Assembly: GCA_000091205.1 (NCBI GenBank)
Contig: AP006495.2
Length of the DNA: 64,000 nt
Reading direction: 5' to 3' (one strand)
Source of the DNA: Cyanidioschyzon merolae
Taxonomy: Eukaryota
Shown here: piece after piece, positions 1 through 64,000 of the stretch
Layout: every line of letters starts with the position of its first letter
How positions within the stretch are numbered: position 1 is the first letter of the stretch
Notes under the pieces: model-generated
Databases searched by the model: none
Seen by the model: the letters and a program-made list of their open reading frames with translations, nothing else
What the model was told of the DNA's origin: nothing
Translations under genes and position numbers: made by a program

Positions 1-532
1 AATGGCCGTGCACGAGCTAGGATTCTATCTTGCGACTTTATCCCAGCGATTTCAGGATCTCACGAACAAGCTGTTGAGAAATCGAGACGCCCGTGGCGGC
101 TTCAGTCGCCACCACTGCCTCCTGTAAGATGATAAACGTGTTGTTTTCTTCCATTGACAGCAAGCACGCTTTGAAAATACCGGTTTTTGACGCGGAGCGC
201 ATCTACTTTCTTTCAGAGTTCTCTAGCCATCTGAGTACTGTGGTATGACCGACCTGAAGGAGGAATGCCGTCCTTCTTGCACTGTACAGTAAAGATATAT
301 ACCCTAGAGACAATTTTCTACGGTCTATACGGTACATTGTATCATGATTTCGATCTCCTGCTGTACACCGCAGCGAGGATGGAACAAAACTGAGCTGGAA
401 GACTGAAATTGGCTGTCTGACCTGGTTTGCACTGCATGACGCGGGTCGCGGGATACATTTTTCCTGTGCAACGTTCAGTCAAAACTACTTGAAAATCCAG
501 CCGAGTTAGCTTGGCTTTGCGGACTGCAGGAG

Positions 533-1690
533 GTGGACGCACCCCCGCGAGGTCATCGCTTACCGCGGGGCGCACTGGACCCCAACCGGGGTTGGACTTC
601 GTGCTCGCGCTCAACAATGGCGCTTCAATCAACTCGGGGAAAGAAAAACATTGGCATGCCAGACGCAGTCACTAGCTCGCTTGTCCCTGATGACGACTCT
701 TTAGCGCTAAAGCAGGCTGTCTCGCTCCTCATGCGCCAGAACGGTGTGTTGGTGTTGCACTTTTGCCGCTCACGGAAAGCGAACTCGAAACACTTCCCCG
801 AGTGGTGTGCGCTCGAGTTGCAAGCGCTATGCCTGCTGGGACGTGAAGCAGAAGCTGTTCGCTTCGCTCGGGAACTTTTACATAAGAACGACACTGTCGG
901 GTCGGCGTGGAGGTGCCCTCCACTGGTTCGGTGTTGCTTCAGTGTTCTGGCCAATTTCTTAGAACCGGACGAGGCTGCGTCGATAGCCAAAACGTGCTTG
1001 GAATCCTTCTTCAACTCAGTGGAAGCATCGCGCTGGGGCGAAGCGGACACGAGGGACCTGCTCGAGCGGGTCTGGCTCCGTGGCGTGCTCTTCGGCGAAG
1101 CGCTGCGCTTTCCGGGTCGTGAACAGCGGCGGGCTTGGCTCGAAAGACACCTTGCAGTGCTCGAGCATGCCATGAGTACTTCTTCCGCTGAAGGTTCAGA
1201 TGCACTGACGCATGCCCTGCATCAGTGGGTCTCGAAGGAGGCGTTGCAATCCCTGGCGAAGCGATGCATGACCAGCGACGCAGAACTCGACGAGCAGTCG
1301 ACCCTCGAACGGAATGAGCTTACGAGTCGCACTTGCGCAGCGGAAGACGAGACAACCCTGCGCTATTCTACCGATGAACGCGGACAAGTTCTCAATGCGC
1401 ATGTACGAGCTGCAGATGAGTCGGGGGCTGCTTCATGGTTGCCTATGGGAGTTTCGGCATCATTGCAGCGATTACGCCACAGGTTTCAGCATGATCCTGC
1501 ATTTGTTGCCGATTTCGTAACCTACACATGTGCTGGTATTGCTGCTCTTGGCTGGCTCATCTACGCTCACCGGACCCGTCAGCGGAAGCGGCTGCAGACC
1601 CCGGGCACTCGAATCGCGGCTAGAGGTTCGAATCGTTTCTGGCGCAGTGCCCGGGACCTGCTTCGGAGCGCGCTCTTTCTCGGTGTCTAG
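533..1690 (+). CDS. Hypothetical protein with one C-terminal predicted transmembrane helix (tail-anchored-like). The true start may be an internal Met.
   Basis: 385-codon ORF. A hydrophobic stretch FVTYTCAGIAALGWLIYA lies near the C-terminus, followed by a basic tail. I recognise no family motif. Confidence 0.3.
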   Translation: MDAPPRGHRLPRGALDPNRGWTSCSRSTMALQSTRGKKNIGMPDAVTSSLVPDDDSLALKQAVSLLMRQNGVLVLHFCRSRKANSKHFPEWCALELQALCLLGREAEAVRFARELLHKNDTVGSAWRCPPLVRCCFSVLANFLEPDEAASIAKTCLESFFNSVEASRWGEADTRDLLERVWLRGVLFGEALRFPGREQRRAWLERHLAVLEHAMSTSSAEGSDALTHALHQWVSKEALQSLAKRCMTSDAELDEQSTLERNELTSRTCAAEDETTLRYSTDERGQVLNAHVRAADESGAASWLPMGVSASLQRLRHRFQHDPAFVADFVTYTCAGIAALGWLIYAHRTRQRKRLQTPGTRIAARGSNRFWRSARDLLRSALFLGV

Positions 1691-2572
1691 ATATGCAGCT
1701 CGTTACTTACATGCGCTGACCACAAAATCGATGTGTGATGTCTCCGAGAAATATAAGATGAATCGAATATGCTGGGGAGGCATGATGCTTCGCTTGAGAA
1801 CCTCACGCTTTACGTCAGTTTTGGGGCCTTGGTGCAGCGATGGACCAACAGGTAGCGCTTGATGCTGTCTGGGCGACAAGAGACGTTTTTGTCTCCGTGT
1901 GCTCTACCAGAAAAGCATGGACATGCGCTCAAACACAGATTCGACACACACGCACATATAGACGCACAGCATTGTACAGACATCGCAAAAACGGTGCGAC
2001 GCTTCGTCGTCCATTGTCGTGACGGTGGCGGCTACGTACTTGTCTTTGATCTACCAACCGGGTTGAAATTGGTTCGAACATCAAGGCAGCGCATGTGGCA
2101 GCATCGGATACTTACCTCGTAATCGATTCCAGTTGCTCGCTTAGCGCTATATGCAGCGGGAGACAACCGGTCATAGAGCCGGCTTTCGATCATGGTGCAC
2201 CTTCATGCCCATTGCGTTCAAGATCCCCAGGTTGACGCAGGTTCTTCGAGCACACGTGAATCGATAAACAACGCAGCCTTTGGACTCCTCGCTTACAGTT
2301 TTTTTATGCATGGCATCGGTGTCCCTATCCATGACGAGCAATGTAGCGGGCACCGGTGCAGCACTACGCCTGCTGGGGCACAGCGCAGCCGGCCCTGAGG
2401 GCACAACGCGACGTGTGCCGTCTACGCAGCCCGGTGGCGTACAGAATCTGGGACAACACTGGATAAATCTGTCTTTGCTCGATGCGCGACGTGCAGGGTG
2501 CTGGTACCATTGCCCCGTAACTCATGTGCGGAAACGAGGCGCTATAGCGCGTGTCGACGGTAAAGACAGAGG

Positions 2573-4129
2573 ATGGAGCAGATCGAGCAAGGAACTTCAA
2601 ATATATCTCTCGATGATTACTTAAAGATGAGCGAAGAAGAACGGCAACAGCTTCCGAAAACTCGCTTGAAGAAACTGCAACGACAGGCGGCTCTGGCGGA
2701 GCGCAAAGCGGCGCGAGCGGCAGAGCTTGCAGCCAACGCTGCAACAGAGCAACGCGAACGACTAGAAGAGGCCCGGCAAGTGAGGATAGAGCTTGATTCG
2801 TCCCTGCCAAAGCCGCTGATCTGCAAACTTCGGGACATTTTCGCTTCTCCGGAGAAGTTCGTCGACCAGCGTGTGTGCTTGGCCGGCTGGGTGCACCACT
2901 GGCGCATGGACGGAAAACGTCTCGCATTCCTGGAGCTGCGCGATGGAACGGGTTTCATGCAGTGCGTATTATCGAACGAGTTGTGTATGACTTATGATGC
3001 GCTGACGCTCTGCCGCGAAGCCAGCGTGCGAGTCTGGGGCACCGTTCGCCACGACGCCCGCGCCAAAGGCGGTCTCGAGCTGCATGCCGACTTTTGGGAG
3101 CTCGTGGCACCCTCCACACCCGAGATAGAGATGGTGCTCACCCATGAATCCAATCCGGATATTCTACTGAACAACCGACACCTGGTGATTCGCGGCCGCC
3201 GAACGTCGACGACCTTGCGACTCCGCTCTCTCATAACGCAATGCTTTCGTGAGCACTACTTCCAGCGCGGGTATGTGGAACTCGCTCCGCCTACGATCGT
3301 GAATACCATGTGCGAAGGCGGCAGCACGCTCTTTAAGCTTGACTACTTTGGTATCAATGCCTATTTGACCCAGAGCAGCCAGATGTATCTGGAGAGCGGC
3401 ATTCCAGCTGTCGGAGACTGCTTCTGTGTATTGCCTTCGTATCGAGCTGAGCTGAGCGATACACGCCGCCATTTGGCTGAGTTTCATCATATCGAAGCTG
3501 AAATGCCGTTCATAACGTTCGCAGACTTGCTGGACGCTATCGAAGATCTCGTATGCGACGTCATCGCTCGAGTGCTCGCCAAGGCCGGTGACCTCGTCCG
3601 GGACCTCAACCCTGAGCTCGTGGTTCCGCGACGACCGTTCCGTCGCCTGACCTACGCTGATGCGATTGCGTATTGTCGGGAGCACGAAATCTACAAGGAC
3701 GAGGAACAGAAAATTCACTTCGAATACGGAGATGACATACCTGAACGGCCGGAACGACTTATGACGGATCAGATCGGTGAGCCGATCTTCCTCACGCATT
3801 TTCCGGTTTCCATGAAGGCTTTTTACATGCAGCCGTGCACCGATCAGCCGGATTTGACGGAAAGCGTAGATTTGTTGATGCCGGGAGTCGGGGAAATCGT
3901 TGGCGGCAGTATGCGCATCTGGCGATACAAGCAGCTCATGGACGCATATGCCCGTGAGCAGATCGACCCCAAGCCGTACTACTGGTATACGGATCAACGC
4001 AAGTTTGGATCCTGCCCTCACGGCGGCTACGGGCTTGGACTCGAACGATTCTGTTGTTATGTGCTCGGAGTGCGACACGTGCGAGAAGTATGTCTGTATC
4101 CGCGATATCGTGGCCGAATTTCGCCATAA
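2573..4129 (+). CDS. Asparaginyl-tRNA synthetase (class II aaRS), eukaryotic cytoplasmic type with a Lys/Glu-rich N-terminal extension.
   Basis: 518-aa ORF with class II motifs: FRAE..(motif 2-like SYRAELSDTRRHLAEFHHIEAE), GGSMRI, and motif 3 GYGLGLERF. The N-terminal OB-fold anticodon-binding region is present. Overall collinear with AsnRS. Confidence 0.9.
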   Translation: MEQIEQGTSNISLDDYLKMSEEERQQLPKTRLKKLQRQAALAERKAARAAELAANAATEQRERLEEARQVRIELDSSLPKPLICKLRDIFASPEKFVDQRVCLAGWVHHWRMDGKRLAFLELRDGTGFMQCVLSNELCMTYDALTLCREASVRVWGTVRHDARAKGGLELHADFWELVAPSTPEIEMVLTHESNPDILLNNRHLVIRGRRTSTTLRLRSLITQCFREHYFQRGYVELAPPTIVNTMCEGGSTLFKLDYFGINAYLTQSSQMYLESGIPAVGDCFCVLPSYRAELSDTRRHLAEFHHIEAEMPFITFADLLDAIEDLVCDVIARVLAKAGDLVRDLNPELVVPRRPFRRLTYADAIAYCREHEIYKDEEQKIHFEYGDDIPERPERLMTDQIGEPIFLTHFPVSMKAFYMQPCTDQPDLTESVDLLMPGVGEIVGGSMRIWRYKQLMDAYAREQIDPKPYYWYTDQRKFGSCPHGGYGLGLERFCCYVLGVRHVREVCLYPRYRGRISP

Positions 4130-4830
4130 GCCAGGCGGTGTGCTCCTCGGACGCAATGACGAGGCAGAGGCGGTGCCTAGGCGATTTTGTTCTATACGTG
4201 GCGCCCGAATAATGATTCGCTACGCAGCTTCTTGGCAGTACTGATGCGTAAAAGAGGACGCACCTGGTCTGCTGTCTTTGGGGTATCCAGTACCATGACG
4301 ACCCGAGGGTCTGCCCAGAACAGCTACGGAGCATGAGCAGCACACGCGGACGTCATTGCGCATTGTCCTCGAAGCGCATTTCGGGCAACGATGCCGCTGA
4401 ACGTTAACGATGTATGAGATGGCGGGCTTCGTTCGCGAATACGGCCGCAGCTGATCAGTGTGAGTGATGCATCGCCATCGTCACGGCAATTGGTATCATC
4501 GCGGCAGCGGTCGCTGAGATGCACGTCTGCTGTCGAAGTGCGATATGCACAGGACAATGCACGCTGCTTCGACGGAAGAGACATACCTGGCGAAAATCGC
4601 TGATGACTCGTTGGAAACCCGTGGTGGACACGCTGTCTCCGACGTCAACGAAGGTCAATGCCCGGGATGCGAACACTGCAGGATAATGTAGTAGAAGCTG
4701 CAAGGCAAGGCCACGGTGCAACTGATCCCATACCGGATAGACGCGTTTCGCTGCGCTCGAGGTATACTCGTCGCGGTATCCGTCATGACTGGGTTGGACA
4801 TCAGTTCGCATTGGACAACCCGTGAACCTT

Positions 4831-6759
4831 TTACGGATCACGACGGCGGATGAACCGCTCAAGTTGGAGCTCGAGGACTCGGGATCGACGCAGTCCGTGC
4901 ACCGCATGGTGCCGCAGCGCAATATCCAGGCTGCAGAGATGGACCGCGCCCCAGAGACCCGCCAATCCAACCAGCATTTTGGCTACCCGAGTGGTAAAGA
5001 GACGACGCACGACGAGAACGCCTAGTCCAAGAATACTGACGAGCAAAAAGAGAAAAACGAGCAAAACACCATGGTAGATGCAAGTGACATAAAGCAAGGA
5101 ATCAGTGGCGATGGCGTTTTTTCCAGTTGGCTTCCTGCTCACGCGCGCTTGCGGAAACGCAAGTAACGTCGCTTCGGCTGCCCCGATGCCGATCAGCACA
5201 ACTCGCTCTATGAAAACGAGTGTTCTGGCTCGGCGCCATGGCATGACTGGAGCAGAGGCATCCGTCGCTGTGAACGACTCGGATGCCGGTGGTGTCATGC
5301 ATCCAACGAAAACCCCAAACAGGGGAACAAGCACACCCTCCGCGAGCTGAAGCCCCATCGCGATCATATTCAAGCAGATCCTGATCATGCGATTTCCGGC
5401 AGCATACCAGGAAACAGAAGTCGCGCTGGCACGTCGAAGCGCAGTCGACTCTGGTCCATCGATGCCGAAAGGATTCTTGCACCCGATGTGCAGCAGCAGA
5501 CTGCCTACTGCTGCACAAAATGCGATCATATCCGCCTTGGTTGGATCTGATGATTCCGAGTCGGGGACGCATAACGCTTTAAGACCAGCGAATCCTGCAT
5601 TTTGGTGCGCGGCCTTCGCTCGGTCTGGTGTTCGCTGCAATTCCGCAGCGCCAACTGCACTTAGTGTACTGGCGAGCGTCCAAAGCGCCGCTGGCCACCT
5701 ATCCTCGCTCAGACTATCGTTGCAGCGACGCGTTGATCGGGGCGAGTCCCCTGTACCGGTCTGGGCGCTGCACAGTGCCCCGGGCTGCGTCTGGACATCA
5801 TCACCCTGCTCGCAAGCATGTGGTTTGCGCTCGTCATTCGAGCATGAGTCATCGTATGGTGCGAAATTCTGCAGCTCATTCGCGGGCAATGCCCTTCTAG
5901 AGAAACGTAAACTGTTGACATCGGAGCGCGTTTCCCGCAAAACCGGCGTTGAACTGCAGCGCTCGTCGTTCAGCGTTCGCGATACAAACCCCAGTAATGG
6001 TATTAGAGAAGGATCTTCTGATTTGCTTTGCTGATGCTTAGCGGGCTCTCGCTCATCCCTCGGGTAAGAGCGCTGCCTCCAAGCCGTCGACTGTGCGGCA
6101 GGGGCCTCGGGAAACGCACGTGTCGAAGTTGGACGCTGAAATGCGGTTTGAAAAGAAGTCAGCTGTGCATCTGCGCAAGCTTGTGATCGCGTCCAGTACC
6201 GCGTCCCAACGGTATGGGGACGCGTAGCCGTCACCTCGGTCAGTGGCCGCGTTTCAGCCGAGCGTTGTGGAAGCGTATCCCTGAGTGCCGTTGGTGGAAA
6301 CGCACCAGCGAAGCGCTGATGAGGCGGCGCTCCCGTCAGCGTCGCTTCGCAGGCTTCTGACACCAGAGCCGCGGCCTCTAGCGGAGGACTCACCACAGAA
6401 CGGCGGCGCCGCGGAAGCACCATGAGCCTGCAAGGCACCGATCGCCGCAGTGTACCCTGATGGCTACTCAGTAGCAAGGCTTGCTTCCCTAGTGGTGCAG
6501 CAGCAGACGCTGCGTACGACAGCGTACTTGGTTTCAGTGGACCGCGAAACGACAGGAATTTCACGTAGGGTCTTCGGAGAAGTTCTTCGGAACGATTTAG
6601 AAAGTCAAGATCCAGCTCTTTTGCACTAGAAATACCGAGTAGGTTGCTAAAAAGCACCTTAATCGGACGCTTGGCTCCTGAACAGACACGACAGCAGTCG
6701 AGCGCGGAGTTTAGAAAACCCCCGCGGCAATTGCGGCTGCCGCGCGCATCGCGCATCAC
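4831..6759 (-). CDS. Hypothetical multi-pass membrane protein. The N-terminal two-thirds is low-complexity (Ser/Pro/Arg-rich); the C-terminal third has several hydrophobic helices.
   Basis: 642-codon ORF, the longest frame in this interval. The C-terminal segment contains LLVFLFLLVSILGLGVLVV and MLVGLAGLWGAVHLCSL. No recognisable catalytic motif. The true start is uncertain. Confidence 0.3.
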   Translation of the reverse strand: MMRDARGSRNCRGGFLNSALDCCRVCSGAKRPIKVLFSNLLGISSAKELDLDFLNRSEELLRRPYVKFLSFRGPLKPSTLSYAASAAAPLGKQALLLSSHQGTLRRSVPCRLMVLPRRRRSVVSPPLEAAALVSEACEATLTGAPPHQRFAGAFPPTALRDTLPQRSAETRPLTEVTATRPHTVGTRYWTRSQACADAQLTSFQTAFQRPTSTRAFPEAPAAQSTAWRQRSYPRDEREPAKHQQSKSEDPSLIPLLGFVSRTLNDERCSSTPVLRETRSDVNSLRFSRRALPANELQNFAPYDDSCSNDERKPHACEQGDDVQTQPGALCSAQTGTGDSPRSTRRCNDSLSEDRWPAALWTLASTLSAVGAAELQRTPDRAKAAHQNAGFAGLKALCVPDSESSDPTKADMIAFCAAVGSLLLHIGCKNPFGIDGPESTALRRASATSVSWYAAGNRMIRICLNMIAMGLQLAEGVLVPLFGVFVGCMTPPASESFTATDASAPVMPWRRARTLVFIERVVLIGIGAAEATLLAFPQARVSRKPTGKNAIATDSLLYVTCIYHGVLLVFLFLLVSILGLGVLVVRRLFTTRVAKMLVGLAGLWGAVHLCSLDIALRHHAVHGLRRSRVLELQLERFIRRRDP

Positions 6760-8083
6760 CTTCGGGTGGACTTTCGCTCTCGAGAAGCGTCATCTTCAGC
6801 GCGACATGTACCGCACTCCGGATACATCGTCAATGAAACAAAACATGTCCCACGCTCGTCTAGGGCAAATGAATATCCACTCGCAGACGCCTGCCAGTCT
6901 TTTTTGGTAGGCCTACTGCTATCGACTTCAGCTTCTAGTTGAATACTTCGAGCATGAGAGGCTGCCCGACAAATTTGGATCGCGTCAGCTCCTTGGTCTC
7001 GTATTCAGTAACCCATCTTTTGGTAGTGATGGCCGCGTTGAAGTCCCAGCGCACGTATTCCATGTATTAATTGCCTCTGGTTGACCTCAGTAGTGCAAGG
7101 ATTCCGAAAACTCGCGCCCCACTGTACCACTACAGACTCGTGGCCGTTGCGTCCAAGAGATACCTTTTCTGGTCTATGTCCTCGCTTGTTCGTCACTCAC
7201 TCTTCTCCGCTCGATTGTCAGCGAGAAGAGGGCTTTTGCAATTATTTGTCGAAGTCGGCAATGACAATACTCCTGGATCCTCGACTTCCATGTCCATACC
7301 TACCCAATGGATTTTCTATTTCTCCATATGAACGCACATCGAAAGCATCTACTGAGATCCGGGATAAATCAATCAATTATGCGTACGTGGGTGCAGAACA
7401 CAATGAAAGGTGAAAGCAGGAATGATGGAGAGTTAATGGCGAACGCATTGTTTGACTACGGGGTACGCAGGGCCAGCAGGATCACCGATACGTTCGCGTC
7501 CGCTGAAGCAGAAGCAGCAGGGTTCGAGCGCGCTGCAAACTACGGGGTGTTCCTGCTGGCCTCTGATCCGACGCGTAAGCGTTTCTCGACCGTATGATGC
7601 CTACAAGAAACTGTTCTTTACATGGATGCTATCTGCCGATAGATGCTGATTTGTATAGATCCACATCACCAACTTGGGCGCTCATTCTATGCAACTCGCT
7701 TCTTTCTTGCGTCCTGTACGCGTTCTGAGGCGATAGATTGCCAATCGCCACCGTTCCGTGCCCAGCGACAAGCGAGTCGAATGATGCCTACAAGCACCAT
7801 AGCACATTCGATATACGACGTCGAAACTGGATGCTTCGCGTGCCCGCGTTCGACACGTATATAGTACAGAGGCTGGCGCGTGCCTCGTGCACGATACCCT
7901 CAACATTACAGGTGCTGAATGTAGTTCGAGCGCATGCTTACGCAGCCTGAAGTGATGCACAAGAACACGCTGTCTCCAGTCGATGCTATCGCAGACTCGA
8001 CACTTGCTTCGGCTGCAGTGCAGGTTCTGCTTGTGCGTCTGTGTGCATGTCCGGTGAGATCTTCTTTGCCGCCTTCTTAGGTT

Positions 8084-9283
8084 TCATTCCAACTTGAACA
8101 GAATCTTTCCCTTTCGATTCGGGGCAAACTGTGCCCGAAAAGCATCCTCATACTGTTCGAGTGTATATTCTTGCTCAACTTGCGGTCGCATATCACCTTT
8201 GCGAATCATTTCAAACGTTTCCTCGAAAATCGTCGGCTTCTGGTTCTTCAACCAAGTTGTAAGCGAGAAACCGCGGACAACGATGCCCTTAAAGATCAGA
8301 TCACTGTTCATGACACACGTCGGTTTGCCGCTCTGCAGCCCGTATGCCATGAAAAGGCCGCCCGGGGAGAGCGCTGCCAGCGCAGCCGAGCCCATCTCGC
8401 CGCCAACAGCGTCAACGACGGCAGCGAGCCCGCGTCCATTCGTTATCGCGTTGAGACGCTCGGCGAGGTTCGGCTCCTCGCCAAAAACGATCACCTCGTC
8501 TGCCCCGAGCTGTTTCAGTTCCGCAACAGATGCTTTCGATCGCACAAAGTTCACCGTGCACAAGCCCCGCTTTTTCGCCAGCTGGATGAACATACGACCG
8601 AGAGTCGAGTTCGCCGCTGTCTGTCCGATCCACGGGTTGCCGTGAACCGGCGCCTCCGCTTCGATCTGCTCCAACATGCCGACCACGGTCAGCGGATTCA
8701 CTATCAATTGAGCGGCCTCTTTATCACCGATATCCTGTGGTACTTTGATACAGAGGTTTTCGTCCACCACGAGGTACTGTTGCCAGCAGCCCGAGCGATC
8801 CGCAAGTGTTGGAATCACACGCGTCCCGACAGGAAGCGAGGTCGCTGGACCTTGCGCCACAACTTCTCCGACACCCTCGAGGCCGCCAACAAACCCAGGA
8901 CGACGTTCGCGCACTGCGGCTACCCCAGGGTACACGCCTTGGACGACAAACACGTCGGCAGGATGGAGGCATGCATACCGCATCTTCACGAGCACCTGAC
9001 CCGGACCAGGCTTCGGGACAGAAGCAGTGGTGTTCAACCTAAGTGCTCCCTTCAGCGGATCGCCAAAACTTACAATTTCCAGAGCTTTCTGCGTTGACGG
9101 TATATGTGTTGCCATAGAGTCTGCAAATCGGTTGCGTCTTCCAGCAACGACACCGCCAGGCCTGTGTCTGGAATCAATTTTGGGGCAGGGAGTGCGCACA
9201 TCAGGCTGGCCGCGTCCACCCGCCACACCTGGACCCGTGCCGCGGTATGCGAATGAATCTGGACTGTGGGAGGCAGCGTGCAT
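8084..9283 (-). CDS. Medium-chain dehydrogenase/reductase resembling mitochondrial trans-2-enoyl-CoA reductase (MECR/ETR1). The likely true start is the internal Met at 9115 (MATHIPSTQKALEI...).
   Basis: MDR-fold collinearity: an N-terminal GroES-like region, then a Rossmann region (AAVVDAVGGEMGSA). The 5' 170 nt of the ORF overlap family I element copy A, which argues for the downstream start. Confidence 0.7.
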   Translation of the reverse strand: MHAASHSPDSFAYRGTGPGVAGGRGQPDVRTPCPKIDSRHRPGGVVAGRRNRFADSMATHIPSTQKALEIVSFGDPLKGALRLNTTASVPKPGPGQVLVKMRYACLHPADVFVVQGVYPGVAAVRERRPGFVGGLEGVGEVVAQGPATSLPVGTRVIPTLADRSGCWQQYLVVDENLCIKVPQDIGDKEAAQLIVNPLTVVGMLEQIEAEAPVHGNPWIGQTAANSTLGRMFIQLAKKRGLCTVNFVRSKASVAELKQLGADEVIVFGEEPNLAERLNAITNGRGLAAVVDAVGGEMGSAALAALSPGGLFMAYGLQSGKPTCVMNSDLIFKGIVVRGFSLTTWLKNQKPTIFEETFEMIRKGDMRPQVEQEYTLEQYEDAFRAQFAPNRKGKILFKLE

Positions 9284-9950
9284 TCGTCAACTTTTTCAAT
9301 CAGTTGAGCGCCTTGAAGGAGGATCAAAGTCAGAGGCTCGTAGTAGCGTACGGAGCAGGGCGCTGGAAGACCCAAAAAGGGACGAGGCCAGCTCCAACGA
9401 CAAGAATGTATGAGGCGTGCACACGGCGTTTCGTTACGATACCGATAGATGAGTTCCGAATATCCTATACACACCATGAACTGGGATGCACACTTCAGAG
9501 GGTCGAGATGGAAACGTGCCAACGGAGCCCTGAGGATATAAAAAAGCACGGACCGCTGACGGAAGAGCAAATGGAAAGGAGGGCGAAAGTTCGTGCATTG
9601 CTTGCACTAGTGAGTACAACCAATGATAGTAAGAAACGTATGGAGTTCGTGAATCGTGACTTTAATCCTGCTATCAATATAAGGAAATGTGTGGTGCTGG
9701 AGACGAGACCTCCAGAGTAGACAAGAGAGAATTTTACTGGACAACCTCTCAAGGTTGAATCATATGAGAAAAAGCTGGAAGCAGTAGTGGGTGACCCGTC
9801 GAACAAGGCCGCGAGGCGTCTGCACATCAGTTGGTGACTTCTTGTCTAGGGCGCGGTTTCTCGCCACTACTGCACACCGCCGGCGACGTCGTTCGACTGC
9901 GAGAGGCGTTCGGCGGTGTACGAGGGGTGTGTGCTTTAAACGCCAAGCTT
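9170..9950 (+). mobile_element. Family I Fanzor/TnpB-like element, copy A. A 5'-truncated 3' fragment running from the RuvC-II region through the zinc finger and RuvC-III into the 3' non-coding tail. Boundaries are approximate.
   Basis: ORF 9247..9720 translates ...RLVVAYGAGRW...TTRMYEACTRRFVTIPIDEFRISYTHHELGC...KKRMEFVNRDFNPAINIRKC. The RuvC-III-like motif NRDFNPAINI sits at 9652..9681. The nucleotide sequence is collinear with copy B, 20386..21200 on the minus strand, including about 230 nt beyond the stop codon. Confidence 0.6.
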
Positions 9951-10162
9951 GTTTCGCTGCTTTTTTTTTGAAAACTCGACCATCGCTGGGACCCAGCACT
10001 GGCAAGGATCAATGCCGTGTGTCTGCGAACGCTCTGTCCTCTAAAAGTTCGTGGTTTCGTCTGGAAATCCAAACGAGCTTCCGTCACGGGCGGGGAACGT
10101 GTCACTCGCTTCGAAGAGGTGAACGCCGTGAACCAGAGGACGGAAAACGGTGCAAGCTTCCT

Positions 10163-13066
10163 ATGGGAGGCGCTTTCGCTGCATACGCCATGACTCAGGC
10201 GCTCATTCTTCCCGGGAGCTCTGCTTTTATCAAAATACCACCGTACGCGAACAACCGCACGACCAGTACGTACTCGAATGGAGCAAGCTGCGTTGCCAGT
10301 CGCCGCCACTGTCGGTTTTTGGGAGCCGGCTCAGGCCGGAGCCGCGCCTTGACTGCGTTTCTGGTGAAGCAGCAGTGCTGTCGCTGCGTCGACAGTTTGC
10401 GGCGCGCACAGACAGCTAAGCGCTCACCTGGTGTCGCTGCGATCCGTCTCGCGACCGAGTCCCCGGAACAGGACCCTGTTCTTGACTGGCTCCGCAAAGA
10501 GCTCAACGACGAGCAGTTTGCAGCCGCGACGGCGCCCGTTGACGCTCCAGTTTTGGTGATGGCTGGCCCCGGATCAGGCAAGACGCGGGTTCTCACTTAC
10601 CGAATGGTGTACCTCATCATCAAAGAACTCTTCAGGGCAAGGCACTTATTGGCGGTTACGTTCACGAACAAGGCTGCTGATGAGATGCGAGCACGCGTGA
10701 TCGACCTACTAAAGTCGCGACAAGGCACCGAAGTGGAATCCTCGCACAGCGTTCCCACTGTTGGTACGATTCATTCGGCCTGTTCGCGCATCTTGCATCG
10801 GTTTGGCGCAGTCATGGGCATTAGCTCCAAGTTTAACATCTATTCCGAGTCGGATGCTAAGCGGCTGCTGCACAGGATCCTCGAAGAAAATGGCGAAACG
10901 ATGATTGACCCGAAGAAGATTGCGTTGTTCGCCGCGCTTCTCTCCGAGATGAAGCAGGAACAATTTTGCGCGGAGTTTGGTTACGAGCCGTCGCCCTCTA
11001 GGTCGCCGGCCTATGATGCTCGTGGCATCACTGCATACATGGTGGAACGCGCCAAAACCCTCCTTCCGGTGTACCAGTCGGAGCTGCGACGGCTTGGGGC
11101 ACTCGACTTTGATGATTTGATCCTGGAGGCGGGACGCCTGCTTCGGAATCACCCGGCCATTCGTCTGGAGCTCCAGAAGCAATGGCAATACATCATGGTA
11201 GATGAGACTCAGGACACCAGCCAAGCTCAGTATCATGTAATTCGATTACTGGCTGAAAGAAAACGTGAAACAGAGAAGTATTTCCCGTTGTTTCTTGTGG
11301 GTGATCCCGACCAAAGTATCTATGGATGGCGCGGGGCGGACATGCACGCTGTTCGGCGTTTTCGGGATTCGCTACCGGAAACCCGTGTCTACCTATTAGA
11401 GAACAATTACCGCTCGACGAAAGCAATTGGAGATCTAGCACAATACGTCATACAACAGGATCGTGAACGGATACATCCAGAGAAACGCATGCGTACGCAG
11501 CTAGAGGGCGAACATCCCGTTCGCTTGGTCTTTTGTAGGAACAGCAAGTCGGAAGCTGAATTCGTGGTCAAGCAAATTCGAGAACTCGTCGCACGCCACA
11601 AGCTCTCTGGTCGAGATATCGCCATCATGTACCGAACAAACGTTCAAAGCCGTACGCTCGAGGAAGCCTGCATACATGCCGGTGTGCCGTACGTCTTGGT
11701 TGGCGGTCTGCCCTTCTACGAGCGGCGCGAGGTCGCAGACATGCTGGCCTGTTTGAAGCTGCTCCTCCACGAGGGCGATACAGCAAGCTTTGAACGGGTA
11801 TTGAGCTTTGCGGTCTCCGGCATTGGCAAACGAACGACCGCCGCATTGTACGAATGGGCGAAACACCTGAACTGCACACCGATCGCGGCACTTCGGGCGC
11901 TCAGCAATGTCGATGCGGATACACCAATCGTTTCCAAAGCGATACCGAGCGTACCGCGCTCGCTGCCCGTGCATGAAACCCCAGCGGTGGACGAAAACGC
12001 CTCCAACGGAACCCGGGGTGCAGCTGAACTCGAGACTACCCCGACTTTGACCGATGAACAGGTGGCCATGCTGGGTGTCACTTCGCGGAAACGCAAAATC
12101 TTGCTCAAGTTTTTGGAGATGTATGAGCGGTGGAAGAGATTACTGCGAACACCTGTGGCCGAGATGAGCCGCAGGTATTATGTGCTTCCACTCATGATTA
12201 AGACAATTTTCGCAGACACGCAATACGAGGAATACGTCCGCAAGCAAGCGCTCCACGGACCCGCTGTCAATGAGGAGACCAGCGCTCTTCGCGTCCAGGA
12301 GCGTCTAGAGAACGTCGTTGAACTCGCACGAGCCGCCTCCACAGCCGAGGAGCTCTGCCTGAAGAGGGGTGCTCAAACGGCCGGCGACGTTCTCGTGACC
12401 TTTCTGCATGAGGTTGCACTTGTGCATGGCGCTAACCGCGACGAGAACACCCCGAAAGATGCATTCGGCTGTGTGAATCTCATGACGCTGCACGCGAGCA
12501 AAGGTCTTGAATTCGAAGCAGTTTTCATCGTTGGTATGACGGAAAGTCTTCTGCCACACAAGCTGTGTCGTACCCGAGAGTCACAGATCGCGGAGGAAAG
12601 GCGGCTGGCATATGTCGGCTTGACTCGCGCCAAGCGCCACCTGACAATCACCTGGTACCCAAATGGCTCCGAATGGCTCTCCCGGTTCCTCCTGGATGCA
12701 CCTGACGAACTCGTCAGTCGACACTGCGCCCGGGATCTGATGAAAGGTCGCCTGGACCCCATTCCACGTGAAGAATATACGCTGCGGTGCAAGCAAGCAC
12801 ACGCGGGCAGCAAGGAGCCGGTACGCATCGGTGACATAGACGTACTGGGAGAAGTGAAGGCCAGGAGCAGGGCGGCGGAATCGAAACGAGCACGTGTCCA
12901 GGCAAACGCGGACTCCAAACTAGCCGCTGGGGTTTTTGTAAGGCATTCAAAATATGGCAAAGGTATTGTTGTCAAGAAACTAGACGGTACACCGCTCGTT
13001 GTCGTGCGATTCTTCGAGCAGCGCGGGACAAAGGCTGTTCCTGGAAACTTCTTGGAGCGGCTCTGA
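10163..13066 (+). CDS. UvrD/PcrA/Rep-family superfamily-1 DNA helicase, bacterial type. It has a UvrD C-terminal Tudor-like domain and a Ser/Thr/Arg-rich N-terminal presequence, so it may be organelle-targeted.
   Basis: Walker A VLVMAGPGSGKTRVLTYR, motif II FLVGDPDQSIYGWRGAD, motifs V and VI (LMTLHASKGLEFEAVFIVGM...RRLAYVGLTRAK), and a C-terminal FVRHSKYGKGIVVKK...VVVRFF. The computed ORF begins at 9791, but codons 1 to about 60 are element-derived (see findings). The first plausible start is the Met at 10163. Confidence 0.85.
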   Translation: MGGAFAAYAMTQALILPGSSAFIKIPPYANNRTTSTYSNGASCVASRRHCRFLGAGSGRSRALTAFLVKQQCCRCVDSLRRAQTAKRSPGVAAIRLATESPEQDPVLDWLRKELNDEQFAAATAPVDAPVLVMAGPGSGKTRVLTYRMVYLIIKELFRARHLLAVTFTNKAADEMRARVIDLLKSRQGTEVESSHSVPTVGTIHSACSRILHRFGAVMGISSKFNIYSESDAKRLLHRILEENGETMIDPKKIALFAALLSEMKQEQFCAEFGYEPSPSRSPAYDARGITAYMVERAKTLLPVYQSELRRLGALDFDDLILEAGRLLRNHPAIRLELQKQWQYIMVDETQDTSQAQYHVIRLLAERKRETEKYFPLFLVGDPDQSIYGWRGADMHAVRRFRDSLPETRVYLLENNYRSTKAIGDLAQYVIQQDRERIHPEKRMRTQLEGEHPVRLVFCRNSKSEAEFVVKQIRELVARHKLSGRDIAIMYRTNVQSRTLEEACIHAGVPYVLVGGLPFYERREVADMLACLKLLLHEGDTASFERVLSFAVSGIGKRTTAALYEWAKHLNCTPIAALRALSNVDADTPIVSKAIPSVPRSLPVHETPAVDENASNGTRGAAELETTPTLTDEQVAMLGVTSRKRKILLKFLEMYERWKRLLRTPVAEMSRRYYVLPLMIKTIFADTQYEEYVRKQALHGPAVNEETSALRVQERLENVVELARAASTAEELCLKRGAQTAGDVLVTFLHEVALVHGANRDENTPKDAFGCVNLMTLHASKGLEFEAVFIVGMTESLLPHKLCRTRESQIAEERRLAYVGLTRAKRHLTITWYPNGSEWLSRFLLDAPDELVSRHCARDLMKGRLDPIPREEYTLRCKQAHAGSKEPVRIGDIDVLGEVKARSRAAESKRARVQANADSKLAAGVFVRHSKYGKGIVVKKLDGTPLVVVRFFEQRGTKAVPGNFLERL

Positions 13067-13454
13067 TAAGGATAACGAGGATCGCGAAGGCGTCTCTGTA
13101 ACGTGGGTGCGTGCGTGGGTGGATAGAGCGTACCCTCAACGCGGCCTTGTCGATGGTGACTGCGTTCACAAGACCGCACACGCCGGGCCAGCGGACGATG
13201 GGTGATCATGGACCCAAAACGTGTCGGTGCAAAGACATAAGACTGTGTCATTCGATTTCCGATAGCAACGTACAGAAGGACTGCTCGTCAGCGGTCTGTT
13301 TTTCTGGTAGAGCGCCAGGGGCCGATGCTTGACGTGGCGCCGCTGCAAGATCAGCAATAGAGGAGATCTTGAGAACAACAGTACAAAGCCGGCCACGATC
13401 GCTTGCGGTTTATGCTTCTTCTGGGGTAACAAAGCGCGTGCTTGCCGCCATCAA

Positions 13455-13710
13455 TCGTGGATGCACTTGATGTCCACGATGGGCGTGGAGTTGCACACAA
13501 TGAGCCCGCGGATGGACGAAAGAGTTTCGTGTAGCATTCCTGTGTTTTCGCGATGCCGCCAACTTTAGTGGATGCATTCGATTTACACGATCAATTGACG
13601 TCGCTCGCAATGAGCTTGCGGATAGAACGACTAGTTTCACGTGGTGCTGCAGTATGCTCAGGAGCGTTGTCGAAACGCTGGTTTTGTCACGATGCGCTGA
13701 CGTCGCGGCA
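13455..13710. repeat. Tandem direct repeat, unit about 110 to 115 bp, about 2.3 copies.
   Basis: Unit GTGGATGCACTTGATGTCCACGATGGGCGTGGAGTTGCACACAATGAGCCCGCGGATGGACGAAAGAGTTTCGTG... is repeated starting near 13565 (GTGGATGCATTCGATTTACACGATCAATTGACG...GAGCTTGCGGATAGAACGACTAGTTTCACGTG). A partial third copy follows. Confidence 0.55.
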
Positions 13711-14698
13711 GAATATTCTGTAGCGAGCGCTCTTCGACAGCTGACATCTGTACTTCGGGTTCCGCGAAGCGCACGGAACGTTTCGGTGTGCCGCCTGTCC
13801 GTGACGCGCTCGAGGAGACCTGCAGGCCCGGGCTGGTCGCCGCCCTCTCGTCATGCAATGGTGCAGCGTCGCCTCCAGAGCTATGCTGCTGGCCCTGGGG
13901 CTGCTTTGTAGGCGGAAGACTCGCCATGTCCGGCGTCTTGGCTGGGATCGCTCCCGTGTTGGATGCAAGGGCGGCTTTGGGCGCAGATCGAAACCGAACA
14001 CCGTCTTTTCTAGGCGGGATTGGCGGTGCTTTTGCGAGTATGCCATTCCAGTCCGGGAGGCTGGGCGTGAGACCCGCAACCGCAGCAATGGCCTTTGTTT
14101 GCGCATTTCGGATGGTTGCATGATCTTCTCTGAGAACTGGTTTCACTGCGTCCGCGTTTGTCTCGCCAGTGGGTCGCACAAGGAAGTGGTAACCGCGATC
14201 CGCCCAGCGGAAAAGCCGTACGGGCCCTCTTTCCGTATCTTTCGGTTGGACGTTCATCGGAGTTGCTGCCGAGGCAGTCCCACAATTTCTGGACTCCGCA
14301 CCTGAAACATTTTCGTTAAAGTTTGTTTTTGGAGACGCATTCCTGCGATGCTTAGACACAGCTGTTCCAGTACCTTGCCCTGCACTGTTCAGCAGTCGAA
14401 GTGGCGATCGCTCCTGACATGCCGATACCGCTGGTGCAGAAGATGTCACTGGAGCTGGTACAACGCCCGTTTGTGATCGGGAAGGTTCACCAGTGCCCTG
14501 CTCGCTGCCTTTACGAGACCTCGCAGTGGTGTCCAACGTGCGCGGACGCAACCTTGAGAGGAACAAGCGAACGGCCATTGCGCGCTTTTCTAAAACGAAT
14601 AGCTTCCGTTCCCTTTCCTCCAGTGCCTGTTCGAGGCGACAGTACACGCGTTCGGTACCGGCAGCGGCTCTGTCAACTTCACGAGCCAGCTCTTGCAT
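13658..14698 (-). CDS. Hypothetical protein: an N-terminal coiled-coil-like region followed by a Ser/Pro/Ala-rich disordered region.
   Basis: 346-codon ORF. No recognisable motif, and the low complexity could be non-coding. Confidence 0.2.
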   Translation of the reverse strand: MQELAREVDRAAAGTERVYCRLEQALEERERKLFVLEKRAMAVRLFLSRLRPRTLDTTARSRKGSEQGTGEPSRSQTGVVPAPVTSSAPAVSACQERSPLRLLNSAGQGTGTAVSKHRRNASPKTNFNENVSGAESRNCGTASAATPMNVQPKDTERGPVRLFRWADRGYHFLVRPTGETNADAVKPVLREDHATIRNAQTKAIAAVAGLTPSLPDWNGILAKAPPIPPRKDGVRFRSAPKAALASNTGAIPAKTPDMASLPPTKQPQGQQHSSGGDAAPLHDERAATSPGLQVSSSASRTGGTPKRSVRFAEPEVQMSAVEERSLQNILPRRQRIVTKPAFRQRS

Positions 14699-14819
14699 GG
14701 GTTACAAGAAGGCTGCGTTTGGAAGGGCGCAGCTAGCTTGTGCGCGTTTCGAAATCGGCAAACGTCGAGGGGAAATCGAATGCGTGTCGCTAGGCCGCGC
14801 GCGTCCGTGCACTGCGGAA

Positions 14820-15045
14820 TAGTACATAACTGGATAAGATGGACAGGAGCGCCTGGCAAGCGTCGCCGATCATGCCGCATGGCTCTGCACTGCACGGCTC
14901 TTCGGGGTGCATTCAGTGGCGTCTACAGAGAAACTGTACATAACTCATTCAAATGGACAGGACTGCCTAACCAGCGTCGCCGATCATGCCGCAGGGCGCT
15001 CTGCACTGCACGGCTCCTTGAGGCATCTGCAGTGGCGTCCGCATG
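14820..15045. repeat. Tandem direct duplication, unit about 115 bp, 2 copies, immediately upstream of the MPP-beta start codon.
   Basis: TACATAACTGGATAAGATGGACAGGAGCGCCTGGCAAGCGTCGCCGATCATGCCGCATGGCTCTGCACTGCACGGCTCTTCGGGG... is repeated as TACATAACTCATTCAAATGGACAGGACTGCCTAACCAGCGTCGCCGATCATGCCGCAGGGCGCTCTGCACTGCACGGCTCCTTGAGG... Confidence 0.65.
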
Positions 15046-15137
15046 CGATCTGTCCGCCTTGGACACCAGTCGTTGTATATGGAAAGGCCGTGCGTTGGAC
15101 CCTCGCCCGGCTGACACTTGAAAACGCACCGTTCACC

Positions 15138-16733
15138 ATGTCCGAGTGGTTACTCCCTGTTCGAGCGTCATGGATCGGCTTGACACGACGGTGTTTTGCG
15201 TTTCAGCGGCTGGGAAGTGTACGCTATGCACACACTGGCAGTGGGAGCAGTGTGAGCAGCCATTCAACGGCTGCGGCTATGCCGCTGCCGGATCCTCTGC
15301 AGACCAGCTTCCAACCGACAGGTCTGAAAAGACTCGTTAAGCAAGTTTTCGGAGAGAACGCAGCACCGCTACCTCCTGGCTACCGTGTTGAACCGCGCCT
15401 CCTGACCCAAACACCAACCCACGTGACGACACTGACAAACGGGATGCGCGTCGCAACGGAGCGCCTGGACACGCCTACGGTGACGGTAGGACTGTGGCTG
15501 GATACGGGTACTCGATTCGAACCGGCTGCTGTGAACGGCGCAGCGCACTTTTTGGAGCACATCATTTTCAAAGGCACCCAGCGCCGAACGCAACAGCAGT
15601 TGGAGATGGAGGTAGAGGATATGGGCGCGCAACTCAATGCGTACACATCCCGCGAGCAAACCGTGTATTTTGCTCGTTGCTTGAGCGATGTGCTCCCCCA
15701 GTCAGTGGACTTGCTTGCCGATATTATTCAGAACAGCCGTCTGGATGCTGCAGCGGTGGAGCGCGAGAAAGACGTCATCTTGAGAGAGATGGAGGACATC
15801 GAATCGCAGCCAGAAGAAGTCGTATTCGACTATTTGCATGGTACTGCTTTCCAAGGGACACCTCTGTCACGGACGATCCTGGGACCGGTGGAAAATATTC
15901 AGGCAATGCAGCGGGAAGCCTTGCTCGAATACATCCGGCGACATTACCGCCCGCATCGCATGGTGCTGGTCGCTGCCGGTGGGTGTCCCGAACACGAACG
16001 GTTCGTGGAGCTCGCCGAGAAGCACTTTGGCAGCATGCCTCGTGCCGAAGATGAAAGCGTGTCTTCAGAAACACTTGCAGCCGCTGAGCCCGCGTACTTT
16101 ACCGGCTCCGATGTGCGTGTTCGGAATGATGACATGCAGCTGGCGCACTTCGCGCTCGCCTTTGAGACCTGCGGCTGGGCGCATCCAGATGCGCCCGCGC
16201 TCATGGTGATGCAGGCGCTCATGGGTGCCTACGATCGCAACGCAGCCCTGAGCCGCTTCTCGTCGTCGCGCCTGTGCAGGGGACTCCACAATGTTCCGAA
16301 CGCCGTTAGCGCACAGGCCTTCAATACGTCGTATGTAGATACGGGCCTTTTCGGTGTTTATGCTATAGCGCATCCGCCTGATCTGGATGACGTCGTCTAC
16401 GAGATTCAGATGCAGTTAACCGGGATGGCGTACAAGCTCGATGAGTCCGAGGTGGAACGGGCGAAGAGGCAACTCAAAACATCGCTTTTACTCCAGCTGT
16501 CCGATTCAAACGCCGTTGCGGAGGATATTGGCCGTCAGTTGCTGACCTACAACCGTCGTGTGCCGCTGGCTGAAACGTTCGCTCGGATCGATGCGGTAAC
16601 GGCGGAAAGTCTGATTCACATTGCGAACAAGTACCTGTGTGATCGGGAGCTTGCTGTGGCCTCTTTGGGCCCGATCGCTTCGCTGCCGGATCTGCTGTGG
16701 ATGCGACGACGCACGTACTGGTTGCGGTACTAG
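15138..16733 (+). CDS. Mitochondrial processing peptidase beta subunit or cytochrome bc1 core protein. M16 pitrilysin family with an inverted zinc motif.
   Basis: HFLEH...E inverted zincin motif (AAHFLEHIIFKGTQRRTQQQLEMEVEDMGAQLNAYTSREQTVYF). It also has GMRVATE and the conserved C-terminal M16 domain. The ORF is open from 14907, but the Met at 15138 (MSEWLLPVRASWIGLTRRCFAFQRLGSVRY...) gives a presequence-like N-terminus. Confidence 0.85.
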   Translation: MSEWLLPVRASWIGLTRRCFAFQRLGSVRYAHTGSGSSVSSHSTAAAMPLPDPLQTSFQPTGLKRLVKQVFGENAAPLPPGYRVEPRLLTQTPTHVTTLTNGMRVATERLDTPTVTVGLWLDTGTRFEPAAVNGAAHFLEHIIFKGTQRRTQQQLEMEVEDMGAQLNAYTSREQTVYFARCLSDVLPQSVDLLADIIQNSRLDAAAVEREKDVILREMEDIESQPEEVVFDYLHGTAFQGTPLSRTILGPVENIQAMQREALLEYIRRHYRPHRMVLVAAGGCPEHERFVELAEKHFGSMPRAEDESVSSETLAAAEPAYFTGSDVRVRNDDMQLAHFALAFETCGWAHPDAPALMVMQALMGAYDRNAALSRFSSSRLCRGLHNVPNAVSAQAFNTSYVDTGLFGVYAIAHPPDLDDVVYEIQMQLTGMAYKLDESEVERAKRQLKTSLLLQLSDSNAVAEDIGRQLLTYNRRVPLAETFARIDAVTAESLIHIANKYLCDRELAVASLGPIASLPDLLWMRRRTYWLRY

Positions 16734-17867
16734 TTTGATTCTTGTGAAAGATGTTGTTACCGTGCGCATACACTGTAAAACAGGTCGCCCGTATTCGTTC
16801 CGCGCTTTTCGTAAAGACTCTGGACACACAACCGTAGCACACGTTCTGCACCGGTCTGTTGGGACGTCGTCACCAGGCGGGGGCCTTGTTTGCGTACGCA
16901 AGGCTTAACTTTAGCAATGGCAATGCATTTCGACGCCCAGGTTGCAGCAGCAGATACGAATGGCGCCCTCGGTAGGTGCCCCGCTTGCGTCACGAGATAA
17001 ACAGAAGCGGTATGCATCATCCGATGCGGGGCCTATGTACCGGTCTCAGGGTCTGTATCGAGGACGATACCTTGAACCACGGAGCGCTTCGTGTTACCAG
17101 CACGCCGTCACGTCTCCAGCGAGCAGTTTGTCGGCTGTGGTGCGGATAGGGGGCGCCTTCGCACCGCTCGGCCCTGGCCTCGTGACGCAAAGCCAGTTCA
17201 GAGCGCTGCTGCACCGATTGCAGTCGATGGTGTGCATGGTAAAAAACAGCCGTTATTGGGCAATCGCCAACAAATATCGCACGTTTTCACAGCACAATTG
17301 TGAAGCTTCCCAATACGCAAGCCGTATACGCCGTCACCGTTACCGCCACGAACAGCTACTCCAGACCGAGCAGCGGGGAAATTGCGGTACGCGAGCACCG
17401 ACGCTACCTGCATGTCGTATTGAAACGCAACAGTGGACTGTATGATTTTGTTTCCGAGCTCTGATCTTTTTCCGAGCCATTCTTAGATGTAAAGCGTCGA
17501 CATTCGAAGCGCAGCGAGATGGCTTACGGGCGCATTCGTAGCTTTCGGGTTCTAGATTGTCTTTTTCGAGTGGCTCTCGGTACGCTTTGGTGCTCGAATT
17601 CGTTGCGGCACCGGAATCTAGATGACTCACGACGCCCCCGAACACGGGTTCTCAAACTAACCGGTATCATTATCAGGTTCCTACGTACCAGCATGCACTC
17701 GTCTCCTTTCCGTGCAGGTCGCATGCTCATATGCCACCTGCTGAATGTTTTCGATCTTTCTGATTTATGGTGTAACTCGTGGGCGCAGCCATTCGCGCCG
17801 TTGGATTGACGACGAAATAAATCTTGGACGTCATCGCTTGGCGAGCTGTTCACGAGCGCATGCCGAA

Positions 17868-18576
17868 AGCTCCCTGAGCTCGGCACTTCAAATAATGGAT
17901 TTCGTTCGAAAGACCAATCTCCCGATCTTTGCGGTCATCCACGAAACGGCGTTCGACGGCAGTATGCTACATCTCATTGGATTTTCTCCGAAACGCTCGT
18001 GTATATTCTGTTTGCTTGAACGTGGGTTTTGGACTTGAGTCACCGCTGCGACCGCTTCCGGTGGAGCCTGCGTTATGGATAAGCACGGACGGAGCGTAGA
18101 CGGACCAGAATATCTAGAGCGCTTCTTCAACCTGAATTTTCCTTGCGGTGGTTTTCTTTTATCATGGAAATCATCGCGTTTCACAAATCATTCATGGAAT
18201 AGAGCAGCGTGCACTCGCGCGTGCAGCGGAGAGCGTATTCACCAAAGCTGACTTTCCAGAACATAACTGTTCTCGTCCGGTACTGTATTGGACCTGGAAA
18301 CGGAGAAGGACATGTCCCGAGCGAAAAAGCTCGCTTTCACGCGCCTCAGAGCGGCACTCGGAGAGGGAATTGCGATGCATGTATGTGAAGACCTGATCAC
18401 GACCGAATGGAACCGCTACGAGAGACGCTCCGAAGCAGTGTGCAAAAAAATGAAAATGGGAAGCGACGCATCGTTCGCAACTTCAGCTTCTGCAAGACAT
18501 GCGAAAACGGAAGCTGTAATCCGCAAAATCGGGACTTGAACGCTGCCATCGACATCGTTCGTTTGCCGGCAACGGG
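17868..18576 (+). mobile_element. Family II TnpB/Fanzor-like relic, copy G. A shared 5' module is followed by a degenerate C-terminal zinc finger and RuvC-III. It is frameshifted at an A7 run.
   Basis: The 5' module 17868..18060 is homologous at nucleotide level to 33200.., 37497.., 57460.. and 61085... Translation gives ...EDLITTEWNRYERR..., then after a frameshift ...RNFSFCKTCENGSCNPQNRDLNAAIDIVRL* (motif 18517..18546, stop 18574). Confidence 0.5.
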
Positions 18577-19068
18577 ACCAGGCTGAAAACAGTGACTGAA
18601 GTATTGAAAGCCAAAGATAGACAGGGGGAAAGAAACAAGTTACAGGAAAAGTCCGCAACGGCTAGTGTTGATGTCAGTGGCAAAGGAGTCAAAGTTGAGC
18701 ATGTTCGCTCGAGTTCGTAGATCCGTTCCATTGTACGCCAATGTGGATGTAGTCCTGGGTGTCGTGCGTGCGTGCGCCGTGGAAACTCGTGCCACGGCAC
18801 TTGCGTGTCAGAAAGCGCGGGAACCCGTGGAACGCTTGCTTTCAGAGAAAATCGAGGTTTGAGGCTTTCATCTCTTCACGCCAAGACAGAGATTCCATAG
18901 GTAATTTTTCATTGCAAGGTACGATCGTTTTCACCACGGACTTTCATAGCCAATCAAGTATTTAGCGCTTTCGCGGTACATTTGGACCACGTTTCCGTAT
19001 TCAACTTTTCGTTGCAGTCCAAATAGTGCCGCGCGGTTTGGCGTTGGAGGCGGCTCGGGTAATGTATC

Positions 19069-19764
19069 TTGTCGAGCGAACGGGACACACGGTGTCGCAC
19101 CAGTTTGGTTTCCACGAGTTTCGACCAGATGGCCGCGGACGTCAACCGTGAACCATCGTTTGCGTGTAGCGCTTGCGGTGCTTCCCAGACGCTCTTCAAA
19201 CGCTACACGCTTTGTATCGGCTACGGGAATGCGAACGGTACGGAAACTGTTTTACTGGGCTTGAAACAACGAGGCTTTGGTCGAGGCAAGTGGAACGGAT
19301 TCGGCGGCAAAGTCGAAGCAGGCGAAAACGTCTGCCAGGCGGCACTCAGAGAGCTCTACGAGGAAGCCGGCGTCCACATTGTTGCCGATGGCCATCCGTC
19401 GAGTGCGCGTTGCACCACACCTCGTCATGATATACGGCGCTTCCGATGGGCTGGTTGTCTGTGCTTTACCTTCGAGGCGAAGTCCATGCCCAGAATGCAT
19501 GTAGATGTATTCAGCGGTTCCATTTGTGCATGTCGAGAGCCACGTGCCAGCGATGAAATGATTCCGCAATGGTACGCGTACTCGCAGATACCCTACGAGA
19601 GCATGTGGCCAGATGACGCGATATGGTTGCCACTTTTACTTCAGCAGGATCAGGAGCTGCATCCTCGAATTCTAATCGCGGAGTTCATTTACAATGATGA
19701 CGCGGATAACATTTTGAAAAGCAACGTTCGGCTGTTACCTCGGGAGCAAGCTGGCATCTTCTAA
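19069..19764 (+). CDS. Nudix hydrolase of the NUDT1/MTH1 type (MutT-like).
   Basis: Nudix box GKWNGFGGKVEAGENVCQAALRELYEEAGV. GFGGKVExGE is characteristic of MTH1-type 8-oxo-dGTPases. Confidence 0.8.
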   Translation: MSSERDTRCRTSLVSTSFDQMAADVNREPSFACSACGASQTLFKRYTLCIGYGNANGTETVLLGLKQRGFGRGKWNGFGGKVEAGENVCQAALRELYEEAGVHIVADGHPSSARCTTPRHDIRRFRWAGCLCFTFEAKSMPRMHVDVFSGSICACREPRASDEMIPQWYAYSQIPYESMWPDDAIWLPLLLQQDQELHPRILIAEFIYNDDADNILKSNVRLLPREQAGIF

Positions 19765-20405
19765 CGAGTGTCACTGACGCATCGTGCGCATGGTGCAAAC
19801 GTGGTGTAAACGCTTTGCGACGGTCACCGCTGGTCATTCTAAGCTCCAGGCGACACACAGAGGGGATTTGGATCCGCAGGCAGCAATGGTTTCGATGAAG
19901 CACAACGAGTCTGCTGCGCAGCAGCAGCGCGCGTTCACCTCAGCCTAGCACCCATCAGACCAGTTCAGCGCCACCCATCTGCCCGAACCGGGACACTCGC
20001 TTTTAAAGGCCTTTTCCGCTGCTCGAGGTACCACTCACCAAGGCGACGCCCAAGTACCGTACCCAGTCCAAGCATGAGTCCTGTAACTAAAGGGTACAGA
20101 ACGACTTCTTTCGCCCTTTCGAGCGCGCGCTGCGCTCGTGAACGATCGCCCGGTGCCATGGCCCTAGGTTCAGTGAGCAACAAGCCGCTCCGGCGAAAGC
20201 GCTTTCGATTAGTAGTCTAGGCACTTTTGTCGTGCGCACGTGCCGTCTTACAAGAGCGCCCCGAAGCAGCGACCTAAACGCAGTGCGTTGGCAAACGGAA
20301 CGCGATCGAGCCTGCTTTCCGCCGCTCGCTCGATTTCAGAGACCACGGACTGACCACGAATAGGCTGCCACGCAGATACCTGTGCGTGGACGTCTTTACA
20401 AGAAC

Positions 20406-22703
20406 TCAGCTCGATGATGGGGCAAACTTCGCACGAACCAGCAAGAAACGCCGTTCTAAAGTAGAACGTCGTCGGCGGTGTACAGTAGTAGCGACCGGTG
20501 CGCCTTGGACACCAAGTCGCCTACTGACGTGCAGACGCTTCCTAGGCTTTTTCGACCGGCCGCCTACTACTGCTTCCAATTGTGTCTCATATAGTAAAAC
20601 CTTAAGAGGTTGTCCAACAAAATTCTCGCGTGTCATCTCTGGAGGTCTCGTCTCCAACACCGCACATCTCCTTATATTGATGGCGGTAATAAAATCTCGG
20701 TTCACAAAATCCATCCGTTTCGTGCCGTTGGGAGTTGTACTTACTAATGCAAGCAGTCCACGAACTTTCGCTCTCCTTTCCATTTGCTCTTCCGTCAGCT
20801 GTCTATACTTTGCTATATCCTCAGGGCTCCTCTGGCACTTTTCCATCTCGACTCTCTGAAGTGTTAACCCCTGTTCATGGTGTGTGTGCTATGTTCGAAA
20901 CTCAACTACAGGTATCGTAACGAAACGCCTTGCACACTCCTTGTACATTCTTGTCGTTGGAGCTGGTGTAGTGCCTTTCTTGGGCACCCATCGTCCTGCT
21001 CCGTACGCTACGACGAGCCTCTGACTTTCCTCCTCCTTCAGGGCGCTCAACTCATTCAAAAAATTCGCGAACGCCCGCTGCCTCCCACCGTATAGATTCA
21101 TTCGCAAACGAGCCCACGGGGGTTGGTATACTCCTCCCATAGCGCATCCCGGTGCGCCATATGCGAACTTCCATGAATTTCCGGACAGCTCCAAAGTCCG
21201 CTCCTCGGCTCGTCACCTTACTCAAAGCTTCCGGGCGATCCTTCATTCCTGCATTCCGTTTCTCGATTTTCTTCCTCGCATTCATGATTCCCGATTCTCG
21301 ATAGTATCTCGCTCTCGAGATCCTCAAAAAAGACGCATGTCTTTCTGACGCAAGTTACCATCAGCACCATCTTCCGTACGCTTCGGTGCTACGATGGTTA
21401 TGATATTCGTATTCCCAGGGTCCGCGCCAACGACAAGGTCGTTATCCTGCACTTTCTGCGCGGCAGGATCCTCCTCCTTCTCATCTTTATGCATCGCCGC
21501 GCCAACGACAAAGTCGTTAGCTTGCACCTCCTGCGTCGCAGCATCCTCCTCTTTGTTTTCTTCATGCTTCGCCGCGCCAACGACAAGGTCGTTATCCTGC
21601 GCTTTCTGTGTCGCGGGACCCGCCTCTTTGTTTTCTTCATGCTTCGTGACGGGCGCAGCCGATGGAGGGACTGGACGATCTTTCTTCAACCTCCGATAGT
21701 GCACACACATGGCTACTCCATCGGGTTCGATCAACCCAGTGAATACCTTTTGTTTGCTCACTTTCAGACGTTTGAAATCGAAGATGCTCATCCAGTACGT
21801 CTCCCGGTTTCCGCCGGTGAAGTCCTCCCTGCTAACATCGAACTCCGGACAGATATCCCTCGTGATGCCGTAAAGGATTCTGGAGTTGATAGTCACAAAA
21901 TGTGACTTGATCTTGCACATTGGAACCACGTTGAAGTGCTTCCCCATTAGGACAGCCTTCCGTCTCTCCCACTCTTCCTTTGACTCTTCACTCAGCTTCA
22001 TCTCCGCTTTGCGTTCGAGCTCTCGGTCCAGAAACACAAAATAGCGCAGAACGAGGCGATCGTATCTTTCCCTATCTTTTTTCAACGCTGATATCTTGTC
22101 TGTTGGATTCGCCAGCCCCAGTACCGTACGATGCTCTTCGATAACCGCACGGATGACGGAATTCTCATTCGTGCTCTGGTTTGACTCCTTGTTGTCAACG
22201 AATTCGACCTCATTTCCATAGTTTCGATCGTTCGTGATGCCATTGATAATCGCCCATATTCCTTTGCGAGACAGGCCCCGGTAGAGTGCAAACACGGCGC
22301 GTATCATGAAACGTTCGAGGTTCATTCTGAAATGGTTCTTCAGATTCGTCAGGTACTTCATCGCCCCATATGTGTAGATATCCGCGTCACCCCTGTATTG
22401 GGTACCCTCGAAGAGGAATTCCGCGAAGTTTTCGTGGAGGACTTTCACCCGCTCATTTTCCCTCCGCGCTTCCTCTGTACCAAGCATCAGCTGACGAATA
22501 AAGGTCTTATCGAAAAACTCGTCCGGAATCTCGACCGTTTCCATGTTCGTCACGTAGAGGTACATCTCCTTCACCAAATGCATCAGTCCTGAAGATGCCT
22601 TTATCCTACTCATGGGGTACAACTCGAGAAGGTTTTTGATGGCCTCTCGCAACTTTTCCTTGTACGGATCCTTGATATATTTAAGAACACAGACTTTCAC
22701 CAC
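20406..22703 (-). pseudogene. Family I Fanzor/TnpB-like nuclease gene, copy B. It is near full length, about 640 aa in total, but is split into three reading frames by at least two frameshifts.
   Basis: Frame 1, 22703..21324, is 459 aa with an N-terminal helical region and ends in ...[19 protein letters not shown] (RuvC-I-like GxDPG, with the Asp near 21420). Frame 3, 21194..20889, reads RQRAFANFLNELSALKEEESQRLVVAYGAGRW...YKECARRFVTIPVVEFRT. Frame 4, 20846..20406, reads MEKCQRSPED...KRMDFVNRDFITAINIRRC (RuvC-III-like, 20673..20702). Compared with intact copy A, 14 codons (SYTHHELGCTLQRV) are lost at the 20846/20889 junction. Confidence 0.7.
21420..21644 (-). repeat. 75-nt (25-aa) tandem triplication inside the Fanzor-like ORF, immediately N-terminal to the RuvC-I aspartate.
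   Basis: Protein repeats [50 protein letters not shown] and [25 protein letters not shown]. Only the third unit keeps the Asp of GADPG. Confidence 0.6.
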
Positions 22704-23199
22704 TATCTCGTTGTACAGTTGTCTTTCTTGCCGCCTTCGACGTAGAACCTCCCCCTTTTTGAATCTTCATCACTTCCTGTTCCTCTTTGCTCCGCCTTGT
22801 TTATCTTTTTTTCCGGCAGCGGGTGATATCGGCCCTCCGGGATCCTCCACTTCCATTTCCATGACTTTCCTTTTAATTTTTTGAAAACGAACGCTCTTTG
22901 AACGCTTCTGTTATATACTTCGAAAAAACACTTGAATATACTCAATTGAGGGTCGGAATAGGATGGAACAGAAAACCTATACTTTGCTACGACCTCAACG
23001 CGAATACAACTTTTACAGTAGAATAGCACGCCAATGATCAGGATCACTGTTCCCCTCAAGAGCGACCAGAGCGTCGTGTCTCGTGCCCGCCGGATCTGCC
23101 AGGTGCGCGTGCACGCGCAGCGGCTGACCTGCGCCCCGCCGCCGATCAGGAGATTGCTTCTGGATATGTCTATCTCAAAGCGTGATAACCTGTTGCTGA

Positions 23200-25086
23200 A
23201 TGAACGCTCACCACAATGACTGGACTCCCGATAAAGTATTGGATACAGTGAGGGAATATGTGGACGCTGGAGCACTGTCGGAGTGTGCGGCACTGGACTT
23301 GCTGGAGCGTTTGCCGTTACCGCTGCTGGGCTGGACACTGGAGGAGTACGCGGTGCGGGCGTCGCTCGAGGCTTCAGACAGCGACGCGGTACCATCCGAC
23401 AACATATTTGATTCCGTCCGGGTATTAACGAAAACAATGGAGAAACTGGTCAAGCTCTCTGCAACAAGTGCCCGAGTGCGTCACCTCGTACCTATAGAGC
23501 AGGTGCTCCAGCTCATCCAGCTCGGTCTGAGCAGCCGGTACCCGCTGGTACGCACAGCTGCGCTTCGTCTGCTTTGTCTCCTTCTTGAACGTAATGACTT
23601 GCCTGAAGCGTTTTGTCAGCAAGTTGCAGACACCATTATCGAACGTTTTGAAAGTACGAACGAGCTTCGTCCGGAGATAGAGGCCGCACAAGCGCCAGGT
23701 CCAGAAGTGAACGCTAGCAGCACAACTGCACAGCACGCCAGCGATATCCTGTCACTGGTGCTGCTGAGCTTCCGTGATGATCCATCCACCGAAGCTGCGG
23801 GACTTTGTGAAAAAATCCTGAAGAACCTGGTACAGCTGAAGCCGTTCCGCGGCGCAGTTGTGCTCTTCAGCGAAGCACGAGGCGCGCAAATCCTCGTACA
23901 GGAGATGCTCTCGGGTGCAGCGGGTGCGGTTGCGCATATCCGAGCCTTGAACTTGCTGCTTGAGATCTGCGACTACTCGTCTGTTGCAGAGATTGCCGCA
24001 CGTCGGCTGTTGCCAACCGTGCTTGTAGCCAAAATCGCAGCTCCTGTTCGTTTGGATGAGGACATGCTACTCCGCTTGAACTTGCTGGATGTGCTTGGGG
24101 CTTTTATGCAACGCAGTGCAATAGCAGCCGAGTTGCTCGACCAAATTTCGGTATTCGATGTGCTGCTACGCCAACACCTTGCCTATTTGTTGGCGCCAGA
24201 CGAGCCTGCCTCGAGCGACTTGGCGGAACGCTGGTTTATTTGGATGTGTGGGATTCTGAGGTTCGTGCGCACCAGTGCCGGGTCCAGCCGTTGCGCCTTC
24301 CACGCTTGGATGAACGCCAATCTCGTAGAGATTCTTGGGCGCTTTCTCTTGCTTCACGTGGTAGATGGCGAGACTGAGACAGCACACTGGTCCGTACAAC
24401 TTGATCAAGTTCGTCGGACGACATTGCTGGTGCATCTGATCTCCGCGGTTGGCGCTCTGGGGCTCTGTGAACGCGGCATGGACGTGCTGCTTGCGGACGT
24501 TGACACCTTGAAACTAACGCTTCGTTTCATTCAAACGGCGAGCGTGTGCGATATTCGAGTGGCCTCCTTGCGTGCTTTGAGTGTGTTCCTGGCAGGTCTC
24601 GACGAGCCGCTTTCATCAGCAGCCGTCTCAGGGTACGGAGCCGCCGAATCCGACCTCGAATTTCGGCAGCAAAGGGTGCTGCATCTGTTCACTGATGCGA
24701 TCAGGGATGCGGATCCCGTCAAGGCGTTCACGAATGCACTGCCCATTGTCCTGGACTGTGCACGGCATCCTTCGGAAGAAGAGCGGCTCGCTGCTGCGGC
24801 GGTATTCGCTGCGCTAGGTCTGTCGAGAATCGGAGTTGTCGCGTTGGCTAGTATGGCGGGCTTTGTGGAATGGCTCTGCGACCCGGCGGACGCTTCTCTC
24901 GAGGTCCTGGAAGCTAAGATGCGCGTTGCACGACGCCTAGTTGAGCTGCACGCCAGTGACGGAGAAGTCGCATTCGGTGCGCTGAAATGGTCGCGTATTG
25001 TCGCCGTGGTCTCGAATCGAAGCGATCCTCGAGCTGTGCGTCAGCAGCGCGTGCCTGCTGTCAACATTGCCACTCTGAATCGTTAG
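23200..25086 (+). CDS. Hypothetical Leu-rich all-alpha protein, probably an ARM/HEAT-like repeat protein.
   Basis: 628-codon ORF with regular amphipathic Leu/Ala-rich helices. No catalytic motif is recognised. Confidence 0.4.
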   Translation: MNAHHNDWTPDKVLDTVREYVDAGALSECAALDLLERLPLPLLGWTLEEYAVRASLEASDSDAVPSDNIFDSVRVLTKTMEKLVKLSATSARVRHLVPIEQVLQLIQLGLSSRYPLVRTAALRLLCLLLERNDLPEAFCQQVADTIIERFESTNELRPEIEAAQAPGPEVNASSTTAQHASDILSLVLLSFRDDPSTEAAGLCEKILKNLVQLKPFRGAVVLFSEARGAQILVQEMLSGAAGAVAHIRALNLLLEICDYSSVAEIAARRLLPTVLVAKIAAPVRLDEDMLLRLNLLDVLGAFMQRSAIAAELLDQISVFDVLLRQHLAYLLAPDEPASSDLAERWFIWMCGILRFVRTSAGSSRCAFHAWMNANLVEILGRFLLLHVVDGETETAHWSVQLDQVRRTTLLVHLISAVGALGLCERGMDVLLADVDTLKLTLRFIQTASVCDIRVASLRALSVFLAGLDEPLSSAAVSGYGAAESDLEFRQQRVLHLFTDAIRDADPVKAFTNALPIVLDCARHPSEEERLAAAAVFAALGLSRIGVVALASMAGFVEWLCDPADASLEVLEAKMRVARRLVELHASDGEVAFGALKWSRIVAVVSNRSDPRAVRQQRVPAVNIATLNR

Positions 25087-25569
25087 ACCAAGGGCAACAT
25101 CCGCGATCGACACAGCGCTCTGCAAGTTGAGCGCGACTCGTGTGCTTGCCAATGACCGGGCTTGGAGTCGCAGCGGAACCTGCTCCTCAGCTATCAGGTG
25201 CCGTGGACCTGGTCGGGATCGGTAGCATCTACACTCGTGCAGTCCAAGCGTCAGACAGCACCGTGCTGAAAACAAACGCCTACTTGGCGCGCTTGTACGA
25301 CAGGACGCTGTGCAGAAGCATGTTTGGTGTCGTTTTCGACGATCTGAGGATCGATGCAAGGTGCGTCTTCGAGGAAGGCATGCTCGGACGGCAAAACTTG
25401 GGTACCAAGGGCACTTCGATGCCTGTTCGCATCGATCGCTGGTATGCTGCGTATCTGGTAGAGGCGAATACCGTACATAGAGGTACGCGCTCGTGCGTCC
25501 GTTCACCGTCTCGATCCGCTGCTGGTACGCGGCTGCGTTAGAATTTCGAGTACCCGACGCTGTTACGAC

Positions 25570-27000
25570 GTAGAGGCGCTTCTGTTGATAGTCTTTCAAC
25601 TCAATTTTGTTTCATCGCGGCTACGGTATATAGGAGGAGGACGAAATCACTAGGTAATGTTCTGTATAGATTGTCGACGAATTGCATACGGCATATGTAT
25701 TCTTCACTGAACAATGCAATGATGATTGCATTGCTCCTCGATGTCAACCATACTGCTATACTCAGATGCTTGACGAGCACTGAAAGAAACAAGTATATGC
25801 GCTCCGGGCCGAAACCTGATATTCTCAAAGCCTGCTTGCAATCAGTGATAGAAAACGACCAGTTGATCAATTTAAGGGAAGCAAATGCGTCCATAGTAGC
25901 CACCACGGGCGTCTCTGTTTCTCAACAGCTTATTCGCGTGATCCTGAAAACACCGGGATCCAATCGCAATAAAGTGCTAGTTCATTCACGGCCAGCTTCC
26001 ACCGAAATCGCAGGCACGGTGTTCCTGGAACGTCGCGATCGGTATGAAGCACAGGAACATCAGTTTGTTTTCTCACTCGATGAGACTTGCTTCAAACGAG
26101 ACAATCGCAGTGCAGATGAATACTTGCTGAGCGGGAGCCCGTTGCACGTACGCTCGAAATCGTAGAGAACGTCGACATCATCATCTGTTCTAGCTGCGGT
26201 GGATTCATTTGGCTGCCTCAGTTCCGCTGAAGAGAACACTCATGCAGCAGCGCCCTCTTTTTGTCGAGTCATCGAAGACTTGTCCCAAACGTCTGGTGAA
26301 GTCCTTCTATTGGACATAGTGGTATTTAGCCATTCTGCTTCAGTTCGAGCATTTGCCAATTCTATCGACGGGTAGAGCTGGTTTCATTCCTTCTTCTCAC
26401 CTGTGTTTCATTCCCATAGAAGGAGAGTTTTGCGTCCTGAATCGTCACGACCGCTCCACCGGGCGAATAGATGAAGCGTTCAGCACATGGTGACCAACCG
26501 GGGCACATTTGGTCTTTATTCCGCATGTGCTGCTCGATGCGGGAAGGTCGTCATCTCAGGCTATAAACAAGTGCGTTCATTTTCGAAAAATCTAAGGGAC
26601 GAGCTGGAATATACACCCTAGGATGTTGAGTTGGAGCGAGGCCAGCGGAGCGTTTCGTCGACGGATCAGCACGAAGAGCTGACAGAGCACCCAATGGCAC
26701 AGCGTGCACGAGTTCGTGGTCTCCTATCATTGGTGAGATCAACCAGCGGCAACAAACGCATGGAGTCCATGAACCGAGACCTCAACGCTGGTATCAATAT
26801 CAGGAGATGCTTGTGCTGAATGCGAGGCACGCAGCGCTGCGGCAAGCTAACTTTGTTGGGCAGCCTCACAGCGTCGGAGTGTATATGGAGAAACTGAAAC
26901 CGATACCAGAACCCTGTAAGAAAAGGCTGAGAGACGTCTGCGGGTGGATATTCATTTACACGATATTGTGGCGAAACGGGTTTGCTGCACTGACGTAACG
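25570..27000 (+). mobile_element. Family I composite element, copy C. An IS630/Tc1/mariner-like transposase N-terminal fragment is fused to an internally deleted Fanzor 3' module.
   Basis: ORF 25671..26165 reads ...GPKPDILKACLQSVIENDQLINLREANASIVATTGVSVSQQLIRVILKTPG...RRDRYEAQEHQFVFSLDETCF, an HTH followed by the first DDE-type Asp context. ORF 26631..26819 reads ...KRMESMNRDLNAGINIRRC (26772..26801). The 3' conserved block 26938..26995 ends ...TTGCTGCACTGAC and is truncated. The whole copy is collinear with copy F at nucleotide level. Confidence 0.6.
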
Positions 27001-27106
27001 TTGTTCGCTTCGGCATTCGCGCTGTTATCTGCTCCCGAGCAAACCGCGAAAAGCAGGCAAAATCCCCTGGTTGCACGCCTGCAGCCAACTTAAGTGGTGA
27101 ACATAG

Positions 27107-27424
27107 ATGCCGAAGGCTGCTCTGGACAGACGGATAGTTCCAGAGCAGTTGTTAGCAACGCTGGCGCGCCAACAAGCCCGCGTTGAGGTCTGGTTATTCG
27201 AAAACACCAGGTACTCTCTGGAAGGCACCTTGCGCGGCTTCGACGAACACACCAATCTAGTTCTGGTCGACACCGTGGAGCAGTGGGGAAGTACTGCAAA
27301 GCATAAGCGGCGGACGGTTGCTCTAGGGACGATCCTCCTCAAAGGCGAAAACGTCGTCCTCGTTCGGTCGCTGGGGATGCCAACCCAGCGAAAAGAGGTC
27401 ACGCACAGCGCGACTCGGGAGTGA
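27107..27424 (+). CDS. Small nuclear ribonucleoprotein Sm E (SNRPE-like Sm-fold protein).
   Basis: Sm1 and Sm2 motifs: RVEVWLFENTRYSLEGTLRGFDEHTNLVLVDTVE...RTVALGTILLKGENVVLV. These align closely with SmE, which reads [29 protein letters not shown]...LGRIMLKGDNITLL. Confidence 0.8.
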   Translation: MPKAALDRRIVPEQLLATLARQQARVEVWLFENTRYSLEGTLRGFDEHTNLVLVDTVEQWGSTAKHKRRTVALGTILLKGENVVLVRSLGMPTQRKEVTHSATRE

Positions 27425-28148
27425 GGAGCCCCAAAGCTATGATCCTGGAAACTTTGCGTAAGTTTCCCGCAGACTAGGTTTGGGTGTACCGCGTGAGCCA
27501 GCGGATGGCGATAGAGAACAGCGCTGGTGCACGTTGCAGGACGCACCGGCAACTCGGCGTCTTAAACGAGAGTCGTCGCTACTAGGGAAGTGCCTAGTTC
27601 GTCTGCCTATCTCTGATGAGTTTTGCCTTTACATGCTCGTCGCACTGAACAGAGATATGAAAAATGATGATGCCCAGCTGGAGGTTTGGGCGCAGCACGA
27701 GCGAGCGGCTCCTTCCTCAGTTGAGGTTACTACCGGAAGTTCCCGCTACGGGAACAAAACACGATGCCGTGTGCGTTCTTGCGAATGGGTTGCTGGTATG
27801 AGACAGTCAAAGCATCTCGGTGGACGACGTGTACCAGCAATGCACCAGGCTACCAATCAAAATTGCCCATATGACAAATCCAAGATATGCACACGATTCG
27901 TCACCGATGACGAAGTTCTTTGCTCAGGATATGGAGGCTGCTCACAGGTGACTCGTCTATCTTCCAGACCGTTCTGCGCAGCCCAGACCCTCAATCAATC
28001 CAGATCGATCACGTTGCATTCTTTGTGCCGTTCGCGTTCAACACGCAACACTGCATTGTTTTCGATCCTCAATCGATCAAAATGGATAAAAAATTCCGTT
28101 CTTTGCGTTCTGCAGGTAATCAGTTCACCAGCGAATTCGGCAACTTTT

Positions 28149-29192
28149 CTACATCGAATCAATGCGCGCAGACGGACCCACCTGGTCCTTCATGATCCGA
28201 TACCATTGAACGATCTCCGGCACATTGGCCGCGAGCTCATGAAACGCTGTGAAACCCTCGATGCTGCGAAGGACGCCAAACATGGCCAGGTCTGCAGCAC
28301 ATGGTCGTGCACCTCCCAGAAAACGACGTTCTGGCCAACCGACAGCCTGGAGCCAGTCACGACATGCATCATAGAGTGCTTGGCGCTCATCGACGATATG
28401 ATACTTCTTCTTGAGGCGGCGACTCACAAAATACATGGCCGCAGCACCCACGTAGCGAATCGTGAAGCGCTGCCACGGCGAGAATTTCTCCTTTTCCGTG
28501 ATGTAGTCAAACGTTTCCAGCGCCTCATGACGGGTGCGGTATATATTTGGTGGTAAGGTGTGCACAAACCAGGAGTCGATCCAGTCGAACCATTGCGTGT
28601 TTAACGGACGGTCCGGGTCCGTGATGCGCGCCAGTGCTTTGATAATAGCAGCAGAGTCGTTGAGTTGTGTGCCATTCACCACCAGAATGGGTACTTTGCG
28701 ATAGGAGCTGAATTTTAGCTCCTTCTTGCCTACTGGATTCACCTCGACAACCTTGTACGGTATTCGCCAATAGTCCAGATAGGCCCGGAGTTTATTGCAG
28801 AATGGACATGTTTCATATTGGTAAAGCACGATGTCGGCCTTGCGCAGCTCTGCAAGCGAGTCAGGCAGTTGTTTCCACAGTATTGTTGCCGGTTCCGCTG
28901 CATCGCTCAAGGGTGCAACTTTTTCCGTAGCAGCCGTGAAGTTGTGTGTACTTTCTAGCGAGGTGGACGCCTCAGCGTAGCAGAGCCACGGTCGCCATTC
29001 CGGGCGTTGAACGCTCGCTAAGCTCGCCGCGATGACGGCTGCACACGTGCTCCATACCGTGACTGGCCTCCAGTGTGATCGACTTTCCGACCCAGAGAGG
29101 CGACCAGGAAAGGATCGCAGCCTCACGATCCCGAGCGCGTTGCGGCTCCCGTGCCGTATCGTTTGGCTCCAACGCTGCAACAATAGCCGCAT
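28149..29192 (-). CDS. Prostaglandin E synthase 2-like protein (a Grx/GST-fold protein with a CPFC motif), with an N-terminal presequence-like extension.
   Basis: LYQYETCPFCNKLRAYLDYWRIPYKVVEVNPVGKKELKFSSYRKVPILV, then DWLVH.LPPNIYRT..EALETFDYI..GAAAMYFVSRRLKKK, and ...FLGGARPCAADLAMFGVLRS. This is collinear with PTGES2. Confidence 0.8.
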   Translation of the reverse strand: MRLLLQRWSQTIRHGSRNALGIVRLRSFPGRLSGSESRSHWRPVTVWSTCAAVIAASLASVQRPEWRPWLCYAEASTSLESTHNFTAATEKVAPLSDAAEPATILWKQLPDSLAELRKADIVLYQYETCPFCNKLRAYLDYWRIPYKVVEVNPVGKKELKFSSYRKVPILVVNGTQLNDSAAIIKALARITDPDRPLNTQWFDWIDSWFVHTLPPNIYRTRHEALETFDYITEKEKFSPWQRFTIRYVGAAAMYFVSRRLKKKYHIVDERQALYDACRDWLQAVGWPERRFLGGARPCAADLAMFGVLRSIEGFTAFHELAANVPEIVQWYRIMKDQVGPSARIDSM

Positions 29193-29699
29193 GCTGAGTT
29201 TACTCGTTGCAACAACACCAGTTCGGCGATAGAACGCTTGCCCAAAGCGTCGTTTTCAGCGAATCTTCTTTCGCTGCAACAGGCAGCAAATCCTGCTCCA
29301 AGCGAAAAAGCGCTTTCCTCCGCTTTTAAAGCAGCAGGCTGCGTGCAACTGTCGAACTAGAACCGTGCCGTTCAAGCTGTCGCTTGGAAACCTGTTTCGA
29401 TTCCCTACCGCAATCAGGTCTCTGCTATACCGAACAACATCCTGAAGCACTGTGTGAATAGCGCTCTCCTCCCAAAACGTTGTGATGATGCGGCGCGCCG
29501 GCGAAGGCTGCCACAATGCGGGCTCCACCCAGGGTCTTCTCACCGAGTAGCAGCAGTGTTCGGCTACGCGTTGTCTAGCACTGGTGGTGCTGTTGCGTTA
29601 AAACCAGGGTGACTCTTGGGCAGAGCAAAAAGCCTTCATCGCATAGAGATTACTTTTTACGCGTTCAGAGAGTCGCGTTCGTGTGCTTTCCCGCTAAGC

Positions 29700-31073
29700 A
29701 TGGCATCCATCACGACGGTGGCTGCTGCTGCTGTGGGCGCCGCACTGCCGTCGAACAACCACGAACAGGACGATGAGGATCGGGCGGTAACCATGTTCCG
29801 CATTAAAAAACTGCTCAAAGGCTTGGAGGCAGCACGTGGTAACGGCACGTCCATGATTTCGTTACTGATTCCACCGGGCGACCAAGTTGCAAAGGTTGGA
29901 AAACTTCTCGCAGACGAAGCGGGAACAGCCTCCAACATCAAGTCCCGTGTCAACCGACTTTCCGTGTTGTCTGCTATCACATCTACGCAACAGCGCCTTA
30001 AGCTCTACAACAAAGTTCCACCGAACGGTCTAGCAATCTACTGTGGGACTGTTCTAACGGACAAGGGCGAGAAACAAGTGACCATCGACTTCGAGCCACA
30101 CAAGCCGATCAACACGTCGTTGTATTATTGCGACTCGCGGTTCCACGTAGAACCACTGATGAATCTGCTTGAAGATGATGAAAAGTTCGGGTTCATCATT
30201 ATCGACGGGAATGGGGCGCTTTTCGCTGTACTTTCGGGGAACACGCGCGAGATTCTGCATCGTTTCACGGTCGATTTGCCGAAGAAGCATGGTCGAGGTG
30301 GTCAGTCCGCGCTCCGTTTTGCGCGTCTCCGCATGGAAAAACGGCATAACTATCTACGACGTGTTGGCGAAGATGCGGTGCGGCTCTTTATTCCCGATGG
30401 CGACAAAGTTAATGTGAGCGGCATCGTGCTGGCTGGTTCCGCGGACTTTAAGAATGAGCTCGCACGCAGCGACCTGTTCGACCCCCGTCTACAGGCCAAA
30501 GTGATCGCGGTCGTAGATATCAGCTATGGCGGTGAGGTTGGTCTCAATCAAGCGATTGAACTGGCTGCTGACAGTCTGTCAAACGTGAAATATGTACGTG
30601 AGAAGCGGCTTTTGAAGGAATTTTATGACCAGATCGCACTGGATACTGGAAAATATTGCTACGGGGTCGACGATACCATGAAGGCGCTGGAAATGGGCGC
30701 AGTGGAGAAATTAATTGTCTGGGAGAACCTCGAGTATGAGCGTGTTGTCTTGATGAACCCGCAGTCGGGCGAAGAGACTGTGCGGATCGTTCAGAAGGAG
30801 AAGCTGGATCAGTTGGCGAGTGATACGGCCAAGGACGGCGGACCAGACATGGAAATCAAAGAGTCAGAGTCCCTGGTGGACTGGCTCGCGCAAAACTACA
30901 AGCGATTTGGAGCACATCTGGACTTGGTGACAGATCGAACCGCAGAGGGCAGTCAGTTCGTGAAAGGTTTTGGTGGCATTGGAGGTATTCTGCGATACCA
31001 AATCGATATCGCATCACTAGACCAGGAAGAAGATGATGAATCTGATTTGGATGAAGATGACTGGGCGCTGTAA
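29700..31073 (+). CDS. Eukaryotic peptide chain release factor subunit 1 (eRF1).
   Basis: N-domain [27 protein letters not shown] and [28 protein letters not shown] motif [15 protein letters not shown]. Acidic C-terminal tail. The ORF is open from 29616, but the Met at 29700 (MASITT...) is chosen as the likely start. Confidence 0.9.
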
Positions 31074-32003
31074 CGAGTCCGATGGCGCAACGATGGCAGG
31101 TGGTGGAATGGTTGAGCGCGGGAGAGCCTTGCACAGCCTCTGAGGCACCGGGGCGAATACCGATCGCACCACCAGCTCTGTACGCACGGATGCGTGGTTG
31201 TGTCTATGCCAGCAGAATCCCGATACTTGAAGGAACGCAGACTGTGCGTGCCCTCTGGATGCGGCCTTGATAAACTGTCGCATGGTTTGGGAAAACGCAT
31301 CATAAACGCTGCGAGGAACACGCGCCTTTTGCATCCAGGGGTGAGCCGGTGTGCGCTGCAGTGCAGCACTCCAGCATTACTGGCATCAGAGACCCGGGTG
31401 CAGTGTGTACCCCGAGGCCTTGCCTCAGACGCAGGGACTTCTTTGTGCAATGCTACCGGGGCAAAACAATGCGCGAAGACACAGAATTGCACTGCGTTCT
31501 TTACGATGATACCAGATCCCTGAACCTAGCTGGCTCTATTGCCGCGGCAACGCACATACGTCAAATAATTACGCTTTTGAAATGATTGCCATCCGCGCTC
31601 TGTCGTGTCGCGGTTTTGGCAAAGGACTCCATCCGAAGGATGCTTTCGGATAGTGAAGTGCTCAGTGGCAATGTACGCTTCCCCATGAATTGTTGGTGGA
31701 TCTGCTTTTCAGCATAGGACACAGTGCGAGCATGCACCTACAGATGAGGTTCCTTCATCTAACTCCTCTAGTCGTGCATGCAGTCTTCAGCAATCGTTTT
31801 GATCGGATAAGGTTCTCCTTGCGGCTTCGATGCAGTGATGAATAGGTTCAGCGGTACCTGTATCGTGCACGGTGCCGAGTCAGTGCTTTTACGCTCGCGC
31901 TTCCCGGGGCTATCGTTCATCGTCAAGCTTGCGCGCGTACGAGCGTCTATGGCTATAGCTGCGTGCCCGTTTGCCATAGCGTTCCATGGTATGGCCGGAC
32001 ACC

Positions 32004-32645
32004 TCAAGCGTAAAAGACTGCCTCCACGACCTGATCATGTGCTGATACCGGCACCTCGGTGACCAGCTGGCATGAAAGCGCAAGACCAACTCTTCGAGGC
32101 GGAGGAAGCTGCATCTCGAGATGCAAATGCTCACACGTCGCCAGAAAGGTGTCGTAGTAGCCCTTGCCGCGACCCAGTCGACGACCGAACGTGTCAAAGG
32201 CGAGTCCGGGCACGACAATGAGGTCGAGAGGTTTTCGCTCTCGCTCAACCAGCGTGCGCATTTCTCTTCTGACTTGTCCGTTCCACGTAGAAGGCGGCTC
32301 CCGAATACCCATGGCGTTCAGGGGCCAGCTCTCGACGTCCTGCAGACCGTGGGCCTCCAAAAACAACATCTTTCGCACTGATCCTTCATCCACACGGGGC
32401 AGAAAAACGCGTTTCCCTTCAGCAAAACAGGCGGCAAGCAAATCAGTCGTCTCCACTTCGCTAGTCGGCATGTGGCAGAATGCCGCTACAGTTCGTGCAG
32501 ACCGAAACACCTCCGAGTTGGTGAGCAGTCGGCAGGCTTCCGCGGAACGCTCTCGCAACTCGTTCCTTGAAACCTGCCGAAGCAGCTCCCGCATGCGCTT
32601 TCGAAGTTCACGTTTCATCAAAAGCACATCCTGCGTGCTTCCCAT
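32004..32645 (-). CDS. 5-formyltetrahydrofolate cyclo-ligase (MTHFS family).
   Basis: 213 aa. N-terminal KRELRKRMRELLRQVS, then VAAFCHMPTSEVETTDLL, and the C-terminal signature PGLAFDTFGRRLGRGKGYYD. Confidence 0.75.
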   Translation of the reverse strand: MGSTQDVLLMKRELRKRMRELLRQVSRNELRERSAEACRLLTNSEVFRSARTVAAFCHMPTSEVETTDLLAACFAEGKRVFLPRVDEGSVRKMLFLEAHGLQDVESWPLNAMGIREPPSTWNGQVRREMRTLVERERKPLDLIVVPGLAFDTFGRRLGRGKGYYDTFLATCEHLHLEMQLPPPRRVGLALSCQLVTEVPVSAHDQVVEAVFYA

Positions 32646-33189
32646 ACCCTAGGCGTGACAACTCGAGTGCTTCGAGGCGCTCACTGGTCGCCTCGAGGTC
32701 AGCAGGCAGCAGACAAGCTGAGCTAGCGTTCGTCGAAGAGCGGCATACGCTTCATACGTATCCGAGTGAAGTGCACCACGGGATGCTGTGCTTTGTTCCT
32801 ACATCTCGGAGTATTTTCCGAACGAAAGTTTAGATGTGCAAAGTCGGCTTTCGACGTGCAAAAAGTAAGAGCTTACGGACGCATACAAGTAGCCTCAGGA
32901 TTCATGTCACGCTGTTCGACGTGGCTCTTTCGACGCTTTGCCGCTGGAATTCGGTACGTGGCCGGAATGAGGACGTTTCACGCCTCCTTCGAACTAGTTT
33001 TCGTGAAGCAAAGGATATCAATCGTCAGTCCATATGGATAAGCCTCCGGTCTTCTCCGTTCCTTATGTGCAGGATGTTCAAATCGCGCGTGCTTCAATTT
33101 TATGGATCTCTCGCTAAGGAACGTTATAGGCGATGTGGGATTGAAGGGGAATCCAAAAGCGGGGCGTCATTCCAGGATGCGTTCTTCGC

Positions 33190-33960
33190 CAGCTCAAGCC
33201 GAAAAGTCCCTGAGTTTCTCACCCAAATATTCGATTGCGTTCGAAAGACAAACCCTCCTGTGGCTGTGACCAGTGACACAACTGCATTCGACAGCACCGG
33301 CATGCTGCATTTCGGGTGACACGCTCCCAAACGCTTCCGTATCTTCTGTTTGCATCGAAAAGGCTCTTGTCTTCGGAATTGAGTCATCGCATCCACTGGG
33401 TCCAGCGGAGAGCGTCTTCATCGCTTTGCACAATGGGAACGGTGACGGGCAGACACTTGTGCTTATGATCTCCAGCCTGGATTTTGTTTTTGGTATTCGA
33501 TTTATGATGGAATTCATCACGTTCCATAAATCCTCGGTCAGCGGGAATAGCCTGCAACCGCCCGTGCACCAGACAGAATACTCCCGGAGGACATCACTCA
33601 GAAGAAGCCCCAGATCGTTGGATGCAGCACTGAGCGTTGAAAACGAGAACAGTATCCAATGGAGCCTTCTGGATCCGAAGGGGTATGAACAGAGCGACGC
33701 AGCGAGCCTGGACGCGCGACACAGCAGCGCTCGGAGCACGGGCAGGTCTGACACATGCATTCGGGAGGGCCTGACCACAACCAAGTGCCACAGCTAGAGA
33801 GTTTGCACAGAAGTTGTATACCAAGAGGCTCGAAATGGCAAGCGAACCGTAGATTGCATCTCCCGTCCGTGAACGCAATGCGTCGCAAACAACCAGAAGC
33901 GTCCGAATCGGGATGCTGACGCTACCGCCACCGTGCTTTCACTGCTGACATCGGAGCCGC
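33190..33960 (+). mobile_element. Family II TnpB/Fanzor-like relic, copy J.
   Basis: 5' module homologous to copies G, K, I and H. A possible RuvC-I-like WSLLDPKGYEQSDAASL. A Cys pair TCIREGLTTTKCH, then ...NGKRTVDCISRP..., then the RuvC-III relic NRDADATATVL (33906..33941), collinear with copy H. Confidence 0.5.
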
Positions 33961-34425
33961 AAAGAAATGAGAGACGGGCGTATCTAAAATCTGAGATAAG
34001 AGAGAGCAAACGGGCGCTGTTGCAGAAAATCCCCGCACACACAAGTGTTGGCGGCAGTGGAAACAGTCTCGAGCTTTAGAGAGCGCGTCCGAATTATGAG
34101 ACCTATTCCGTTTTAGGTGGATCCAGGTGTAGCGCTTTCGTCGTAAACGCAACGCACGAGTTCCAGTTCCATGCGATGCGCGAGACGCTGCCAGGCAGCG
34201 CGAGTGCTCGTTCTACCGCAGTCACCCGCTGGTACTGCCGATACCTTCGTGCTGTGCTCGCGTTTCGAAACGGGAACATGGCTCGTGTCGTCGCGCTGCT
34301 GCGCCCAAGTGTCAAGTTGTACGTCGCTCACGCTTTCGCTCAGCGTCAATAGATATCACTTGATCCTTTACAAAGCGCACGGCATCCATACTCCGTATCA
34401 TCGTACCGGATCGTTCGCTCGATGC

Positions 34426-36444
34426 TCAGCGATTGTCAGGAGCAATAGACGGTATGAGGGTGCTCGCCGCGATCGGCGGTGTTGCTAGCTTGGTTGCCGC
34501 TGCATCACTTGAACGTTCCTCTTTGCGCAACTGGGCTCGCCAGTGCGGCGTGTAGCGTTTGCCTCTGCCTTGCCAGCGTTCGCAGAGCGACAGATGTCGT
34601 AGATTGGCGGCCTCGCCGCCGTACAGCTCAGCGTGGTTACGGAGAGTCAGGTCCCATTCCCAGTCATGTTCGCGCAGATCCAACCCGGTTGCATCCGGAA
34701 GGAAGATGAACGTCGCCAGGAAACCGATGACGGCAGCAGCGGCAGTAAGGATGAATATCGTTCGAATGTCGACGTAGCCGAAGGTGAGCGTCGAGACCAG
34801 TGCGCCTAGTTTGCCGCAAAAGGCGCTGAGGCCGTGCGCACGAGCTCGCACTTCGCTGGGGTAGAGTTCGGCAGCACCGACGTAGGTCACCACGTTCGGT
34901 CCAACCTGCGAGAAGAAGGAAGCCAGAATGTAAAGTGCGATCAATGCATGACGGTTACTTGTTCGGAAGTGCTCATAGGTCCCAGCGAGTATCGCGAAGA
35001 ATACCGCGATCATCGCGAAGCCAAAGAGCTGCAGTCGGCGTCGTCCGCACCACGGCTGGTCGATGATCGCTGCCGCGAGGTAGTAACCAACCAGGGAGAC
35101 GCCATTGTTCAGCACGATCCACGCATTCTGGATAAGGAGATCAGCATTCTCGTTGATACCGTTGAATATGGGACCCGAGTAGAGACGGTTTCCGTACAGA
35201 ATAACATCATTGAGGAACCAGGTAAAACCGGTCCCGATTAAACGTGACCAGTAGTAGCTGAGTAGCTGGCGATATTCCGAGCGGCTGGAGCGGAGCGTCA
35301 ACACGCGACGGCGTCTCGCCTCCCGTCGTTTCGCCGCTCTCTTGAAGACCTCGTCCTCCTGAACAAAGTAAAACCGATGGATCAAAAGTCCGAACAACCA
35401 AAGCGCGCCGACACCGTACACAAAACGCCAAACAAAACTCAGGGCTCGTTGAGAGTACCCCATTTCGTTATTCGATTGGATGCGGCAATTCGGCGCAGTC
35501 TGCTTGGCAACCGCAATGGCAACTAGGGTTAGCAGCGACCCAAAGAGGATGCCAATGCCTTGCATGCTGAAGACCAGCGTGATGGCAGCGCCTCGCAAGC
35601 GTCTCTGGATCTGATGACGCTCATGAGCGGAGGTTTCCTCGATTTTCTGTTTGTGTTCAGCGGCACGAGAGGCGGATATCGGGTACTCGCCTCCAATACC
35701 GATGCCTAAAAGTCCGAAGAATGAGCTGAGGACAATAAAGATGGTACTGATATCCACAGAATATACAAATGTCATGACAAGGGCGCCTGTAACCATAACC
35801 GCTGCCGTGCAGATACTCCCGATACGACGGCCTAGGGCGTCTGCGACCCAGCCAAAGCCCAGCATCCCAAGCATGATACCACCGAAAACGACACAGGAGT
35901 TTGCAATAAGAATACTTCTGGTGCACGTGTCGCGAGAAGGGTACCCTCCGCCGGGGCCGGTGCAGAAGCCCGGAATATTGTCCTGGCAGGGGGCACTTGT
36001 GCACTGCGGAAAGAGACCCGGACAACGCACTTGGTTGGCGCAGTTGACGCTTCCATGCACTGCTCCGAGCCAGCAAGTTGGATAAGCCGCTTCCCAGACC
36101 GTTTTAAGTTGTCCAGTGGTGATGAGGAAGTACGCTGCAATGAACATACCCGCGCCCGCGCTCATAGAGCGTATCATCGACATCAACACGGTCCAGTAGC
36201 GCGCACGAGGCGCTTGCCGCACCTCCGGGACGTCAACGCCATTCGCAGGCGTTTCTACTTCGCTCTGTGTACGCGAGAGTTGAAGCGAGTTTTCGCTTGC
36301 CTCAAACTGGAGCCCAGCGTCCGCGTCGTCGACCGCAGTTGCACGCTCCTTCGGCGCTTTGGCACGAGGCAGCATCGAAACGAAGCGTCCAGATAGACTG
36401 CAATTGATGGCGTCACGCCTCGGACTGGAGGTCTCGGACAACAC
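34426..36444 (-). CDS. Major facilitator superfamily inorganic phosphate:H+ symporter (Pho84/PHT1 family).
   Basis: 672 aa with about 12 predicted TM helices. Signature GIGIGGEYPISASRAAEH, and a central loop RRREARRRR between the two MFS halves. Confidence 0.8.
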   Translation of the reverse strand: MLSETSSPRRDAINCSLSGRFVSMLPRAKAPKERATAVDDADAGLQFEASENSLQLSRTQSEVETPANGVDVPEVRQAPRARYWTVLMSMIRSMSAGAGMFIAAYFLITTGQLKTVWEAAYPTCWLGAVHGSVNCANQVRCPGLFPQCTSAPCQDNIPGFCTGPGGGYPSRDTCTRSILIANSCVVFGGIMLGMLGFGWVADALGRRIGSICTAAVMVTGALVMTFVYSVDISTIFIVLSSFFGLLGIGIGGEYPISASRAAEHKQKIEETSAHERHQIQRRLRGAAITLVFSMQGIGILFGSLLTLVAIAVAKQTAPNCRIQSNNEMGYSQRALSFVWRFVYGVGALWLFGLLIHRFYFVQEDEVFKRAAKRREARRRRVLTLRSSRSEYRQLLSYYWSRLIGTGFTWFLNDVILYGNRLYSGPIFNGINENADLLIQNAWIVLNNGVSLVGYYLAAAIIDQPWCGRRRLQLFGFAMIAVFFAILAGTYEHFRTSNRHALIALYILASFFSQVGPNVVTYVGAAELYPSEVRARAHGLSAFCGKLGALVSTLTFGYVDIRTIFILTAAAAVIGFLATFIFLPDATGLDLREHDWEWDLTLRNHAELYGGEAANLRHLSLCERWQGRGKRYTPHWRAQLRKEERSSDAAATKLATPPIAASTLIPSIAPDNR

Positions 36445-37496
36445 CGCAAAACGTGCCTAGTAGCGTCGTCTACGCGTACTGGACAGGCGCGCCTCTGTGA
36501 CGTGGAGCCATGGCGTGTCCGGCGTCACGTATCGGTCACTTTGCCGCAGCGGTGTCCGAAAGCGCCCGTTTCTTCTTCATGGTCTAACATCGATGAGCGT
36601 ATTCAGGTTATGAACCATCATCCTCGTCGATAAGCGACCATTGTATTGGAGAATTCTAAAGAGACCTCTATCCATTGAAATAAGCATTTGCGTGTTGTAT
36701 TCTGCAGGGCATGAGCTCCCAAAACTGAATAGAAGGTAGGTTGATCCGGTACCTCTGCTGTTATTAAAGCTCTACGTGGACTCAGGCGGGCACCTACGAC
36801 AATCACCAGGAGCCGGTACTCTCGATAGGGACATTGCGGAGCTGTCCTGAGGCCCTTGTCACAGGGCGTCAGGTTTATGGACGGATTCAGAATCCCCTGT
36901 ACACGAGGTTTTCCCATCGGCAACCTGAAAAGTGACTGACGCGCTGCCACAGGTCTCTTCGATACACGCTTTACCACAGACCAGTCGTACCGGAGGAAAT
37001 AGGAGTTCGATGGGTCCAGCGATGCCCAGGGATCCGAGACTGCCCCAGACACTTGCTGCGACGCTACACTCGTGCGACATTCAAACGAAACGCTGATCTG
37101 CTTCCGCTGTTCCTGCATTTCGATCTTTTCCGAAGTTTTTTCAAGCACAGCCCCGAAAATCGAAGTGCAACAATATGCGGTGACGAATTCATGCGTAGTT
37201 TTTGGATTCCCAGCCGTCGTGTCGGATTGGCACATTCCAGGTTGTGTCGCTGGAGGTCGATGCGTCACCGGAATCCAGAGGAGGATTCTCGACGTCGTCG
37301 TACACGGGGTTCGTAAACAAAGCAACATCATAATCCAGTGCGTCCGTGCAAGCCTCCGCTTTTCTCCCTTCCTTACGTTTGGCGAGCGCTAGTCATGATT
37401 CTTCAGGTTCACGATTTGTCTGTGTCAAGGCAACTCACTCGTGGATGCAGCAACTCAATGGCATCCCTCGATGAATATCTCATAAGCTAACGCCAA

Positions 37497-38245
37497 AAGT
37501 TTACTGAAATTGTCACGTTATGTAAGCGATCTCGCTCGAGCGGCAAAAGAATCCTCCTCTGTCTGTGGCCCTCGACAAAACGGCATTCGACACCAGCAGC
37601 ATGATACCTCGAACGAGATATGCTCCACGAGGCGCCCGTATCCTCTGTTTGCATGAACAAGGATCACGGGCTCGTACTAGAGTCATCGCAACGATCGCTT
37701 CCAGCAGAGATCCTCTTAGCGCTCTGCACGTAAGGGCGCAAAGTTTGAAATTTCACGACTTGTTTTCCTTCCGGCACTCGTTTCCTCGTGGACAACGACG
37801 CTTTCCAAAAATGTTCTACCGAGTCCAACAGGATGCGCTTGCACTCGCAGCGAACAGAATACTCGCCTAGCGGATCGCCCAGAACAAGCCCGCTTTCGCA
37901 GGAGCGGCACTAAGCGCGGCAGCGGAGGATCGGAACTAGGCGCGCTTCCTGTACCCGTTATGGGTTTGCATTGAGCGATAGAGCAAACGTTGATGCAACA
38001 CAGGGCTGCCCCCGGAGAGCGCTTTGGTGTCCATACGGGAGCACCCGCCAATTATCAAAAGTAATCGCTGCGACCAGTGCTCCATGACTGTTTACAAAAG
38101 ACGATGAAGGTTGCTGGCGATGCGTAGAGATTACAACTGCCGTCTGTGTATAAAGTTCGTCGAGAGATCAGCGTGAAGCGGCAAAATCGCGGCGTTAACG
38201 CTGTGATAACCATCTCTCAACTGCTGACCACGGAGCTGGCGAGAC
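37497..38245 (+). mobile_element. Family II TnpB/Fanzor-like relic, copy K. Highly degenerate.
   Basis: 5' module 37497..37740 homologous to the other family II copies. Downstream are YNCRLCIKFVERS and, after a frameshift, KRQNRGVNAVITISQL (38185..38223). Confidence 0.4.
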
Positions 38246-39142
38246 AGGAGCGACCGGCGTATTGAATACCACGGATAAGAGCGTATGAAAGGAAGCAGTC
38301 ACAGAAAAAGCCCGTCAAGACTAGTGCTGATAACAGTGGCAAGCGATACATATTTTAGTCAGTGCGCGCGAATTCGCAAAGCGGACCCCTTCTACTCTGT
38401 CCTGACTTGTATTTGTATAAAGAAGTAGTGAACACGTCGCCCGAGTCAATGGAGACGCGGGAGTCGCGAGCTGCTGTTTCCATAGCGAACGTTGCAAGCG
38501 ATGCGAAAGGCACCACTTCGCGCATAGATATCCAGGTTTGCACTTCGATTCTTCAGAAATGAGCGGTCTCATCCCGTCGTTGCGGAAGTAGTACACTGAT
38601 TCTAGCTTCCTCCAGTAGGCTCCAGGTACGAAGCAGCCTATGCTTTGGGAAAGGTGTTCGACCTTTGGACCCGCAGTCGCTTTTGAAACCTGCTAGCAAA
38701 GCCGCTCACCGCATACGAAGCCGCGTATTCTCTGCGAATAAAAAGTCCGACGTTCAGGCATGAAACCGTTTCGAAACTTTCCAGCGGAGCCTGCATTTCC
38801 AGTAGAACTCAACGAGACGCTAAGACCGGCTACATATATGGCTGGGTACTCGCCCGGTTAGCAGGTACGCTCGCTGAACCTGTGCCCGTTCACGACGCGT
38901 TTCAGTCCCTAGCGCTTGTCGACAGCGGTGCTCGTGAGCAGCAGCTCGTTACAGCGCACATTCAATGAGACATGTAGACTGCTGCAGTCCCGAGCAACGC
39001 CCTTGCCAAGTAACGGGTACCGAGATCCACCGTTTGTACTGCCGCAGCGCCTTGTCGCTGACGTCCAGCTCGCTGGAACCCAACACCGCTTTCAGGGCGA
39101 GCGCGGCGACGCCCTAGTTCGCGTTCCAGCGAGCCGGTCTCT

Positions 39143-42100
39143 ATGCTAGGTAGCTCCGGTGCAAGTATCCAGCGGACCAGGGAGGTTCAGTCCCCAAAAC
39201 GTCGTGGTGACGTTCGATCTTTTGGTCATGCAAAGGCGGCAGGTGTCAGGTCACCACAGGTGACGGGATTCGTCCCGGAACTATGTCCACGCTGGGGCGC
39301 ATGCCCTGCTAGGCAGACTCGTCGCAGACACACAGCAGCGCACTGTGTCGTGCGTCCAAGCAGCGTCTATCCGCGAGCAGTGTGCTCCTTCGTGAGCAGC
39401 AGCTGGAGGCTCGCACTGAAGCACATCGAGACAGCGTCAACTGGGAGCGTCCAGCGACGCTTGCTCGGCCTACAAGCGTCGTCAGACTCGAAGGACTCGA
39501 CTGGGGCACCAACGGCGCGTTTGGAGCCGGTTTTTCAGACCGCAGAACACGTTGCTGCGCACTATGCGGTGGAGATTGAAGCTGGACTCAGTACGAGCCG
39601 TGCTCGCGAACTCTTGCGCATTCATGGACCGAACGCGCTTCCCGAACCGGAACCACAGACGCTCGTTCAACGAGTGCTCAAACAGTTTGACGATCGTCTG
39701 GTGCAGATCCTTCTGGTCGCTGCCGGCATATCCTTTACGTTGGCAGCAACAGCAAAGGAGCGAACGGCTTCCGCGTTCCTAGAGCCTGTCATTATTCTAA
39801 CGATTCTGCTCTTGAACGCTGGTATCGGGGCGATCCTCGAGTCGCGAGCAGACGAGTCCATCAGGGCCATGCGAGCCTATATGAGCGAGGAGGCTGTGGT
39901 TGTCAGGGATCAGGGCGCTAGGTCGTGTATACCAGCGCGGGAGCTCGTGCCTGGTGACGTCATTGAACTACGAGCCGGTGACCTGGTGCCAGCGGATGCT
40001 CGTGTCGTGCGGTTACTCTCGAATACGCTCCAAGTCGACGAGTCGATTCTCACCGGTGAGTCCCTTGCAGTGGACAAATACGTTGAGGCAATGGAGCAGG
40101 CGAAAGATGCACGAGGCACCGGTCGACTTCCGTACCAAGAGCAGCGCAATATGTTGTTCACAGGCTCCGTGTTGACCAGGGGTCGCTGCCTCGCTATCGT
40201 GGTCGCAACTGGCGAAAATACTGCTGTCGGTACAATCCGTGGCCAACTCGTACGGAGAAGCAGCAGCAGCAGCAGCAGCAGCGCTAGTCGCAAGAATGGT
40301 GAAACGGAGTTAGCCACGGAAGCGACTACCGAAACCCCGCTGGTGGAGCAGATGAATCGCCTGGGAGACCTGCTCACCAACCTTGTGCTGGGTATTTGTG
40401 CAGCGGTATTCGCGCTCAATCTTGTACAGGAAATCCAACAAGTACCCCTTGCCATGATCATTTCACAACAACAGGTCGATTTAAGTCGTATTCTCGAGCA
40501 GGTCATCGAATCCTTCAAATTCTCGGTGGCTCTGGCTGTAGCTGCAGTTCCCGAGGGTCTGCCTGCTGTAATCACCACCTGCCTAGCCCTCGGAACGCAG
40601 CGCATGTCGAAGCGCAACGTACTTATCCGCTCCCTGCCCTGCATTGAGACACTCGGCTGCACATCTGTGATTTGTTCGGATAAGACCGGGACACTGACCC
40701 AGAATCGCATGCGCGTCGTGGAACTCGTACCGGTACATGATTCGCTCAAGGAGGCGCTCTCGCTGGTGCTTGCACTCTGTTCAGAGGCCACCCTGGATGG
40801 ACGAGGTGATCCGACGGAGCTCGCATTGCTGCGAGCCGGCGAAGAGCTGCGACCCTCCGACAGTAACCGAGCATTCTGGGAGTCGCATGCACGAATCCTG
40901 CAGGTCAATGAGTTCGATCGTGTTCGGAAACGCATGAGCGTCGTCGTTACCTGCAGCGTGCCGGTTTTGTCGACGGCGAATACGAACGATCACAAAAGCA
41001 CCTACACGTATTCACTAGTCAAGGGCGCACCAGAGACTGTTCTGGAACAGTGCTCCTTCGTTGAGCCAGACGCTGTAGCATACTGGTCAGAGCAGACGAG
41101 GGAACGCTCACGTAGCGGTCTTCGCTGTATTGCACTGGCTATCCGAGAATGCACCAGCGACGCTGCACAGGACAGTGCCGAGAAACAGCTCACGTTCCTG
41201 GGACTCGCTGCCCTGCAGGATCCTCCGCGTCCAGGAGTCCGTGAAGCGATCGCTCGCTGTCGACAAGCAGGTATTCGGGTAGTGATGATCACGGGGGATC
41301 ACGCCTTGACGGCATCTGCAATTGCCGCTCAAGTCGGTATCCTCGATACCTCCATGATCGCAGATGCCGCAGCGGAGAAGAGCGGTACCTTGACGCCTAC
41401 AGTGGTGCTCGGTGCGGACCTCGAGAGCAACCGTTACACCCCAGACCAAGTGGCAGCAGCGCGAGTGTTTGCACGCGTCGAACCGAAGCACAAGCTACAG
41501 ATCGTCGAGACGCTGCAGCGGACCCGCAGCGAAGTCGTCGCCATGACCGGGGACGGTGTCAACGATGCACCGGCGTTGGCTGCTGCGGACGTCGGCGTCG
41601 CCATGGGAACCGGAACCCAGGTTGCAAAGGCCGCTGCCGACATGGTCATTGTCGACGATAATTTCGCTACGATCGTCTCAGCTGTGGAAGAGGGCCGCTC
41701 CATCTACGCCAATATGCGGCAGTTCATCCGCTATCTCCTCAGCAGCAATATTGGTGAGGTGATTGCCGTCCTGGTGAGCTCGCTTTGGCTGCACGTTCCG
41801 GAGATTCTGTCACCGGCGCAGTTGCTCTGGGTGAACCTCATTACCGACGGTTTACCTGCCATCGCGTTGAGTTTCAACCCGACGGATCCGGAGGCCATGC
41901 AACGGCCGCCTCGTCGGCGCGATGAACCCTTCCTACGTACCCAGGGTGGACTCGGTGGTGACCTTGCCCGTTATCTGGCGATTGGTACATACGTTGGTCT
42001 CGCTTGCGTCTTCGGATACCGTGGATTCATAGACAACACCGTCCAAGCGCGCTCCGTGGCCATGTCAGTGCTTGTCACTGCCGAGATGGCCAATGCCTTG

Positions 42101-42370
42101 AATGCGGTATCGGAAACCGAGTCGATTATCCTGCAGCCACATTTGATGGTGTCGAATCGTTGGCTCCTGGGTGCCGTGCTTGCCTCAATGGCACTGCAGC
42201 TGATCGTGCTTGAGAGTCCTCTGTCGCAGACAGCTTTTGGAGTCGAGCGCCTTTCTCTTGGGGATTGGCTATTTGTGGTGGGCGCCTCCGTTCCCGTCAT
42301 TGCCGTTGATGAAGTGTTCAAATTCTTTCTGAGAAGAGCGCGGGCGAAACGGTCGAGTCAGGGTTCGTGA
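39143..42370 (+). CDS. P-type Ca2+-transporting ATPase of the type IIA (SERCA-like) family. The start codon is uncertain; the first roughly 130 codons may be a leader or non-coding.
   Basis: ICSDKTGTLTQNRM phosphorylation site. TM4 AAVPEGLPAVITTCLALGTQRM. KGAPE, MITGDH and MTGDGVNDAPALAAADVGVAMG hinge motifs. Ten predicted TM segments. A poly-Ser insertion sits in the actuator/P-domain linker. Confidence 0.85.
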   Translation: MLGSSGASIQRTREVQSPKRRGDVRSFGHAKAAGVRSPQVTGFVPELCPRWGACPARQTRRRHTAAHCVVRPSSVYPRAVCSFVSSSWRLALKHIETASTGSVQRRLLGLQASSDSKDSTGAPTARLEPVFQTAEHVAAHYAVEIEAGLSTSRARELLRIHGPNALPEPEPQTLVQRVLKQFDDRLVQILLVAAGISFTLAATAKERTASAFLEPVIILTILLLNAGIGAILESRADESIRAMRAYMSEEAVVVRDQGARSCIPARELVPGDVIELRAGDLVPADARVVRLLSNTLQVDESILTGESLAVDKYVEAMEQAKDARGTGRLPYQEQRNMLFTGSVLTRGRCLAIVVATGENTAVGTIRGQLVRRSSSSSSSSASRKNGETELATEATTETPLVEQMNRLGDLLTNLVLGICAAVFALNLVQEIQQVPLAMIISQQQVDLSRILEQVIESFKFSVALAVAAVPEGLPAVITTCLALGTQRMSKRNVLIRSLPCIETLGCTSVICSDKTGTLTQNRMRVVELVPVHDSLKEALSLVLALCSEATLDGRGDPTELALLRAGEELRPSDSNRAFWESHARILQVNEFDRVRKRMSVVVTCSVPVLSTANTNDHKSTYTYSLVKGAPETVLEQCSFVEPDAVAYWSEQTRERSRSGLRCIALAIRECTSDAAQDSAEKQLTFLGLAALQDPPRPGVREAIARCRQAGIRVVMITGDHALTASAIAAQVGILDTSMIADAAAEKSGTLTPTVVLGADLESNRYTPDQVAAARVFARVEPKHKLQIVETLQRTRSEVVAMTGDGVNDAPALAAADVGVAMGTGTQVAKAAADMVIVDDNFATIVSAVEEGRSIYANMRQFIRYLLSSNIGEVIAVLVSSLWLHVPEILSPAQLLWVNLITDGLPAIALSFNPTDPEAMQRPPRRRDEPFLRTQGGLGGDLARYLAIGTYVGLACVFGYRGFIDNTVQARSVAMSVLVTAEMANALNAVSETESIILQPHLMVSNRWLLGAVLASMALQLIVLESPLSQTAFGVERLSLGDWLFVVGASVPVIAVDEVFKFFLRRARAKRSSQGS
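40260..40283 (+). repeat. (AGC)8 microsatellite inside the Ca-ATPase CDS.
   Basis: AGCAGCAGCAGCAGCAGCAGCAGC encodes SSSSSSSS. Confidence 0.9.
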
Positions 42371-43369
42371 ATCGTGACTACCGGAAAAGGGAGCGCAGGC
42401 TTGGGCACTTGCGAAGAGCATTTTGCTAGAAACCGGCAAGTGCTGGCCTTGTCCTGGATGTATGTGCTGCATCACTGCATGACACCTGAAATGACGCGCT
42501 CGCCTCTGTCTAGCACGCCTGGAGACGAAGAATTCTATATCCTTTCTCTTTCTGCTGCTTGCGGATGAGGCATTGCTCATTGCAAATAAGTAGTTGCGCA
42601 TTGCTTGCTCCTTACATAAATGTTAAAGCGATCGATGGCTGTGTCCATGCCCGCTCTGACTGGGTTCATGTGAGGCGCTTTTACCTTTTGCCGAAGCGCG
42701 TTCCATGGTTATGCTCACCTCATGGAGAACATGTCCGACGTACATGTTGGTACCACAGTGCTCGAGCCTTTCGTAACGCTTCTTGAACGGCCACGATTGG
42801 GGTACTGCTATTCCAAGCTCGAGAGTGAATGTTTGTAATGCCTCGTCGTCAACGTCGTTTCGGCAAGTCCGTCGTGCACACACCGTCACACACACACACA
42901 CTTGCACGTGCACTTTTCAGCGATGCTTCTTCTTGGAATATTCTCACCTCAGGTTCAGGGACCGTTCAGAATATGTCTCTCACATGATCGCTGGATCATC
43001 GATCGGTACTCGATGTCGAACTGGATCCCCCGGTCCGTATCTCGTCCAACGAAAAGCGTCAGCAGAGGCACGCCGCATCGCCCTCGGTTATATGCGCTTT
43101 CTGGTTGCGCATGCGAGAGCCTCTGGTTCCATTCGTCGGCCCAGTAGCATCCAAAAGATGTCCGGTAGTTATTCCAATGCGTCGTTTGAGCGCTGCGAAG
43201 GAGTGCGTCTCATCGGAGAGCCCTGACGACAAGCATCCGCCATCGCGCTGTGTGTCTGCGCGCCTCCGTATGCAGCTTCGCGCTCGACGAACAAGCGACG
43301 CTGCTTCGCTTCTGCATCATCATCGTCGGCCCCGGAATCATACACTGCTCACAACCACGCACGCCGTTA

Positions 43370-44887
43370 TCAGCTGGTGGAGCGCTCTTCAAAAGAAACG
43401 CTCTTACCGTACCGCGTTCGAAGCAGCTGTTCGTGGTACGCTCTAGCCGACTTCAAAGCTCGGAGATTCTCGTGTTTCTGCTGGTTTCTCCAGCTCGCGT
43501 ATTCGTGGTTCATGTGAATGATGAATCCGTCTCGGAGAACATACATTCGGTAGCCCGCATAATGGAGCTCCTTAATGAAGCTCTGCTTGTTCCAACCGTA
43601 ACCAACGAAGGAATCCTCGTATCGCGGTAGACCATGTCGATAGGCCACGATGTACGGTTCGTAGCCGTCGCGATAGCGCACGCGGTACGGCTTGTGCGGC
43701 TCGTGTTCGGATGTTTCGTTAGCGTCAGCAAGCCAGCGAATGTAATCCGTTGGACCGTGTCCCGGCCAGTACCAGGATACGTGGAAGGGCACAATACGAC
43801 CGGCGCGAGTCTCCGCAACAAGTTCCGCGCGTGTCGCCGGCAACGATGTCTGATGCTCTTCCCGAGCCTGAAGCTTCTCAAAGGCGGGTACAATCAGCAC
43901 GGCCCGACGTTGTTGCATCTCTTCGCGAAGCTCCGGGAATCGTCGAAGCGTCCTCTGAACGCTCTCCACGAGGTTCGGGCTCGGCACAAAATCGACATCC
44001 ACCAGGAACACCCAGTCAGTGCGGGCGTTATCGAGCGCTAGGTTTCGCGCAGCGTTGAACGGGTAGTACGTCGGACGTTCGTAGTCGTCGGCGAGCAGCA
44101 GATGAATATCTACGCGATCAGATCGTCCCTTGGGATACATGTCCAGAACCTGGTGAGATTGGCTGACGTCGGGGAGCACCAGAGCGCAAGATATCGGTGC
44201 TGGCCAGTGCTCAGTGAGCCGGCGCAACTCAGACAACTTGGAGAGGGATGCATGGGTCACAAGCGAAACGTTGATTTCAGTGAGTGCCCGATGTGATCGC
44301 TGGATCTTCTGCGGACCCAGCACATTTTCTAGCTTCAACGTATCCAGAGCCGGTGCACTTGCAGCGACAAAATAGGGAAGCGTGCGCAGCGCCAGCGCTG
44401 TTTGCGACGGCACCGTTCGAGAGGGCGCCTGTCGCGCCTCCGCACACCTCTCATAAAGCGCGTTTTCGAGCTCTTCACATGCGGGAAGTGTCAGCGGTGG
44501 ATCCGTGCCCGCAAGCTGATGCGGGTTATCAATTAAGCGACATAGGTACATGAGGCGAGCAAGCGAGCGCACGCACCGAAAGTATTCTCGTTGTGGACCT
44601 CGTGGCAAGGTATCGCTGTCTCCGAGCCAAACCGCCCGCAAAGCATCACCGTTTGTGGACACCTTTCTCCTAAAAAGAGCATAGTTAAAAGTAGGAACGA
44701 AGCGGACCAAAAAGAACGCGCAGCAGACAAGAGCGATAAGCGCAGCGAGCCCCAGCAGGCGGAGTCGTCGACGCCCCACAGTCCGTCTTGCGCGGCGCTG
44801 CTGATATTCTCTGTCAGGCCACGCTGGCAACCAGCCTTTATGGAGCGCTCTCTCGCTACCATAGTTTTGTACCGTACTGCGAATCAT
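43370..44887 (-). CDS. Type II membrane glycosyltransferase-like protein, possibly of the GT49 (LARGE/B4GAT1-like) family.
   Basis: N-terminal signal-anchor LGLAALIALVCCAFFLV. A DxD-containing WVFLVDVDFVPSPNL. C-terminal GYGWNKQSF...YVLRDGFIIHMNHE. The family assignment is from memory of the GT49 DIDF context and is tentative. Confidence 0.45.
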   Translation of the reverse strand: MIRSTVQNYGSERALHKGWLPAWPDREYQQRRARRTVGRRRLRLLGLAALIALVCCAFFLVRFVPTFNYALFRRKVSTNGDALRAVWLGDSDTLPRGPQREYFRCVRSLARLMYLCRLIDNPHQLAGTDPPLTLPACEELENALYERCAEARQAPSRTVPSQTALALRTLPYFVAASAPALDTLKLENVLGPQKIQRSHRALTEINVSLVTHASLSKLSELRRLTEHWPAPISCALVLPDVSQSHQVLDMYPKGRSDRVDIHLLLADDYERPTYYPFNAARNLALDNARTDWVFLVDVDFVPSPNLVESVQRTLRRFPELREEMQQRRAVLIVPAFEKLQAREEHQTSLPATRAELVAETRAGRIVPFHVSWYWPGHGPTDYIRWLADANETSEHEPHKPYRVRYRDGYEPYIVAYRHGLPRYEDSFVGYGWNKQSFIKELHYAGYRMYVLRDGFIIHMNHEYASWRNQQKHENLRALKSARAYHEQLLRTRYGKSVSFEERSTS

Positions 44888-45229
44888 GGTTTTTTATCCG
44901 CTGCATATTCGTGCTGCTAGCTTTGAAGCGAAATGAGGTCTAAATAGGCGGCTTTCGAAGAGAAAACAGCGACGACTACACGAATGCGGATACAGATACC
45001 CACTTGTACTAATTGTACCAATATTAAGGTCTATTAGATCCCATTTGTAGAGGATGTGATGGGTGCCGCACCCCGCACAGGTCCAGCGGCCGCGTTTTCG
45101 TTGGATACGCTCGCGTGCGCTCGGCCACCGGGGAAGCAACGAAAGCGCGCTCTATGTTCCTTCATGTCAATGGTACTCCATATCCTGGTGCGTCTCATCA
45201 TATGCTTTTTTGCGGTTTATAGAAGATTT

Positions 45230-45761
45230 GTTCGAAATGCATTCATTTGAAGAAACAGAGAGAATCCAAGGAAAATTATAGACTGAAATTCGGGGATCCA
45301 GAAGGGCCCTCATCACCGCGTTATACCAGCGAACGAAAAATCCCCTAGTCGCCGACCATCGAGCGAAGAGGAACAAGTGACGAAGAAGCGGAAGCAAAAG
45401 GGAGATAGTCGCCAAAACGGTGATCTCTCGACCGGACGATGACCAGACTCTAGAGGCACATAGGGAACGAGAACCAGGAATCCATGCAAAGGTGACTTCA
45501 ACAGGAGCGAAGAAACGCAAAGAGTTCGTGAGCCGCGACGGAAACGCTGCTATCAATAGCAGACGATTTGCGGCGCTGAACGCGAGAGCCGACGAGCTGA
45601 TGCGATCCAAAATTGCGAGGCAGCGTCTCAGGATCCATGTGTGCCTGGATAACACTGACCCCGATACCAGGATGCGGGTGGAAACACACTGGGAGGCGTC
45701 TGCGCGCGGGTACTCATTTTGCCTCCATTGTCATAGAACGTTTATCGTTTTCCTGACCATA
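45230..45761 (+). mobile_element. Family I element, copy D. A 3' fragment followed by TA.
   Basis: ...KKRKEFVSRDGNAAINSRRF (45531..45560). Terminal block GTCTGCGCGCGGGTACTCATTTTGCCTCCATTGTCATAGAACGTTTATCGTTTTCCTGACCATA, then TA at 45762..45763. Confidence 0.55.
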
Positions 45762-47916
45762 TATGGGCAATCACGAATGGGCAAACCGCTGTTCTCGAAG
45801 AAGCGACAGGTGAGCAAGACCGCTGCATTAGCCAGTACGGCTATTTGCACGGGTGATCGCCTACAAATCGCCAAACATACCGGAGCGCTTCGCATCGCAG
45901 GCAACGTAAAAGCAATGTGTGGCTTCTGTTTGCGACATTCTTCTATTCTGCTCTATGACGACGTCGATTTCCATCACGAATGAGCTGTCAAGGAGTACGT
46001 GACAAAAACTGCTCTCGAGCTGCTCCTGGTGAGACCCTTTTTTTCCGATTCAAGCCAGTCGAAGGCGACATCTCTGTTGCCAAACACCGTTTTTGAAGCT
46101 CACGGATCCATCGACGAGTCGTCCGCATCCATGACACTGTCATCCGACGAATTGCTCTTCGGAAAGTCATTCTCTTCCTGAACCATTCCTGAGCTGGTGT
46201 CTCTCAGCTATGCTTGTTTGCGGGAGGGAGCGAAAATGCGCGCCTCGGTCCGTGAACATCGCCCTTGGGAGCCGCTAAAGAGATTGATGCTCAGGAATCG
46301 TGGAGATATATGTAGGAGAAACAGAGTTCTGGAACAAGTTCCACTCAGTGCGTCGAAGGAGATGCTTTAAACGCTCCAGACAGCACATGAGACTCTGTTC
46401 GATTCGCTTGCAGTTTCGGTTGTATGGAGGCAAGAGTCAGGCATTCGCCAACTTGTGCGATAACTTGCAAAAAAGCAAATGGTCGATATCTCGAGTTGTC
46501 ATGCTGTAGTCAATGGCACTGGACGTGCAGTAACGCGCGAGCGCTGCACTCCGATTCCTTTGACGACAGCGTACATGGAGTGCAGGAATCGGCGCTTTCA
46601 GATTTCCTTCCATGAGTTCAGGACGACACCATTGCATCACGGGCGCGGGTGCATGTTGAATCAGGTACAGATGGAGAGCGTGAAACGGATCCGAATGCAC
46701 GAGATGGTGCTCACTAAGCTGAGCGGACGCCAGCTGACGGGGCGATCCCAGGTCCAAGGCTTGCTGTGAGGTGACGCTACCAGCAAACCTGCACACAAGC
46801 ACGTTCTACACCGAGACCCAAAACGCCTCGACCATCATCCGGGGATATCTTTTGCGTCCGAAGCATCCAGCGGCCATATGTCGAGCAAGCCTTCGAGGGT
46901 ATCGTTTGGTGATCAGTGTGGGCATTTTGCTGAAACGCGGAAGGCATGCGATGAAGAAAATCAGTAACCAGGAGAGAGGGGAATGGATTCTTTCGGGAGC
47001 GAGGCACTGGTATTGGACGGTCAGCGATCGAGCACGATTGATCACTATATACATCCGCAACGATTTTCCTTGGCAACTAGTGAACATTAGCAATGTTCAA
47101 TTACTCGATATCACCGTGCATATGCTCGACGCGAACGGCCGTACGATCGCCCCAGACTGCACTGTTACCGTACGACGTTCGTGGTAGCGTCTCCCGCGCT
47201 TTCGCAAGCGATCAGATTTCGCGAGACACCTACCGGGAAGCCTGATCCAGCCTCTACATCATGCCTGGATTCTGGACTGGGGATGGAGGAACGAGGACGC
47301 ATCACCATGTGCGGGGCGCTCCATACTCAACAAACTGGAAGCTTTTGCGCATCCGTCGGAATCTGGTCCGATGCACTGATCCAGTACACACTAAAATAAA
47401 GCAGTGACGATGGAGGGCGGTGCCTTTGACACCGTAAAGCTCGCTTGACAGCGACCGCATGGACAAGAGGGTGAAGTGCGCGGTTCCGCGGCGCGCTCGC
47501 CACGGGAAATGGCGCCCCAAGTGAAAAAGCGGTCAGAACACGTGCTCATACAAGGTCGAATGCGTTGGTTGCTCCCTCGGTTACCGACCAAAACCGCTTA
47601 CCACGATGGCACTTTGCATATCGATGATGTTTATCCAACGTTAGTGACAATGACGCAGTGCAGCGAATCATCTAGAGAATATATCTCTGGTTCCAGTGCA
47701 GACACGCCATCATGAATGCATTCAGTGATGCCCGTCACAATGCGCTTCGCTGGGAACACGCTATCCCCATTCGATGAAGCGCGGTACGGCAGGCCACGTA
47801 GACCTTGAAAACCCTTGCATTTGCTTGGCGCTGCAACACGAATCCGTTCAGGCATCGGAAAAGTGAACCGCTGCAATTCGGCATAGCATGCAGACCTTGA
47901 ACGCTGTCACGAGACG

Positions 47917-49044
47917 TTAGTTCTCTTCACTTGGAACCCCTGAAGCATCGGCTTCGCGAATTTTCTGCTCCAGCGCAGTGACCGTCTCGTCGATCTCACG
48001 AATGACCCTTCCCGAGTGGATGAATACGGCGCTGCGAAGCGCCTCAGACGAAGCGGTCGTCCAGATGCTCTTAGAGGCGCGTCTCATGTGCCAGAGGCTA
48101 CCCACGTGGATGAAGCGACAGGAAACGCCGAATAGAGACATGGACTCCGGTGTTTGTAGCCTGCACGAGTGGATATACGAATCCCATGGAAACCCGCAAG
48201 ACTCCTCTAACGTGGGGATGCACCAAAAATGTTTGAAGCACTGTAAAAAGAAACGCTGTGCGTCGAATCCGACACGATACAAGGCTGGTGATCCGTTTCG
48301 CCAGCTGCCGCGGGATTTGTCTTCGGTCAGCGAGCAGCCGCTCTGAACAGCGAGCAGTTGCTCTCGGGCCAGGTTACGAGCTTCGATTTCAACCTCAGAG
48401 AGCCAGTTGTTTTGGATAGGCACTGCATCCAGCTCCATCAGAAAGATCGCATGGTAATTGTTCCAGATTTGGTTGTGACCGATACTGCAGACAAATGTCA
48501 ACAGCGGCCCGTTAAATCTGCTGGAAATCGTACCAGATTTGGTCATGTTGTACACATCGTGCTCTGGTTTGAGGCCGCAGTCAAGAAAGCGTATCGACCG
48601 GAAGCAGTTCCGACAATAAGCGTTTCTTTCAAATTCATTGACTATTCGTGTACGATCCGTAACGTTCAATGCCCGACTCGTGAGCACAACCAAGTCCGGT
48701 CGGTCTTCCAGGTTTGCTTTGCCGCTGCGTTCCGAGTCCTTTGAGAACAAGCAAGGCGCAGCACCACTCGCGCCTGTGTTCGGTCGCCAATAGCGAAAGT
48801 TGGCCCGCAACGTGACCAGGTCAGCGGAACTGCCCAACGGTACCACAACTGCAAAGAGGCGACTGACCGGCAACCGTTCAGGCGGCTCCTCAACAATGTC
48901 AGTTCCAAGCGGCCTTCTCAGCAGCCATAGCGCAGGGAGCGCTGCACACGTAAACGCAGCAACCAAATACACCGTAAGTAGCAGCTGAGGTTTAAAGCCT
49001 GAGTAGCTGCTGGTCTTGCTTCGCATTGTACGTTTTCGCTTCAA
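47917..49044 (-). CDS. Hypothetical type II (signal-anchor) membrane protein with a Cys-rich luminal domain.
   Basis: 375-codon ORF. N-terminal basic stretch then hydrophobic helix LLLTVYLVAAFTCAALPALWLL. No assignable family. Confidence 0.35.
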   Translation of the reverse strand: MKRKRTMRSKTSSYSGFKPQLLLTVYLVAAFTCAALPALWLLRRPLGTDIVEEPPERLPVSRLFAVVVPLGSSADLVTLRANFRYWRPNTGASGAAPCLFSKDSERSGKANLEDRPDLVVLTSRALNVTDRTRIVNEFERNAYCRNCFRSIRFLDCGLKPEHDVYNMTKSGTISSRFNGPLLTFVCSIGHNQIWNNYHAIFLMELDAVPIQNNWLSEVEIEARNLAREQLLAVQSGCSLTEDKSRGSWRNGSPALYRVGFDAQRFFLQCFKHFWCIPTLEESCGFPWDSYIHSCRLQTPESMSLFGVSCRFIHVGSLWHMRRASKSIWTTASSEALRSAVFIHSGRVIREIDETVTALEQKIREADASGVPSEEN

Positions 49045-49419
49045 CTAGGCAAAGAAGCGCTTTTTCTTGTCCCCAGCGCCACCTGCTCTGCGCTCGGGAG
49101 CTTCTGGAGACTATGAATGAAAAGCACGCACAGCACGCTCCTCGGCTCGCAGCGGTTTACCTGAATATTTGGCGTAGCTGTAGTGTGAGCACGTTTTACA
49201 CGCAAAAAAACCTCAGGAAAAGCGAACGTGATAAGTTGTCACGTTACATGGAAATCCGTGTTTCCGTTGATAGACTGCTTTGGGTAGCTTTATGTCATGG
49301 GGATCTGTTTGTGATGCGGCGACGACGACGACGACGACGCGCGCGGCATCTCGTACGGATACACGCTTGCAGTATTTCATCTCAATTGGGTTCCATCATC
49401 ACGCACGTGTCGTCAAATG

Positions 49420-49979
49420 CTATTTCGCGGTTTATTGCAGAGACATTCAAAGCGCGTTCCGTGGAAGGAATAAAACATCCCAGGGGAATGCACGGACCAA
49501 GTCGGGGACCCCGAAGGATCGTCCTCGCCAGGTGCCAGAAAAAACGAAAAATATCCTCTTGTCATCGAGTTTAGAGCGAAGAAGAGCAAGTGACAAAGAA
49601 GAAAAAGATGATGATTCGTGTTGGTAGGCGATTCAACGTGTACGCACGACGGAACGATGACGAGACTATGGTGGCACAGAGGGAACGAGTGCTAGGAATC
49701 CTTACAAGGATGACTTCAAGCATCCTCAATGCACGCAGTGAGCTCGTGAACCGCGACTTGAACACTGCTATCAATACCAGACGATTTTCGGTGCTGAACA
49801 CGAAACCCCAAGAGCTGACGCGAGCCAACTTCGTGGAGCAGCCTCTGATACTCAAAATGTGTAAGGAGAAGCTGGAGCCGATAGCAGGCGGCCGGTCAAA
49901 AAATGGTTGGGTGACGTCTGCGGGTGGGTATTCATATACCCTACATGATCGTGCGAAAACTTTTGTTTCAGTGACCACA
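49420..49979 (+). mobile_element. Family I element, copy E. A 3' fragment followed by TA. Its right end lies 50 bp upstream of the next gene's ATG.
   Basis: ...SELVNRDLNTAINTRRF (49749..49778). Conserved terminal block GTCTGCGGGTGGGTATTCATATACCCTACATGATCGTGCGAAAACTTTTGTTTCAGTGACCACA, then TA at 49980..49981. Confidence 0.6.
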
Positions 49980-50028
49980 TAGTGCATGTGAATAAATCTG
50001 TTCTGATGTATAGCTCTTCGGGATCCGC

Positions 50029-50952
50029 TTGTCGCGCTTGCTCGAGCGAGATTTCGCGCTTGCGAACGACACCAATGCTACCTGCCTGGCCGTGCTCGGT
50101 TTCATGAGCTCAACGAAAGACCAGAACAGCGTGGGTGAGTTAGAAGACTTGGCCTTATGGGCAGTGGAAGCTCTTACGGTGGCGCTTGTCCCTCCTGACG
50201 ACACGCTATGCTGTCTCGATTCGCGAGCGTTCGGGCTCCTCGGTACGCCTGGAGAAACTGGTTTTCAACACGCGAGCATCATCGAGCAGTTCCGAGACGA
50301 CCTCTCCCGAAATAATAGACCGCACTTGGTCACGAGTGATGCCGGCGTTGAAAACCTCGCTGAACGCAGAGTCGATGGCTGTGTCACTTTCGGCGCCTTA
50401 GACAGCGCTTTCGCCGACGAGGCCTCCTGCGAGTCCGTGCTACGAACAGTCGCCCGCCTGCTGTGCTCAGGTGGAAAGTTCTTTGGTCTCTGTGTGGACA
50501 GCGCAAGCCTATGGACACCACTGCGGAAAGCTTACGAGGCACGACAGACTGGGCGGGCTGCTCCTGCACCCAGCGTCGATATTCGGCTACCGTACCGGGC
50601 AAGCGACGCGAGCTTCTGTATCGCCATGGATCCGGATGCGAATGCACTCTTTCGCTCCGCATACGGACACGTGTTTACGCTGGGCGTGGGCACAAGAACA
50701 AAAGCCTCGTCTCGAAAGTGCTATCTTGTGAACTTTGGAGAACTGATTCGAGTCGCATCACGCGTAGGTCTCGAGTACCGCGAGGCCTTGAACTTGAAGG
50801 ATTTTTGGGAAGAATTTCATCGCCCATTACAGTATTGTGAGGAGATGCGTAGCTTTTACCGACGCTTCCAAGGTCAAAAATTTCGACCAAGTCCAGCGGC
50901 GCTCGAGGGCGCTGCGTATTTCTCCGTATTTGTCTTTGAAGCAGTGTCCTGA
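50029..50952 (+). CDS. Hypothetical protein with weak resemblance to the C-terminal half of SAM-dependent mRNA cap (guanine-N7) methyltransferases.
   Basis: 307-codon ORF. ...CSGGKFFGLCVDSASLWTPLRKAYE resembles the GGYFIGTTPDS region of cap MTases. No clear SAM-binding motif I is seen. Tentative. Confidence 0.3.
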   Translation: MSRLLERDFALANDTNATCLAVLGFMSSTKDQNSVGELEDLALWAVEALTVALVPPDDTLCCLDSRAFGLLGTPGETGFQHASIIEQFRDDLSRNNRPHLVTSDAGVENLAERRVDGCVTFGALDSAFADEASCESVLRTVARLLCSGGKFFGLCVDSASLWTPLRKAYEARQTGRAAPAPSVDIRLPYRASDASFCIAMDPDANALFRSAYGHVFTLGVGTRTKASSRKCYLVNFGELIRVASRVGLEYREALNLKDFWEEFHRPLQYCEEMRSFYRRFQGQKFRPSPAALEGAAYFSVFVFEAVS

Positions 50953-52676
50953 GCACATGCATTCCAACCTTTTAACAAATATCGTTTCTGACTAAACGCC
51001 CAATACTGAAAGCTGTAAGCATAAAGGGCCTCTGCCGTCAGAAATCATTGCTCTACCGAATGCATTAGCAGTTCGCTGCCAAGAAGCAACGATGCAGCAA
51101 ACCGACTCTAGAGCGCATCGGCGAGATGGAATCGCGCGGGCAGCGGCATCCGTTGCTCTGACTCTCCCATGTCGCATGTAGTGTTCCTTCTGCTGCTCTC
51201 AGAGCGGCAACAAGTGCTCTTCCATAAACGTGCCCTCATGGTCCACAAGCATGCGTTGACTTGCATCCAGGGTGCATTCAAGGCTTCTCTGAGAGCAGCG
51301 TTCGCACGAGCGATCGCGCGTCCCAGATACCGCTCCAAGCATGTACGAATCTGACTGCAGCTCAGTACTTCAACGTTTCGACCCGGAACGCTAAGGCTTC
51401 GACAACGCATCCACGTCCATCATTAGAGCTCCAGCAACATACTCGATCCGTTATGTACCAGATATGTGCGTCAGTGTTCATCTGGTCTACTGGTATCGCG
51501 GCTCAAAATCAGAGTCGCAAAACACCGCACACTTGCACGCTGCACGCACGCTACTTGCTCAATCCAAGCTCTACTTTATTCGCTGAGCCAGGATTTATGA
51601 GAGCAGCGAAACAGAAAATCGGGTCTTTGAAGGCATTGTTTCTCCAGTGATCACAAGGTCCAACAGCTTGTTCAAAACAGGGGCGGCGCTGGGCTCCAGG
51701 CCCAACGACGGTGCGCCGTCAACGCAACGCGGCCGTTCTGTGAGACGTCGTCGGGACGCCTTTGCGAGCTGCTTTCGAGGTGCAACGAACATCGCGCAAC
51801 GCTTAATTGCTACGCAGACTAGAGCTCGTGCGCAGCTGTTCCAGGTGCGCCTGTGAGCGTCGTGTCAGTACCTGCCACGGCAGCTGGTGCTCTGCCCAGC
51901 GTCATGCGAACAGCGCCAACGCGGCAGCAGAGCACTTGAGTACCCCGAAGACGGGTGCCAGCTGGTCTAACTTGGCGCACTACGCAATTGACACTGCAAG
52001 TTATCGATAAATCTTCAAGTGCAGGAAAGGCACCTGAGCGCTGGAGTCCATAGGTACCGAGCTTCCGAGAAACGACAACCAGTTGACGATAAGAGTCAAG
52101 TCAAAGCATTCAGCGCTCTGTACGCGTCTTTCCTCGCAGGCAACTGCAGTTTACAAACAGCTTCGATCCCCGCGCGTACGTCTCTACCAAAGGTTGCGCT
52201 ATGGTCTCCCAAGTCACTACGACTGCCTCGCAGACGAACGCTTGCTCTCGGGGGACCTGGTGCGGCTCCTCGCGCACCGCTTCCTATCTCGCAGTGCCAC
52301 GGGTCCCAGCGCTTAGTGACGCACCCAGTTCATAAAAAGTCGAAGCAGAGAAAAATTCGTCTCTCCGATCGAAAAGACATCAGCCGGGCTATATTTGGAA
52401 CGTGCAGCGGCTCCCGGTTTGCCACCCAGGGAAGCACACTCCCAGTCTACAGCTCTGAGCATGGCAAGTCGAAGTCCGCGGCCGAGGCACGCAATAGGTC
52501 TCGCGCCGTCCATCAGTCCTTTTTGTGTAATAATAAAACTAAATAATCTATTTGATACCGTTTCCCTTGTGACAACGACCACGAGAGGCAAAACCTGGAC
52601 CTCCGCATCAGCCGAGACCATCCACCGTCACCACTGAAGGCCACCTATTGGTGTTCCCAAACGTCGGGAACACTTC

Positions 52677-54035
52677 ATGGAAGCCGAACAAGACTCGAGA
52701 CTGAAGGATGCGCTTGGCAACCTCCACAGAGCAGGGAAAATAGCTCACGTTGATCCCGAAGTCCTCAAGGTGCTCTCGAGTCCAAAGGAAAGCCTCATTA
52801 CCGCAGTGCCGGTGCGTATGGACTCGGGGAAGCTCGAAGTATTTCGCGGGTACCGCGTCCGTTGGAACGATGCACGAGGTCCGACTAAGGGAGGCATTCG
52901 TTTCCATCCGTCCGTTTGTCTCGATGAAGTGAGCGCGCTGGCCTTTTGGATGACCTTTAAGTGTGCGGTTGCAGATATCCCGTTTGGTGGTGCCAAAGGC
53001 GGCGTGGCCTGTAACCCCCGTCAGCTCTCTCCGAGCGAACTGGAGCGCCTCAGCCGCTCATATGGGCGTAGTATTAGTCTGGTAATTGGCCCCGATCGGG
53101 ATATCCCTGCACCGGATGTCTACACGAACACACGCATCATGGGATGGATCATGGAAGAGTACGAACATACGCATGGCGGAATCCGACAGCCAGCCGTGAT
53201 AACCGGCAAGGCGGTTGCCCAGGGTGGGTCTCCAGGACGCGACGATGCCACCGCTCGTGGTGCCTACTACCTCATCAAGGAGATGGAAACGAGCACACAT
53301 CGTGAGCTGCTCTCAGGCGCTAACGGGCCGATAACGGTAGCGATCCACGGTTTCGGGAACGCTGGCCAGCACATCGCTCGCTTGCTAGCCCACGATCGCA
53401 AGTACCGCGTGGTCGCAGTGTGCGATAGTCGGACGGGCGTCTTCTGTCGTGAGGGCGTCGACGTCGATCGTTGTGTTGAGGTGAAAGCCGAGACCGGTGC
53501 ACTGGACGCCGAGCGCGTTGGACACGGAGCCACTAGCCTGGAACCCACGGCATTGCTGCTGCTTTCTGTGGACCTCCTGGTACCGGCGGCAATAGAGAAC
53601 GTGATTCATTCAGAAAATGTTGGCCAGATTAAAGCGCGGTTGATCGTTGAACTTGCCAATGGTCCGGTGTCTCCGGAGGCGGACAGAGCTCTCGCCTCGC
53701 GGAACGTGGACGTGATCCCGGATATCCTTGCGAACTCGGGCGGTGTGATTGTTTCCTACTATGAGTGGGTCCAGAGCCGCACCGGCCAATGGTGGAGCGC
53801 TGAACAGGTCCACGAGCGTTTACAGGCCAAAATGGTCCATGCGTACCGGGCTTTGTTCGAACTGCTTCAAAGGATTCGCGCATCGCCGACGGGGACTGCA
53901 TCGGCGGAGACTGACGGGGCACTGGGCGCGCTCACGTTCCGCGATGCGGCCTACGTACTCAGTCTACAACGCATTGCGGCTGCGATTCAGGCAACAGGGG
54001 GTAGTGCCTTTTTCGAAAAACGCAGCCATATGTGA
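52677..54035 (+). CDS. Glutamate dehydrogenase (Glu/Leu/Phe/Val dehydrogenase family, bacterial-size about 450 aa).
   Basis: Catalytic Lys motif ADIPFGGAKGGVACNP. Rossmann GFGNAGQH. Collinear with NAD(P)-GDH. Confidence 0.85.
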   Translation: MEAEQDSRLKDALGNLHRAGKIAHVDPEVLKVLSSPKESLITAVPVRMDSGKLEVFRGYRVRWNDARGPTKGGIRFHPSVCLDEVSALAFWMTFKCAVADIPFGGAKGGVACNPRQLSPSELERLSRSYGRSISLVIGPDRDIPAPDVYTNTRIMGWIMEEYEHTHGGIRQPAVITGKAVAQGGSPGRDDATARGAYYLIKEMETSTHRELLSGANGPITVAIHGFGNAGQHIARLLAHDRKYRVVAVCDSRTGVFCREGVDVDRCVEVKAETGALDAERVGHGATSLEPTALLLLSVDLLVPAAIENVIHSENVGQIKARLIVELANGPVSPEADRALASRNVDVIPDILANSGGVIVSYYEWVQSRTGQWWSAEQVHERLQAKMVHAYRALFELLQRIRASPTGTASAETDGALGALTFRDAAYVLSLQRIAAAIQATGGSAFFEKRSHM

Positions 54036-54876
54036 GCGTCGTTCAGAGGATCCGTTGGACAGGTTCCTACGGGACCTCTGCGAGTCGTAAATCCGTAGCT
54101 ATGGTATCGATTTGCAGCTTCGCAGATATCGAGATTTGGGTGCCCTGTCATCGGTTGCGCAGCAACGCTCCGCCCATGACGAGAGCGCCACCGACGAGGA
54201 CCAGTGTGGACGTTGGAAAGTCTCTGCGGACGATGGCGGCGCATGTCGTTGTCCAGCAGCGTACTCTGCGGCGATGCGCACCGCACACTCCGTAAACGAT
54301 CCGCTCGCGCAGATGAACACATCATCTCGCCTGGATGCAATTTGCGAATATCGAGGACTATCCGTGGACATCAAAACCCACCTCAGCTCACTGGCGTACA
54401 ACATCAAGGGTTTACGCAAGCCGTACCATGAATCAAATCCACGCAGAGGCGACGGCACCAGCGCGCGCCCCTGTTTCAACACGATGTCTGACGCAGCGTC
54501 GCCAATGAGTCGATGCAACAGCCTCCATCCAGCGTCAACAGCCAACAGGCATGGAAGATGATCCATGATGGACAGAGGATGCGAAGCAGGTGCAGTCGCC
54601 CGGTTCGTGCCGAGCAGTCTTTAGGGGTATTGCAGCGGTTGCGCCAGCATCGCTCACAAAAAACGAAAGTCAGGGTGCAGCTGATGGCGGCACAGGTTAC
54701 GGCTGGTTTGGCGGCGCGAACTTATTGTATCCCGCTGCATAGATCAGAAGCGCATCAAAGCTTGCTCCTCATCAGGCAAAGCGCGCGCCATCTCGTATTC
54801 GACCAAGTCGACTTGTGCAGAGAGCGAGTACAGCGGCGGGTCGCCGACTGGCCACCCGCCGCTCCTGTTCAGGCGC

Positions 54877-55146
54877 TCACTTGGCTCCCGCTTCTGAAGT
54901 TGTCGCTACTGCTTGCTCCGCTTGCCCCTCCTCCTCAGGTTGCACGCCGATTTGTTCCATTAGGTCAGTGATGCTCTTTTCCAGTTCATCAATGCGGCTC
55001 GACATGTCTTCGATTCGCGATAAGATCGTGGAACTCATGCTCTCAAACCGTGACTGCATCTGTTCCAAGAGCTTTTGGACGTACTCAGTGAGATCCTCAA
55101 CCGGCTCCTGCAACTCTGACGTATTTGTCTTGTTTTCTGTTGCCAT
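54877..55146 (-). CDS. Heat shock factor-binding protein 1 (HSBP1).
   Basis: MATENKTNTSELQEPVEDLTEYVQKLLEQMQSRFESMSSTILSRIEDMSSRIDELEKSITDLMEQIGV matches the HSBP1 heptad coiled-coil (..[38 protein letters not shown]..). Start taken at the Met at 55146. Confidence 0.8.
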   Translation of the reverse strand: MATENKTNTSELQEPVEDLTEYVQKLLEQMQSRFESMSSTILSRIEDMSSRIDELEKSITDLMEQIGVQPEEEGQAEQAVATTSEAGAK

Positions 55147-55929
55147 CGTGTCTGAAAGGTGCCTATAAAAAACGTTCTCGCGCGCGAGCAAGGCGACGAA
55201 CGCTCAGCGCAAGGTCGTCGTCGACAAGTGCGTGCAGGCGTACGCGCGCCGGCTCGCGCTTCGATCGCTGGCGGGTTCCAGAGGGCGCGTATACCGCTGG
55301 TGCCTGCCCGGCGCCTTGGCTGGCTGGATCGCCCCAGGTCGACTGCCTCCCAGCCGCTCTTGCTATCTTGTCATTGGTGCAGGGTCGATGACGCGTACGA
55401 GACCCGCCGGATTACGCTGGCGTAGCCGATGATGCGTACACGAACTGCGCCAAGAGCCGTTTGATGCTCGTGCGTACCACGACGCCTCGAGGGGTGTCGC
55501 TTTGAAAAAGGCACGCTCAATAGGTCAAGCGGGTGTCTGGATGCCGAACTAAACACGTCAAGCTCCGCGGTGGATCCGGTGGCACGCTCAGTGCAAGGCG
55601 CGGTTGCCACACGCAGGCCAGGATACCAAGCAACTGTGAACAGTTCGCGCGCTTCCCAGCTTGAGATATTTTTTGGAACACTTTCTTCGATGTGCAGTCT
55701 CGATATCCAAAGTGGAACAGTAGGGGCTAACGAATGCCTCAATTGTTTTAGGAGCCTCGACCGTCCTTTCGAAGTTGCCTTGCTGCTAGAGCTTGTTGCG
55801 TCACCGAAATGAAAATGATTCGCAATGCCTCCGAACAAGGATTCGTAAACGAACCGATAGCTTTCTTTCATTCATCCGGACACGCCTCCACTATTCTCCT
55901 TTTCTGACGTGTGAGATGGTAAAATCATG

Positions 55930-57389
55930 CATTGTTCAAATGTTCGATCTTTATTTTTCAACTCAACTCGATCCTATCCACACTGACTGCAGTCGCATGC
56001 TTTCTCGCACTGTATAGCAGCAGATCAAGATCAAGATGCCATGTACCATACAGACGGTAGAAGAATTGCCTATAGGATCCATTCTTTACTGGACAGTGCA
56101 AGGGGATTGCATTTCTATCTCAGGTCAGTCATGTAACAGTACTCAAATTGTTGAAAGACTCGGCAAGAAAGAATAAGATGCGGTCAACGCCAAAACCGAT
56201 ACGCTTACGGACCGCTCGCGGTCCATGGTAGGAAAACGACCCGTTGATTACCTTACGGAAAGCAAAAATCAACGATAGTGTACACCACCACTGGCGTCTC
56301 TGCTTCCCAATAGCTTGTTCGTGTGGTCCTGAGAACACCTGGAAACACTTGTAAAACAGTCCCAGGTCATGCACGGCCATTCGCCACAGAATTCGCAACT
56401 GCAGAAGAGTTCCCGGAGCTTTGCGATCGGTATGAAGCAAATGGACAACGCTTTATTCTTTCAGTCGGTTCGATCTGCTTCGGACGAACCAGTCGGAGCT
56501 TGTATGGGTATTCGCATCGAGGCAGATCGTTGTATGTACGATCGAACTGGAAGCGAACGATGGCGCCATCTGTTCTAGTTTTAATGGGTTCATTGAGCGA
56601 CCTCTGTCTTGCTCGTGGAGCAGAAACATCCAACAGCACCAACCGCCTTGTCGAATAATAGAAGACTCTTCGCTGACGTACGGCGACTTTATTGGTCAAC
56701 GTGGCATTTGACAATCCGCCTTGCGTTCGAGCTTTTGGGAATTCTATCGGAATAGAGCTGATTTTCATTCCTCCGTACGCTCTTTAATTCAACCGCAACG
56801 AAAGAGTGCTTTCTACTGTGAAACGTAATCATCGGTCCACCGGGCGAGTCGCCGAAGCATCCAGCACACTGTGACACACCCGGGCACATTTCGTGGTCCT
56901 TCCGCAGGTCCTTCACCTTTGGGGAAGGTCCTCACCTAAACGCATAAAATAGTGCATTCATTTTCAGGAAATAAAAAATCGATGGTATGAGTTTGGATGC
57001 ACACTTCAGAACAAAGAGATGGAGAAGAGCCAGCGGAGCGCTTCGGTGATAGAAAAGCACCGAGAGCTGACACAGAACCAAATGACACAGAGTGAACGAG
57101 TTCTAGGAATCCTTGCATTGGTGGGTTCACGCAGCGACGATAAACGCATGGAGTTCGTGATACGAGACCTCAACGCTGCCATCAATATCCGACGATATGC
57201 AGAGCTGAAGACGAAACCCGCAGAGCTGTAACGATCCAACTTTATGAGGCGACCTATTAGGATCGAAGTTTGCAACGAGAAACTGAAACCGACAACAAGC
57301 AGCTGATCGAAAACGACTGGGTGGCGTCTGCACGTGGATACGCATCTACCCTACATAATCGTGCGACAATTTTTGTTCCACTGACCACA
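55930..57389 (+). mobile_element. Family I composite element, copy F: a Tc1/mariner-like N-terminal fragment plus an internally deleted Fanzor 3' module. Followed by TA.
   Basis: Nucleotide sequence collinear with copy C. ORF 56323..56658 reads ...LRTPGNTCKTVPGHARPFATEFATAEEFPELCDRYEANGQRF... ORF 57019..57231 reads MEKSQRSASV...KRMEFVIRDLNAAINIRRY (57160..57189). Terminal block GTCTGCACGTGGATACGCATCTACCCTACATAATCGTGCGACAATTTTTGTTCCACTGACCACA, then TA at 57390..57391. Confidence 0.6.
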
Positions 57390-57459
57390 TACCATGTCTG
57401 AATAACTTTTTGGCGTCCTCCTGTGACGACTCGTCGGCAAGCTCACGCAGAAATTTCAC

Positions 57460-58300
57460 TGAACTTGTCAAGTCAAATACTCGATTCCATTTGAAAGACA
57501 ATGCCTTCTCACTTGGTTGCTATCGATGGAACCACGGTCGACTTCAGTTCGACAAATCCCGGGAGATACGCACGCAGTGGCTGTCTTCTCTTGTATTTGC
57601 GTGGAAAAGGTCTGGGGCGCGGACTCTAGTCACAGCGGTGATCTCTTCGGGTGCAGCGTGCGTCACGACTTCGCATGGGCGGAGCGTAGACGAATCGAAT
57701 TTTCTCGACTTGATCTCCAGCATGGATTACCATACCGGCGCTCGTTTCATCATGGACAAGCTTGCGTTCCACAAATCCTCTTTCGAATGGGACAGCGTGT
57801 GCTTGGTCGTCCTACGGATATTGAGTTCGCCACGGGCATCGCCCTAAACAAGTCCATGATCGTTGGGTCCGGCAACTGGCTGGCGCGGAAACCTTCCAGG
57901 ACGTCGCGGGGAGCCTTCTGGATCCGTCACGGGCCTGTGCCGGGCGATGCAGCGAGCGGTCACGCACCGCAGGGCGCCAATCTGAGGACGACAAATGGAG
58001 AATACACTCGAATGCCTGACTACCGACGAGTGGCACTGCTACGAAAGGCGCATCCGGGCTCTATACAAACAAGCGAAAAACGGCTGGCGAGGCGTCGATC
58101 GCAGCATTCGCCTGTGCATGGAAAACATGAAAAACATTCGAAAACAGCGTGATCAGGAGTTTAGCGCTGCCACGAACATCTTGCGACTGCTGAAAAAAGA
58201 GCTGGAAGCACAGGAGAGACTGGGGCATTTAAAACCTGAAAAAAGATACCCTCAAAGGGAACAGTTGGAAAAAGTCTGCAAAGGCTGGCATTGATAAAAC
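57460..58300 (+). mobile_element. Family II TnpB/Fanzor-like relic, copy I, about 70 bp downstream of family I copy F.
   Basis: 5' module homologous to copies J, K, G and H. ORF 57995..58294 reads ...LTTDEWHCYERRIRALYKQAKNGWRGVDRSIRLCMENMKNIRKQRDQEFSAATNILRLL (RuvC-III relic about 58145..58192), collinear with copy H. Confidence 0.5.
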
Positions 58301-58743
58301 CGGGAACAGACTCAAACTTTCGTTCACGCGCCCGAGCTGGCGTGCCCGTTCCGCTGAGTTTTCACCTGGGTGCTTAGCTCATGCACGAACGCGCTAGGAC
58401 TCGTTCAGAAAACGGACCCCTCTACAGACGCACCTCATGGAAAACCCCATGCTCACCGGGGCGCCGTCTTACGTCTCAACCCAATGCTGCCTTTTGCTGC
58501 GTTTCGCTCTCCAATCAACCTACGCCTCAGGCGATACGCCCATGAGCGCAGGTAACAAACCTACAATCGAAGCGTCTAGGCAGCCGGCAGCGTTGCGGTC
58601 GAGAGGGTGTCCCCGTGTCGCTCGGCCAATATCGTCCATAAATATACAACATAGAACAACCCATGAGGCTCCAGCTCCGATGACCTGCCTGCGAGCGATC
58701 CATTCGGCGTGCTTCCTGCGCGAACGATACCCGTCGAACAGCA

Positions 58744-59343
58744 GTGAGGGTGTTTCAGGTAACCGCGTCCAAGGGCACTATGGTAAGCTGTGTTTTCTTC
58801 GTGTCTACATTTCATCCATATTCTTTGAATTGGCAACCACGAAACGCACCGCTTCTGCGCAGAGAAACGCTAACCCGGCGACCGACACCTGTTGTGGTGC
58901 AACGACGCGCGAACGGAGCTGCGCTGCCGATTCGGACCGAATGGAGCGGCTGGACGCGTCCTGAAAGCGGCGTGCGGCGTATGCCTACGAACATGCCCCG
59001 TGGACGCTCCAGGAAACCGTCATTTAGCCCAACTGGAGGCGGCGCTACGACACTGGAACGGGAGGCTGTGCGGGAAAAGACAACGGCAACCAAGGGTGTG
59101 GACCCCGGCAAGAAGTACAAGCTACTGCTGTTTAATGACGAGAAGAACACGAGGGAACGTGTCGTTGAGGTGCTCCTCAAGTGCATTCCGGGTCTTTCCA
59201 AGCTGGATGCACAGTCCATTATGCAAAAAGCACACACGACGGGCATGGCACTCGTCGGTGTCTGGGTCTTCGAACTCGCGGAGGCGTACTGCGACCTGCT
59301 GCGCTCTGAAGGCCTTGTCTCAGATATAGAGCCAGCTGAGTAG
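58744..59343 (+). CDS. ATP-dependent Clp protease adaptor protein ClpS, with an N-terminal extension of about 110 aa that could be a transit peptide.
   Basis: ClpS core KKYKLLLFNDEKNTRERVVEVLLKCIPGLSKLDAQSIMQKAHTTGMALVGVWVFELAEAYCDLLRSEGL, compared with bacterial YKVILLNDDYTPMEFV..L.......EQATQIMLTVH.QGKAV.GV...EVAE. Confidence 0.8.
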   Translation: MRVFQVTASKGTMVSCVFFVSTFHPYSLNWQPRNAPLLRRETLTRRPTPVVVQRRANGAALPIRTEWSGWTRPESGVRRMPTNMPRGRSRKPSFSPTGGGATTLEREAVREKTTATKGVDPGKKYKLLLFNDEKNTRERVVEVLLKCIPGLSKLDAQSIMQKAHTTGMALVGVWVFELAEAYCDLLRSEGLVSDIEPAE

Positions 59344-59534
59344 CAAGCGATTTGTACAGTATTTGCGCTACGTTGTCCTTTATCCGGCATCGATCCGAGA
59401 ACGGGTAACGCAGGGCAGAGCGCTCACCGAGAGGTATTCGCGTGCGTGCGCACGTGTATTCCTGGTGTGTCGTCTCCGAGCCGCCACCATGAACCGCGCA
59501 CGCTTCAGCTTCCTTCGGATGCTCATTGCCGCAG

Positions 59535-60329
59535 CTATCGGGCACTTTGCTGAGATACCAAGGTGCTTAGACCACCGTCTACCGCCAAGACCTGCCCCGT
59601 GATGAACGGATTCTCTATGAGCAGGACAATGGCGCTCGCCACCTCTTCGGGACGTCCGATTCTACCTAGCGGATGAAGCACTTCGCTTGCTTTTCTCGAT
59701 GCTGGTCGCTCCGTGATAAACGATGCAAGTGGCGTCTCCGTCATACCCGGTGCTACACAGTTGACGCGGAGTCCACGCGGTGCGAACGACGCGGCTGCAC
59801 TACGGGCCATGCCTATCACCCCGGCCTTTGCTGCTGCGATCGCTTCATGGTTCGGTAGCCCGTGCATGCTCACAGCACTTGTACAGAGAGTAACACTCTT
59901 GTTCACCGGACCGTCTCCCGTGGACTGGCGGAGGCGCGGGAGTTGTTTACAGGCCGCTCGCAGGACGTAAAAGGCGGAAGCAGTATTCAGCTGTAGCGTT
60001 TCCTGCAACAGCTCGTCGGAGACTGAGGTTATGGGCTTCAAAACGATAGAACCTACGCAGTGCGTCACGTGGTCCAGCGTCCCGTGCTGATCCAGCGCCT
60101 TTTTAAACGCTTCCTCAACCGCTGCAGACTGCAAAATATCCGCAGCGTGAACAGTCGGCGCGCCTGTGTCGCTAGGGCGCGACCCACCGAGCTCGCCAGC
60201 GAGTTGGTCCAGTTTCTCCTTGTTTCTTGCGACTAGAACTAGCTGGTGGCCTCGCTTATGAAGTAAGCGAGCCGTAGCAGCCCCAATTCCACCTGTCGCT
60301 CCGAAAATAATCGAGACTGGACCGGCCAT
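59535..60329 (-). CDS. Short-chain dehydrogenase/reductase (classical SDR). The ORF is open upstream to 60737, which may be a presequence or non-coding.
   Basis: MAGPVSIIFGATGGIGAATARLL (TGxxxGxG). Later catalytic region ...SAVSMHGLPNHEAIAAAKAGVIGMARSAA (YxxxK-like context A..AK). PG motif NCVAPGMTETPL. Confidence 0.75.
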   Translation of the reverse strand: MAGPVSIIFGATGGIGAATARLLHKRGHQLVLVARNKEKLDQLAGELGGSRPSDTGAPTVHAADILQSAAVEEAFKKALDQHGTLDHVTHCVGSIVLKPITSVSDELLQETLQLNTASAFYVLRAACKQLPRLRQSTGDGPVNKSVTLCTSAVSMHGLPNHEAIAAAKAGVIGMARSAAASFAPRGLRVNCVAPGMTETPLASFITERPASRKASEVLHPLGRIGRPEEVASAIVLLIENPFITGQVLAVDGGLSTLVSQQSAR

Positions 60330-61084
60330 GGCAATGTGAAACAGGGAATAGTCTCTGAAAATGAACGTGATTGCTCTTGAGCTTGATCTCGGCACTGGCC
60401 GATGCGGCCGCGATGCAGCAGGTGCTTGCATTTGCTCGGTTTTCGAGAACTTCGGGTCTCGCCAGCTGCATTGATCAAGAACAGCGACACCAAAGCATGG
60501 CAAGCCAGGTACATATGCTGACCACGAAAGCGTTCGGACAGCCGGCAGCGAGGATCCCGAGTTCAAGAATTGTCGCTCTGGACCAAGGCGCTTGAGAGAG
60601 GTCCGCGCCTCGAGGCTGAACGTGTGCTGGACCTGCGTTGCGTCAAAATGGAACACTAAAATGCTCGCTCTCTTCCTGTCTTTCGAGTTTTCCCAAAATT
60701 TCTCACGTATTCTGCATCGATATTCGGAATGGAGCAACTGCGGCTCATGGAATCAAATAAAGCATTAGGATTCTCGGTAGTGGGTTCAGGATGGATTCTT
60801 CGACTTTTTGCCGCTTGAGTTCGTGATGTCATCGGGATCGAGATACTTCGCGAAGCGAACGAACGTGGTGTCGTAAAATAATCGATATCGTCATCCGATT
60901 CAGGAGTATACGTCTACGCACGTGTCCGCTCCGTACGAGTTGCGTACCCGAATCAAACAGTCTTGAAGTTTTCGCTTTTCTAGATGCAAAGCGAGTCGTG
61001 TGCACAGCGATTCGCGTCGCTGGATTGACGAGGAGGAAAGATGAGCGTCGTCCCCTGATGACTTGTTAACAAGAACATGTCGAA

Positions 61085-61860
61085 AGTTCGCAGAACTCGT
61101 CACGTCAAATAATTGATTCCAGTCGGAAGGCAAAGCTTCTTCACTCTGTGCGGTAATCGACGGAACGGCACGCTACAGCAGCGCGACACGTCTCCGGGGA
61201 TAAGCTCCCAGACGCTCTCATCAGCTCTGTTTGCATGGGATAGGTCTAGGACGCTGACTTGAGTCATAGAAGCAATCGCTTCTTTCGAAGTGTTCGTCAA
61301 CGCTTTGCACGAAGGAAGCCTTGACGAAATGATACTTCTCGAGTACAGCGCCAACATGGATAATCCGTTCAGTCGGTTAGCTCGTCATGAATAACATCGC
61401 GTTCGACAAATTCTCTATTGACTGGAACAGTGCGCCTGCAGCCGACGTAGTACTCGCCGAGGGAAACGCTCAGACAAAGTCCGTGATCGTCGGCTGCGGC
61501 ACCGGATGCGGAATGCGAAAAGGACATCGCAGGGAGACTTGCATATCCACCAGGGGTAAGTATGGAGCGATGAAGGAAGCGGTGACGCGCCATCAGGCGG
61601 CATTCGGAGAATGAGGTGTGATGCACATATGAGAATCCACGACCAAAGCCAAGTGCCATCGTTGCGAGAAGCGAACCAGGGAAATATACAAAGAAGATGA
61701 AAATGGCAAGCGAAGCGGAAATCGCAACCGTGGGCTTTACATGTCACGCGTTGACAATAGCAGGAATCAGCGTAATCGGGAGTTTAAAGCCGCCATCAAC
61801 ATCCTTCGATAACTGTCAACGGATTCAGAGGCACAGGAGGGACGGATCCAGTGAACTCGA
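61085..61860 (+). mobile_element. Family II TnpB/Fanzor-like relic, copy H.
   Basis: 5' module 61085..61330 homologous to the other family II copies. Downstream translation gives KCHRCEKRTREIYKEDENGKRSGNRNRGLYMSRVDNSRNQRNREFKAAINILR* (motif 61774..61809, stop 61810). Confidence 0.45.
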
Positions 61861-64000
61861 TAACTACTACAGAGGAACAGGAAGCAGTGGCAAACGCAAC
61901 CCGCGTAGTCTAATGTTGATAATATTGGGTAGAGAGTCAAAGTGTCATGTATATACGCTATGGGTAGCGGAACAATTCGATACGAATCTTCCGTGGTTGC
62001 AGTGAGCTGGGAGCGTGCCCAGTCGATAGCCTTCGCTGACCGGTTGCCTGAAATCCGAGTCCCTCCGCGGTCCGGCGCTCGCCTTATCCAACGAACATGC
62101 ACCGCGATACGCGTTTTCGCTCTTCCAAGTGACGTCATACCTCCGAACAAGGGTTATCGACCCTGTGATGCAGTCGCCAGAGAACAGTTCTTTGCGGGAA
62201 CGTGCGAATATCCCCAGCGTCGCAAAGGCGAGTCGACCTGACCGGTCCCGCTTCTGCGGCATGATGCGGACTAGTTCCGCATTTTCCAAGCGCCGCGCAT
62301 GGTTCAGAAACCTTGAATGACAGTGTTTCAAGGACAGGTCTGAGGTATGGTACACACTTTTTACATGTATCCTGAACGTCGTGCATGGTTCAGATACGTT
62401 AAATCACAGTGCACAAAGGCCAGGTCTGGGGTAGAGTTGCGTGTTCAGGGGACCGCTGCCGGCGTCTTAGGGAACCAGCCAGAAGCAAGTGGCAACTCCT
62501 GCTACTGCCGTTAACGAGAACATTCCTGTAGTATCCACGAGGTGCATCGTTTCCCAGTTGAGCGATAGTGGCAACTCTCGTTCTCCCCGAGTTGGCGGCT
62601 GGCCTCCATGTGGCCCGCATCGAGCGCACTGCTCGGACACGGAACCAAAACTGTCTGAAGATCGTGTTGCTGATGCTCGGCGAGCCGCAGACGGCACCGC
62701 ATCAGCACCGGCGCCGTGTTCGGTGGTACCGATTCTGGCTCCGAAAACGTCTGGTGTAGTTTCTCTTCTCAATGCAGCACGGCGAGCTAGACTCCTAAGC
62801 GTTCTGGGTCGATAATCCTCAACGATACGTTATGGGTTGCGGATTTGGGTCTGGGTCGCGCCACCTGTTTTGGTGACGCCGGATGGGCCAACCGTTGCTT
62901 CTGAACGAGGCAGTTATGCTCGTTAACTGCAGAGGACGAAGCACGGTCGTGATCGCTCAACTGGAGGCACTTTGGCTATCTGCACGCAAGAGACAGTATA
63001 GACCACGTCTTTTGGGGCATCTCTACACCCCTCGGGGCTCGAACGAAGGGAACTTGATCGATCTGGAGGTATGCATCCGCATTTGGCTGCAGAGAAGATT
63101 CACTGATAGCAGCGCTGGATGCCGCACCTGGTATTTGGCGCCCGCGAGCCCGCTTCAACGAAGGTGATGAAGTCGTATCGTACGGATCCATGGATATCTG
63201 GGGCAACGAGGAGAACGGGAGCCATTCAAGAGGACGGATAGCCCGGGTGGAATCGTTGATGGCAGAGGCGTCGCAGGCATCTTCCGCTGGTGGCAATGGT
63301 GATCCGGCATGGGAAGTCTGAAAACGCTGTATTGGAGGACGCTGCAGCATTGCAAGGCCTGCTGGCCTCGTTTCAAGGACAACGATAAATACGACATACA
63401 CGTGAAGCAGCAGTCTAGTTAGCGTGCTCGATCTATGAACCATCCGCGAGCGAGAGCACGTTGGTAAGACGTGCGCAGCCCATGTCTTGAGACACAGACG
63501 CCTGCTCCAATGCAGCCTCGCTAAAAAAAAGGTGCGACGACACTACGCCAGGAAACAACTGTCGTGAAACGACACTCAGGGGCCGCGAGCCCACAAGGGT
63601 CCTACTCCTGGCTACGAAGCTGCAGATAGTCACCTGCGAGCCGGTTCTGAGCCCCCCTTGAGGAGAATGAAAACCGGCTGACGTTGGCGGTCTATGTCAA
63701 AGCGGGTGCCCTGTGGCACCGACGCGGACGACGACACTCAGAGCTTTCGCTTCTGAGCCATCTGTTTCACACCTATCGCGTCTGTAGGTGTGGAACCAGA
63801 GGCACCGAAACGTCTTCCGCAAGCGCGCCTAACGGCCTTGTACTCCAAGAACTACGGCACGGAGTGCGCTCGTGAGTAGGTTCGCTTCTGACTCGTTTTC
63901 ATCCAGCAAGCTCGGCGGAGCAGAACTCGCCCAAACCGCAACGAGTAACGGTTTGCGTGTACATAGCTCCCCAAAGGTCCAGCAAGTAAACCGAACGCCT

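What the first reader, a model, noticed from the sequence alone, without database searches (positions are those of the whole stretch)
9170..57389. Six-member family of TnpB/Fanzor-like nuclease elements in a eukaryotic nuclear context
Six loci translate to the same protein segment. They are A 9170..9950 +, B 20386..23050 -, C 25570..27000 +, D 45230..45761 +, E 49420..49979 +, and F 55930..57389 +. The shared segment is a Cys/His-containing linker (YKECARRFV..EFRxSYTHHELGC...C), then KRMEFVNRDFNPAINIRKC. The xRDxNAAINI block is the hallmark RuvC-III motif of IS200/IS605 TnpB, Cas12 and their eukaryotic relatives, the Fanzor proteins, and the catalytic Asp is retained in five of six copies. The flanking genes are unambiguously eukaryotic (eRF1, Sm-E, HSBP1, SERCA). 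These are therefore eukaryotic TnpB homologues, which may encode programmable RNA-guided nucleases, at about one copy per 10 kb.
Basis: partly seen in the sequence, partly recalled or inferred. Interest (0 to 1): 0.85.

Follow-up and report, generated by a model that had tools for sequence, protein, structure and literature searches.

The report
Decayed Fanzor1 transposons in red alga

Summary
All six loci, and at least two more, encode the same C-terminal Fanzor segment, far above chance.

The window is nuclear DNA of Cyanidioschyzon merolae 10D: its eRF1 and SERCA proteins are 100% identical to BAM80981.1 and BAM80984.1.

The repeats are the published Fanzor1 family CMe-1A (Bao & Jurka 2013; about 150 copies, 3169-bp consensus, 734-aa protein).
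- Copy B matches consensus 658-3169 at 85% identity.
- Copy A matches consensus 2506-3153 at 88% identity.
- The others are older relatives, 67-78% identical. Three are roughly 560-bp internal-deletion "mini" elements. Two are 1.35-kb elements in which a degenerate IS630/Tc1-mariner-like transposase precedes a Fanzor 3' remnant.

Homology to Fanzor1 holds by profile (PDB Fanzor1, E=2e-14) and by predicted fold (SpuFz1, E=1e-17, TM 0.62-0.68). Pfam's TnpB models miss the family.

Every copy here is a pseudogene or a fragment, so none is a working nuclease.

Side findings:
- This clade (Pfam DUF8286) keeps the rewired D-E-D RuvC triad but lacks the C4 zinc ribbon.
- A second, apparently undescribed chimeric family (DDE_3 transposase plus Fanzor C-terminus) is also present.

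Verdict: correct interpretation, already known, low interest.

The parts
20449..23110 (-). Copy B: a near-complete CMe-1A core element (consensus 658-3169). It lacks the 5' 635-bp TE-N2_CMe module. The Fanzor1 ORF is a pseudogene. The start ATG is at 22862, with in-frame stops at 22772-22767, 21326-21324 and 20891-20889 and frameshifts near 21336 and 21125.
   Evidence: blastn to the published consensus gives 85% identity. Three-frame translation. tblastn with CMe-1 covers residues 1-731 at 67% identity, with 8 stops in the read-through. HMM positions 16-605 are covered.
20449..20471 (-). 3'-terminal hairpin of copy B (CGACGTTCTA-CTT-TAGAACGGCG), ending exactly at the consensus terminus. Presumed end of the omegaRNA scaffold or a terminal DNA hairpin.
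   Evidence: Sequence. The pattern is unique in the window. The same position forms a 10-bp palindrome in 45 related copies. Folding of the 3' 172 nt gives z=-3.4. There is no covariation support.
21422..21646 (-). A 75-bp tandem repeat, 3 units, inside the linker upstream of RuvC-I of copy B. It encodes [18 protein letters not shown]. The published consensus has one unit.
   Evidence: TRF, self-blast, consensus mapping.
9245..9893 (+). Copy A: a 5'-truncated CMe-1A (consensus 2506-3153), covering RuvC-II through RuvC-III and the C-terminal tail.
   Evidence: 88% identity to the consensus. 81% identity to B. HMM E=1e-50. tblastn covers residues 535-730 at 83% identity with 1 stop.
6829..7410 (-). 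The 5' UTR and first codons (consensus ~790-1010) are joined to the last ~240 bp of the gene (consensus ~2845-3085).
   Evidence: nhmmer with the element HMM gives two collinear pieces. Three-way alignment with D and E. tblastn E=5e-15.
25629..26959 (+). Copy C: a 1.35-kb composite. A degenerate IS630/Tc1-mariner-like DDE transposase (25674-26594) is followed in the same orientation by a Fanzor 3' remnant (about 26463-26941, including NRDLNAGINI).
   Evidence: 68% identity to F over 1353 bp. Translation. Pfam DDE_3 E=0.0025. hhalign of the transposase profile to a DDE_3-positive consensus gives probability 94.8%. Fanzor HMM E=5e-10.
45154..45728 (+). Copy D: an old internal-deletion 'mini' element, with 5' part 45154-45405 and 3' part 45476-45721.
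   Evidence: nhmmer, alignment, HMM E=6e-8.
46396..46938 (+).
   Evidence: HMM E=1.2e-12. tblastn E=6e-12.
49368..49995 (+). Copy E: an old internal-deletion 'mini' element, with 5' part 49368-49674 and 3' part 49677-49921, plus the old-family 3' tail ending ...TGACCACATA.
   Evidence: nhmmer, alignments, HMM E=8e-11.
56013..57405 (+). Copy F: a 1.35-kb composite like C. The transposase remnant is at 56106-56972 and the Fanzor 3' remnant at 56986-57348.
   Evidence: HMM E=1e-10. tblastn E=4e-27.
17600..18720 (+). Second family, copy 1: a ~1.17-kb chimeric element. A truncated DDE_3 transposase is followed by a Fanzor/TnpB C-terminal half that retains the CxxC..CxxC zinc ribbon and NRDLNAAIDI.
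   Evidence: The 13-copy consensus gives Pfam DDE_3 E=8.8e-11 and Cas12f1-like_TNB E=7.4e-6. hhalign to the CMe-1 clade gives probability 96.9%.
57413..58220 (+). Second family, copy 2, lying directly after F.
   Evidence: blastn to J61 gives 65% identity over 813 bp.
60870..61905 (+). Second family, copy 3 (KCHRCE ... NREFKAAINI).

Best explanation
The window is nuclear DNA of the red alga Cyanidioschyzon merolae 10D. The repeats are fossils of its known Fanzor1-carrying transposon lineage.

A and B belong to the published CMe-1A family: a 3.2-kb element with one ORF of 734 aa and no TIRs or TSDs.

C to G are older relatives that survive as deletion derivatives:
- G, D and E are ~560-bp minis that keep the 5' UTR and the gene's 3' end.
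- C and F are 1.35-kb composites in which an IS630/Tc1-mariner-type transposase remnant sits upstream of the Fanzor 3' end.

When intact, the protein would act like other Fanzor1 enzymes (this step is inferred). It would be imported into the nucleus via a basic N-terminus. It would bind an omegaRNA transcribed from the gene's 3' end through the element's right terminus. It would then use a rewired RuvC site to cut DNA matching the flanking-derived guide, which helps the element persist. That site consists of the Asp of the DPG motif, the alternative Glu of the DEFRT motif and the Asp of the NRDxNAA motif.

In this window all copies are inactive pseudogenes or fragments sitting in intergenic spacers.
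For: Shown:
1. Host identity. SERCA ORF 39143-42370 has exactly the sequence of BAM80984.1, on a contig of 866,983 bp. The eRF1 is 457/457 identical to BAM80981.1.
2. Identity with CMe-1A. B is 85% identical to consensus 658-3169 and ends exactly at the consensus terminus. A is 88% identical. The CMe-1 protein from the paper's supplement carries the same motifs. The paper describes about 150 copies, about 80% identical to the consensus.
3. Fanzor1 homology. The profile hits PDB PpFz1 at E=2.3e-14, SpuFz1 at 3.5e-9 and GtFz1 at 0.042. The AF2 model has pLDDT 82 and pTM 0.76. Foldseek hits SpuFz1 at E=1.4e-17 with TM 0.62/0.68, followed by PpFz, GtFz, Cas12f and Fanzor2.
4. Catalytic residues are invariant in 17 diverse members. 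The canonical RuvC-II Glu is replaced by Gly/Ala (AYGAG) and an alternative Glu lies ~33 residues downstream. This matches the Fanzor rearrangement described in PMC10530073.
5. Decay. Stops and frameshifts are present. The minis and composites are mapped.
6. Transposase link. The same Tnp-then-Fanzor order is seen in L054 and L062. Pfam DDE_3 matches 3 of 8 copies, best E=3.5e-4. hhalign to a DDE_3-positive consensus gives probability 94.8%.

Inferred: the omegaRNA. The 3' 170 nt fold with z=-2.3 (consensus) and z=-3.4 (B), and hairpin positions are conserved in 45 copies.
Against: - Pfam TnpB/Cas12f models do not reach threshold for this clade: E=0.5 for the consensus protein, best 0.0085 for P0057.
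- The C4 zinc ribbon that the founding paper calls strictly conserved is absent.
- No covariation supports the proposed 3' RNA structure: 87.5% of positions are paired against 87.2% in shuffles, and RNAalifold finds no consensus.
- No activity data exist for any member of this clade.
- No TIRs or unambiguous TA duplications were found to prove mariner-type mobilisation.
Confidence: 0.93

Rival explanations
1. One or more copies in this window are live loci that encode a programmable RNA-guided nuclease.
For: The RuvC-III Asp is kept in every copy. B retains a 459-aa open segment and a complete 3' terminus. The 2013 paper states that some CMe-1A copies elsewhere in the genome are intact.
Against: - B has two stops after codon 30, a stop before RuvC-I's downstream region, two frameshifts and a stop inside the DEFRT motif region.
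- All other copies cover at most 200 residues of a 734-residue protein.
- No gene with the 459-aa product is on record.
Confidence: 0.03
2. The similarity is a chance or convergent short motif (xRDxNAAINI) in unrelated sequences, not TnpB/Fanzor homology.
For: Single-sequence Pfam and PDB searches give nothing.
Against: The collinear profile match to solved Fanzor1 covers about 450 positions. The whole-chain fold match has E=1e-17. There is nucleotide-level identity to a published Fanzor1 consensus.
Confidence: 0.005
3. The copies are remnants of an integrated giant-virus genome rather than a cellular transposon family. Fanzors are common in NCLDVs.
For: Fanzors occur in large dsDNA viruses. 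Remote relatives exist in GVMAG contigs.
Against: - Viral contigs hold only 29-35% identical C-terminal matches and no member of this clade.
- The copies are dispersed singly between ordinary host genes.
- The many diverged copies and deletion derivatives are typical of intragenomic transposition.
Confidence: 0.02
4. The short copies persist because the retained 3' module (gene end plus terminus) is itself functional. For example, they could be omegaRNA-only, MITE-like non-autonomous elements or regulatory RNAs, rather than neutral debris.
For: - All fragments keep the same 3' module, and three minis share nearly the same deletion junction, which implies amplification after the deletion.
- 5'-truncated copies that keep the 3' end are also common in Yellowstone relatives.
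- The 3' region folds better than shuffled sequence.
Against: - The minis are only 55-70% identical to each other, with no sign of constraint.
- There is no covariation and no Rfam match.
- No intact partner nuclease of their own subfamily was found.
Confidence: 0.1

Closest known systems
CMe-1A / CMe-1 Fanzor1 of Cyanidioschyzon merolae (Bao & Jurka 2013, Mob DNA 4:12; PMC3627910)
   Same: It is the same thing. A and B align to the published 3169-bp consensus at 85-88% identity and end at or near its terminus. The protein motifs match (MEKEVEDPGGP..., VDEFRTSYTHHELGC, NRDFNAAINI). There are no TIRs or TSDs.
   Different: B lacks the 5' 635-bp TE-N2_CMe module and has three 75-bp repeat units where the consensus has one. 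C to G are older, more divergent relatives (67-78% identity) with architectures not described in that paper: minis and transposase-linked composites.
Structurally solved Fanzor1 nucleases (SpuFz1 8gkh/9ceu, PpFz1 9cf0, GtFz1 9cer)
   Same: The overall fold matches (TM 0.55-0.68). The order of WED/REC/RuvC/TNB domains is the same. The RuvC triad is rewired in the same way, with Gly at the canonical RuvC-II position and an alternative Glu in the D-E-[FY]-[RK]-T-S motif.
   Different: Sequence identity is only 11-16%. The CCCC zinc finger of the NUC/TNB domain, present in SpuFz1 and ISDra2 TnpB, is missing in this clade. Nothing in this clade has been tested for activity, and no omegaRNA has been demonstrated.
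Mariner/Tc1-borne Fanzor1 elements (e.g. PUl-1 of Pythium ultimum, PGv-1)
   Same: A DDE transposase of the IS630/Tc1-mariner type lies upstream of Fanzor in the same orientation. This is seen in C, F, L054, L062 and the second family.
   Different: Here the transposases are all degenerate. No TIRs or clear TA duplications could be defined. The young CMe-1A copies carry no transposase at all.
Bacterial IS200/IS605 TnpB and Cas12f
   Same: They share a RuvC nuclease with a D..E..D triad, and the NRDxNAAxNI RuvC-III motif. The guide RNA is expected to come from the 3' end of the gene and the element's right end. A subterminal or terminal hairpin is present.
   Different: Cas12f and Fanzor2 match only weakly by fold (E=1e-5 to 1e-3, TM about 0.2-0.3). 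There is no TnpA (Y1 or serine) partner. The protein has a eukaryotic host, a long N-terminal extension and a basic N-terminus.

Membership tests
Fanzor1 (TnpB superfamily) | Nucleotide or protein identity with a named Fanzor1 family | tested here: met
   A and B are 88% and 85% identical to the published CMe-1A consensus. tblastn with CMe-1 hits all loci.
Fanzor1 (TnpB superfamily) | RuvC-I Asp (D-P/T-G motif) | tested here: met
   Invariant in 17 diverse members. Present in B as GADPG. Absent from all the shorter fragments because that region is deleted.
Fanzor1 (TnpB superfamily) | Rewired RuvC-II: the canonical Glu replaced by Gly/Pro, with an alternative conserved Glu downstream | tested here: met
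   AYG(A/S)(G/A) sits at the canonical site, and an invariant Glu lies in (D)E[FY]R[TS] about 33 residues later. The rule is taken from PMC10530073. B has V-E-F-R-T followed by a stop codon.
Fanzor1 (TnpB superfamily) | RuvC-III R-D-x-N-A-A motif | tested here: met
   Invariant in the clade. The Asp is kept in A to G.
Fanzor1 (TnpB superfamily) | C4 zinc ribbon between [TS][TS] and RD (called 'strictly conserved' in Bao & Jurka 2013; CCCC in SpuFz1 and ISDra2 TnpB) | tested here: not met
   The ligand positions are H/D/F/N, variable, C/N/D/L, and variable. Of 105 clade representatives, none has two CxxC motifs and 96 have none. The feature is met only in the second family's consensus. The family is nevertheless a named Fanzor1, so this is best read as a clade-specific loss.
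Fanzor1 (TnpB superfamily) | Significant sequence-profile match to experimentally characterised Fanzor1 | tested here: met
   PpFz1 E=2.3e-14, SpuFz1 E=3.5e-9 and GtFz1 E=0.042, all collinear.
Fanzor1 (TnpB superfamily) | Fanzor/TnpB fold | tested here: met
   The AF2 model of P0047 has pLDDT 82.2. The top seven Foldseek hits are all Fanzor1, with E=1e-17 to 1e-15. The model is of an intact relative that is 40% identical to B, not of a window copy.
Fanzor1 (TnpB superfamily) | Match to Pfam TnpB models (PF07282 Cas12f1-like_TNB / OrfB_Zn_ribbon; PF01385) | tested here: not met
   E=0.5 for the CMe-1 consensus and 0.0085 for P0057, both below the 26.3-bit cutoff. Pfam files the clade as DUF8286.
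Fanzor1 (TnpB superfamily) | omegaRNA encoded at the gene's 3' end and the right element end | tested here: inconclusive
   The 3' module and terminal hairpin are conserved. Folding z-scores are -2.3 and -3.4. There is no covariation signal, no RNAalifold consensus and no Rfam family.
Fanzor1 (TnpB superfamily) | RNA-guided, TAM-dependent DNA cleavage | not testable with these tools
   This needs biochemistry. No member of this clade appears among the tested Fanzors in the papers read.
Fanzor1 (TnpB superfamily) | Intact coding capacity at the loci in question | tested here: not met
   B contains stops and frameshifts, and all other copies are fragments. None of the 80 related Yellowstone loci has an open frame longer than 520 aa spanning both motifs.
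IS630/Tc1-mariner transposons (as carrier of C, F and the second family) | DDE transposase of the DDE_3 type | tested here: met
   The second-family consensus scores PF13358 E=8.8e-11, 42.3 bits against a 28.6-bit cutoff. The C/F-type copies are sub-threshold on their own (best E=3.5e-4, 3 of 8), but they are homologous to that consensus by hhalign (probability 94.8%, E=5e-8). A PAYSSSLNRIE motif is visible in L060.
IS630/Tc1-mariner transposons (as carrier of C, F and the second family) | Terminal inverted repeats flanked by TA duplications | tested here: inconclusive
   No terminal inverted repeats were found in C, F or B. The old-family 3' ends all abut a TA (…CACATA), but the 5' ends are not defined.
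IS200/IS605 or IS607 (prokaryote-type TnpB carriers) | An associated TnpA (HUH Y1 or serine recombinase) | tested here: not met
   The 3169-bp consensus holds only the Fanzor ORF, at 906-3110. No such ORF lies next to the copies.
Helitron | 5'-TC ... CTRR-3' ends with a subterminal 3' hairpin, and RepHel | tested here: not met
   A 3' hairpin exists, but the consensus starts CGATGAC and ends GAAAGGCG. No RepHel was seen.

The most novel reading that the evidence does not exclude
Two side results may not be in the literature I could read.

(a) The CMe-1 lineage belongs to a large Fanzor1 clade, filed in Pfam only as DUF8286. It has at least 721 clusters at 50% identity with E<=1e-30. The clade keeps the D-E-D RuvC triad but has lost the C4 zinc ribbon that is regarded as strictly conserved in TnpB and Fanzor. 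If intact members are active, they would be zinc-ribbon-independent RNA-guided nucleases, some from a 42 C, pH 2 alga.

(b) The window holds an undescribed second family: a ~1.17-kb chimera of a DDE_3 transposase and a canonical-zinc-ribbon Fanzor C-terminus. Together with the transposase-linked old copies C and F, this suggests the so far 'unclassified' C. merolae Fanzor elements descend from IS630/Tc1-mariner-borne ancestors.
Probability: 0.3. Interest if true: 0.4.

Novelty: already known. Interest (0 to 1): 0.15.

Why it matters
The finding matters little as a discovery. Fanzor1 in C. merolae (CMe-1A, about 150 copies) was reported in the paper that named Fanzor, and the copies in this window are dead.

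It is useful as a calibration point in three ways:
- The standard Pfam test would have produced a false negative, because Pfam files this clade as DUF8286.
- The clade's loss of the zinc ribbon, and the transposase-linked relatives, are small leads for people who mine Fanzors for compact or thermotolerant genome editors, or who classify Cyanidiales transposons.

Tried and rejected
- Pfam scans of single window ORFs, of the stitched B protein and of the published consensus gave no TnpB hit at threshold.
- phmmer of stitched B against PDB gave only noise.
- Rfam and tRNA scans of the window found nothing.
- An eRF1 homologue search to identify the host was uninformative, because the protein is too conserved. 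The host was resolved only by an exact-sequence cluster look-up.
- RNAalifold on 45 aligned 3' ends gave no meaningful consensus.
- A hand-specified four-helix structure showed no covariation beyond shuffles. The copies are too similar to each other for this test.
- Inverted-repeat searches found no TIRs for B, C or F.
- A homologue search with the C-type transposase returned only three fragmentary metagenome proteins with no annotation. A profile search of it against PDB gave nothing.
- I considered Helitron-like or IS605-like single-strand mobilisation because of the terminal 3' hairpin. I rejected it for lack of RepHel or TnpA and because the ends do not match.
- I considered a giant-virus origin and rejected it.
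- The 5' end of the element looked ambiguous in Yellowstone relatives, with three alternative upstream modules, one in both orientations. This is explained by the published observation that the 5' 635 bp is a separate element, TE-N2_CMe.

Full report
**Observation.** ORF listing and three-frame translation show that locus B (minus strand, about 20.4-23.1 kb) carries a long but broken reading frame. It contains GADPG, VVAYGAG, EFRT and NRDFITAINI, and locus A repeats its last ~200 codons. tblastn with the stitched B protein recovered all six reported loci, plus one at 6878-7192 (-) and one at 46405-46766 (+). I then built an HMM from 17 diverse homologues and searched it against the six-frame translation. 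It gave E=1e-50 for A, 1.5e-106 for B, 5e-10 for C, 6e-8 for D, 8e-11 for E and 1e-10 for F. The shared segment is therefore real and far beyond chance. The RuvC-III Asp is present in every copy, not five of six.

**Is it TnpB/Fanzor?** Single-sequence tests fail. Pfam gives nothing for the window ORFs, the stitched B protein or even the published consensus protein, and phmmer against PDB gives noise. A database search found 66 relatives, many of them full-length proteins of 600-700 aa, which Pfam labels only as PF26935/DUF8286.
- A profile of these relatives hits solved Fanzor1 proteins collinearly: Parasitella Fanzor1 E=2.3e-14, Spizellomyces Fanzor1 E=3.5e-9, Guillardia Fanzor1 E=0.042. The DPG motif aligns to DPGRRD and DEFRTS...NRDxNAA aligns to DEFRTSS...NRDQAA.
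- An AlphaFold2 model of the intact member P0047 (pLDDT 82, pTM 0.76) matches SpuFz1, PpFz and GtFz as its top seven Foldseek hits (E=1e-17 to 1e-15, TM up to 0.62/0.68). Cas12f and Fanzor2 follow far behind.
- The RuvC-I Asp, an alternative Glu in (D)EFR(T/S) and the RuvC-III Asp are invariant, while the canonical RuvC-II Glu is Gly/Ala. This is the rearrangement reported for Fanzors (PMC10530073).

**Whose genome, and is it known?** The SERCA ORF (39143-42370) is letter-for-letter the calcium ATPase BAM80984.1 of Cyanidioschyzon merolae 10D, on an 866,983-bp record. The eRF1 is 457/457 identical to BAM80981.1. The other neighbours are ordinary eukaryotic housekeeping genes.

Bao & Jurka (2013), the paper that named Fanzor, lists one Fanzor1 family in C. 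merolae. This family, CMe-1A, has about 150 copies that are about 80% identical to a ~3-kb consensus, with no TIRs or TSDs. Its first 635 bp are identical to a separate element, TE-N2_CMe. Their supplementary CMe-1 protein (734 aa) and 3169-bp consensus match the window. B aligns to consensus 658-3169 at 85% identity and ends exactly at the consensus terminus. A aligns to consensus 2506-3153 at 88% identity. The finding is therefore correct but already published.

**What the individual copies are.**
- *B* is a core element without the TE-N2 module. It has three copies of a 75-bp unit, at least four in-frame stops and two frameshifts.
- *A* is 5'-truncated.
- *The rest* are much older, 67-78% identical to the consensus. 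A nucleotide HMM built from 22 full-length Yellowstone relatives shows the following.
  - G (6829-7410), D (45154-45728) and E (49368-49995) each join the 5' UTR and first codons to the last ~240 bp of the gene at nearly the same junction. They are descendants of one ~560-bp deletion derivative that amplified.
  - C (25629-26959) and F (56013-57405) are 68% identical over 1.35 kb.
- *The first ~0.9 kb of C and F* encodes a degenerate transposase with DETxF, LLLDN and, in relatives, PAYSSSLNRIE motifs.
  - Three of eight copies match Pfam DDE_3, with best E=3.5e-4.
  - Their profile is homologous to a DDE_3-positive consensus (hhalign probability 94.8%).
  - The same transposase-then-Fanzor order occurs in related contigs L054 and L062.
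- *Termini.* No TIRs were found. The old family ends in ...TGACCACATA, always abutting a TA.
- *Location.* All the copies sit in the longer intergenic spacers.

**Mechanism.** In the wider set of 45 related 3' ends, the ORF runs to a conserved TAG about 60-75 nt before the terminus. The last ~170 nt are strongly conserved and end in a 10-bp terminal palindrome. B keeps this hairpin at 20449-20471. The consensus and B fold better than shuffled sequence, with z=-2.3 and z=-3.4. This fits the Fanzor/TnpB rule that the omegaRNA is transcribed from the transposon end and may overlap the gene's stop codon (PMC10432273). However, covariation is not detectable: 87.5% of positions are paired against 87.2% in shuffles, and RNAalifold finds no consensus. 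The omegaRNA therefore remains an inference. Nuclease activity has not been tested for any member of the clade.

**Side results.**
1. The four Cys of the TNB zinc ribbon, present in SpuFz1 and ISDra2 TnpB and called strictly conserved in 2013, are absent throughout this clade. None of 105 representatives has two CxxC motifs. The clade is large: 721 clusters at E<=1e-30.
2. A second repeat family of ~1.17 kb lies at 17600-18720, 57413-58220 and 60870-61905, with further fragments.
   - Its 13-copy consensus is a truncated DDE_3 transposase (PF13358 E=8.8e-11, above threshold).
   - The transposase is followed by a Fanzor C-terminal half with intact CxxC...CxxC and NRDFNAAINI (PF07282 E=7.4e-6, just above threshold).
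   - That half is homologous to the CMe-1 clade (hhalign probability 96.9%).
   - The 2013 paper lists only one Fanzor family for this alga.
3. Viral contigs contain only remote relatives.

**Verdict.** The feature is the known CMe-1A Fanzor1 family and its older relatives, all inactive in this window. Interest is low. The zinc-ribbon loss and the transposase-linked families are minor leads.

Noticed in passing
window 17600-18720 (+), 57413-58220 (+), 60870-61905 (+); fragments at 33185-33353, 37257-37372, 38181-38376, 55795-55902: A second dispersed repeat family of ~1.17 kb. Its consensus is a truncated IS630/Tc1-mariner DDE_3 transposase fused to a Fanzor/TnpB C-terminal half that keeps the CxxC..CxxC zinc ribbon and NRDFNAAINI. 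It is not listed among the C. merolae Fanzor families in the 2013 paper.
   Followed up: partly
clade-wide (alignment A1; P0220-P0366); in the window, B 20889-20960 and A 9540-9610: The CMe-1/DUF8286 Fanzor1 clade lacks the C4 zinc-ribbon ligands. None of 105 representatives has two CxxC motifs between the DEFRT and NRD motifs, yet the D-E-D triad is invariant.
   Followed up: partly
window 21422-21646 (-): A 75-bp tandem repeat, 3 units at 83% identity, lies in the linker before RuvC-I of copy B. The unit number varies: 1 in the published consensus and 4 in P0001.
   Followed up: yes
window 29-295 (-): Another fragment of the C/F-type transposase, 51% identical at the protein level over 90 residues, sits at the very start of the window.
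   Followed up: no
L004-L083, the 10-12 nt immediately 3' of the element terminus (alignment A3, columns 325-336): Independent insertions in Yellowstone Cyanidioschyzon-like contigs share a TTGATGGTGCG-like or TTTGGTG-like 3' flank. This could be a target-site preference, which would make the guides similar, or a few extra element bases beyond the published terminus.
   Followed up: no
L009, L011, L014, L022, L024, L043 and others, upstream of the Fanzor core: In the Yellowstone relatives the Fanzor core is preceded by at least three alternative 5' modules. One is TE-N2_CMe-like and occurs in both orientations and independently of Fanzor. This suggests nested or adjacent insertion rather than a single fixed 5' end.
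   Followed up: partly
Pfam PF26935 (DUF8286), on P0001 and others: Pfam annotates this Fanzor1 clade only as a domain of unknown function. The TnpB/Cas12f TNB model misses it, so automated annotation will not call these proteins Fanzor.
   Followed up: yes
window, all long intergenic spacers (6.8-7.4, 9.2-9.9, 17.6-18.7, 20.4-23.1, 25.6-27.0, 45.2-46.9, 49.4-50.0, 56.0-58.2, 60.9-61.9 kb): Nearly every long intergenic spacer in this 64-kb stretch of an otherwise very compact genome is occupied by a Fanzor-related relic. This is a much higher local density than the published ~150 copies per genome would predict.
   Followed up: no

Follow-up and report, generated by a model that had tools for sequence, protein, structure and literature searches.

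The 64-kb window analysed here, i.e., the whole stretch of 64,000 nucleotides, carries 14 transposon relics. We read them, with a probability of about four in five, as what erosion has left of DNA transposons that are specific to the Cyanidioschyzon lineage and amplified in old bursts, the copies now being dead and evolving neutrally, the excess of plus-strand copies in the window being noise. The proteins of the window are exact matches to BAM80970-BAM80989 of C. merolae 10D (866,983-bp chromosome), and the locus tags run from CMM097C onward. DNA profile searches, six-frame protein comparison and protein profiles together give the 14 relics, which occupy ~24% of the window, or ~43% if only its non-coding DNA is considered. 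The first-pass annotation had counted eleven, ten of them on the plus strand. The repeats are real, but they number 14, with 11 on the plus and 3 on the minus strand over the whole window and 11:1 within 9170-61860, near the 10:1 of the earlier count. The relics had also been called TnpB-like. This holds for the Fanzor/TnpB C-terminal piece (zinc ribbon and NRDxNAAINI), present in 13 of 14 relics (absent from the first, 2-409), but 12 of the 14 are chimeric with a transposase of the Tc1/IS630 type (DDE_3). Two relics belong to CMe-1A and twelve to two chimeric families, F1 and F2, several of the twelve being short copies or small fragments with part of the chimeric structure. Every full copy examined is broken.

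2-409, minus strand: 5' part of an F1 chimera (transposase N-terminus), the remainder beyond the window edge; nhmmer match to F1 model positions 86-496, transposase profile positions 1-43 at 209-337.
6778-7367, minus strand: F1-short, internally deleted with both ends kept, 3' end 22 bp before the start codon of CMM099C; F1 model positions 1183-1501, matches to 45161-45765 and 49376-50005, CMe-1A nt 2842-3084 at 67% identity.
9207-9919, plus strand: 3' fragment of a CMe-1A Fanzor1; 9245-9893 corresponds to consensus nt 2506-3153 (87.7% identity), match to positions 531-722 of the C. merolae Fanzor profile (E=8.5e-92), 81% identity to 20466-21109.
17407-18749, plus strand: F2 copy from inverted repeat to inverted repeat, 1343 bp, TA on both sides (nhmmer, terminal repeats).
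20430-23110, minus strand: near-full CMe-1A copy of 2.7 kb without the TE-N2 part, its Fanzor1 gene interrupted by three or more frameshifts (a pseudogene); 20449-23110 corresponds to CMe-1A nt 658-3169 at 85%, Fanzor profile positions 19-722, ORF pieces.
21422-21646: tandem repeat (3x75 bp) within the preceding CMe-1A copy.
25585-27005, plus strand: full-length F1 chimera, in which the decayed Tc1/IS630-type transposase precedes the terminal ~125 codons, and the 3' end, of a Fanzor1 of the CMe-1A type; transposase profile positions 11-238, Fanzor profile positions 616-679.
32753-34129, plus strand: F2 copy, 1377 bp (nhmmer, terminal repeats).
37067-38413, plus strand: F2 copy, 1347 bp (nhmmer, terminal repeats), found too in the ENA strain contig L001.
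45161-45977, plus strand: F1-short with a weak transposase fragment at 45753-45977.
46330-46979, plus strand: Fanzor1 fragment matching positions 505-649 of the C. merolae Fanzor profile.
49371-50005, plus strand: F1-short, ending ~100 bp ahead of the ATG at 50104; its 5' 90 bp correspond to CMe-1A nt 789-878 and its 3' tail to nt 2904-3084.
55697-58372, plus strand: F2 copy split by an F1 insertion, 3' repeat at 58344-58372; F2 model positions 1-307 and 323-1230 flank the insert, with ~65 bp of F2 missing at the junction.
55950-57401, plus strand: full-length F1 chimera nested in the preceding F2 copy, F1 model positions 86-1503.
60630-61999, plus strand: F2 copy, 1370 bp (nhmmer, terminal repeats).

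F1 and F2 are non-autonomous and are best read as derived by internal deletion from mariner/Tc1-type elements in which a Fanzor1 gene came after the transposase gene. The F1 consensus matches DDE_3 at 73.9 bits (profile positions 4-136), with the motifs DETCF, LDNVAFxH and PPYAPWFNRIE; by our best reading, F1 retains a complete DDE transposase and the last ~125 codons of a Fanzor1 of the CMe-1A type. F2, by the same reading, joins a partial transposase to the C-terminal third of Fanzor1. Its consensus, made from 30 distinct copies, scores 39.4 bits with DDE_3 (profile positions 3-96 of 146) and 30.7 bits with Cas12f1-like_TNB, both above the Pfam cut-offs. Its transposase part is missing the third catalytic motif; it keeps the first two, which are Asp motifs, together with the helix-turn-helix (the helix-turn-helix models themselves scored under threshold). 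The Fanzor parts span profile positions ~605-722 only in F1 and ~520-690 only in F2 (RuvC-II strand, zinc ribbon and RuvC-III), and profile comparison found neither the RuvC-I DPG motif nor the Fanzor N-terminal domains in either family. Lacking RuvC-I, they could not have produced an RNA-guided nuclease: these parts are Fanzor-derived fragments, not Fanzor genes. The two halves of F2 are one base out of frame at the consensus junction, which makes the ancestral product uncertain, and no ORF exceeds 218 aa in the full copies of F2 (45) and F1 (6). In F1-short, three copies of ~600 bp, only the ends of F1 remain. A related intact protein (P0002) resembles ~300-aa transposases over residues 1-239 and the C-terminus of 500-850-aa Fanzor1 proteins over residues 232-449. 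The nearest intact transposases are P0003 and P0004, and no intact parent of F1 or F2 was found among the sequences examined.

CMe-1A, a family described in 2013 by Bao and Jurka (PMC3627910), is one and the same as the 3.2-kb WSV486-like interspersed repeat that Nozaki et al. reported in 2007, with 253 copies "distributed randomly on all chromosomes" (PMC1955436). When membership is set at ~80% or more DNA identity to its 3169-bp consensus, the family includes 20449-23110 (85%) and 9245-9893 (87.7%), the F1 tails reaching just 67-72% over nt ~2740-3088 and F2 giving no DNA match to the consensus. Only 20430-23110 has the complete split RuvC and zinc ribbon (GADPGNTN for RuvC-I, LVVAYGAGRW, NRDFITAINI), but three or more breaks in its reading frame make it a pseudogene; it has no entry in the NCBI protein set.

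The ends of F2 are those of a Tc1/mariner/IS630 element. It has a terminal inverted repeat of ~25 bp (CACCCGTGTCAGATTAAAATGGAAC) and TA on both flanks, in the 30-copy consensus and likewise in the window copy 17407-18749, and TA is retained at 11 and 12 of the 30 copy ends, for a chance expectation of ~6%. F2 thus moved by cut-and-paste into TA sites, and F1 may have done the same. The 5' and 3' boundaries of F1 are sharp and the inverted match between its ends is weak; the only nested F1 insertion is associated with a target deletion of ~65 bp, without a clean duplication. Among the traits of IS200/IS605 elements, we saw neither a TnpA-like (Y1) ORF nor subterminal hairpins.

The relics had been presented as unusually dense for this genome, a view that is out of date: that Fanzor-related repeats are dense between C. 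merolae genes is already published, having been reported in 2007, 2013 and 2023 (PMC1955436, PMC3627910, PMC9812998), and the 2023 study described a repeat expansion that takes up 12.7% of the genome and has lengthened its intergenic regions (PMC9812998). A relic occurs every ~4.6 kb in the window and every 10.7 kb across the flanks of the comparison loci (Poisson p=0.008), a comparison in which detection is favoured in the window because the DNA models were trained on window copies. This density, about twice that of the other flanks, is what one would expect had the cluster arisen by local duplication or hopping in this chromosome segment, and segmental duplication does occur, since CMM108C, Sm protein E and a PGES2-like gene have paralogues at least 90% identical elsewhere. 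However, the F2 copies of the window are ~56% identical to one another, against 0.55-0.58 to copies at unrelated loci, and comparing the window with itself revealed only 65-81% between copies and no duplicated flanks. Since window F2 copies are no closer mutually than to those of distant loci, the local tandem-like amplification suggested earlier is rejected, and we regard a local origin of the cluster as extremely unlikely. All F2 copies are ~73% identical to their consensus, a star-like pattern that marks an old burst; the nested F1 copy (55950-57401) is 67.8% identical to 25629-26959. Between strains, relics differ by 11.0 substitutions per kb, other intergenic DNA by 8.5 and genes by 3.6. 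The broken ORFs and this divergence show that the relics are dead and now drift neutrally.

Nearly all long intergenic intervals had been said to hold a relic, and 9 of the 10 spacers above 1.3 kb do (the exception being 50953-52676), although the association is partly circular because the relics themselves lengthen those spacers; almost every long spacer in the window is due to relics. The closeness to host start codons also stands, relic ends lying 22-790 bp away. For instance, the relic ends at 6778 and 27005 are 3' ends placed before the co-oriented starts of CMM099C and Sm protein E, respectively. The relic labelled A, however, does not overlap the 5' ends of two divergent genes, since the annotated helicase start is 10163 and not 9791; the overlap came from the use of maximal ORFs. 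In the window, none of the 6 convergent (3'-3') spacers and 10 of the 14 other spacers hold a relic (Fisher p=0.011), and the same is seen in 40 independent loci (9/49 against 36/77, p=0.0012). The proposed preference for promoter-proximal TA sites is supported, for F2, by the TA flanks and by this depletion, although insertion preference and selective loss fit these data equally. Copies may survive where they are least harmful or where chromatin is open, i.e., in promoter-bearing spacers, and coding DNA and short 3'-3' spacers would be avoided.

Such enrichment in promoter-bearing spacers could instead mean that the host uses the relics as promoter or UTR material, their orientation and closeness to start codons being kept by selection. 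In seven relics, the 3' end precedes a co-oriented start codon by 22-790 bp, and the 3.2-kb repeats are transcribed according to Nozaki et al. (PMC1955436). Yet relic divergence is no slower than that of other intergenic DNA and three times that of genes, and start codons are faced by the 5' end in nine relics and by the 3' end in seven. In tandem spacers, relic orientation relative to the flanking genes does not depart significantly from parity (4:4 in the window, 16:7 elsewhere). These tandem counts, the fast evolution and the same-strand frequency among neighbours (38/64, see below) lend no support to the earlier suggestion of selection on orientation relative to replication or transcription, and such co-option by the host is very unlikely.

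The plus-strand excess most likely reflects sampling noise. It is visible in the nine consecutive plus-strand relics between 25.6 and 62 kb and in the F2 copies (5/5 plus), but over the whole window the two-sided binomial test gives p=0.057, and the excess was exaggerated by the range, which was chosen after the fact and starts beyond two minus-strand copies that sit just before it, inside the window. If the bias were real, orientation could follow a regional property, for example the direction of the replication fork, with same-strand domains of tens of kb. The comparison loci come from hot-spring metagenome strains (not 10D), were picked for a Fanzor copy and carry no absolute chromosome strand. 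In 40 of them, relic orientation with respect to the anchor element is 32:23, and of the adjacent pairs 30 are on the same strand and 25 on different strands; with all 44 loci, the adjacent pairs are split 38:26 (59% of 64 on the same strand, p=0.17), and consecutive F2 pairs share a strand in 7 cases against 2 (p=0.18). There is thus a weak trend towards co-orientation, in small numbers, and the other-locus samples alone are not significant. The same-strand counts are further inflated by decayed copies split into several same-strand pieces (e.g., at locus L090). In bacterial IS200/IS605 elements, the home of TnpB, insertion orientation is coupled to replication direction. We know of no such coupling for double-strand cut-and-paste elements, of which the inverted repeats and TA flanks of F2 are typical, and the relics show neither the Y1 transposase nor the subterminal hairpins. 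Moreover, the 253 Fanzor-type repeats are called randomly distributed (PMC1955436). Regional control of orientation is therefore improbable, and we give equally low credence to the same-strand run being a domain effect on F2-type mariner/Fanzor chimeras, i.e., a eukaryotic echo of the strand coupling of bacterial TnpB elements.

The novelty lies in the composition of the relics: most of those in the window come not from CMe-1A but from two families of the mariner type in which a DDE transposase is fused with the tail of a Fanzor1, and one of these families (F2) has clear inverted repeats and TA flanks. This provides a plausible transposase partner for CMe-1A-related sequences, whose published elements had been left unclassified, and makes the figure of "0.7% transposons, eight class II elements" for C. 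merolae a large underestimate. The results are relevant to genome annotation and to those who use C. merolae spacers as promoters. They open no new mechanism, and the strand bias, the sole potentially surprising part, is not established.

The relics resemble several known systems in part. With the TnpB of IS200/IS605 they share a homologous C-terminal zinc ribbon and RuvC-III motif (NRDxNAAINI), but they lack TnpA, F1 and F2 lack RuvC-I, F2 has inverted repeats with TA instead of subterminal hairpins, and co-orientation at other loci is not significant. CMe-1A, which was reported without inverted repeats or target duplication (PMC3627910), is homologous to the tail of F1 (nt ~2740-3088) and to its first ~90 bp (nt 789-878), but 12 of the 14 relics are transposase-containing F1 or F2, which are not described in the two studies of that element (PMC3627910, PMC1955436). 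Like the MITE-like deletion derivatives of Tc1/mariner elements, the ~600-bp F1-short keeps both ends and lacks most of the coding interior; it differs in retaining a remnant of the Fanzor C-terminal coding sequence and in the weak inverted match of the F1 ends (a survey of MITEs reported none in C. merolae, PMC3964958). A further parallel is with Fanzor1 elements of the mariner type such as PUl-1 and PUl-2 from Pythium ultimum, which show a target duplication of TA, inverted repeats of 24-33 bp, and a DDE transposase followed by Fanzor1 on the same strand (PMC3627910). Compared with them, F2 is missing the third catalytic motif and the N-terminal two thirds of Fanzor, F1 is missing ~600 Fanzor codons, and all copies of both are decayed, but the layout of PUl-1 and PUl-2 is the one that we infer for the parents of F1 and F2.

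Two families of repeats, F1 and F2, emerged when the DNA of the window was compared with itself, searched with iterated DNA profiles and compared in six frames at the protein level. With the addition of protein profiles derived from relatives in databases, these searches identified 14 relics, i.e., decayed transposon copies, 11 on the plus strand and 3 on the minus strand. Between positions 9170 and 61860 we count 11 on the plus strand and 1 on the minus strand, in agreement with the 10 and 1 reported by the first-pass annotation; two other minus-strand relics (2-409 and 6778-7367) directly precede this range. Pfam matches were obtained only with stitched or consensus translations of the relics, and single ORF pieces gave none. 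Among the 14 are copies of CMe-1A, the published Fanzor1 family of C. merolae (3169-bp consensus), and of F1-short, an internally deleted F1 of about 600 bp that retains only the two ends of the element:

Copies of CMe-1A and F1-short in the window
20430-23110, minus strand: CMe-1A copy, 85% identity to consensus nt 658-3169
9207-9919, plus strand: CMe-1A copy, 87.7% identity to consensus nt 2506-3153
6778-7367, minus strand: F1-short
45161-45765, plus strand: F1-short
49371-50005, plus strand: F1-short

The relic at 20430-23110 is a nearly full Fanzor1 gene, with RuvC-I (GADPGNTN), the RuvC-II region and NRDFITAINI, and is a pseudogene because it has at least 3 frameshifts. Three 75-bp tandem units (21422-21646) lie inside its Fanzor1 ORF just upstream of RuvC-I and encode KHEExKE..P..QxVQDNDxVVGA; their number differs among copies: the published consensus has one unit, the protein P0423 four. 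The TE-N2_CMe part of CMe-1A (nt 1-635) is common as a solo copy at other, metagenome loci (e.g., L072 21243-21883, L064 12596-13204, L082 14189-14821); no solo copy was found in the window, where the CMe-1A copy begins at consensus nt 658.

Relic sequence totals about 15.4 kb. It accounts for 24% of the window, and its share of the non-coding DNA is about 43%. As initially observed, nearly every long spacer holds a relic: of the 10 spacers that exceed 1.3 kb, 9 do. This association is partly circular, because without their relics these spacers have the size of those that are relic-free. The only such spacer lacking a detectable relic (50953-52676) has no match to other loci. High copy numbers have been described at the genome scale: a 3.2-kb WSV486-like repeat present in 253 copies, spread at random over all of the chromosomes and amounting to about 5% of the genome (Nozaki et al. 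2007, PMC1955436), and about 150 CMe-1A and 70 TE-N2_CMe copies (Bao and Jurka 2013, PMC3627910). Repeats were put at 12.7% of the genome versus 0.59% in the sister genus, and the larger intergenic regions were ascribed to them (Cho et al. 2023, PMC9812998).

The genes between the relics are arranged at an ordinary density for C. merolae (1 per 3.2 kb). The window lies on the 866,983-bp chromosome of strain 10D and encodes 20 consecutive annotated proteins (BAM80970-BAM80989, from locus tag CMM097C), of which 19 were matched exactly by protein look-up; BAM80973 was assigned by position, without an exact sequence match, to the alcohol dehydrogenase ORF at 8084-9283. The look-up found neither an alcohol dehydrogenase with its start at 9283 nor the HSBP1-like ORF at 54877-55146. 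Functions backed by Pfam include asparaginyl-tRNA synthetase, UvrD helicase, M16 peptidase, eRF1 and P-type ATPase, among others; no tRNA gene and no telomerase-RNA template motif were found in the window. Two ORFs, 50104-50952 (plus strand, with weak similarity to methyltransferases) and 62976-63443 (minus strand), are intact in many metagenome strains and missing from the NCBI protein set of strain 10D, and may therefore be unannotated genes. The presence elsewhere in 10D of paralogues with at least 90% identity to CMM108C, the gene of Sm protein E and a PGES2-like gene (CMQ418C, BAM79869 and BAM79868, the last two encoded on the 739,753-bp chromosome) suggests a segmental duplication at 23200-29192, which may include the relic at 25585-27005. 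Two direct repeats of about 115 bp, 77-81% identical (14806-15039), are located in the spacer that separates CMM103C from the divergent gene of the mitochondrial processing peptidase.

The relics are real, old and dead remains of transposons. We examined 45 F2 and 6 F1 copies of full length, and none has an ORF longer than 218 aa. F2 copies share about 73% identity with their consensus and about 56% with one another. Local tandem-like amplification, one of the explanations proposed for the cluster, is excluded because the F2 copies of the window are no closer to one another than to copies at other loci. In three other strains (contigs L001, L028 and L024, 97.6-99.5% identity), we find every covered relic where it lies in the window. 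Between strains, relics differ by 11.0 substitutions per kb, compared with 8.5 for the rest of the intergenic DNA and 3.6 for genes, so the relics show no constraint. A first comparison gave 53 per kb in relics; this was an artefact, since within the element L024 and L028 change over to a paralogue of the CMe-1A copy, and the switch region was left out of the final estimate. In these two JGI contigs (L024 11318-12550 and L028 1-2135, against window 20446-22953), flanks of about 98% identity give way to a CMe-1A paralogue at 80-83%, and the switch point of L024 is at the 75-bp repeat array. Either the assemblies are chimeric here or copies have recombined ectopically.

Other loci come from a scan of metagenomes in which CMe-1A-type Fanzor genes served as anchors; it gave 420 matches and 80 loci, and 40 distinct loci have a length of at least 9 kb. 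The strand bias that had been noticed in the window was not established. The count of 11:3 over the whole window gives p=0.057, and the range 9170-61860 alone gives p=0.006-0.012 with a boundary set after the fact. In 40 independent loci, the other relics are distributed 32:23 relative to the anchor (p=0.28) and adjacent relics are on the same strand in 30 cases and on different strands in 25 (p=0.59), or 38:26 when four further loci are added (p=0.17). Consecutive F2 pairs outside the window show 7:2 (p=0.18). These same-strand counts are inflated by decayed copies split into several same-strand pieces. Nor does orientation follow flanking genes by any rule (4:4 in the window, 16:7 elsewhere), which lends no support to the suggestion that it is selected relative to transcription. 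The asymmetry is most likely due to chance, and a weak strand effect may exist; our tests cover the window and the other loci.

Convergent (3'-3') spacers of the window hold no relic (0/6), versus 10/14 of the divergent or tandem ones (p=0.011), and the 40 other loci show the same depletion (divergent 15/33, tandem 21/44, convergent 9/49; p=0.0012). Relics thus favour promoter-containing spacers, either through insertion bias or through selective loss. This spacer bias, together with the TA flanks of F2, supports the proposed preference for promoter-proximal TA sites, without separating the two processes.

Both families are chimeric. F1 carries a complete but decayed DDE_3 transposase of the Tc1/IS630 type (73.9 bits). 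The sequence after it belongs to a CMe-1A-type Fanzor1, of which the last ~125 codons and the 3' end are retained. At its 5' end, ~90 bp of F1 match the CMe-1A segment directly upstream of the Fanzor start codon. The 5' ends of the F1-short copies match this same segment, and we dropped the view that they are 5'-truncated F1. The trio resembles MITE-type non-autonomous copies; a survey of MITEs reported none in C. merolae (PMC3964958).

The F2 consensus of 30 distinct copies recovers a reading frame that opens with MYSLDIRSAAIRAY and covers part of a Tc1/IS630-type DDE_3 transposase, with its helix-turn-helix and first two catalytic motifs (AIDETAF, FIMDNIAFHKS). Its second half, one base out of frame with the first, is the C-terminal third of Fanzor1 and reads YRMEQRALARAAD, VIVGYGTGRGNGGGH, TTVKCHRCEG, FRLCMKCV and RNRDLNAAINIL. 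The matches to DDE_3 (39.4 bits) and to the TnpB zinc-ribbon model (30.7 bits) are both above the Pfam cut-offs. F2 ends in a terminal inverted repeat of about 25 bp, CACCCGTGTCAGATTAAAATGGAAC. In the consensus, TA flanks the element on both sides; it also occurs at 11-12 of the 30 copy ends and flanks the window copy 17407-18749.

An intact chimera, the 449-aa protein P0002, was found in an unrelated sequencing run (contig L002, Logan SRR33769809, ORF 516-1865). In profile searches, its residues 1-239 match transposases of ~300 aa and residues 232-449 match the C-termini of Fanzor1 proteins of 500-850 aa; in the transposase half, a helix-turn-helix of the IS630 type is combined with the first two thirds of a DDE_3 core. 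This clean split into two halves led us to drop two readings: that F1 is purely a Tc1 relic in which a TnpB motif occurs by chance, and that "IDETAF" is the RuvC-I of a small TnpB. P0002 is the sole intact chimera that we found, with no other among the best 150 matches of 1.84 billion representatives. Its ORF has 44-48% GC versus 59% upstream, and no inverted repeats surround it in its 2-kb contig. Searches of solved-structure sequences with P0002 and with the first F2 consensus gave no meaningful match.

As the sequences examined contained no intact parent of F1 or F2, we can only infer their origin: the best reading is that each arose independently, by internal deletion, from mariner-type parents that would have encoded a transposase and Fanzor1. 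The abundance of relics was already known; our analysis adds that they are chimeras of the mariner type and that they avoid 3'-3' spacers. Mariner-type elements in which a transposase gene is followed by a Fanzor1 gene, with TA duplications, are described in other eukaryotes, e.g., PUl-1 (PMC3627910).

Follow-up and report, generated by a model that had tools for sequence, protein, structure and literature searches.

The window analysed here, a 64,000-nucleotide stretch of contig AP006495.2, belongs to the nuclear genome of Cyanidioschyzon merolae 10D; its proteins match entries BAM80971-80987 of that strain exactly. It holds five related loci (G, H, I, J and K; family II), very probably dead copies of a single old, non-autonomous class II (cut-and-paste) family derived by deletion from a mariner element that carried Fanzor1, a eukaryotic TnpB-type RNA-guided nuclease. 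The autonomous ancestor would have been an IS630/Tc1/mariner-type composite of about 3.3 kb in which a Fanzor1 gene came immediately after a DDE_3 transposase gene. Loss of about 2 kb from its interior would have taken away the final third of the transposase gene together with the first ~600 Fanzor1 codons, leaving a unit of 1,376 bp: 5' TIR, ATG, HTH, DDE_3 as far as ...MDNIAFHKS (its first and second catalytic Asp included), and then, past the junction, the ~175 C-terminal codons of Fanzor1 (GYG, WEHLTT, C4 zinc finger, RuvC-III NRD), a short tail and the 3' TIR. Transposase acting in trans would have recognised the TIRs and presumably inserted the unit at TA; a single burst of spread would have been followed by neutral decay. 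Genomic fossils of this kind are ordinary, and the literature searched holds no description of this family.

All five loci lie on the plus strand and can be aligned with one another over about 920-960 bp (MAFFT). An nhmmer profile of the family matches these five and no others in the window, and each of five leave-one-out profiles recovers the copy omitted from it (E = 1e-128 to 1e-151), their sole extra match being a marginal RuvC-III motif of family I, the other Fanzor1-derived family present. Default blastn (E < 1e-5) does not match the five to one another because their identity is just 53-60%; the same range (0.53-0.60) covers all pairs among nine copies. A preliminary description of the window was thus right in proposing five homologous plus-strand loci, and the peptide strings that it quoted from each are all present in plus-strand frames; the nucleotide collinearity it saw in H, I and J extends to all five copies. 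Its coordinates marked real loci but covered only about half of each: homology continues for about 430-460 bp beyond them on the 5' side and for about 140-170 bp on the 3' side, and the TIR-to-TIR coordinates therefore give units of 1.34-1.38 kb, not the 1 kb or less first estimated.

TIRs of roughly 30 bp bound each copy. At the two ends of a 43-copy consensus 28 of 31 positions match, with a score of 47 against 14.1 ± 2.2 for shuffled sequences (0 of 500 reach 47). The commonest flanking dinucleotide is TA (11/43 and 10/43 on the two sides, where we estimate about 2 from base composition); it is probably the target-site duplication, kept on each side in only about a quarter of copies. The C before and the G after the element could perhaps be the outermost TIR bases rather than flank.

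How did five copies come to lie inside 44 kb in one orientation? Local segmental or tandem duplication, rather than transposition, would explain such a cluster, but it is scarcely credible, being contradicted on several counts: the flanks are unrelated and homology ends sharply on both sides, the unit is bounded by TIRs, identity among the window copies (0.54-0.59) does not exceed their identity to copies at other loci (0.53-0.60), and at least 54 other distinct loci lie on other contigs. The one-strand bias is not significant by itself (2 x (1/2)^5 = 0.06). Fifty of the further distinct copies are on different metagenome contigs (34 of these span the full length and share the same ends), and four more were found beyond these and the window five; with a total of at least 59 distinct copies, the family appears abundant.

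The segment previously called a 5' module, and taken for the RuvC-I or N-terminal part of TnpB/Fanzor, is, to judge by profile and protein comparisons, the N-terminal HTH and first two-thirds of an IS630/Tc1/mariner DDE_3 transposase. The consensus scores 38-45 bits on Pfam DDE_3 (cut-off 28.6), covering only profile positions 3-94 of 146, and this part contains both the first Asp motif of DDE_3 transposases, VAIDETAF, and the second, FIMDNIAFHKS. Two proteins, P0071 and P0204, are collinear with the 43-copy consensus (E = 2.5e-45 and 5e-34), a single frame of which serves the entire N-terminal part. The original reading, which saw the five loci as decayed remains of a complete, if short, TnpB/Fanzor-like gene with an N-terminal/RuvC-I module, RuvC-II, zinc finger and RuvC-III, has its attractions: the 3' third is truly Fanzor1-derived, 'VAIDxTAF' in one plus-strand frame superficially resembles RuvC-I, and 1.38 kb is near the size of bacterial tnpB. 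It is nevertheless highly improbable, refuted by the DDE_3 scores, by the transposase alignments and by a search with the RuvC-I-containing segments (~160 residues) of 13 full-length relatives. Because these segments match nothing in the consensus (best E 0.02, in inconsistent frames), the latter yields no ORF with collinear RuvC-I, RuvC-II and RuvC-III; nor does the element show RuvC-I, WED or REC homology. The TIRs that delimit the unit, moreover, resemble those of the mariner-type relatives on contigs L016 and L015. What stands of the proposed gene family is the Fanzor1 origin of its 3' part, whereas the whole unit is chimeric and non-coding, very probably a mariner-type deletion derivative.

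The 3' third is, judging from its motifs and profile matches, derived from a Fanzor1 gene. It contains GYG, WEHLTT, CxxC…CxxC and NRDxNAAINI, and the translation of the 43-copy consensus includes ...KPVIVGYGTGRGNGGGHRGEPSVPVKGMYRAMKQAFTRHR...DIWEHLTTAKCHRCEGRTEAVYKEDENGKRSVDRNFRLCMKCVDNSRKQRNRDLNAAINIL.... Searching consensus sequences against TnpB/Fanzor profiles, as the preliminary description had suggested, gives 29.6-32.7 bits for the C-terminal part on Pfam Cas12f1-like_TNB, the 43-copy consensus clearing the cut-off of 26.3 with 32.7. The nine-copy consensus falls in a family of 680-800-aa proteins (hhalign, E = 2e-43), and a profile of the copies matches P0051 (E = 3e-13), with which phmmer finds 217 relatives, such 680-800-aa proteins among them; their alignment shows invariant D, G, E, C, C, C, R and D, with the fourth Cys in at least 90% of the sequences. 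The Cys-pair and RuvC-III-like blocks of the copies are homologous, as first supposed, and their TnpB/Fanzor origin can be narrowed to Fanzor1.

The intact parent layout, transposase and then Fanzor1, exists on the related 3.3-kb contig L016: P0204, a 321-aa transposase with a complete DDE_3 (77.9 bits), is encoded at 45-1010, directly followed at 1021-3315 by P0074, a 764-aa Fanzor1. The start of this contig, CTACACCTGAGTGCACATAAAATGCAAC, resembles the family II TIR. Evidence for this layout comes from related organisms alone (L016, L006); the part of the C. merolae genome searched yielded no autonomous partner with intact transposase and Fanzor1 of the same lineage.

If two gene remnants are joined, did they ever encode one protein? 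At one codon of the DDE part TGA is the plurality state (13/43 copies) and TGG never occurs; in 33 of 43 copies the FHK-to-QRAL spacing is 26 nt, and the Fanzor part is therefore out of frame. The master copy was already non-coding and thus spread as a non-coding passenger. These same features argue against the loci being pseudogenes of a once-functional in-frame fusion of a mariner HTH, half a DDE domain and the C-terminal half of Fanzor, acting as a regulator or a hybrid RNase-H-fold nuclease. DDE transposases and RuvC do share an RNase-H-like fold, and contig L015 has an intact ORF of that architecture, P0071 (449 aa), which scores 28.9 bits on Pfam DDE_3, 25.2 on HTH_28 and 25.4 on TNB; its left breakpoint agrees with that of family II within 1-2 codons, a coincidence not expected if deletions were purely random. 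This intact chimera leaves room for a fusion protein, which we regard as improbable: neither the third DDE residue nor the RuvC-I Asp is present in the chimera; AF2 models the DDE part of P0071 poorly (pLDDT 27-58, pTM 0.39); and P0071 is the one such intact protein among the 150 phmmer matches listed and 11 matches from a search with P0071. Its Fanzor half is 65% identical to the full-length Fanzor1 P0202 and about 33-38% identical to family II; therefore, the two chimeras arose independently.

Decay of the deletion derivative is as heavy as first described. The copies are 0.69-0.77 identical to the 43-copy consensus (distance about 27%), and those in the window carry 4-11 stops and 4-11 frameshifts each. 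Compared with a 99.3%-identical strain, they show 6.6-22 SNPs per kb, from small counts of 8-9 per element segment, against 8.1 in the rest of the sequence, most of it intergenic, and 2.2-2.7 in genes: the copies gather SNPs as fast as intergenic DNA and about 3 times as fast as genes, i.e., neutrally, and probably have no present function. Had the host co-opted the relics as regulatory DNA or a non-coding RNA, perhaps one resembling a Fanzor guide, the survival of full-length copies in a compact genome would be explained; the copies are remarkably uniform in length, all five window copies are intergenic, and Fanzor fRNAs come from the 3' non-coding region beside the transposon right end (PMC10530073). 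Apart from the SNP density, however, the copies differ from each other by 40-47% with many indels, the 3' 291 nt of the consensus fold no better than shuffles (z = 0.27), and Rfam has no match anywhere in the window, which together make co-option quite unlikely.

Known internal-deletion derivatives of class II transposons include Ds from Ac and Stowaway-type MITEs from Tc1/mariner. Family II resembles these in keeping both termini and losing coding capacity, and probably in movement in trans and a copy number above its parent's; unlike typical MITEs, it is larger (1.38 kb) and its interior is a recognisable gene-gene chimera, not anonymous sequence. The P-MITE survey reports no MITEs in C. merolae (PMC3964958). 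Tc1/mariner-type transposons with Fanzor1 include PUl-1, PGv-1 and Mariner-2_PGv (Bao & Jurka 2013, PMC3627910), and 'Fanzor1c' is associated with Mariner/Tc1 (Jiang et al. 2023, PMC10530073); no Mariner-associated Fanzor is reported for C. merolae. The presumed parent shares with these a 5' transposase and 3' Fanzor1 in the same orientation between TIRs, and the Fanzor-derived part of family II has the Fanzor1 signature motifs. By contrast, the published elements are low-copy and mostly intact, whereas neither gene is complete in the numerous decayed copies of family II. The same host genome carries another old Fanzor1-derived repeat family, CMe-1A, with about 150 copies of about 80% identity to consensus, 3,169 bp long with one 734-aa ORF and without TIRs (Bao & Jurka 2013, PMC3627910); its relics in the window are family I, the protein strings matching CMe-1 in supplementary file 3. 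The preliminary description separated the two families correctly: family II represents a different Fanzor1 lineage (26% amino-acid identity over the C-terminus, tblastn E = 0.035), has the CxxC pairs absent from CMe-1, a DDE_3 5' half and TIRs, has no intact ORF, and is older (about 73% identity to its own consensus). The protein family that supplied its 3' part matches solved Fanzor1 structures by profile (PpFz, 9cf0, 1.7e-18; SpuFz, 8gkh, 1.4e-14), across the sIeTDG strand, RuvC-I Asp, E-x-x-T-[TS]-x-x-C, zinc finger and NRD. Unlike SpuFz and PpFz, the window copies retain just the last ~175 codons, without RuvC-I, WED and REC, and could not have formed a nuclease even before decay.

Copy and part coordinates, all on the plus strand, were mapped from the 43-copy alignment and consensus. 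Copy G (17407-18749, 1343 bp; leave-one-out E = 2e-142) has 76% identity to the nine-copy consensus and carries 7 stops plus 6 frameshifting indels. Its transposase-derived part (ATG, HTH and DDE_3 to ...FHKS) spans 17487-18190, with the first Asp codon at 17940, the second at 18167 and TGA at 18036; its Fanzor1-derived part, from QRALA... to the ancestral stop, spans 18205-18699, reads ...RNFSFCKTCENGSCNPQNRDLNAAIDIV and has GYG at 18278, E at 18387, CxxC at 18408 and 18491, and NRD at 18527. Copy J (32753-34129, 1377 bp; E = 2.5e-131; 71% identity to consensus, 7 stops, 8 frameshifts) retains an ATG at 32834, which opens a 161-aa ORF; the N-terminal segment of P0071 matches its transposase-derived part (32834-33533; E = 0.001), and frame reading, tblastn and mapping place the Fanzor1-derived part at 33548-34079, with NRDADATATVL from 33906. 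Copy K (37067-38413, about 1347 bp, 3' end ±5 bp; E = 3.5e-128; 5 stops, 11 frameshifts) has a 5' flank in which cta abuts CACTCGTGCGACATTCAAACGAAAC; its transposase-derived part (37143-37814) has the start codon mutated to AAG, and its Fanzor1-derived part (37829-38358; tblastn and mapping) has NRGVNAVITISQL from 38185. The best-preserved Fanzor1-derived part, KCHRCEKRT...NRNREFKAAINILR, is that of copy H (60630-61999, 1370 bp; E = 3e-151; 11 stops, 5 frameshifts), at 61428-61947 (tblastn with intact Fanzor1 relatives, E = 3e-14), preceded by the transposase-derived part at 60707-61413. Copy I is split by the later insertion of a family-I-related element. Its 5' portion (55610-56002: 5' TIR, ATG at 55690, HTH region) aligns with the upstream parts of G, J, K and H; its 3' portion (57393-58372; E = 1.9e-145) comprises the DDE part to 57778, the Fanzor1-derived part at 57793-58322 (tblastn with Fanzor1 relatives down to E = 1.5e-9) and the 3' TIR. 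The nested 1.39-kb insertion (56003-57392), which is not family II, contains a DDE-like remnant and a CMe-1-like C-terminus (RDLNAAINIRRY at 57163-57219) and is homologous to 25851-26959, 49647-49981 and further loci.

The five plus-strand copies of ~1.34-1.38 kb that represent family II in the window are the decayed remains of a non-autonomous element derived by deletion from a mariner-Fanzor1 composite. That the five loci belong together, as the preliminary description proposed, is borne out by their end-to-end alignment and by a DNA profile which returns exactly five hits in the window, all on the plus strand; in leave-one-out nhmmer searches, each omitted copy is recovered by the profile of the other four with E = 1e-128 to 1e-151. 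Their boundaries had been drawn too narrowly: homology extends ~430-460 bp further upstream and ~140-170 bp further downstream, then stops abruptly, placing copy G at 17407-18749, J at 32753-34129, K at 37067-38413 and H at 60630-61999. Copy I is split, its upstream part (55610-56002) being cut off from the remainder (57393-58372) by a 1.39-kb insert of another repeat (56003-57392). Why, then, is family II not detected when the window is compared to itself by default blastn (E < 1e-5)? Among the nine copies known early, pairwise identity is only 0.53-0.60, and uniformly so whether copies within the window are compared to each other or to those at other loci; at 53-60% identity, self-blastn is blind to the family. 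Relaxed scoring did produce whole-length blastn alignments at ~60% identity, but their statistics were distrusted and leave-one-out nhmmer was used in their place.

The TnpB/Fanzor label originally attached to the whole unit holds for its 3' third, on the strength of Pfam, hhalign and profile matches to solved structures, and fails for the remainder, which matches a DDE_3 transposase. A profile of frame-corrected translations found a sole protein, P0051, among 5.8 billion (E = 3e-13). A phmmer search of 1.84 billion representatives with P0051 returned 217 matches, which include proteins of 680-800 aa; many others are short GC-rich ORF fragments that are themselves further family-II copies. An alignment of 24 relatives, full length or nearly so, shows no variation at the RuvC-I Asp, at one Gly and one Glu, at three of the four Cys or at the RD; the fourth Cys is retained by at least 90% of them. 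Their profile matches the solved Fanzor1 structures 9cf0 (Parasitella, 1.7e-18) and 8gkh (Spizellomyces, 1.4e-14), followed by Fanzor2, Cas12f and TnpB; a profile was required, as a single-sequence PDB search with one protein, P0062, returned nothing relevant. The translated family-II consensus aligns to the family of these Fanzor1 relatives with a probability of 100% (hhalign, E = 2e-43), and it exceeds the Pfam PF07282 (TNB) cut-off of 26.3 with 29.6 and 32.7 bits; these matches cover the C-terminal third only.

The published Fanzor motif is D-X(125,275)-[TS][TS]-X-X-C4-X(5,50)-RD, in which the first D is the RuvC-I Asp (Bao & Jurka 2013, PMC3627910). The consensus of 43 full-length copies, which reads VIVGYG...DIWEHLTTAKCHRC...RLCMKC...RNRDLNAAINIL, retains the [TS][TS]-X-X-C4 zinc finger and the following RD (RuvC-III), together with the Fanzor1-specific Gly and Glu. 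The peptide relics first quoted for the five loci are indeed present in plus-strand frames, with the motifs partly mutated in the window copies. The RuvC-I Asp and the preceding WED/REC region were not found in family II, where the corresponding DNA is DDE_3. Collinearity across RuvC-I, -II and -III thus breaks down: in 13 full-length Fanzor1 relatives, the ~160-aa stretch upstream of the C-terminal match, which bears RuvC-I, has no significant counterpart in the consensus (best E 0.02, in mixed frames and strands). RNA-guided DNA cleavage by a fragment that lacks RuvC-I appears implausible. Family II shows that a C-terminal RuvC-III/zinc-finger relic by itself is not enough to call a Fanzor or TnpB gene.

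What occupies the 5' two-thirds? Comparison of the five copies did not assign a coding strand, either by tblastx of the upstream flanks, in which the best scores fell in minus frames, or by codon-position variability, which was noisy. One relative, the 449-aa protein P0071, matches the entire family-II unit collinearly; its N-terminal half comprises an HTH and a truncated DDE_3, and its C-terminal half is Fanzor. The 43-copy consensus reads in a single frame from an ATG, MYSLDIRSAAIRAY...VAPSTLCRWN...VAIDETAF...FIMDNIAFHKS, and this reading aligns with P0071 (E = 2.5e-45) and with a complete transposase, P0204 (E = 5e-34). Pfam DDE_3 scores 38-45 bits on the consensus and covers only positions 3-94 of the 146 in the profile; HTH_33, HTH_Tc3_2 and HTH_32 score under their respective cut-offs. 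The HTH and the first two catalytic Asp residues are present in the consensus; the full D-D-E/D triad is absent from family II, the third catalytic residue (...YSPDFNPIE region) having been deleted. Family II therefore derives from an IS630/Tc1/mariner transposase gene, yet cannot encode a transposase. The 5' module, once taken as part of a TnpB/Fanzor, is instead mariner-type transposase sequence surrounding the first catalytic Asp, as the DDE_3, P0204 and P0071 alignments reveal. Two attempts to read a Fanzor N-terminus into this DNA were discarded on the segment-wise test and the P0071/P0204 alignments: a pseudo-protein built by taking "VAIDGTAF" for RuvC-I and "FHKSS" for a TnpB-like motif, and an alternative frame, SSLDD...RFRSKDK, taken as a Fanzor RuvC-I from one long HSP with the protein P0054.

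Fanzor1 genes within Mariner/Tc1 elements have already been described (PMC3627910; PMC10530073), and the layout of a parent element can be seen on a contig from another organism, L016 (Logan ERR12944136): at 45-3315, the intact 321-aa P0204 with a complete DDE_3 is followed after 10 nt, on the same strand, by P0074, a 764-aa Fanzor1, and the start of the contig, CTACACCTGAGTGCACATAAAATGCAAC, resembles the family-II 5' end. Deleted forms of such elements recur. On two low-GC contigs (ENA, GC 33%), L006 and L011, a 756-aa Fanzor1 is found both intact and internally deleted, and on L006 a transposase C-terminus lies upstream of the deleted gene. P0071 itself is encoded at 516-1865 of contig L015 (Logan SRR33769809) as an intact, in-frame transposase-Fanzor chimera; a search of that contig for inverted repeats found none. 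Because its Fanzor half is far closer to a full-length Fanzor1, P0202 (65% identity), than to family II (only ~33-38%), P0071 represents an independent deletion; its left breakpoint lies within 1-2 codons of that in family II. An AF2 model of P0071 has a mean pLDDT of 63 and a pTM of 0.39, with a poor DDE half, and is thus uninformative about the packing of the two halves or a composite fold; Foldseek with this model retrieved only paired-domain HTH, Fanzor/Cas12f and Mos1 structures, at E ~1e-3.

The ends of the 43-copy consensus, 1,376 bp apart, form an inverted repeat, CCGCTACACCCGTGTCAGATTAAAATGGAAC versus CCTCTACACCCATGTCAGAATAAAATGGAAC, with 28 matches in 31 positions, a score reached by none of 500 shuffles; the consensus of the first nine copies gave no significant result in this test (49 of 1000 shuffles reached the score). 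TA is the commonest dinucleotide in the outer flanks, in 11 of 43 and 10 of 43 copies on the two sides against ~2 expected by a composition-based estimate, and is far from universal; the 5' TA has a C before it in 28/43 copies, and the 3' TA has a G after it in 18/43. This pattern suggests, and does not prove, a target site of TA or CTAG. The master copy was itself non-coding. Where the relatives encode Trp, TGG occurs in none of the 43 copies and TGA in 13; FHK and QRAL are 26 nt apart in 33 of the 43, an interval that puts the Fanzor-derived part out of frame. Of the two frameshifts suggested by the nine-copy consensus, the 43-copy consensus exposes the first as an artefact, together with a premature stop following ...LAY, and bears out the one at the junction and the TGA. 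With both lesions in the master, family II spread as a non-coding passenger, presumably mobilized by a transposase supplied in trans.

The copies are 69-77% identical to the 43-copy consensus and lie at a K2P distance of 0.30-0.37 from the nine-copy consensus; on this measure family II is older than CMe-1A, a published Fanzor1 family of C. merolae whose copies are ~80% identical to their consensus (PMC3627910). The uniform pairwise identities indicate that the copies stem from a single burst. Heavy decay, as first described, is evident in the window copies, in which stops and frameshifting indels each number 4-11 per copy. Relative to a 99.3%-identical environmental strain, the copies have 6.6-22 SNPs per kb, as compared to 8.1 in the mostly intergenic remainder and 2.2-2.7 in genes; neutrality is judged by SNP density alone because the close strains are at least 99% identical and offer no orthologous comparison at useful divergence. 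Many copies are known whose homology ends sharply at the unit ends and whose flanks are unrelated, as in a dispersed repeat. At least 59 are distinct: five in the window, four from ORF look-ups and at least 50 from a metagenome scan, 34 of the latter being full length among the matches listed. The scan, queried with a single consensus protein and keyed on six exact 8-aa peptides, was very insensitive: these peptides are absent from all nine copies known at the outset, and the full-length representatives include no window copy, so the number per genome is probably much larger.

If the Fanzor-derived segment codes for nothing, why was it kept? The last 300-650 nt of a Fanzor gene persist in four different deletion derivatives (family II, P0071 on L015, L006 and the repeat type at 25851 and 56003), and two independent chimeras share a nearly identical left breakpoint. 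A bolder reading holds that the 3' segment is no accident of deletion and acts in cis, making family II a "guide-only" hitchhiker; an fRNA-coding right end could let it be maintained or homed by a Fanzor1 supplied in trans. A second, more modest part of this reading is that the family may number several hundred copies and make up several percent of the genome. The 3' 291 nt of the consensus fold no better than shuffled sequences (MFE z = 0.27), and no covariation would be anticipated in dead copies of a single master. We consider this combined reading improbable and treat family II as a non-coding deletion derivative.

The other TnpB/Fanzor-like repeat in the window, family I, is identified by its protein sequence as CMe-1A: its translations (…QRLVVAYGAGRW.TQKGT.PAPTTR…VTIP.DEFR.S.THHE…VNRDF..AINIR) closely match the CMe-1 protein, with some substitutions (Bao & Jurka 2013 supplementary file 3). 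Its copies at 9248-9889 (plus strand) and 21106-20466 (minus strand) are 81% identical to each other. Family II was rightly set apart from it: the two share 26% amino-acid identity (E = 0.035), no nucleotide similarity between them was found, and family II is, to judge from these comparisons, a different Fanzor1 lineage. CMe-1A is the only family listed for C. merolae in the published Fanzor inventory (PMC3627910), and the parts of the literature that we consulted do not mention family II.

The window, which is nuclear DNA of the red alga C. merolae 10D, is otherwise ordinary: its genes, essentially intron-free, include those for AsnRS, a UvrD-like helicase, an M16 peptidase, eRF1, a P-type ATPase and GDH, four long ORFs match C. 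merolae BAM80971, BAM80984, BAM80985 and BAM80987 exactly, GC content is ~54%, and neither tRNAs (ARAGORN) nor Rfam families were detected in it. C. merolae serves as a reference "minimal" eukaryotic genome, usually called repeat-poor and reputedly almost transposon-free. Yet among these genes lies a second, older Fanzor-related family beside CMe-1A that escapes blastn-level repeat detection; its five elements add up to 6.8 kb (10.6% of the window), and with the CMe-1A-type relics included, much of the local "intergenic" DNA is ancient transposon debris. Family II represents no active system and touches no major open question. It provides a record of a mariner-borne Fanzor1 lineage in Cyanidiophyceae and of how such composites decay; its main use is in repeat annotation of a model genome, in which a profile of the 43-copy consensus would allow a sizeable share of "intergenic" DNA to be annotated and dated.

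A third repeat type is present at 25851-26959 and 56003-57392 (both plus strand), with fragments at 49647-49981, 45429-45610 and 6829-7089 (minus strand). In it, a DDE_3-like transposase remnant (Pfam 19.3 bits, under the cut-off) precedes an extreme C-terminus resembling that of CMe-1 (NRDLNAGINIRRC, RDLNAAINIRRY). This type looks like another deletion derivative, distinct from family II, in which a transposase was joined to a Fanzor tail; the copy nested in family-II copy I must be younger than the insertion of the latter. Within the minus-strand CMe-1A relic, three tandem 75-bp units (21422-21646, ~83% identical) encode repeated KKTKRR-rich peptides. An adjacent direct repeat of ~104 bp (14822-14923 and 14936-15039, 81% identical) lies at the 5' end of the M16 peptidase ORF (14907-16733). 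Finally, a ~400-bp inverted repeat (3-404 versus 25994-25590, 73% identical) links the window's left edge with DNA that overlaps the element at 25851 and extends just upstream of it.

Follow-up and report, generated by a model that had tools for sequence, protein, structure and literature searches.

The minus strand of a 64,000-nucleotide window from Cyanidioschyzon merolae carries a long, interrupted open reading frame that resembles the TnpB and Fanzor nucleases and has no acidic residue at the canonical RuvC-II position. This locus (hereafter copy B) raises the question of whether a Fanzor gene lives there, obscured by sequencing errors, or has died there, and whether its unusual active site is peculiar to this copy. 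The window belongs to chromosome 13 of strain 10D, and six of its host ORFs are identical to proteins of that chromosome. Using blastn and MAFFT, we found that copy B is 85% identical over 2.5 kb to the published consensus of the repeat family CMe-1A, which is above the family limit of at least about 80% nucleotide identity; consensus positions 658 to 3169 correspond to window positions 23110 to 20449 on the minus strand. CMe-1A has been described as a family of about 150 copies that are ~80% identical to their consensus, lack terminal inverted repeats (TIRs) and are of unknown classification, and its 5′ 635 bp are common to TE-N2_CMe (Bao & Jurka 2013, PMC3627910). Judged by this alignment, copy B is one of these about 150 copies of a family catalogued in 2013.

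Alignment to the consensus placed the element at 20449 to 23118 (minus strand), with an exact 3′ end, defined from 46 copies, and a 5′ end accurate to about ±10 nt, the start of the 5′ core having been defined from 26 groups of copies. Copy B shares its genome, ORF, 3′ end and absence of TIRs with the CMe-1A consensus, but it is of the common short form without the 5′ TE-N2 module: the 5′ 635 bp common to CMe-1A and TE-N2_CMe are absent from it (635–657 bp are missing relative to the consensus, 95% identical to TE-N2_CMe). Its coverage of the consensus begins at ~645 to 658, and most sampled copies likewise begin at 648 to 690. Copy B also differs from the consensus in having three 75-nt repeat units instead of one, and in being interrupted by stops and frameshifts. 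No TIR was found between the 5′ core end and the 3′ end, in agreement with the published description. The CMe-1A element encodes no transposase, and the term "autonomous copy", used in an earlier sequence-only reading of this DNA, is therefore unfounded.

That reading had proposed a Fanzor-like coding region in three frames, which was confirmed here on the minus strand, but its start at 22703 and length of about 640 aa had to be revised. Read against the consensus, the Fanzor1 ORF starts with the ATG at 22860 to 22862 (MEMEVEDPGGP...; MEKEVEDPGGP... in the consensus) and comprises ~785 codons; the consensus has 734, and two additional repeat units contribute 50. A non-coding 5′ leader, delimited by alignment to the consensus, occupies 22863 to 23104 and ends ~90 nt short of CMM108C, a host gene in divergent orientation whose ATG is at 23200. 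The genes flanking copy B have the consecutive accessions BAM80977 and BAM80978, indicating that no CDS is annotated between them in 10D.

The N-terminal half of the protein (21647 to 22755, minus strand) is a helical REC/WED-like region. Its sole Pfam label, DUF8286, had a weak score and is uninformative; residues 1 to 375 of the AlphaFold model of an intact relative were confident and aligned to the Fanzor1 REC/WED region in both profile and fold searches. Immediately upstream of RuvC-I, three tandem 75-nt (25-aa) units were detected by TRF at 21422 to 21646 (minus strand; period 75, 3.0 copies, 83% matches). The number of these units ranges from 1 to 4 among CMe-1A copies, and copy B has gained 150 nt in frame relative to the consensus. 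In the model this region forms a low-confidence linker (residues 376 to 469), and such a repeat-containing disordered linker ahead of RuvC-I is a difference from SpuFz1 of Spizellomyces punctatus. At the other end of the protein, a basic KKPRKR stretch lies at 20535 to 20552, just upstream of the site of the lost stop codon.

To place this protein, homologs were searched at increasing depth. The repaired copy B protein had 31 relatives with E values from 0 to 1.6e-59; the Fanzor-like coding region is far beyond chance. Searched as a single sequence, the repaired protein of 766 aa had no meaningful match in Pfam (hmmscan) or PDB (phmmer), an 8-sequence profile against PDB returned noise only, and Pfam scans of the relatives yielded only sub-threshold Cas12f1-like_TNB matches. 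The link to Fanzor1 thus needs a deep profile. With a profile of 108 sequences, hmmsearch against PDB gave three matches, all of them Fanzor1 proteins: PpFz1 from Parasitella parasitica (PDB 9CF0; 7.2e-25), SpuFz1 (PDB 8GKH and 9CEU–9CEZ; 4.6e-19) and GtFz1 from Guillardia theta (PDB 9CER; 6.9e-12). The alignments were collinear from REC through the C-terminus, at identities to CMe-1 of about 14–15% for SpuFz1 and 12–14% for GtFz1 and PpFz1. A usable AlphaFold model likewise required the 108-sequence alignment, obtained from a representative search: with 8 sequences the pLDDT was 35, and with 108 an intact relative was modelled at pLDDT 83. Its best Foldseek match was SpuFz1 (E 2.6e-16, TM 0.71 on the target), and the predicted structure folds like Fanzor1/TnpB and includes an RNase H-like RuvC domain, the outcome that the earlier reading had anticipated from a structure prediction. 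After repair, the three frames could be joined collinearly with both the intact relatives and the solved Fanzor1 proteins, as that reading had also supposed.

The similarity to characterized Fanzor1 proteins therefore extends over REC, WED and RuvC, and on this similarity the copy B ORF is classed as a Fanzor1-type TnpB homologue. The empty single-sequence searches, together with the missing C4 zinc finger of the 2013 definition, could instead be taken to point to another TnpB branch, either the Fanzor2/IS607 type or a transferred TnpB of bacterial or organellar origin. The marks of a Fanzor2/IS607-type protein, namely, Fanzor2 or IS607 TnpB as nearest relatives, a short REC and an accompanying serine recombinase, were not found, and we regard an origin from another branch as exceedingly improbable.

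The catalytic residues were then located by aligning copy B and its relatives with SpuFz1. The RuvC-I Asp codon is GAC at 21420 to 21422 (minus strand), within G-A-D-P-G, at the position previously assigned to it; the Asp of DPG is nearly invariant in the 108 relatives. The RuvC-III Asp codon is GAT at 20694 to 20696, within V-N-R-D-F (copy B reads FVNRDF), and this residue is kept in 104 of the 108. At the canonical RuvC-II glutamate position, copy B has a Gly codon, GGA at 21000 to 21002 in V-A-Y-G, and an alternative Glu codon, GAG, was found at 20901 to 20903 in V-V-E-F-R-T (D-E-F-R-T in the relatives). The Gly and the alternative Glu are ~33 residues apart and are each present in 108/108 relatives, and the complete D/E/D triad is kept in 103/108. 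The triad aligns to positions 777, 935 and 1000 of the 8gkh chain, which are SpuFz1 D383, E541 and D606, respectively, the ligands of Mg2+ in the SpuFz1 structure literature.

Of the strings quoted in the sequence-only reading, its RuvC-I string, RQRAFANFLNELSALKEEESQRLVVAYGAGRW, YKECARRFVTIPVVEFRT and FVNRDFITAINI are present in copy B, and the alternative Glu that it had suggested looking for lies in VVEFRT, within a string that it had itself quoted. By contrast, EFRTSYTHH..C, also quoted there, is absent from copy B and is the sequence of copy A and the consensus; copy B reads EFRT-stop-HTHHEQGL. The absence of the canonical glutamate and its rearrangement as in Fanzor1-type proteins were correctly recognized, but a rearranged Glu, situated downstream and directly ahead of the [TS][TS] motif, with an inert residue at the canonical RuvC-II site is a published property of Fanzors in general. 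D-P-G in RuvC-I is likewise a Fanzor signature (Yoon et al. 2023); TnpB has D-hydrophobic-G there. ISDra2 TnpB and Cas12f have the canonical Glu after the β-strand where CMe-1 has Gly, and they further differ from CMe-1 in that their REC is much smaller, a zinc finger is present and D-hydrophobic-G takes the place of DPG. In lacking the canonical RuvC-II glutamate, copy B is not peculiar but follows the textbook Fanzor arrangement.

The zinc finger proposed in that reading is absent. The segment corresponding to the zinc ribbon (20697 to 20888, minus strand), which is of the C4 type in TnpB and SpuFz1, contains one Cys and no CxxC in copy B, and CxxC is absent between the alternative Glu and RuvC-III in 103 of the 108 clade members. 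In SpuFz1, the NUC/TNB domain carries a CCCC zinc finger and the element ends have inverted repeats of 30 nt; CMe-1 has neither. GtFz1 and PpFz1 keep CxxC...CxxxC in the interval from the alternative Glu to RuvC-III. On the evidence of these alignments, the C4 zinc ribbon, which to our knowledge is retained by every solved Fanzor1 and TnpB, was lost in the CMe-1 clade. The 2013 Fanzor motif, D-X-[TS][TS]-X-X-[C4]-X-RD, includes the C4 zinc finger (Bao & Jurka, PMC3627910), but the finger has been reported for "many" Fanzors only (Yoon et al. 2023); its absence therefore makes CMe-1 a poorer match to the 2013 motif without excluding membership in Fanzor1. About 2,500 CMe-1 relatives (2,529) are found in public data, one of which adjoins a Tc1/mariner DDE_3 gene. 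A large Fanzor1 clade without the zinc ribbon could have a modest bearing on the requirements of the TNB/NUC domain and on efforts to find compact and robust editors. The host of copy B, C. merolae, is a thermoacidophilic red alga that grows at about 42 to 45 °C and very low pH.

The reading frame of copy B was next compared with the consensus. Five indels shift the frame, two nonsense codons interrupt it, and its normal stop is lost; the earlier reading, which had counted at least two frameshifts, was right about a broken ORF. One of those frameshifts had been described as a 42-nt deletion relative to copy A (9245 to 9893); only 1-nt indels occur across the shared 650 nt, and a 42-nt gap would keep the frame and could not be a frameshift. 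A first block of lesions falls in a basic, NLS-like N-terminal segment (22756 to 22812, minus strand) and consists of a -1 in the A-run at 22806 to 22812, a nonsense TAA at 22801 to 22803 and a +1 at about 22756 to 22760. A second block is a patch of 250 nt at 21117 to 21365 (minus strand), seen only in the 10D sequence, in which about 15 substitutions accompany three frameshifts in the RuvC region, a +2 in the T-run at 21326 to 21331, a +2 at 21160 to 21163 and a -1 at about 21123. Downstream, a nonsense TAG at 20889 to 20891 replaces the consensus TCG (Ser), and CAA replaces the consensus stop TAG at 20505 to 20507, owing to which the ORF continues beyond the element end to 20406.

These lesions could be examined in sequences from related strains. 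Neither L010 nor the true orthologue L077, two assemblies from related strains, has the three RuvC-region frameshifts, and since these are private to 10D and clustered within 250 nt, they may be assembly errors. The TAG at 20889 is common to L010 and not found in L077, which has a stop codon of its own, different from those of copy B. The +1 at about 22756 is shared with L010 and L011, and the -1 near 22806 is not; L011 was usable for its 5′ half only because its 3′ half is clearly chimeric. Between copy B and L010, pN/pS was 0.87 over about 5% divergence, which corresponds to neutral evolution. Among about 60 sampled copies, a long ORF with all three motifs is kept in only one or two.

It might be supposed that copy B is a live Fanzor1 gene and that its breaks either stem from faulty sequencing or assembly or are overcome by programmed frameshifting or readthrough. 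Such a gene would fit the RuvC-region frameshifts, which sum to +3 (+2, +2, -1), are private to 10D, include one in a T6 homopolymer and fall within the 250-nt patch, where about 18 differences are private. Without these three frameshifts, however, the TAA, the TAG, the -1/+1 pair and the lost stop persist; L010, an independent assembly, also has the TAG and the +1, the stop in L077 is a different one, and neither the neutral pN/pS nor the lack of an annotated CDS at the locus suggests a functional gene. A live gene is therefore very unlikely, and programmed frameshifting was rejected along with it. The stops in related strains and the neutral divergence indicate that copy B is dead whether or not the private frameshifts are real. 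We conclude, with a probability of roughly 0.93, that copy B is a pseudogenised, neutrally drifting member of CMe-1A, a Fanzor1-carrying repeat family. The sequence-only reading, which had left open recent decay or assembly error, was right as to decay; "recently" holds in part, as two related-strain versions carry stops and copy B and L010 have diverged neutrally over ~5%, and assembly error is possible for the three private frameshifts but does not rescue the ORF.

The origin of the patch at 21117 to 21365 in this dead copy is a separate matter. Within it, copy B differs from L010 and L077 at 4–5 positions per 60 nt and L010 equals L077, whereas outside it the three sequences differ at 0–2 positions per 60 nt. 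L077 has a similar odd-one-out patch of 60 nt at 20881 to 20940, showing that patchwise exchange or chimeric assembly does occur in CMe-1A. Rather than ordinary decay by point mutation, the patch could thus be a gene-conversion tract from an unsampled, more decayed CMe-1A copy in 10D or a poorly assembled stretch of the reference. Its nearest sequences are nevertheless L010 and L077 (92–93%), with the other sampled copies at 88% or less, so that no conversion donor was found, and metagenome contigs used for the comparison can themselves be chimeric, as is the 3′ half of L011. We consider conversion or misassembly a serious possibility, although somewhat on the unlikely side.

Selection was examined in relation to a possible cellular role. 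Copy B gave a dN/dS of 0.36 against the consensus, and copies in general gave 0.36–0.40, values of purifying selection that, together with the position of the element 90 nt from a host gene start, might indicate a domesticated Fanzor-derived host gene. However, intact and dead copies have the same dN/dS, which is what selection on the active element lineage prior to insertion would produce. The many copies with a precise common 3′ end, the multiple stops in copy B and the neutral evolution between strain versions also argue against domestication, which is hardly conceivable here. Copy B itself is of very minor importance, being the unannotated remnant of a family listed in the paper that first defined Fanzors.

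The ancestor of copy B encoded a Fanzor1 of about 734 aa, in which a basic N-terminus was followed by a helical REC/WED half, a variable linker of 25-aa repeats and a RuvC nuclease. Its active site comprised the Asp of DPG, the alternative Glu of D-E-F-R-T and the Asp of N-R-D, and Gly occupied the canonical RuvC-II position. Judged by its homologs SpuFz1, GtFz1 and PpFz1, the intact enzyme would associate with a non-coding RNA produced from the 3′ end of the element and then cut guide-complementary DNA beside a short motif by means of two Mg2+ held by the triad. Its RNA-guided action, the place of its guide RNA and any part in the spread of the element are inferred. Copy B has none of these activities and has drifted neutrally since its death. 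The ~2,500 public relatives, the triad in 103/108 of those sampled and a dN/dS of ~0.37 raise the tentative, and on balance doubtful, idea that the CMe-1 lineage is a natural Fanzor1 branch that lacks the zinc finger and is still an active RNA-guided nuclease.

Finally, the element ends were analyzed for signals of mobility and guide RNA. The common core starts at the 5′ side with a short palindrome read from the sequence, GCGCGTG/CACGCGC (23105 to 23118, minus strand), where other copies have CGCTC-GGT-GAGCG. The 3′ terminus, defined from 46 copies, reads ...GAACGGCG and forms a hairpin (ACGUUCUA-CUU-UAGAACG-GCG; 20449 to 20469, minus strand) followed by a flanking TT. This hairpin may be part of a guide-RNA scaffold or a transposition signal. 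RNAalifold of 36 3′ ends gave 8 pairs without covariation at -3.1 kcal/mol; a hand-specified structure of three hairpins had 86% of cells paired, with covariation not above shuffles, and Rfam had no match at the 3′ end. The z-scores at the element ends were controlled by mononucleotide shuffles only.

CMe-1A shares several features with the non-autonomous Helitron2-type Fanzor1 elements CRe-1/2/3 of Chlamydomonas (PMC3627910), including the absence of TIRs, a 3′ hairpin, a small 5′ palindrome, T-rich flanks and extra non-family sequence 5′ of some copies, as in one-ended transposition. Hairpins lie at both ends of the core. Unlike in Helitron2 elements, an asymmetric terminal inverted repeat was not found next to the 3′ hairpin; the sole inverted match (11/12) was rejected, as it lies 62–74 nt from the end and shows no covariation among copies. 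We know of no RepHel in the C. merolae genome. Neither an empty site nor a target-site duplication was found; all contigs with CMM108C variants broke at the 5′ edge of the element. The exact, hairpin-bearing 3′ end with its TT flank, the 5′ palindrome, the lack of TIRs and the interchangeable 5′ modules, with TE-N2 occurring in either orientation, raise the likewise doubtful idea that CMe-1A may spread by a single-strand, one-ended, rolling-circle-like or homing route rather than by cut-and-paste, which, if true, would link the guide of the nuclease (the 3′ flank) to the spread of the element. The modular 5′ side, the precise 3′ end and the TT flank provide handles on CMe-1A mobility.

Six long ORFs in the window were exact matches to C. 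merolae 10D chromosome 13 proteins, which include asparagine-tRNA ligase, CMM103C, CMM108C, a Ca-ATPase, and glutamate dehydrogenase 2. Copy B, the decayed Fanzor1-type element, is flanked on one side by an 8-oxo-dGTPase-like gene (19129–19764; BAM80977.1) and on the other by CMM108C (23200–25086, plus strand; BAM80978.1); because these accessions are consecutive, no protein is annotated between them in 10D. CMM108C has a paralogue on another chromosome, CMQ418C, with at least 90% identity (both belong to one 90% protein cluster), which suggests a segmental duplication covering this neighbourhood. The repaired copy B protein found 31 relatives, the best being P0001, an intact 752-aa protein from hot-spring metagenomes (71% identity). 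The 2013 study that defined Fanzor lists a single C. merolae Fanzor1 family, CMe-1A, with approximately 150 copies showing approximately 80% identity to a consensus of 3,169 bp, which encodes a 734-aa protein (Bao & Jurka 2013, PMC3627910). In that study, CMe-1A lacks TIRs, its TSDs and classification were left undefined, and its 5′ 635 bp shares 95% identity with a separate repeat, TE-N2_CMe. Using the consensus from the supplement of the same paper, we found that window 23110 down to 20449 aligned with consensus positions 658–3169 at 85% identity. Copy B is an ordinary, unannotated, dead member of a family already published in 2013; the sequence-only reading had called it autonomous, which is wrong, as no transposase is encoded in the element and that paper gives the classification of the family as unknown. 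Only three points go beyond the cited literature: a zinc finger lost throughout the clade, a 25-aa repeat of variable number, and the structure of the CMe-1A termini.

Self-comparison showed that copy A (9245–9893, plus strand) is a 650-nt C-terminal fragment with 81% identity to copy B and that the two differ by 1-nt indels only, so that the 42-nt deletion once proposed between them is absent. Five older CMe-1A fragments were detected by tblastn and blastn at 6883–7119 (minus strand), 26668–26893, 45510–45578, 49371–49459 plus 49740–49921 (one fragment in two pieces), and 56987–57335 (all plus strand). The six fragments other than copy B in the 64 kb showed identities of 67 to 88%, and nearly all originate from its final third; detection favours the region that is best conserved. 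The fragment at 49371–49921 retains parts of the 5′ leader and of the 3′ side and resembles a derivative with an internal deletion.

Neither Pfam nor PDB yielded a match to the copy B protein as a single sequence, and a shallow profile of relatives gave no usable match in PDB. When 1.84 billion representatives were searched with a profile, 2,529 relatives were recovered at E ≤ 1e-3, from which a 108-sequence alignment was built and used as a profile against PDB. This profile matched exactly three sequences, namely, the Fanzor1 proteins PpFz1 from Parasitella (7.2e-25), SpuFz1 from Spizellomyces (4.6e-19), and GtFz1 from Guillardia (6.9e-12), and all three alignments were collinear, starting in the REC region and reaching the C-terminus. 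The original observation is real, and its main interpretation, that copy B is a Fanzor1 relic with a rearranged glutamate, is right. P0001, the related proteins P0030 and P0031, and others carry the precomputed Pfam label PF26935 (DUF8286), a domain of unknown function; our results indicate that this domain corresponds to a portion of a Fanzor1 protein.

All Fanzors share a three-part signature: DPG at RuvC-I, a canonical RuvC-II site occupied by an inert residue, and, some tens of residues downstream of that site, an alternative Glu (Jiang et al.; Yoon et al.). On the minus strand of copy B, the RuvC-I Asp codon GAC lies at 21420–21422, where the sequence-only reading had placed it, and the canonical RuvC-II Glu is absent as proposed, its position being occupied by Gly (GGA, 21000–21002). 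The alternative Glu, which remained to be located, is encoded by GAG at 20901–20903, inside a string that had already been quoted, and the RuvC-III Asp by GAT at 20694–20696. Both the Gly of V-A-Y-G and the Glu of D-E-F-R-T were invariant in the 108 relatives, 103 of which jointly possess the D/E/D triad. Counted along the profile–PDB alignment, the triad residues fall at chain positions 777, 935, and 1000 of the SpuFz1 entry 8gkh and, with a tag offset of 394, correspond to SpuFz1 D383, E541, and D606, which coordinate two Mg2+ ions (Saito et al.; Xu et al.). The apparently unusual active site of copy B is the known Fanzor arrangement.

A zinc finger had also been claimed for copy B, but only one Cys lies between the alternative Glu and the RuvC-III Asp (20697–20888, minus strand). 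In this segment, CxxC is missing from 103 of the 108 clade members, and 65 contain no more than one Cys. By contrast, SpuFz1 and ISDra2 TnpB have a common CCCC finger there, and all three solved Fanzor1 proteins as well as ISDra2 TnpB retain cysteines, whereas the CMe-1 clade is without a C4 zinc ribbon. The C4 finger is listed as strictly conserved in the 2013 Fanzor motif; only "many" Fanzors carry it according to Yoon et al. Judged by sequence, the CMe-1 clade appears to have every element of the 2013 motif except the zinc finger. At metagenome locus L002 (164–889 and 1117–2988), P0031, a distant relative (28% identity) that also lacks the finger, immediately follows a DDE_3 (Tc1/mariner) transposase ORF; therefore, other members of the clade may ride in ordinary cut-and-paste transposons.

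The minus-strand coding signal of copy B passes through three frames. Its real start codon lies at 22860–22862 (MEMEVEDPGGP, MEKEVEDPGGP in the consensus), beyond the ORF extent first assigned, and the comparison with the consensus gave a fuller list of lesions than the two or more frameshifts counted before. These are, all on the minus strand, a 1-nt loss in the A-run 22806–22812, a TAA at 22801–22803, a 1-nt gain near 22756–22760, +2 in the T-run 21326–21331, +2 at 21160–21163, −1 near 21123, TCG to TAG at 20889–20891, and a change of the normal stop TAG to CAA at 20505–20507, through which the ORF leaves the element and continues to 20406. The motif strings quoted earlier are present in copy B with one exception: copy B reads VVEFRT*HTHHEQGL where copy A has EFRISYTHHELGC and the consensus EFRTSYTHHELGC. 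Copy B has also gained, in frame, two 75-nt repeat units within 21422–21646 (minus strand), where TRF detected three. The number of these 25-aa units is one in the consensus, two in locus L004, three in copy B and L010, and four in intact P0001. The unit lies directly upstream of the GADPG codons, duplicates the strand entering RuvC-I (..NDLVVGA-), and lies in the only disordered part of the structure model.

Copy B was then compared with 71 related hot-spring metagenome loci and its true orthologue, L077. L077 showed 98.2% identity to window 21495–17976, including the NUDIX-gene flank; it carries neither the TAG nor the +2, +2, and −1 frameshifts, and it has a stop of its own (RMAH*DALW). L010 was 94.7% identical to copy B over 2.4 kb with a different 3′ flank; in common with copy B it has three repeat units, the +1 indel, and the TAG stop; it lacks the other four frameshifts and carries two of its own. 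A sliding comparison of the three sequences revealed a mosaic: within 21359–21120, copy B deviates from the other two by approximately 18 private differences, the three indels among them, and L010 equals L077; within 20940–20881, it is L077 that deviates, with 9 changes in 60 nt; elsewhere the versions differ by 0 to 2 per 60 nt. The three frameshifts of the RuvC region may therefore be genuine changes that happen to cluster, or they may stem from a conversion tract donated by an unsampled 10D copy or from a local defect of the reference; no other sampled copy was closer to copy B in this patch (21117–21365). The patchiness of strain differences (approximately 18 per 250 nt in 10D and 9 per 60 nt in L077) suggests conversion between copies, chimeric assembly of the metagenomes, or a local error in the reference. 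Copy B is dead whatever the origin of these frameshifts: it still has the TAA and the TAG, its N-terminal indels, and no normal stop, and each strain version carries one or more stops. The dN/dS value against the consensus was the same for copy B (0.36) and the intact copy L001 (0.38), and pN/pS between copy B and L010 was 0.87 over 712 codons; this agrees with a dead copy whose lineage experienced purifying selection during its active period and neutral drift thereafter. A long ORF that includes the three motifs persists in only one or two of approximately 60 sampled copies. Despite the common TAG stop, the sequence after the terminal ...GGCGTT in L010 (2378–2398) differs from window 20430–20448; either L010 is a dead copy that was copied elsewhere (mobilised in trans or duplicated), or the short contig is chimeric.

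The 3′ end of CMe-1A was exact in 46 copies, ending in ...CGTTCGACTTTCGAACGGCG (terminus ...GAA[A/C]GGCG; 20449–20469, minus strand, in copy B). The 3′ flank began with TT in 38 to 41 of the 46, followed by a loose T/G-rich, TTNGNTG-like bias; the published description gives no target preference (Bao & Jurka 2013, PMC3627910). The last ~23 nt form a terminal hairpin (mean z −2.2 against mononucleotide shuffles), in which copy B has a G-C to U-A double change. Covariation at the 3′ ends was not significant by RNAalifold and pair counting, and the 3′ end had no match in Rfam; by analogy, it is a plausible guide-RNA scaffold. No Helitron2-type ATIR was found at the CMe-1A ends, and no empty insertion site was recovered, as contigs with CMM108C variants all end at the 5′ edge of the element. 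Full-length 5′ ends (L005, L015, L018, L023, L033, L039, L041, L046, L055, and L056) have a conserved GAT(T/C)TTTTTTC immediately upstream of consensus position 1; therefore, the published consensus may be approximately 11 nt short, or the element may insert into a T-rich site. The sequence common to all copies starts at a small palindrome, CGCTC-GGT-GAGCG, near consensus position 640, which on direct reading is GCGCGTG/CACGCGC in copy B (23105–23118, minus strand). Upstream of it lie at least five recurrent unrelated modules, including TE-N2(-like) sequences in either orientation, and copy B represents the common short form of CMe-1A. At L043, L044/45, L053/56, and L061, two partial elements are arranged head to head.

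Follow-up and report, generated by a model that had tools for sequence, protein, structure and literature searches.

A shared terminal block of decayed Fanzor1 copies in Cyanidioschyzon merolae is probably the coding 3′ end of an extinct CMe-1 subfamily

Results

Fanzor remnants in the window

The DNA analysed here (the window, 64,000 nucleotides) belongs to chromosome 13 of Cyanidioschyzon merolae 10D (866,983 bp), on which the CMM genes are located. Pfam searches of its ORFs revealed compact, intron-poor eukaryotic genes, including those for eRF1, AsnRS, a P-type ATPase, an M16 peptidase and GDH, and seven of the eight long ATG-started ORFs that were checked corresponded exactly to annotated proteins in the range BAM80971 to BAM80987. 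A tRNA search of the window found none. Short intergenic gaps are occupied by the following repeats, in which consensus positions refer to the published CMe-1A sequence described below.

1..404, minus strand: copy Z, left part of another long element (5′UTR and start of a nested transposase), cut by the window edge
6825..7400, minus strand: copy G, a mini element
9245..9893, plus strand: copy A, of the CMe-1A type, 5′-truncated, 88% identical to consensus 2506-3153, with the other tail
20449..23110, minus strand: copy B, a near full-length Fanzor1 pseudogene of the CMe-1A type, 85% identical to consensus 658-3169, with the other tail
25592..26994, plus strand: copy C, a long element that holds a nested pseudogene of an IS630/Tc1-like transposase
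45175..45761, plus strand: copy D, a mini element
46405..46817, plus strand: fragment H, an internal Fanzor piece (RuvC-II region) without the right end
49371..49979, plus strand: copy E, a mini element of ~600 nt, in which the 5′UTR and ~45 N-terminal codons of a CMe-1-like ORF are joined to the C-terminal ~115 codons
55955..57389, plus strand: copy F, a long element with an IS630/Tc1-like transposase pseudogene nested in the 5′UTR, followed by a Fanzor C-terminal remnant

Every copy was matched in tblastn searches with B, P0001 and P0035 as queries. Copy B carries the motifs GADPGNTN and DEFRT, and a RuvC-III motif (RDxNAAxNI) was found just upstream of the terminal block that is the subject of this work, in the form NRDLNTAIN in copy E, RDLNAAINI in copy F and NRDFNAAINI in the consensus. 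The original prediction that these copies are remnants of Fanzor/TnpB-type nucleases was borne out by this NRDLNAAINI-type sequence directly upstream of the block.

The architecture described for copy E, with the 5′UTR and ~45 N-terminal codons fused to the last ~115 codons in ~600 nt, is shared by D and G, all three being internal-deletion derivatives. A complete RuvC-I/-II/-III nuclease was absent from the block-bearing members, since C to G in the window keep only its C-terminal ~115 codons and the most complete block-bearing member from metagenomes (P4, see below) extends back to RuvC-II only. Neither the window nor the metagenome loci yielded a full-length intact Fanzor with a block-type tail.

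A repeat boundary directly after the block

A degenerate 23-nt pattern built on the 5′ part of the block (GRCGTCTGCNNGYGGRTAYNCAT) was searched across the window and gave exactly five matches, at 49913, 57323, 45695 and 26933 on the plus strand and at 6891..6869 on the minus strand, compared to 0.01 in shuffled sequence. The block had been predicted to be common to E, F, D and C, and it was indeed present in these four copies, although the starts given for them were displaced by 1 to 10 nt and the minus-strand copy G had been missed. Counted from the invariant CGTCTGC (the GTCTGC of copy E begins at 49916), the five blocks are:

49915..49979, plus strand: block of copy E, 19 codons RLRVGIHIPYMIVRKLLFQ; TGA at 49972-49974, then CCACA (5 nt) and TA at 49980-49981
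57325..57389, plus strand: block of copy F, RLHVDTHLPYIIVRQFLFH and stop; TGA at 57382-57384; TA at 57390-57391
45697..45761, plus strand: block of copy D, RLRAGTHFASIVIERLSFS and stop; TA at 45762-45763
26935..26994, plus strand: block of copy C, frame broken by a 1-nt deletion; last bases diverged
6825..6889, minus strand: block of copy G, RLRVDIHLP, a stop and further sequence; TGA at the ancestral position; TA at 6824-6823

The TA reported immediately after the block of E, F and D was read at all three ends. The GGGTAT-tcat-ATACCC hairpin of copy E is perfect, and within the window it is perfect in that copy only.

In the five-copy alignment, mean pairwise identity was 0.686 in the block, 0.667 in the 270 nt upstream and 0.37 in the downstream flank. 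Therefore, the drop from ~0.69 to ~0.37 right past the block represents a genuine repeat boundary, as had been proposed, and the ~65 nt of the block, at the 3′ terminus of the nuclease gene, are the final stretch over which the copies are homologous. The block-bearing copies end in ...CACTGACCA, and CMe-1A in ...GAAAGGCG.

Two explanations considered for the likeness of the downstream flanks, a common promoter and the duplication of a larger unit, were rejected, as the genes downstream are unrelated and flank identity is at the background level of 0.37. An exception within these flanks is a stretch of 16 nt common to E and F (CATGTnTGAATAA).

When metagenome contigs were scanned once with the block pattern, 47 loci were found, some being orthologues of copies C to G at the strain level, with an identity of 97-99.5% to the window, and others new paralogs, named P1 to P6. 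Paralogs P7 to P10 were added by a second protein search and contig look-ups, and the tests across paralogs described below were run with n=13. Relatives detected by protein search came solely from JGI hot-spring-type metagenomes, and a scan of viral contigs with the block pattern gave 0 matches. Mini elements were also found among the paralogs (P2, P3 and P6).

Two subfamilies of CMe-1 with different tails

CMe-1A is a Fanzor1 family of C. merolae with a length of ~3 kb and with ~150 copies that are ~80% identical to their consensus, reported without TIRs and with the TSD undetermined (Bao & Jurka 2013, Mob DNA 4:12, PMC3627910). The published 3169-bp consensus (Additional file 2 of that paper, PMC3627910) was used as the reference. 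Copies A and B matched it along their entire length, tail included, at 85-88%. Copies C to G matched only at ~789-933 (5′UTR and first codons) and at ~2737-3088 (C-terminal codons), at 67-78%; their homology ends at CGTCTGC (consensus 3084-3088), and the block past this motif was unmatched. Therefore, the separation of A and B as a subfamily with a different tail, made initially from the window alone, was right. At the other end, the copies of the block subfamily all begin at one point of the CMe-1A 5′UTR (consensus 779-796).

By these alignments, the block is an alternative 3′ module of ~60 nt in the CMe-1 family. The subfamily that bears it is an extinct and, by its appearance, previously undescribed branch of this known Fanzor1 family, set apart from the published CMe-1A consensus. 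The CMe-1 family as such is already published, and what is added here is a second, different right-end module for it.

The ancestral reading frame runs through the block

The block had been described as non-coding and downstream of the stop codon of the nuclease. This description did not hold, as the ancestral frame codes through the block, which is also traversed by the ORFs that E (49590..49982) and D (45420..45983) have today. Both extant ORFs are shifted by +1 from the ancestral frame owing to a 1-nt insertion upstream in each, that of E being near 49903.

Consensus sequences of 5 and 9 copies stayed open in a single frame all the way from the RuvC-III motif region through the block to a TGA, and a 13-copy consensus, whose start is just ~38 nt before CGTCTGC, was open through the block and also ended in TGA. 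The frame of the block-subfamily consensus ends in ...RRLRVGIHLPYMVVRHFLFH and stop, and the 5-, 9- and 13-copy versions all end in ...GGRSKKAGRRLRVGIHLPYMVVRHFLFH and stop. The end of the ancestral protein reads ...GGRSKKxGRRLRVGIHLPYMVVRHFLFH, and its TGA lies ~6 nt before the homology between copies ends.

Individual copies and independent ORFs were examined for the same end. The first in-frame stop falls at one shared codon in E, F, D and P7 (TGA) and in P6 (TAA); G retains the ancestral TGA, preceded now by a TAG. P2 has an intact 184-aa ORF finishing at the TGA, a stop that it reaches after a net +3 indel, P4 has a 257-aa ORF that goes from the RuvC-II region directly into ...RRLRVDIHLPLMIV, and P5 shares RLRAGMH followed by a stop. 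Among database proteins, P0141 ends in ...RRLRAGINLPSMLVGHFLFH, and P0138 and P0154 read through variants of that end. As for the other tail, CGT CTG CAC reads R-L-H in the published CMe-1 ORF (734 aa), with the stop 7 codons on, and many independently called metagenome ORFs end in ...RRLHVSWRxx and stop.

As an open frame of 19 codons is ~40% likely in random sequence, the argument for coding rests on these lines combined and on none of them alone. A codon-position test was uninformative, since the clearly coding upstream part is also without bias. Neither the tail consensus nor the P2 mini-ORF had a match in Pfam, and the distant intact homologues P0035, P0042 and P0043 end ~20-30 residues earlier. 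Taken together, the frames show that the block comprises the C-terminal 19 codons and the stop of an ancestral Fanzor-like ORF, plus the right tip of the element; the stops previously placed before the block are out-of-frame triplets or secondary nonsense mutations.

The copies decay neutrally

The persistence of nucleotide similarity through frameshifts and stop codons had been attributed to selection on RNA or DNA. Within the data at hand, the block was no better kept than its surroundings (0.686 versus 0.667 upstream), so that the special conservation claimed for it did not stand. The upstream mismatch was flat across the three codon positions (0.334/0.338/0.332), and therefore all divergence is neutral decay after insertion, and persistence through frameshifts is uninformative on selection.

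The comparison of strains gave a similar picture. Variable sites among the strain orthologues amounted to 4/317 in the block against 91/4276 elsewhere in the elements (Fisher p = 0.41), compared to 46/10758 in host genes; variation in the block is thus not below that of the rest of the element and is about three times that of host genes. The copies are long-dead, neutrally decaying relics, and their mutual similarity of ~68% is inherited by common descent.

The ancestral terminus is predicted to be strongly structured

The 13-copy consensus of the block (63 nt) was predicted to fold at -24.5 kcal/mol (z = -4.5), and its terminal 97 nt at -43.0 kcal/mol (z = -5.15), with 0/500 shuffles folding as well. 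The 9-copy block consensus gave z = -3.8. Single copies folded no better than shuffles (z between -2.3 and +1.4).

The fold model has three parts. In the first, a predicted stem GCAGGCG/CGTCTGC surrounds CCGGTC-aaaaaa-GGCTGG; the second is a predicted GGGTA...TACCC hairpin, of which the perfect hairpin of E and that of P8 are remnants; and the third, which reaches to the tip of the element, is a predicted 13-bp imperfect hairpin (TGGTCGTGGAACA-ttttt-TGTTTCAC-t-GACCA). Covariation over the model pairs was not found among the 13 paralogs, in which 70.9% of the cells were paired compared to 70.5% in shuffles. Thus, of the two properties that the original prediction had suggested looking for, structure was found to be strong in the consensus (z = -5.15), but covariation was lacking in the 13 copies. 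As this lack is expected of dead copies, it speaks neither for nor against the fold model. The hairpin of E showed no compensatory changes among the 13 copies.

These data bear directly on the proposal that the block is a non-coding omegaRNA scaffold past the stop, kept by selection in the copies of today. Such a scaffold would fit a block that sits at the 3′ end of Fanzor remnants, finishes at the repeat boundary and has a strongly structured ancestral consensus, and omegaRNAs are known at element ends of this kind (PMC10432273, PMC10530073). However, the block is in frame, with the ancestral stop ~6 nt from the end and with the extant ORFs of E and D reading through it; its identity equals that of the upstream pseudogene, and its strain variation is that of the decaying element at ~3x the host genes. 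Moreover, compensatory changes are absent, the single copies have lost the fold, and no block-bearing copy in the window keeps a nuclease core able to use a guide. We therefore regard this proposal as highly improbable, and for a present-day function it is largely refuted.

The opposite possibility is that the block is purely a coding C-terminal tail plus a few terminal bases, its consensus hairpins being incidental and never functional. All the evidence for coding applies equally to it. Besides the lack of covariation, Rfam searches found no match at the gathering threshold in the whole window and none at E <= 1 for the ends of E and B. The tail of CMe-1A was more weakly structured (z = -2.5 to -2.9 over 150 nt), with a long-range stem CAGTAGTGG/CCACTACTG for which copy B has one double compensating change. 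As the predicted partner of CGTCTGC lies upstream in the block subfamily and downstream in CMe-1A, the fold models are not robust, and their difference between subfamilies is a further point for incidental hairpins. On the other hand, the z = -5.15 of the terminal 97 nt stands against values from -1.2 to +1.6 in 65-nt windows of the upstream coding consensus. The z-score went from -3.8 with 9 copies to -4.5 with 13, over slightly different spans, which is the growth that a real ancestral structure would give, and the earlier end of the distant homologues argues that the tail is not a conserved part of the protein fold. A purely coding tail is, in our estimation, unlikely.

For published omegaRNAs, the transposon end is the source of the transcript, which may share sequence with the Fz or TnpB gene (PMC10432273; PMC10530073). 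Given the strong self-complementarity of the ancestral terminal 97 nt, a role at the level of the nucleic acid in the once-active element is reasonable, and the precedent of omegaRNAs at transposon ends overlapping the nuclease gene makes an ancestral scaffold a fair inference, no more. By this modelling and this analogy, an ancestral guide-RNA scaffold or a DNA hairpin at the right end is plausible.

TA flanks, the left end and the nested transposase

The dinucleotide TA, which makes up 3.2% of the dinucleotides of the window, started at most 8 nt past the end in 10 of the 13 paralogs, where ~3 would be expected. Its distance from the last conserved motif, CACTGA, varied from 1 to 8 nt, and three paralogs had no TA, so the exact terminus is not fixed. 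At the left boundary, a TA was found in six of nine copies (C, F, D, E, P1 and P2). Since this TA also occurs in the CMe-1A consensus, at the corresponding internal position (GTATAG, ~787), the left TA is not readable as a duplication, and as the boundary itself maps inside the CMe-1A 5′UTR, no clean terminus or TSD can be read there.

Candidate TIRs were searched for within each copy, between the consensus ends and around the transposase gene, and were rejected, as their scores were at shuffle level. The TA flanks that had been likened to the Tc1/mariner target-site signature were upheld as an enrichment at the right end. The block had also been said to start CAGTG/CACTG-like when read inward, but CACTG sits 6 nt inward of the terminus, and no counterpart mirrors it on the left side.

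A stitched consensus of the transposase gene (from C, F, Z, P1, P2 and X) matched Pfam DDE_3 with E = 8.7e-18 (65 bits, for a cut-off of 28.6) and has an N-terminal HTH. All transposase copies are degenerate, in the window as well as in the metagenome loci, and E, D and G are devoid of the gene. As it interrupts a 5′UTR that is otherwise colinear with CMe-1A, the gene looks like a nested insertion.

From the TA and the transposase, the block could be the right end of a Tc1/mariner (IS630) element at a TA, mobilised by the DDE transposase of C, F and Z, with the Fanzor as cargo. The enrichment of TA outside the right end and its presence at or next to the left boundary in the six copies named, the DDE_3 match and the HTH would suit this origin, and Fanzor1 genes have been published inside Mariner elements with TA TSDs, such as PUl-1 and PUl-4 (PMC3627910). 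Against it stand the lack of TIRs between the ends or around the transposase, in a family also reported as TIR-free in its CMe-1A form (PMC3627910), the unmirrored internal CACTG, the apparently nested position of the transposase and its absence from E, D and G, and a left TA that need not be a duplication. We consider such an origin quite unlikely: TIRs, the defining feature of a Tc1/mariner-type end, were not found, and a TA-containing target is possible.

The palindrome at the tip could instead be a single-strand DNA hairpin for HUH or rolling-circle transposition (IS200/IS605 or Helitron-like), and not a guide RNA. The 13-bp imperfect hairpin at the consensus tip and the lack of TIRs agree with this, as do a constant 3′ end combined with 5′ ends that differ between CMe-1 subfamilies (consensus 1, ~658 and ~787) and the publication of Fanzor1 in Helitron2 elements with end hairpins (PMC3627910). 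The sequence TTTTGTTTCA recurs as a short direct repeat close to each end, but its score is only at the ~95th percentile of shuffles. No HUH, Y1 or RepHel gene was noticed in a non-exhaustive scan of the ORFs of the window and loci, and the end is unlike the CTRR terminus of Helitrons. Overall, a hairpin of this type seems very unlikely.

Discussion

The explanation that we favour, and consider likely, is that the block is the 3′ end of an extinct CMe-1 subfamily, with a coding tail inherited by descent and a structured ancestral terminus that probably acted as a nucleic acid. In the ancestral element, the block encoded the last 19 residues of a Fanzor-like ORF, with the stop ~6 nt before the right boundary. 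The copies of the window are dead, E, D and G being internal-deletion derivatives and C, F and Z also having a nested degenerate transposase gene, and the block decays at the neutral rate of their other parts. According to the fold model, the terminal ~100 nt of the ancestor may have formed three hairpins, the last one ending at the tip, and probably worked at the nucleic-acid level. By analogy with known systems, the most likely role would be that of the 3′ part of an omegaRNA scaffold overlapping the end of the ORF, with the flanking DNA as guide; alternatively or additionally, this terminus may have acted in cis as the right end when the element transposed into a site containing TA.

The mini elements lost the whole nuclease core and kept the structured right end together with coding sequence from both ends of the ORF (the start codon and ~45 N-terminal codons, and the last ~115 codons). 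A more speculative extension, to which we give a low probability, is that these elements (E, D, G, P2, P3 and P6) were non-autonomous, "guide-only" hitch-hikers, whose terminal ~100 nt would be an omegaRNA lying mostly within coding sequence, and that a CMe-1 Fanzor supplied in trans would home or retain them. The tails (CMe-1A, block and the hybrid of P5) could then be exchangeable guide-RNA modules.

As it stands, the result is a routine repeat annotation, which shows where a decayed subfamily of a published Fanzor1 family has its right end. In addition, consensus reconstruction recovers a strongly structured terminus and points to where the guide RNA of a C. merolae Fanzor should be sought. 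If the ancestral structure was an omegaRNA inside the coding 3′ end, it would add an example from a red alga and would hint that non-autonomous derivatives keep the guide region.

Compared to CMe-1A, the block subfamily resides in the same genome, consists likewise of old, decayed copies without TIRs, and uses at its left boundary the same 5′UTR segment that is found in CMe-1A. Over the 180-350 nt that precede the block, identity to the CMe-1A consensus is 67-73%, and the protein end ...GGRSKKxGRRL(H/R)... is in the same frame in both. The two differ in the tail, which consists of 17 more codons and ~6 nt in the block subfamily and of 7 codons and a 59-nt non-coding tail in CMe-1A, and in the left boundary, at consensus ~787 in the former and at 1 or ~658 in the latter. 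Furthermore, unlike the CMe-1A consensus, all block-bearing members of the window are internal-deletion derivatives, some of them with a nested IS630/Tc1-like transposase gene.

The omegaRNA or fRNA of TnpB and Fanzor (OMEGA) systems (Saito et al. 2023; Jiang et al. 2023) is located, like the block, at the 3′ end of the nuclease ORF, overlapping it and running to the right end, and the ancestral sequence of the block is also predicted to be strongly structured. In contrast to omegaRNAs, the block belongs to copies without a nuclease core and shows neither covariation nor a match to an Rfam family. The Fanzor fRNAs described so far extend well downstream of the ORF (PMC10530073), whereas the candidate scaffold would lie almost wholly inside the coding sequence.

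Finally, the Mariner elements PUl-1, PUl-4 and PGv-1 (PMC3627910) resemble the long copies in having a DDE (IS630/Tc1-like) gene upstream of the Fanzor and TA at the boundaries. PUl-1, PUl-4 and PGv-1 are bounded by 24-33 bp TIRs and show clear TA TSDs, whereas the C. merolae copies are without TIRs and their transposase looks nested in the 5′UTR.

Conserved tails and shared descent

In copies of the published C. merolae Fanzor1 family CMe-1A (3169-bp consensus; Bao & Jurka 2013, PMC3627910), the region past a premature stop is a further case of shared descent mimicking a conserved non-coding region. A CAA>TAA change at ...NFIG|Q shortens the ORF in some of these copies (metagenome loci L002, 12158-12400, and L003, 5732-5970), and over the ~190 nt 3' of this stop, nucleotide-level conservation with the window copies A and B and with locus L001 remains good. 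Across the entire alignment of these five sequences, the mean column identity was 69%.

The tails of the elements that carry the block, the right end common to the decayed copies C to G, are modular. In the metagenome paralog P5 (L023, L044, L048), the block extends over its initial 7 codons (RLRAGMH*) and then gives way to a CMe-1A-like non-coding tail, and in paralog P4 (L019, L020, L051 and others) 13 codons are as in the block, with a divergent sequence thereafter. Beyond the TA, ~16 more nt (CATGTnTGAATAA) are common to copies E and F (window 49982-49995 and 57392-57405) and missing from the other copies. Perhaps E and F are sisters; alternatively, the true end of these two may be located farther outward.

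Internal features and nested genes

The minus-strand ORF of copy B contains three tandem 75-nt units (21422-21646), corresponding to 25-aa repeats within the Fanzor ORF that immediately precede the RuvC-I nuclease motif. The number of units varies among homologues, with four in the metagenomic protein P0001 and one in the published CMe-1A consensus. Between copies D and E, an isolated internal fragment was found, in which no right end was recognisable:

46405-46817, plus strand, Fanzor RuvC-II region

Degenerate IS630/Tc1-like transposase genes were located within the 5'UTR of mini-Fanzor elements:

25800-26500, copy C
56200-56900, copy F
1-404, minus strand, copy Z (at the window edge)

No TIRs were detectable for them. 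The same arrangement is present in the metagenome paralogs P1, P2 and X, and a consensus stitched from the genes of all six copies matched DDE_3 (E = 8.7e-18).

Other repeats in the window

A second dispersed repeat family, unrelated to the Fanzor copies, has members that are 64-70% identical, one of which begins ~20 nt past the right end of copy F:

17777-18575
33185-33858
37550-37891
57413-58220
61045-61843

Its ORF at 57463-58149 gave no match in a Pfam search, and the family matched neither the CMe-1A nor the TE-N2_CMe consensus. Separately, a pair of direct repeats of ~115 nt each, arranged in tandem and with 77-81% identity, sits at 14806-15039, where the M16 peptidase ORF region begins.

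Left ends of the CMe-1 subfamilies

The CMe-1 subfamilies have their 3' parts in common and differ in their 5' starts, which fall at discrete positions of the CMe-1A consensus: 1, ~658 and ~787 (window 23110 in B; left boundaries of C to G). Near each end of the block subfamily there is a weak direct repeat, TTTTGTTTCA. The published CMe-1A consensus opens with 635 bp that constitute a separate element, TE-N2_CMe, which is absent from the 64-kb window.
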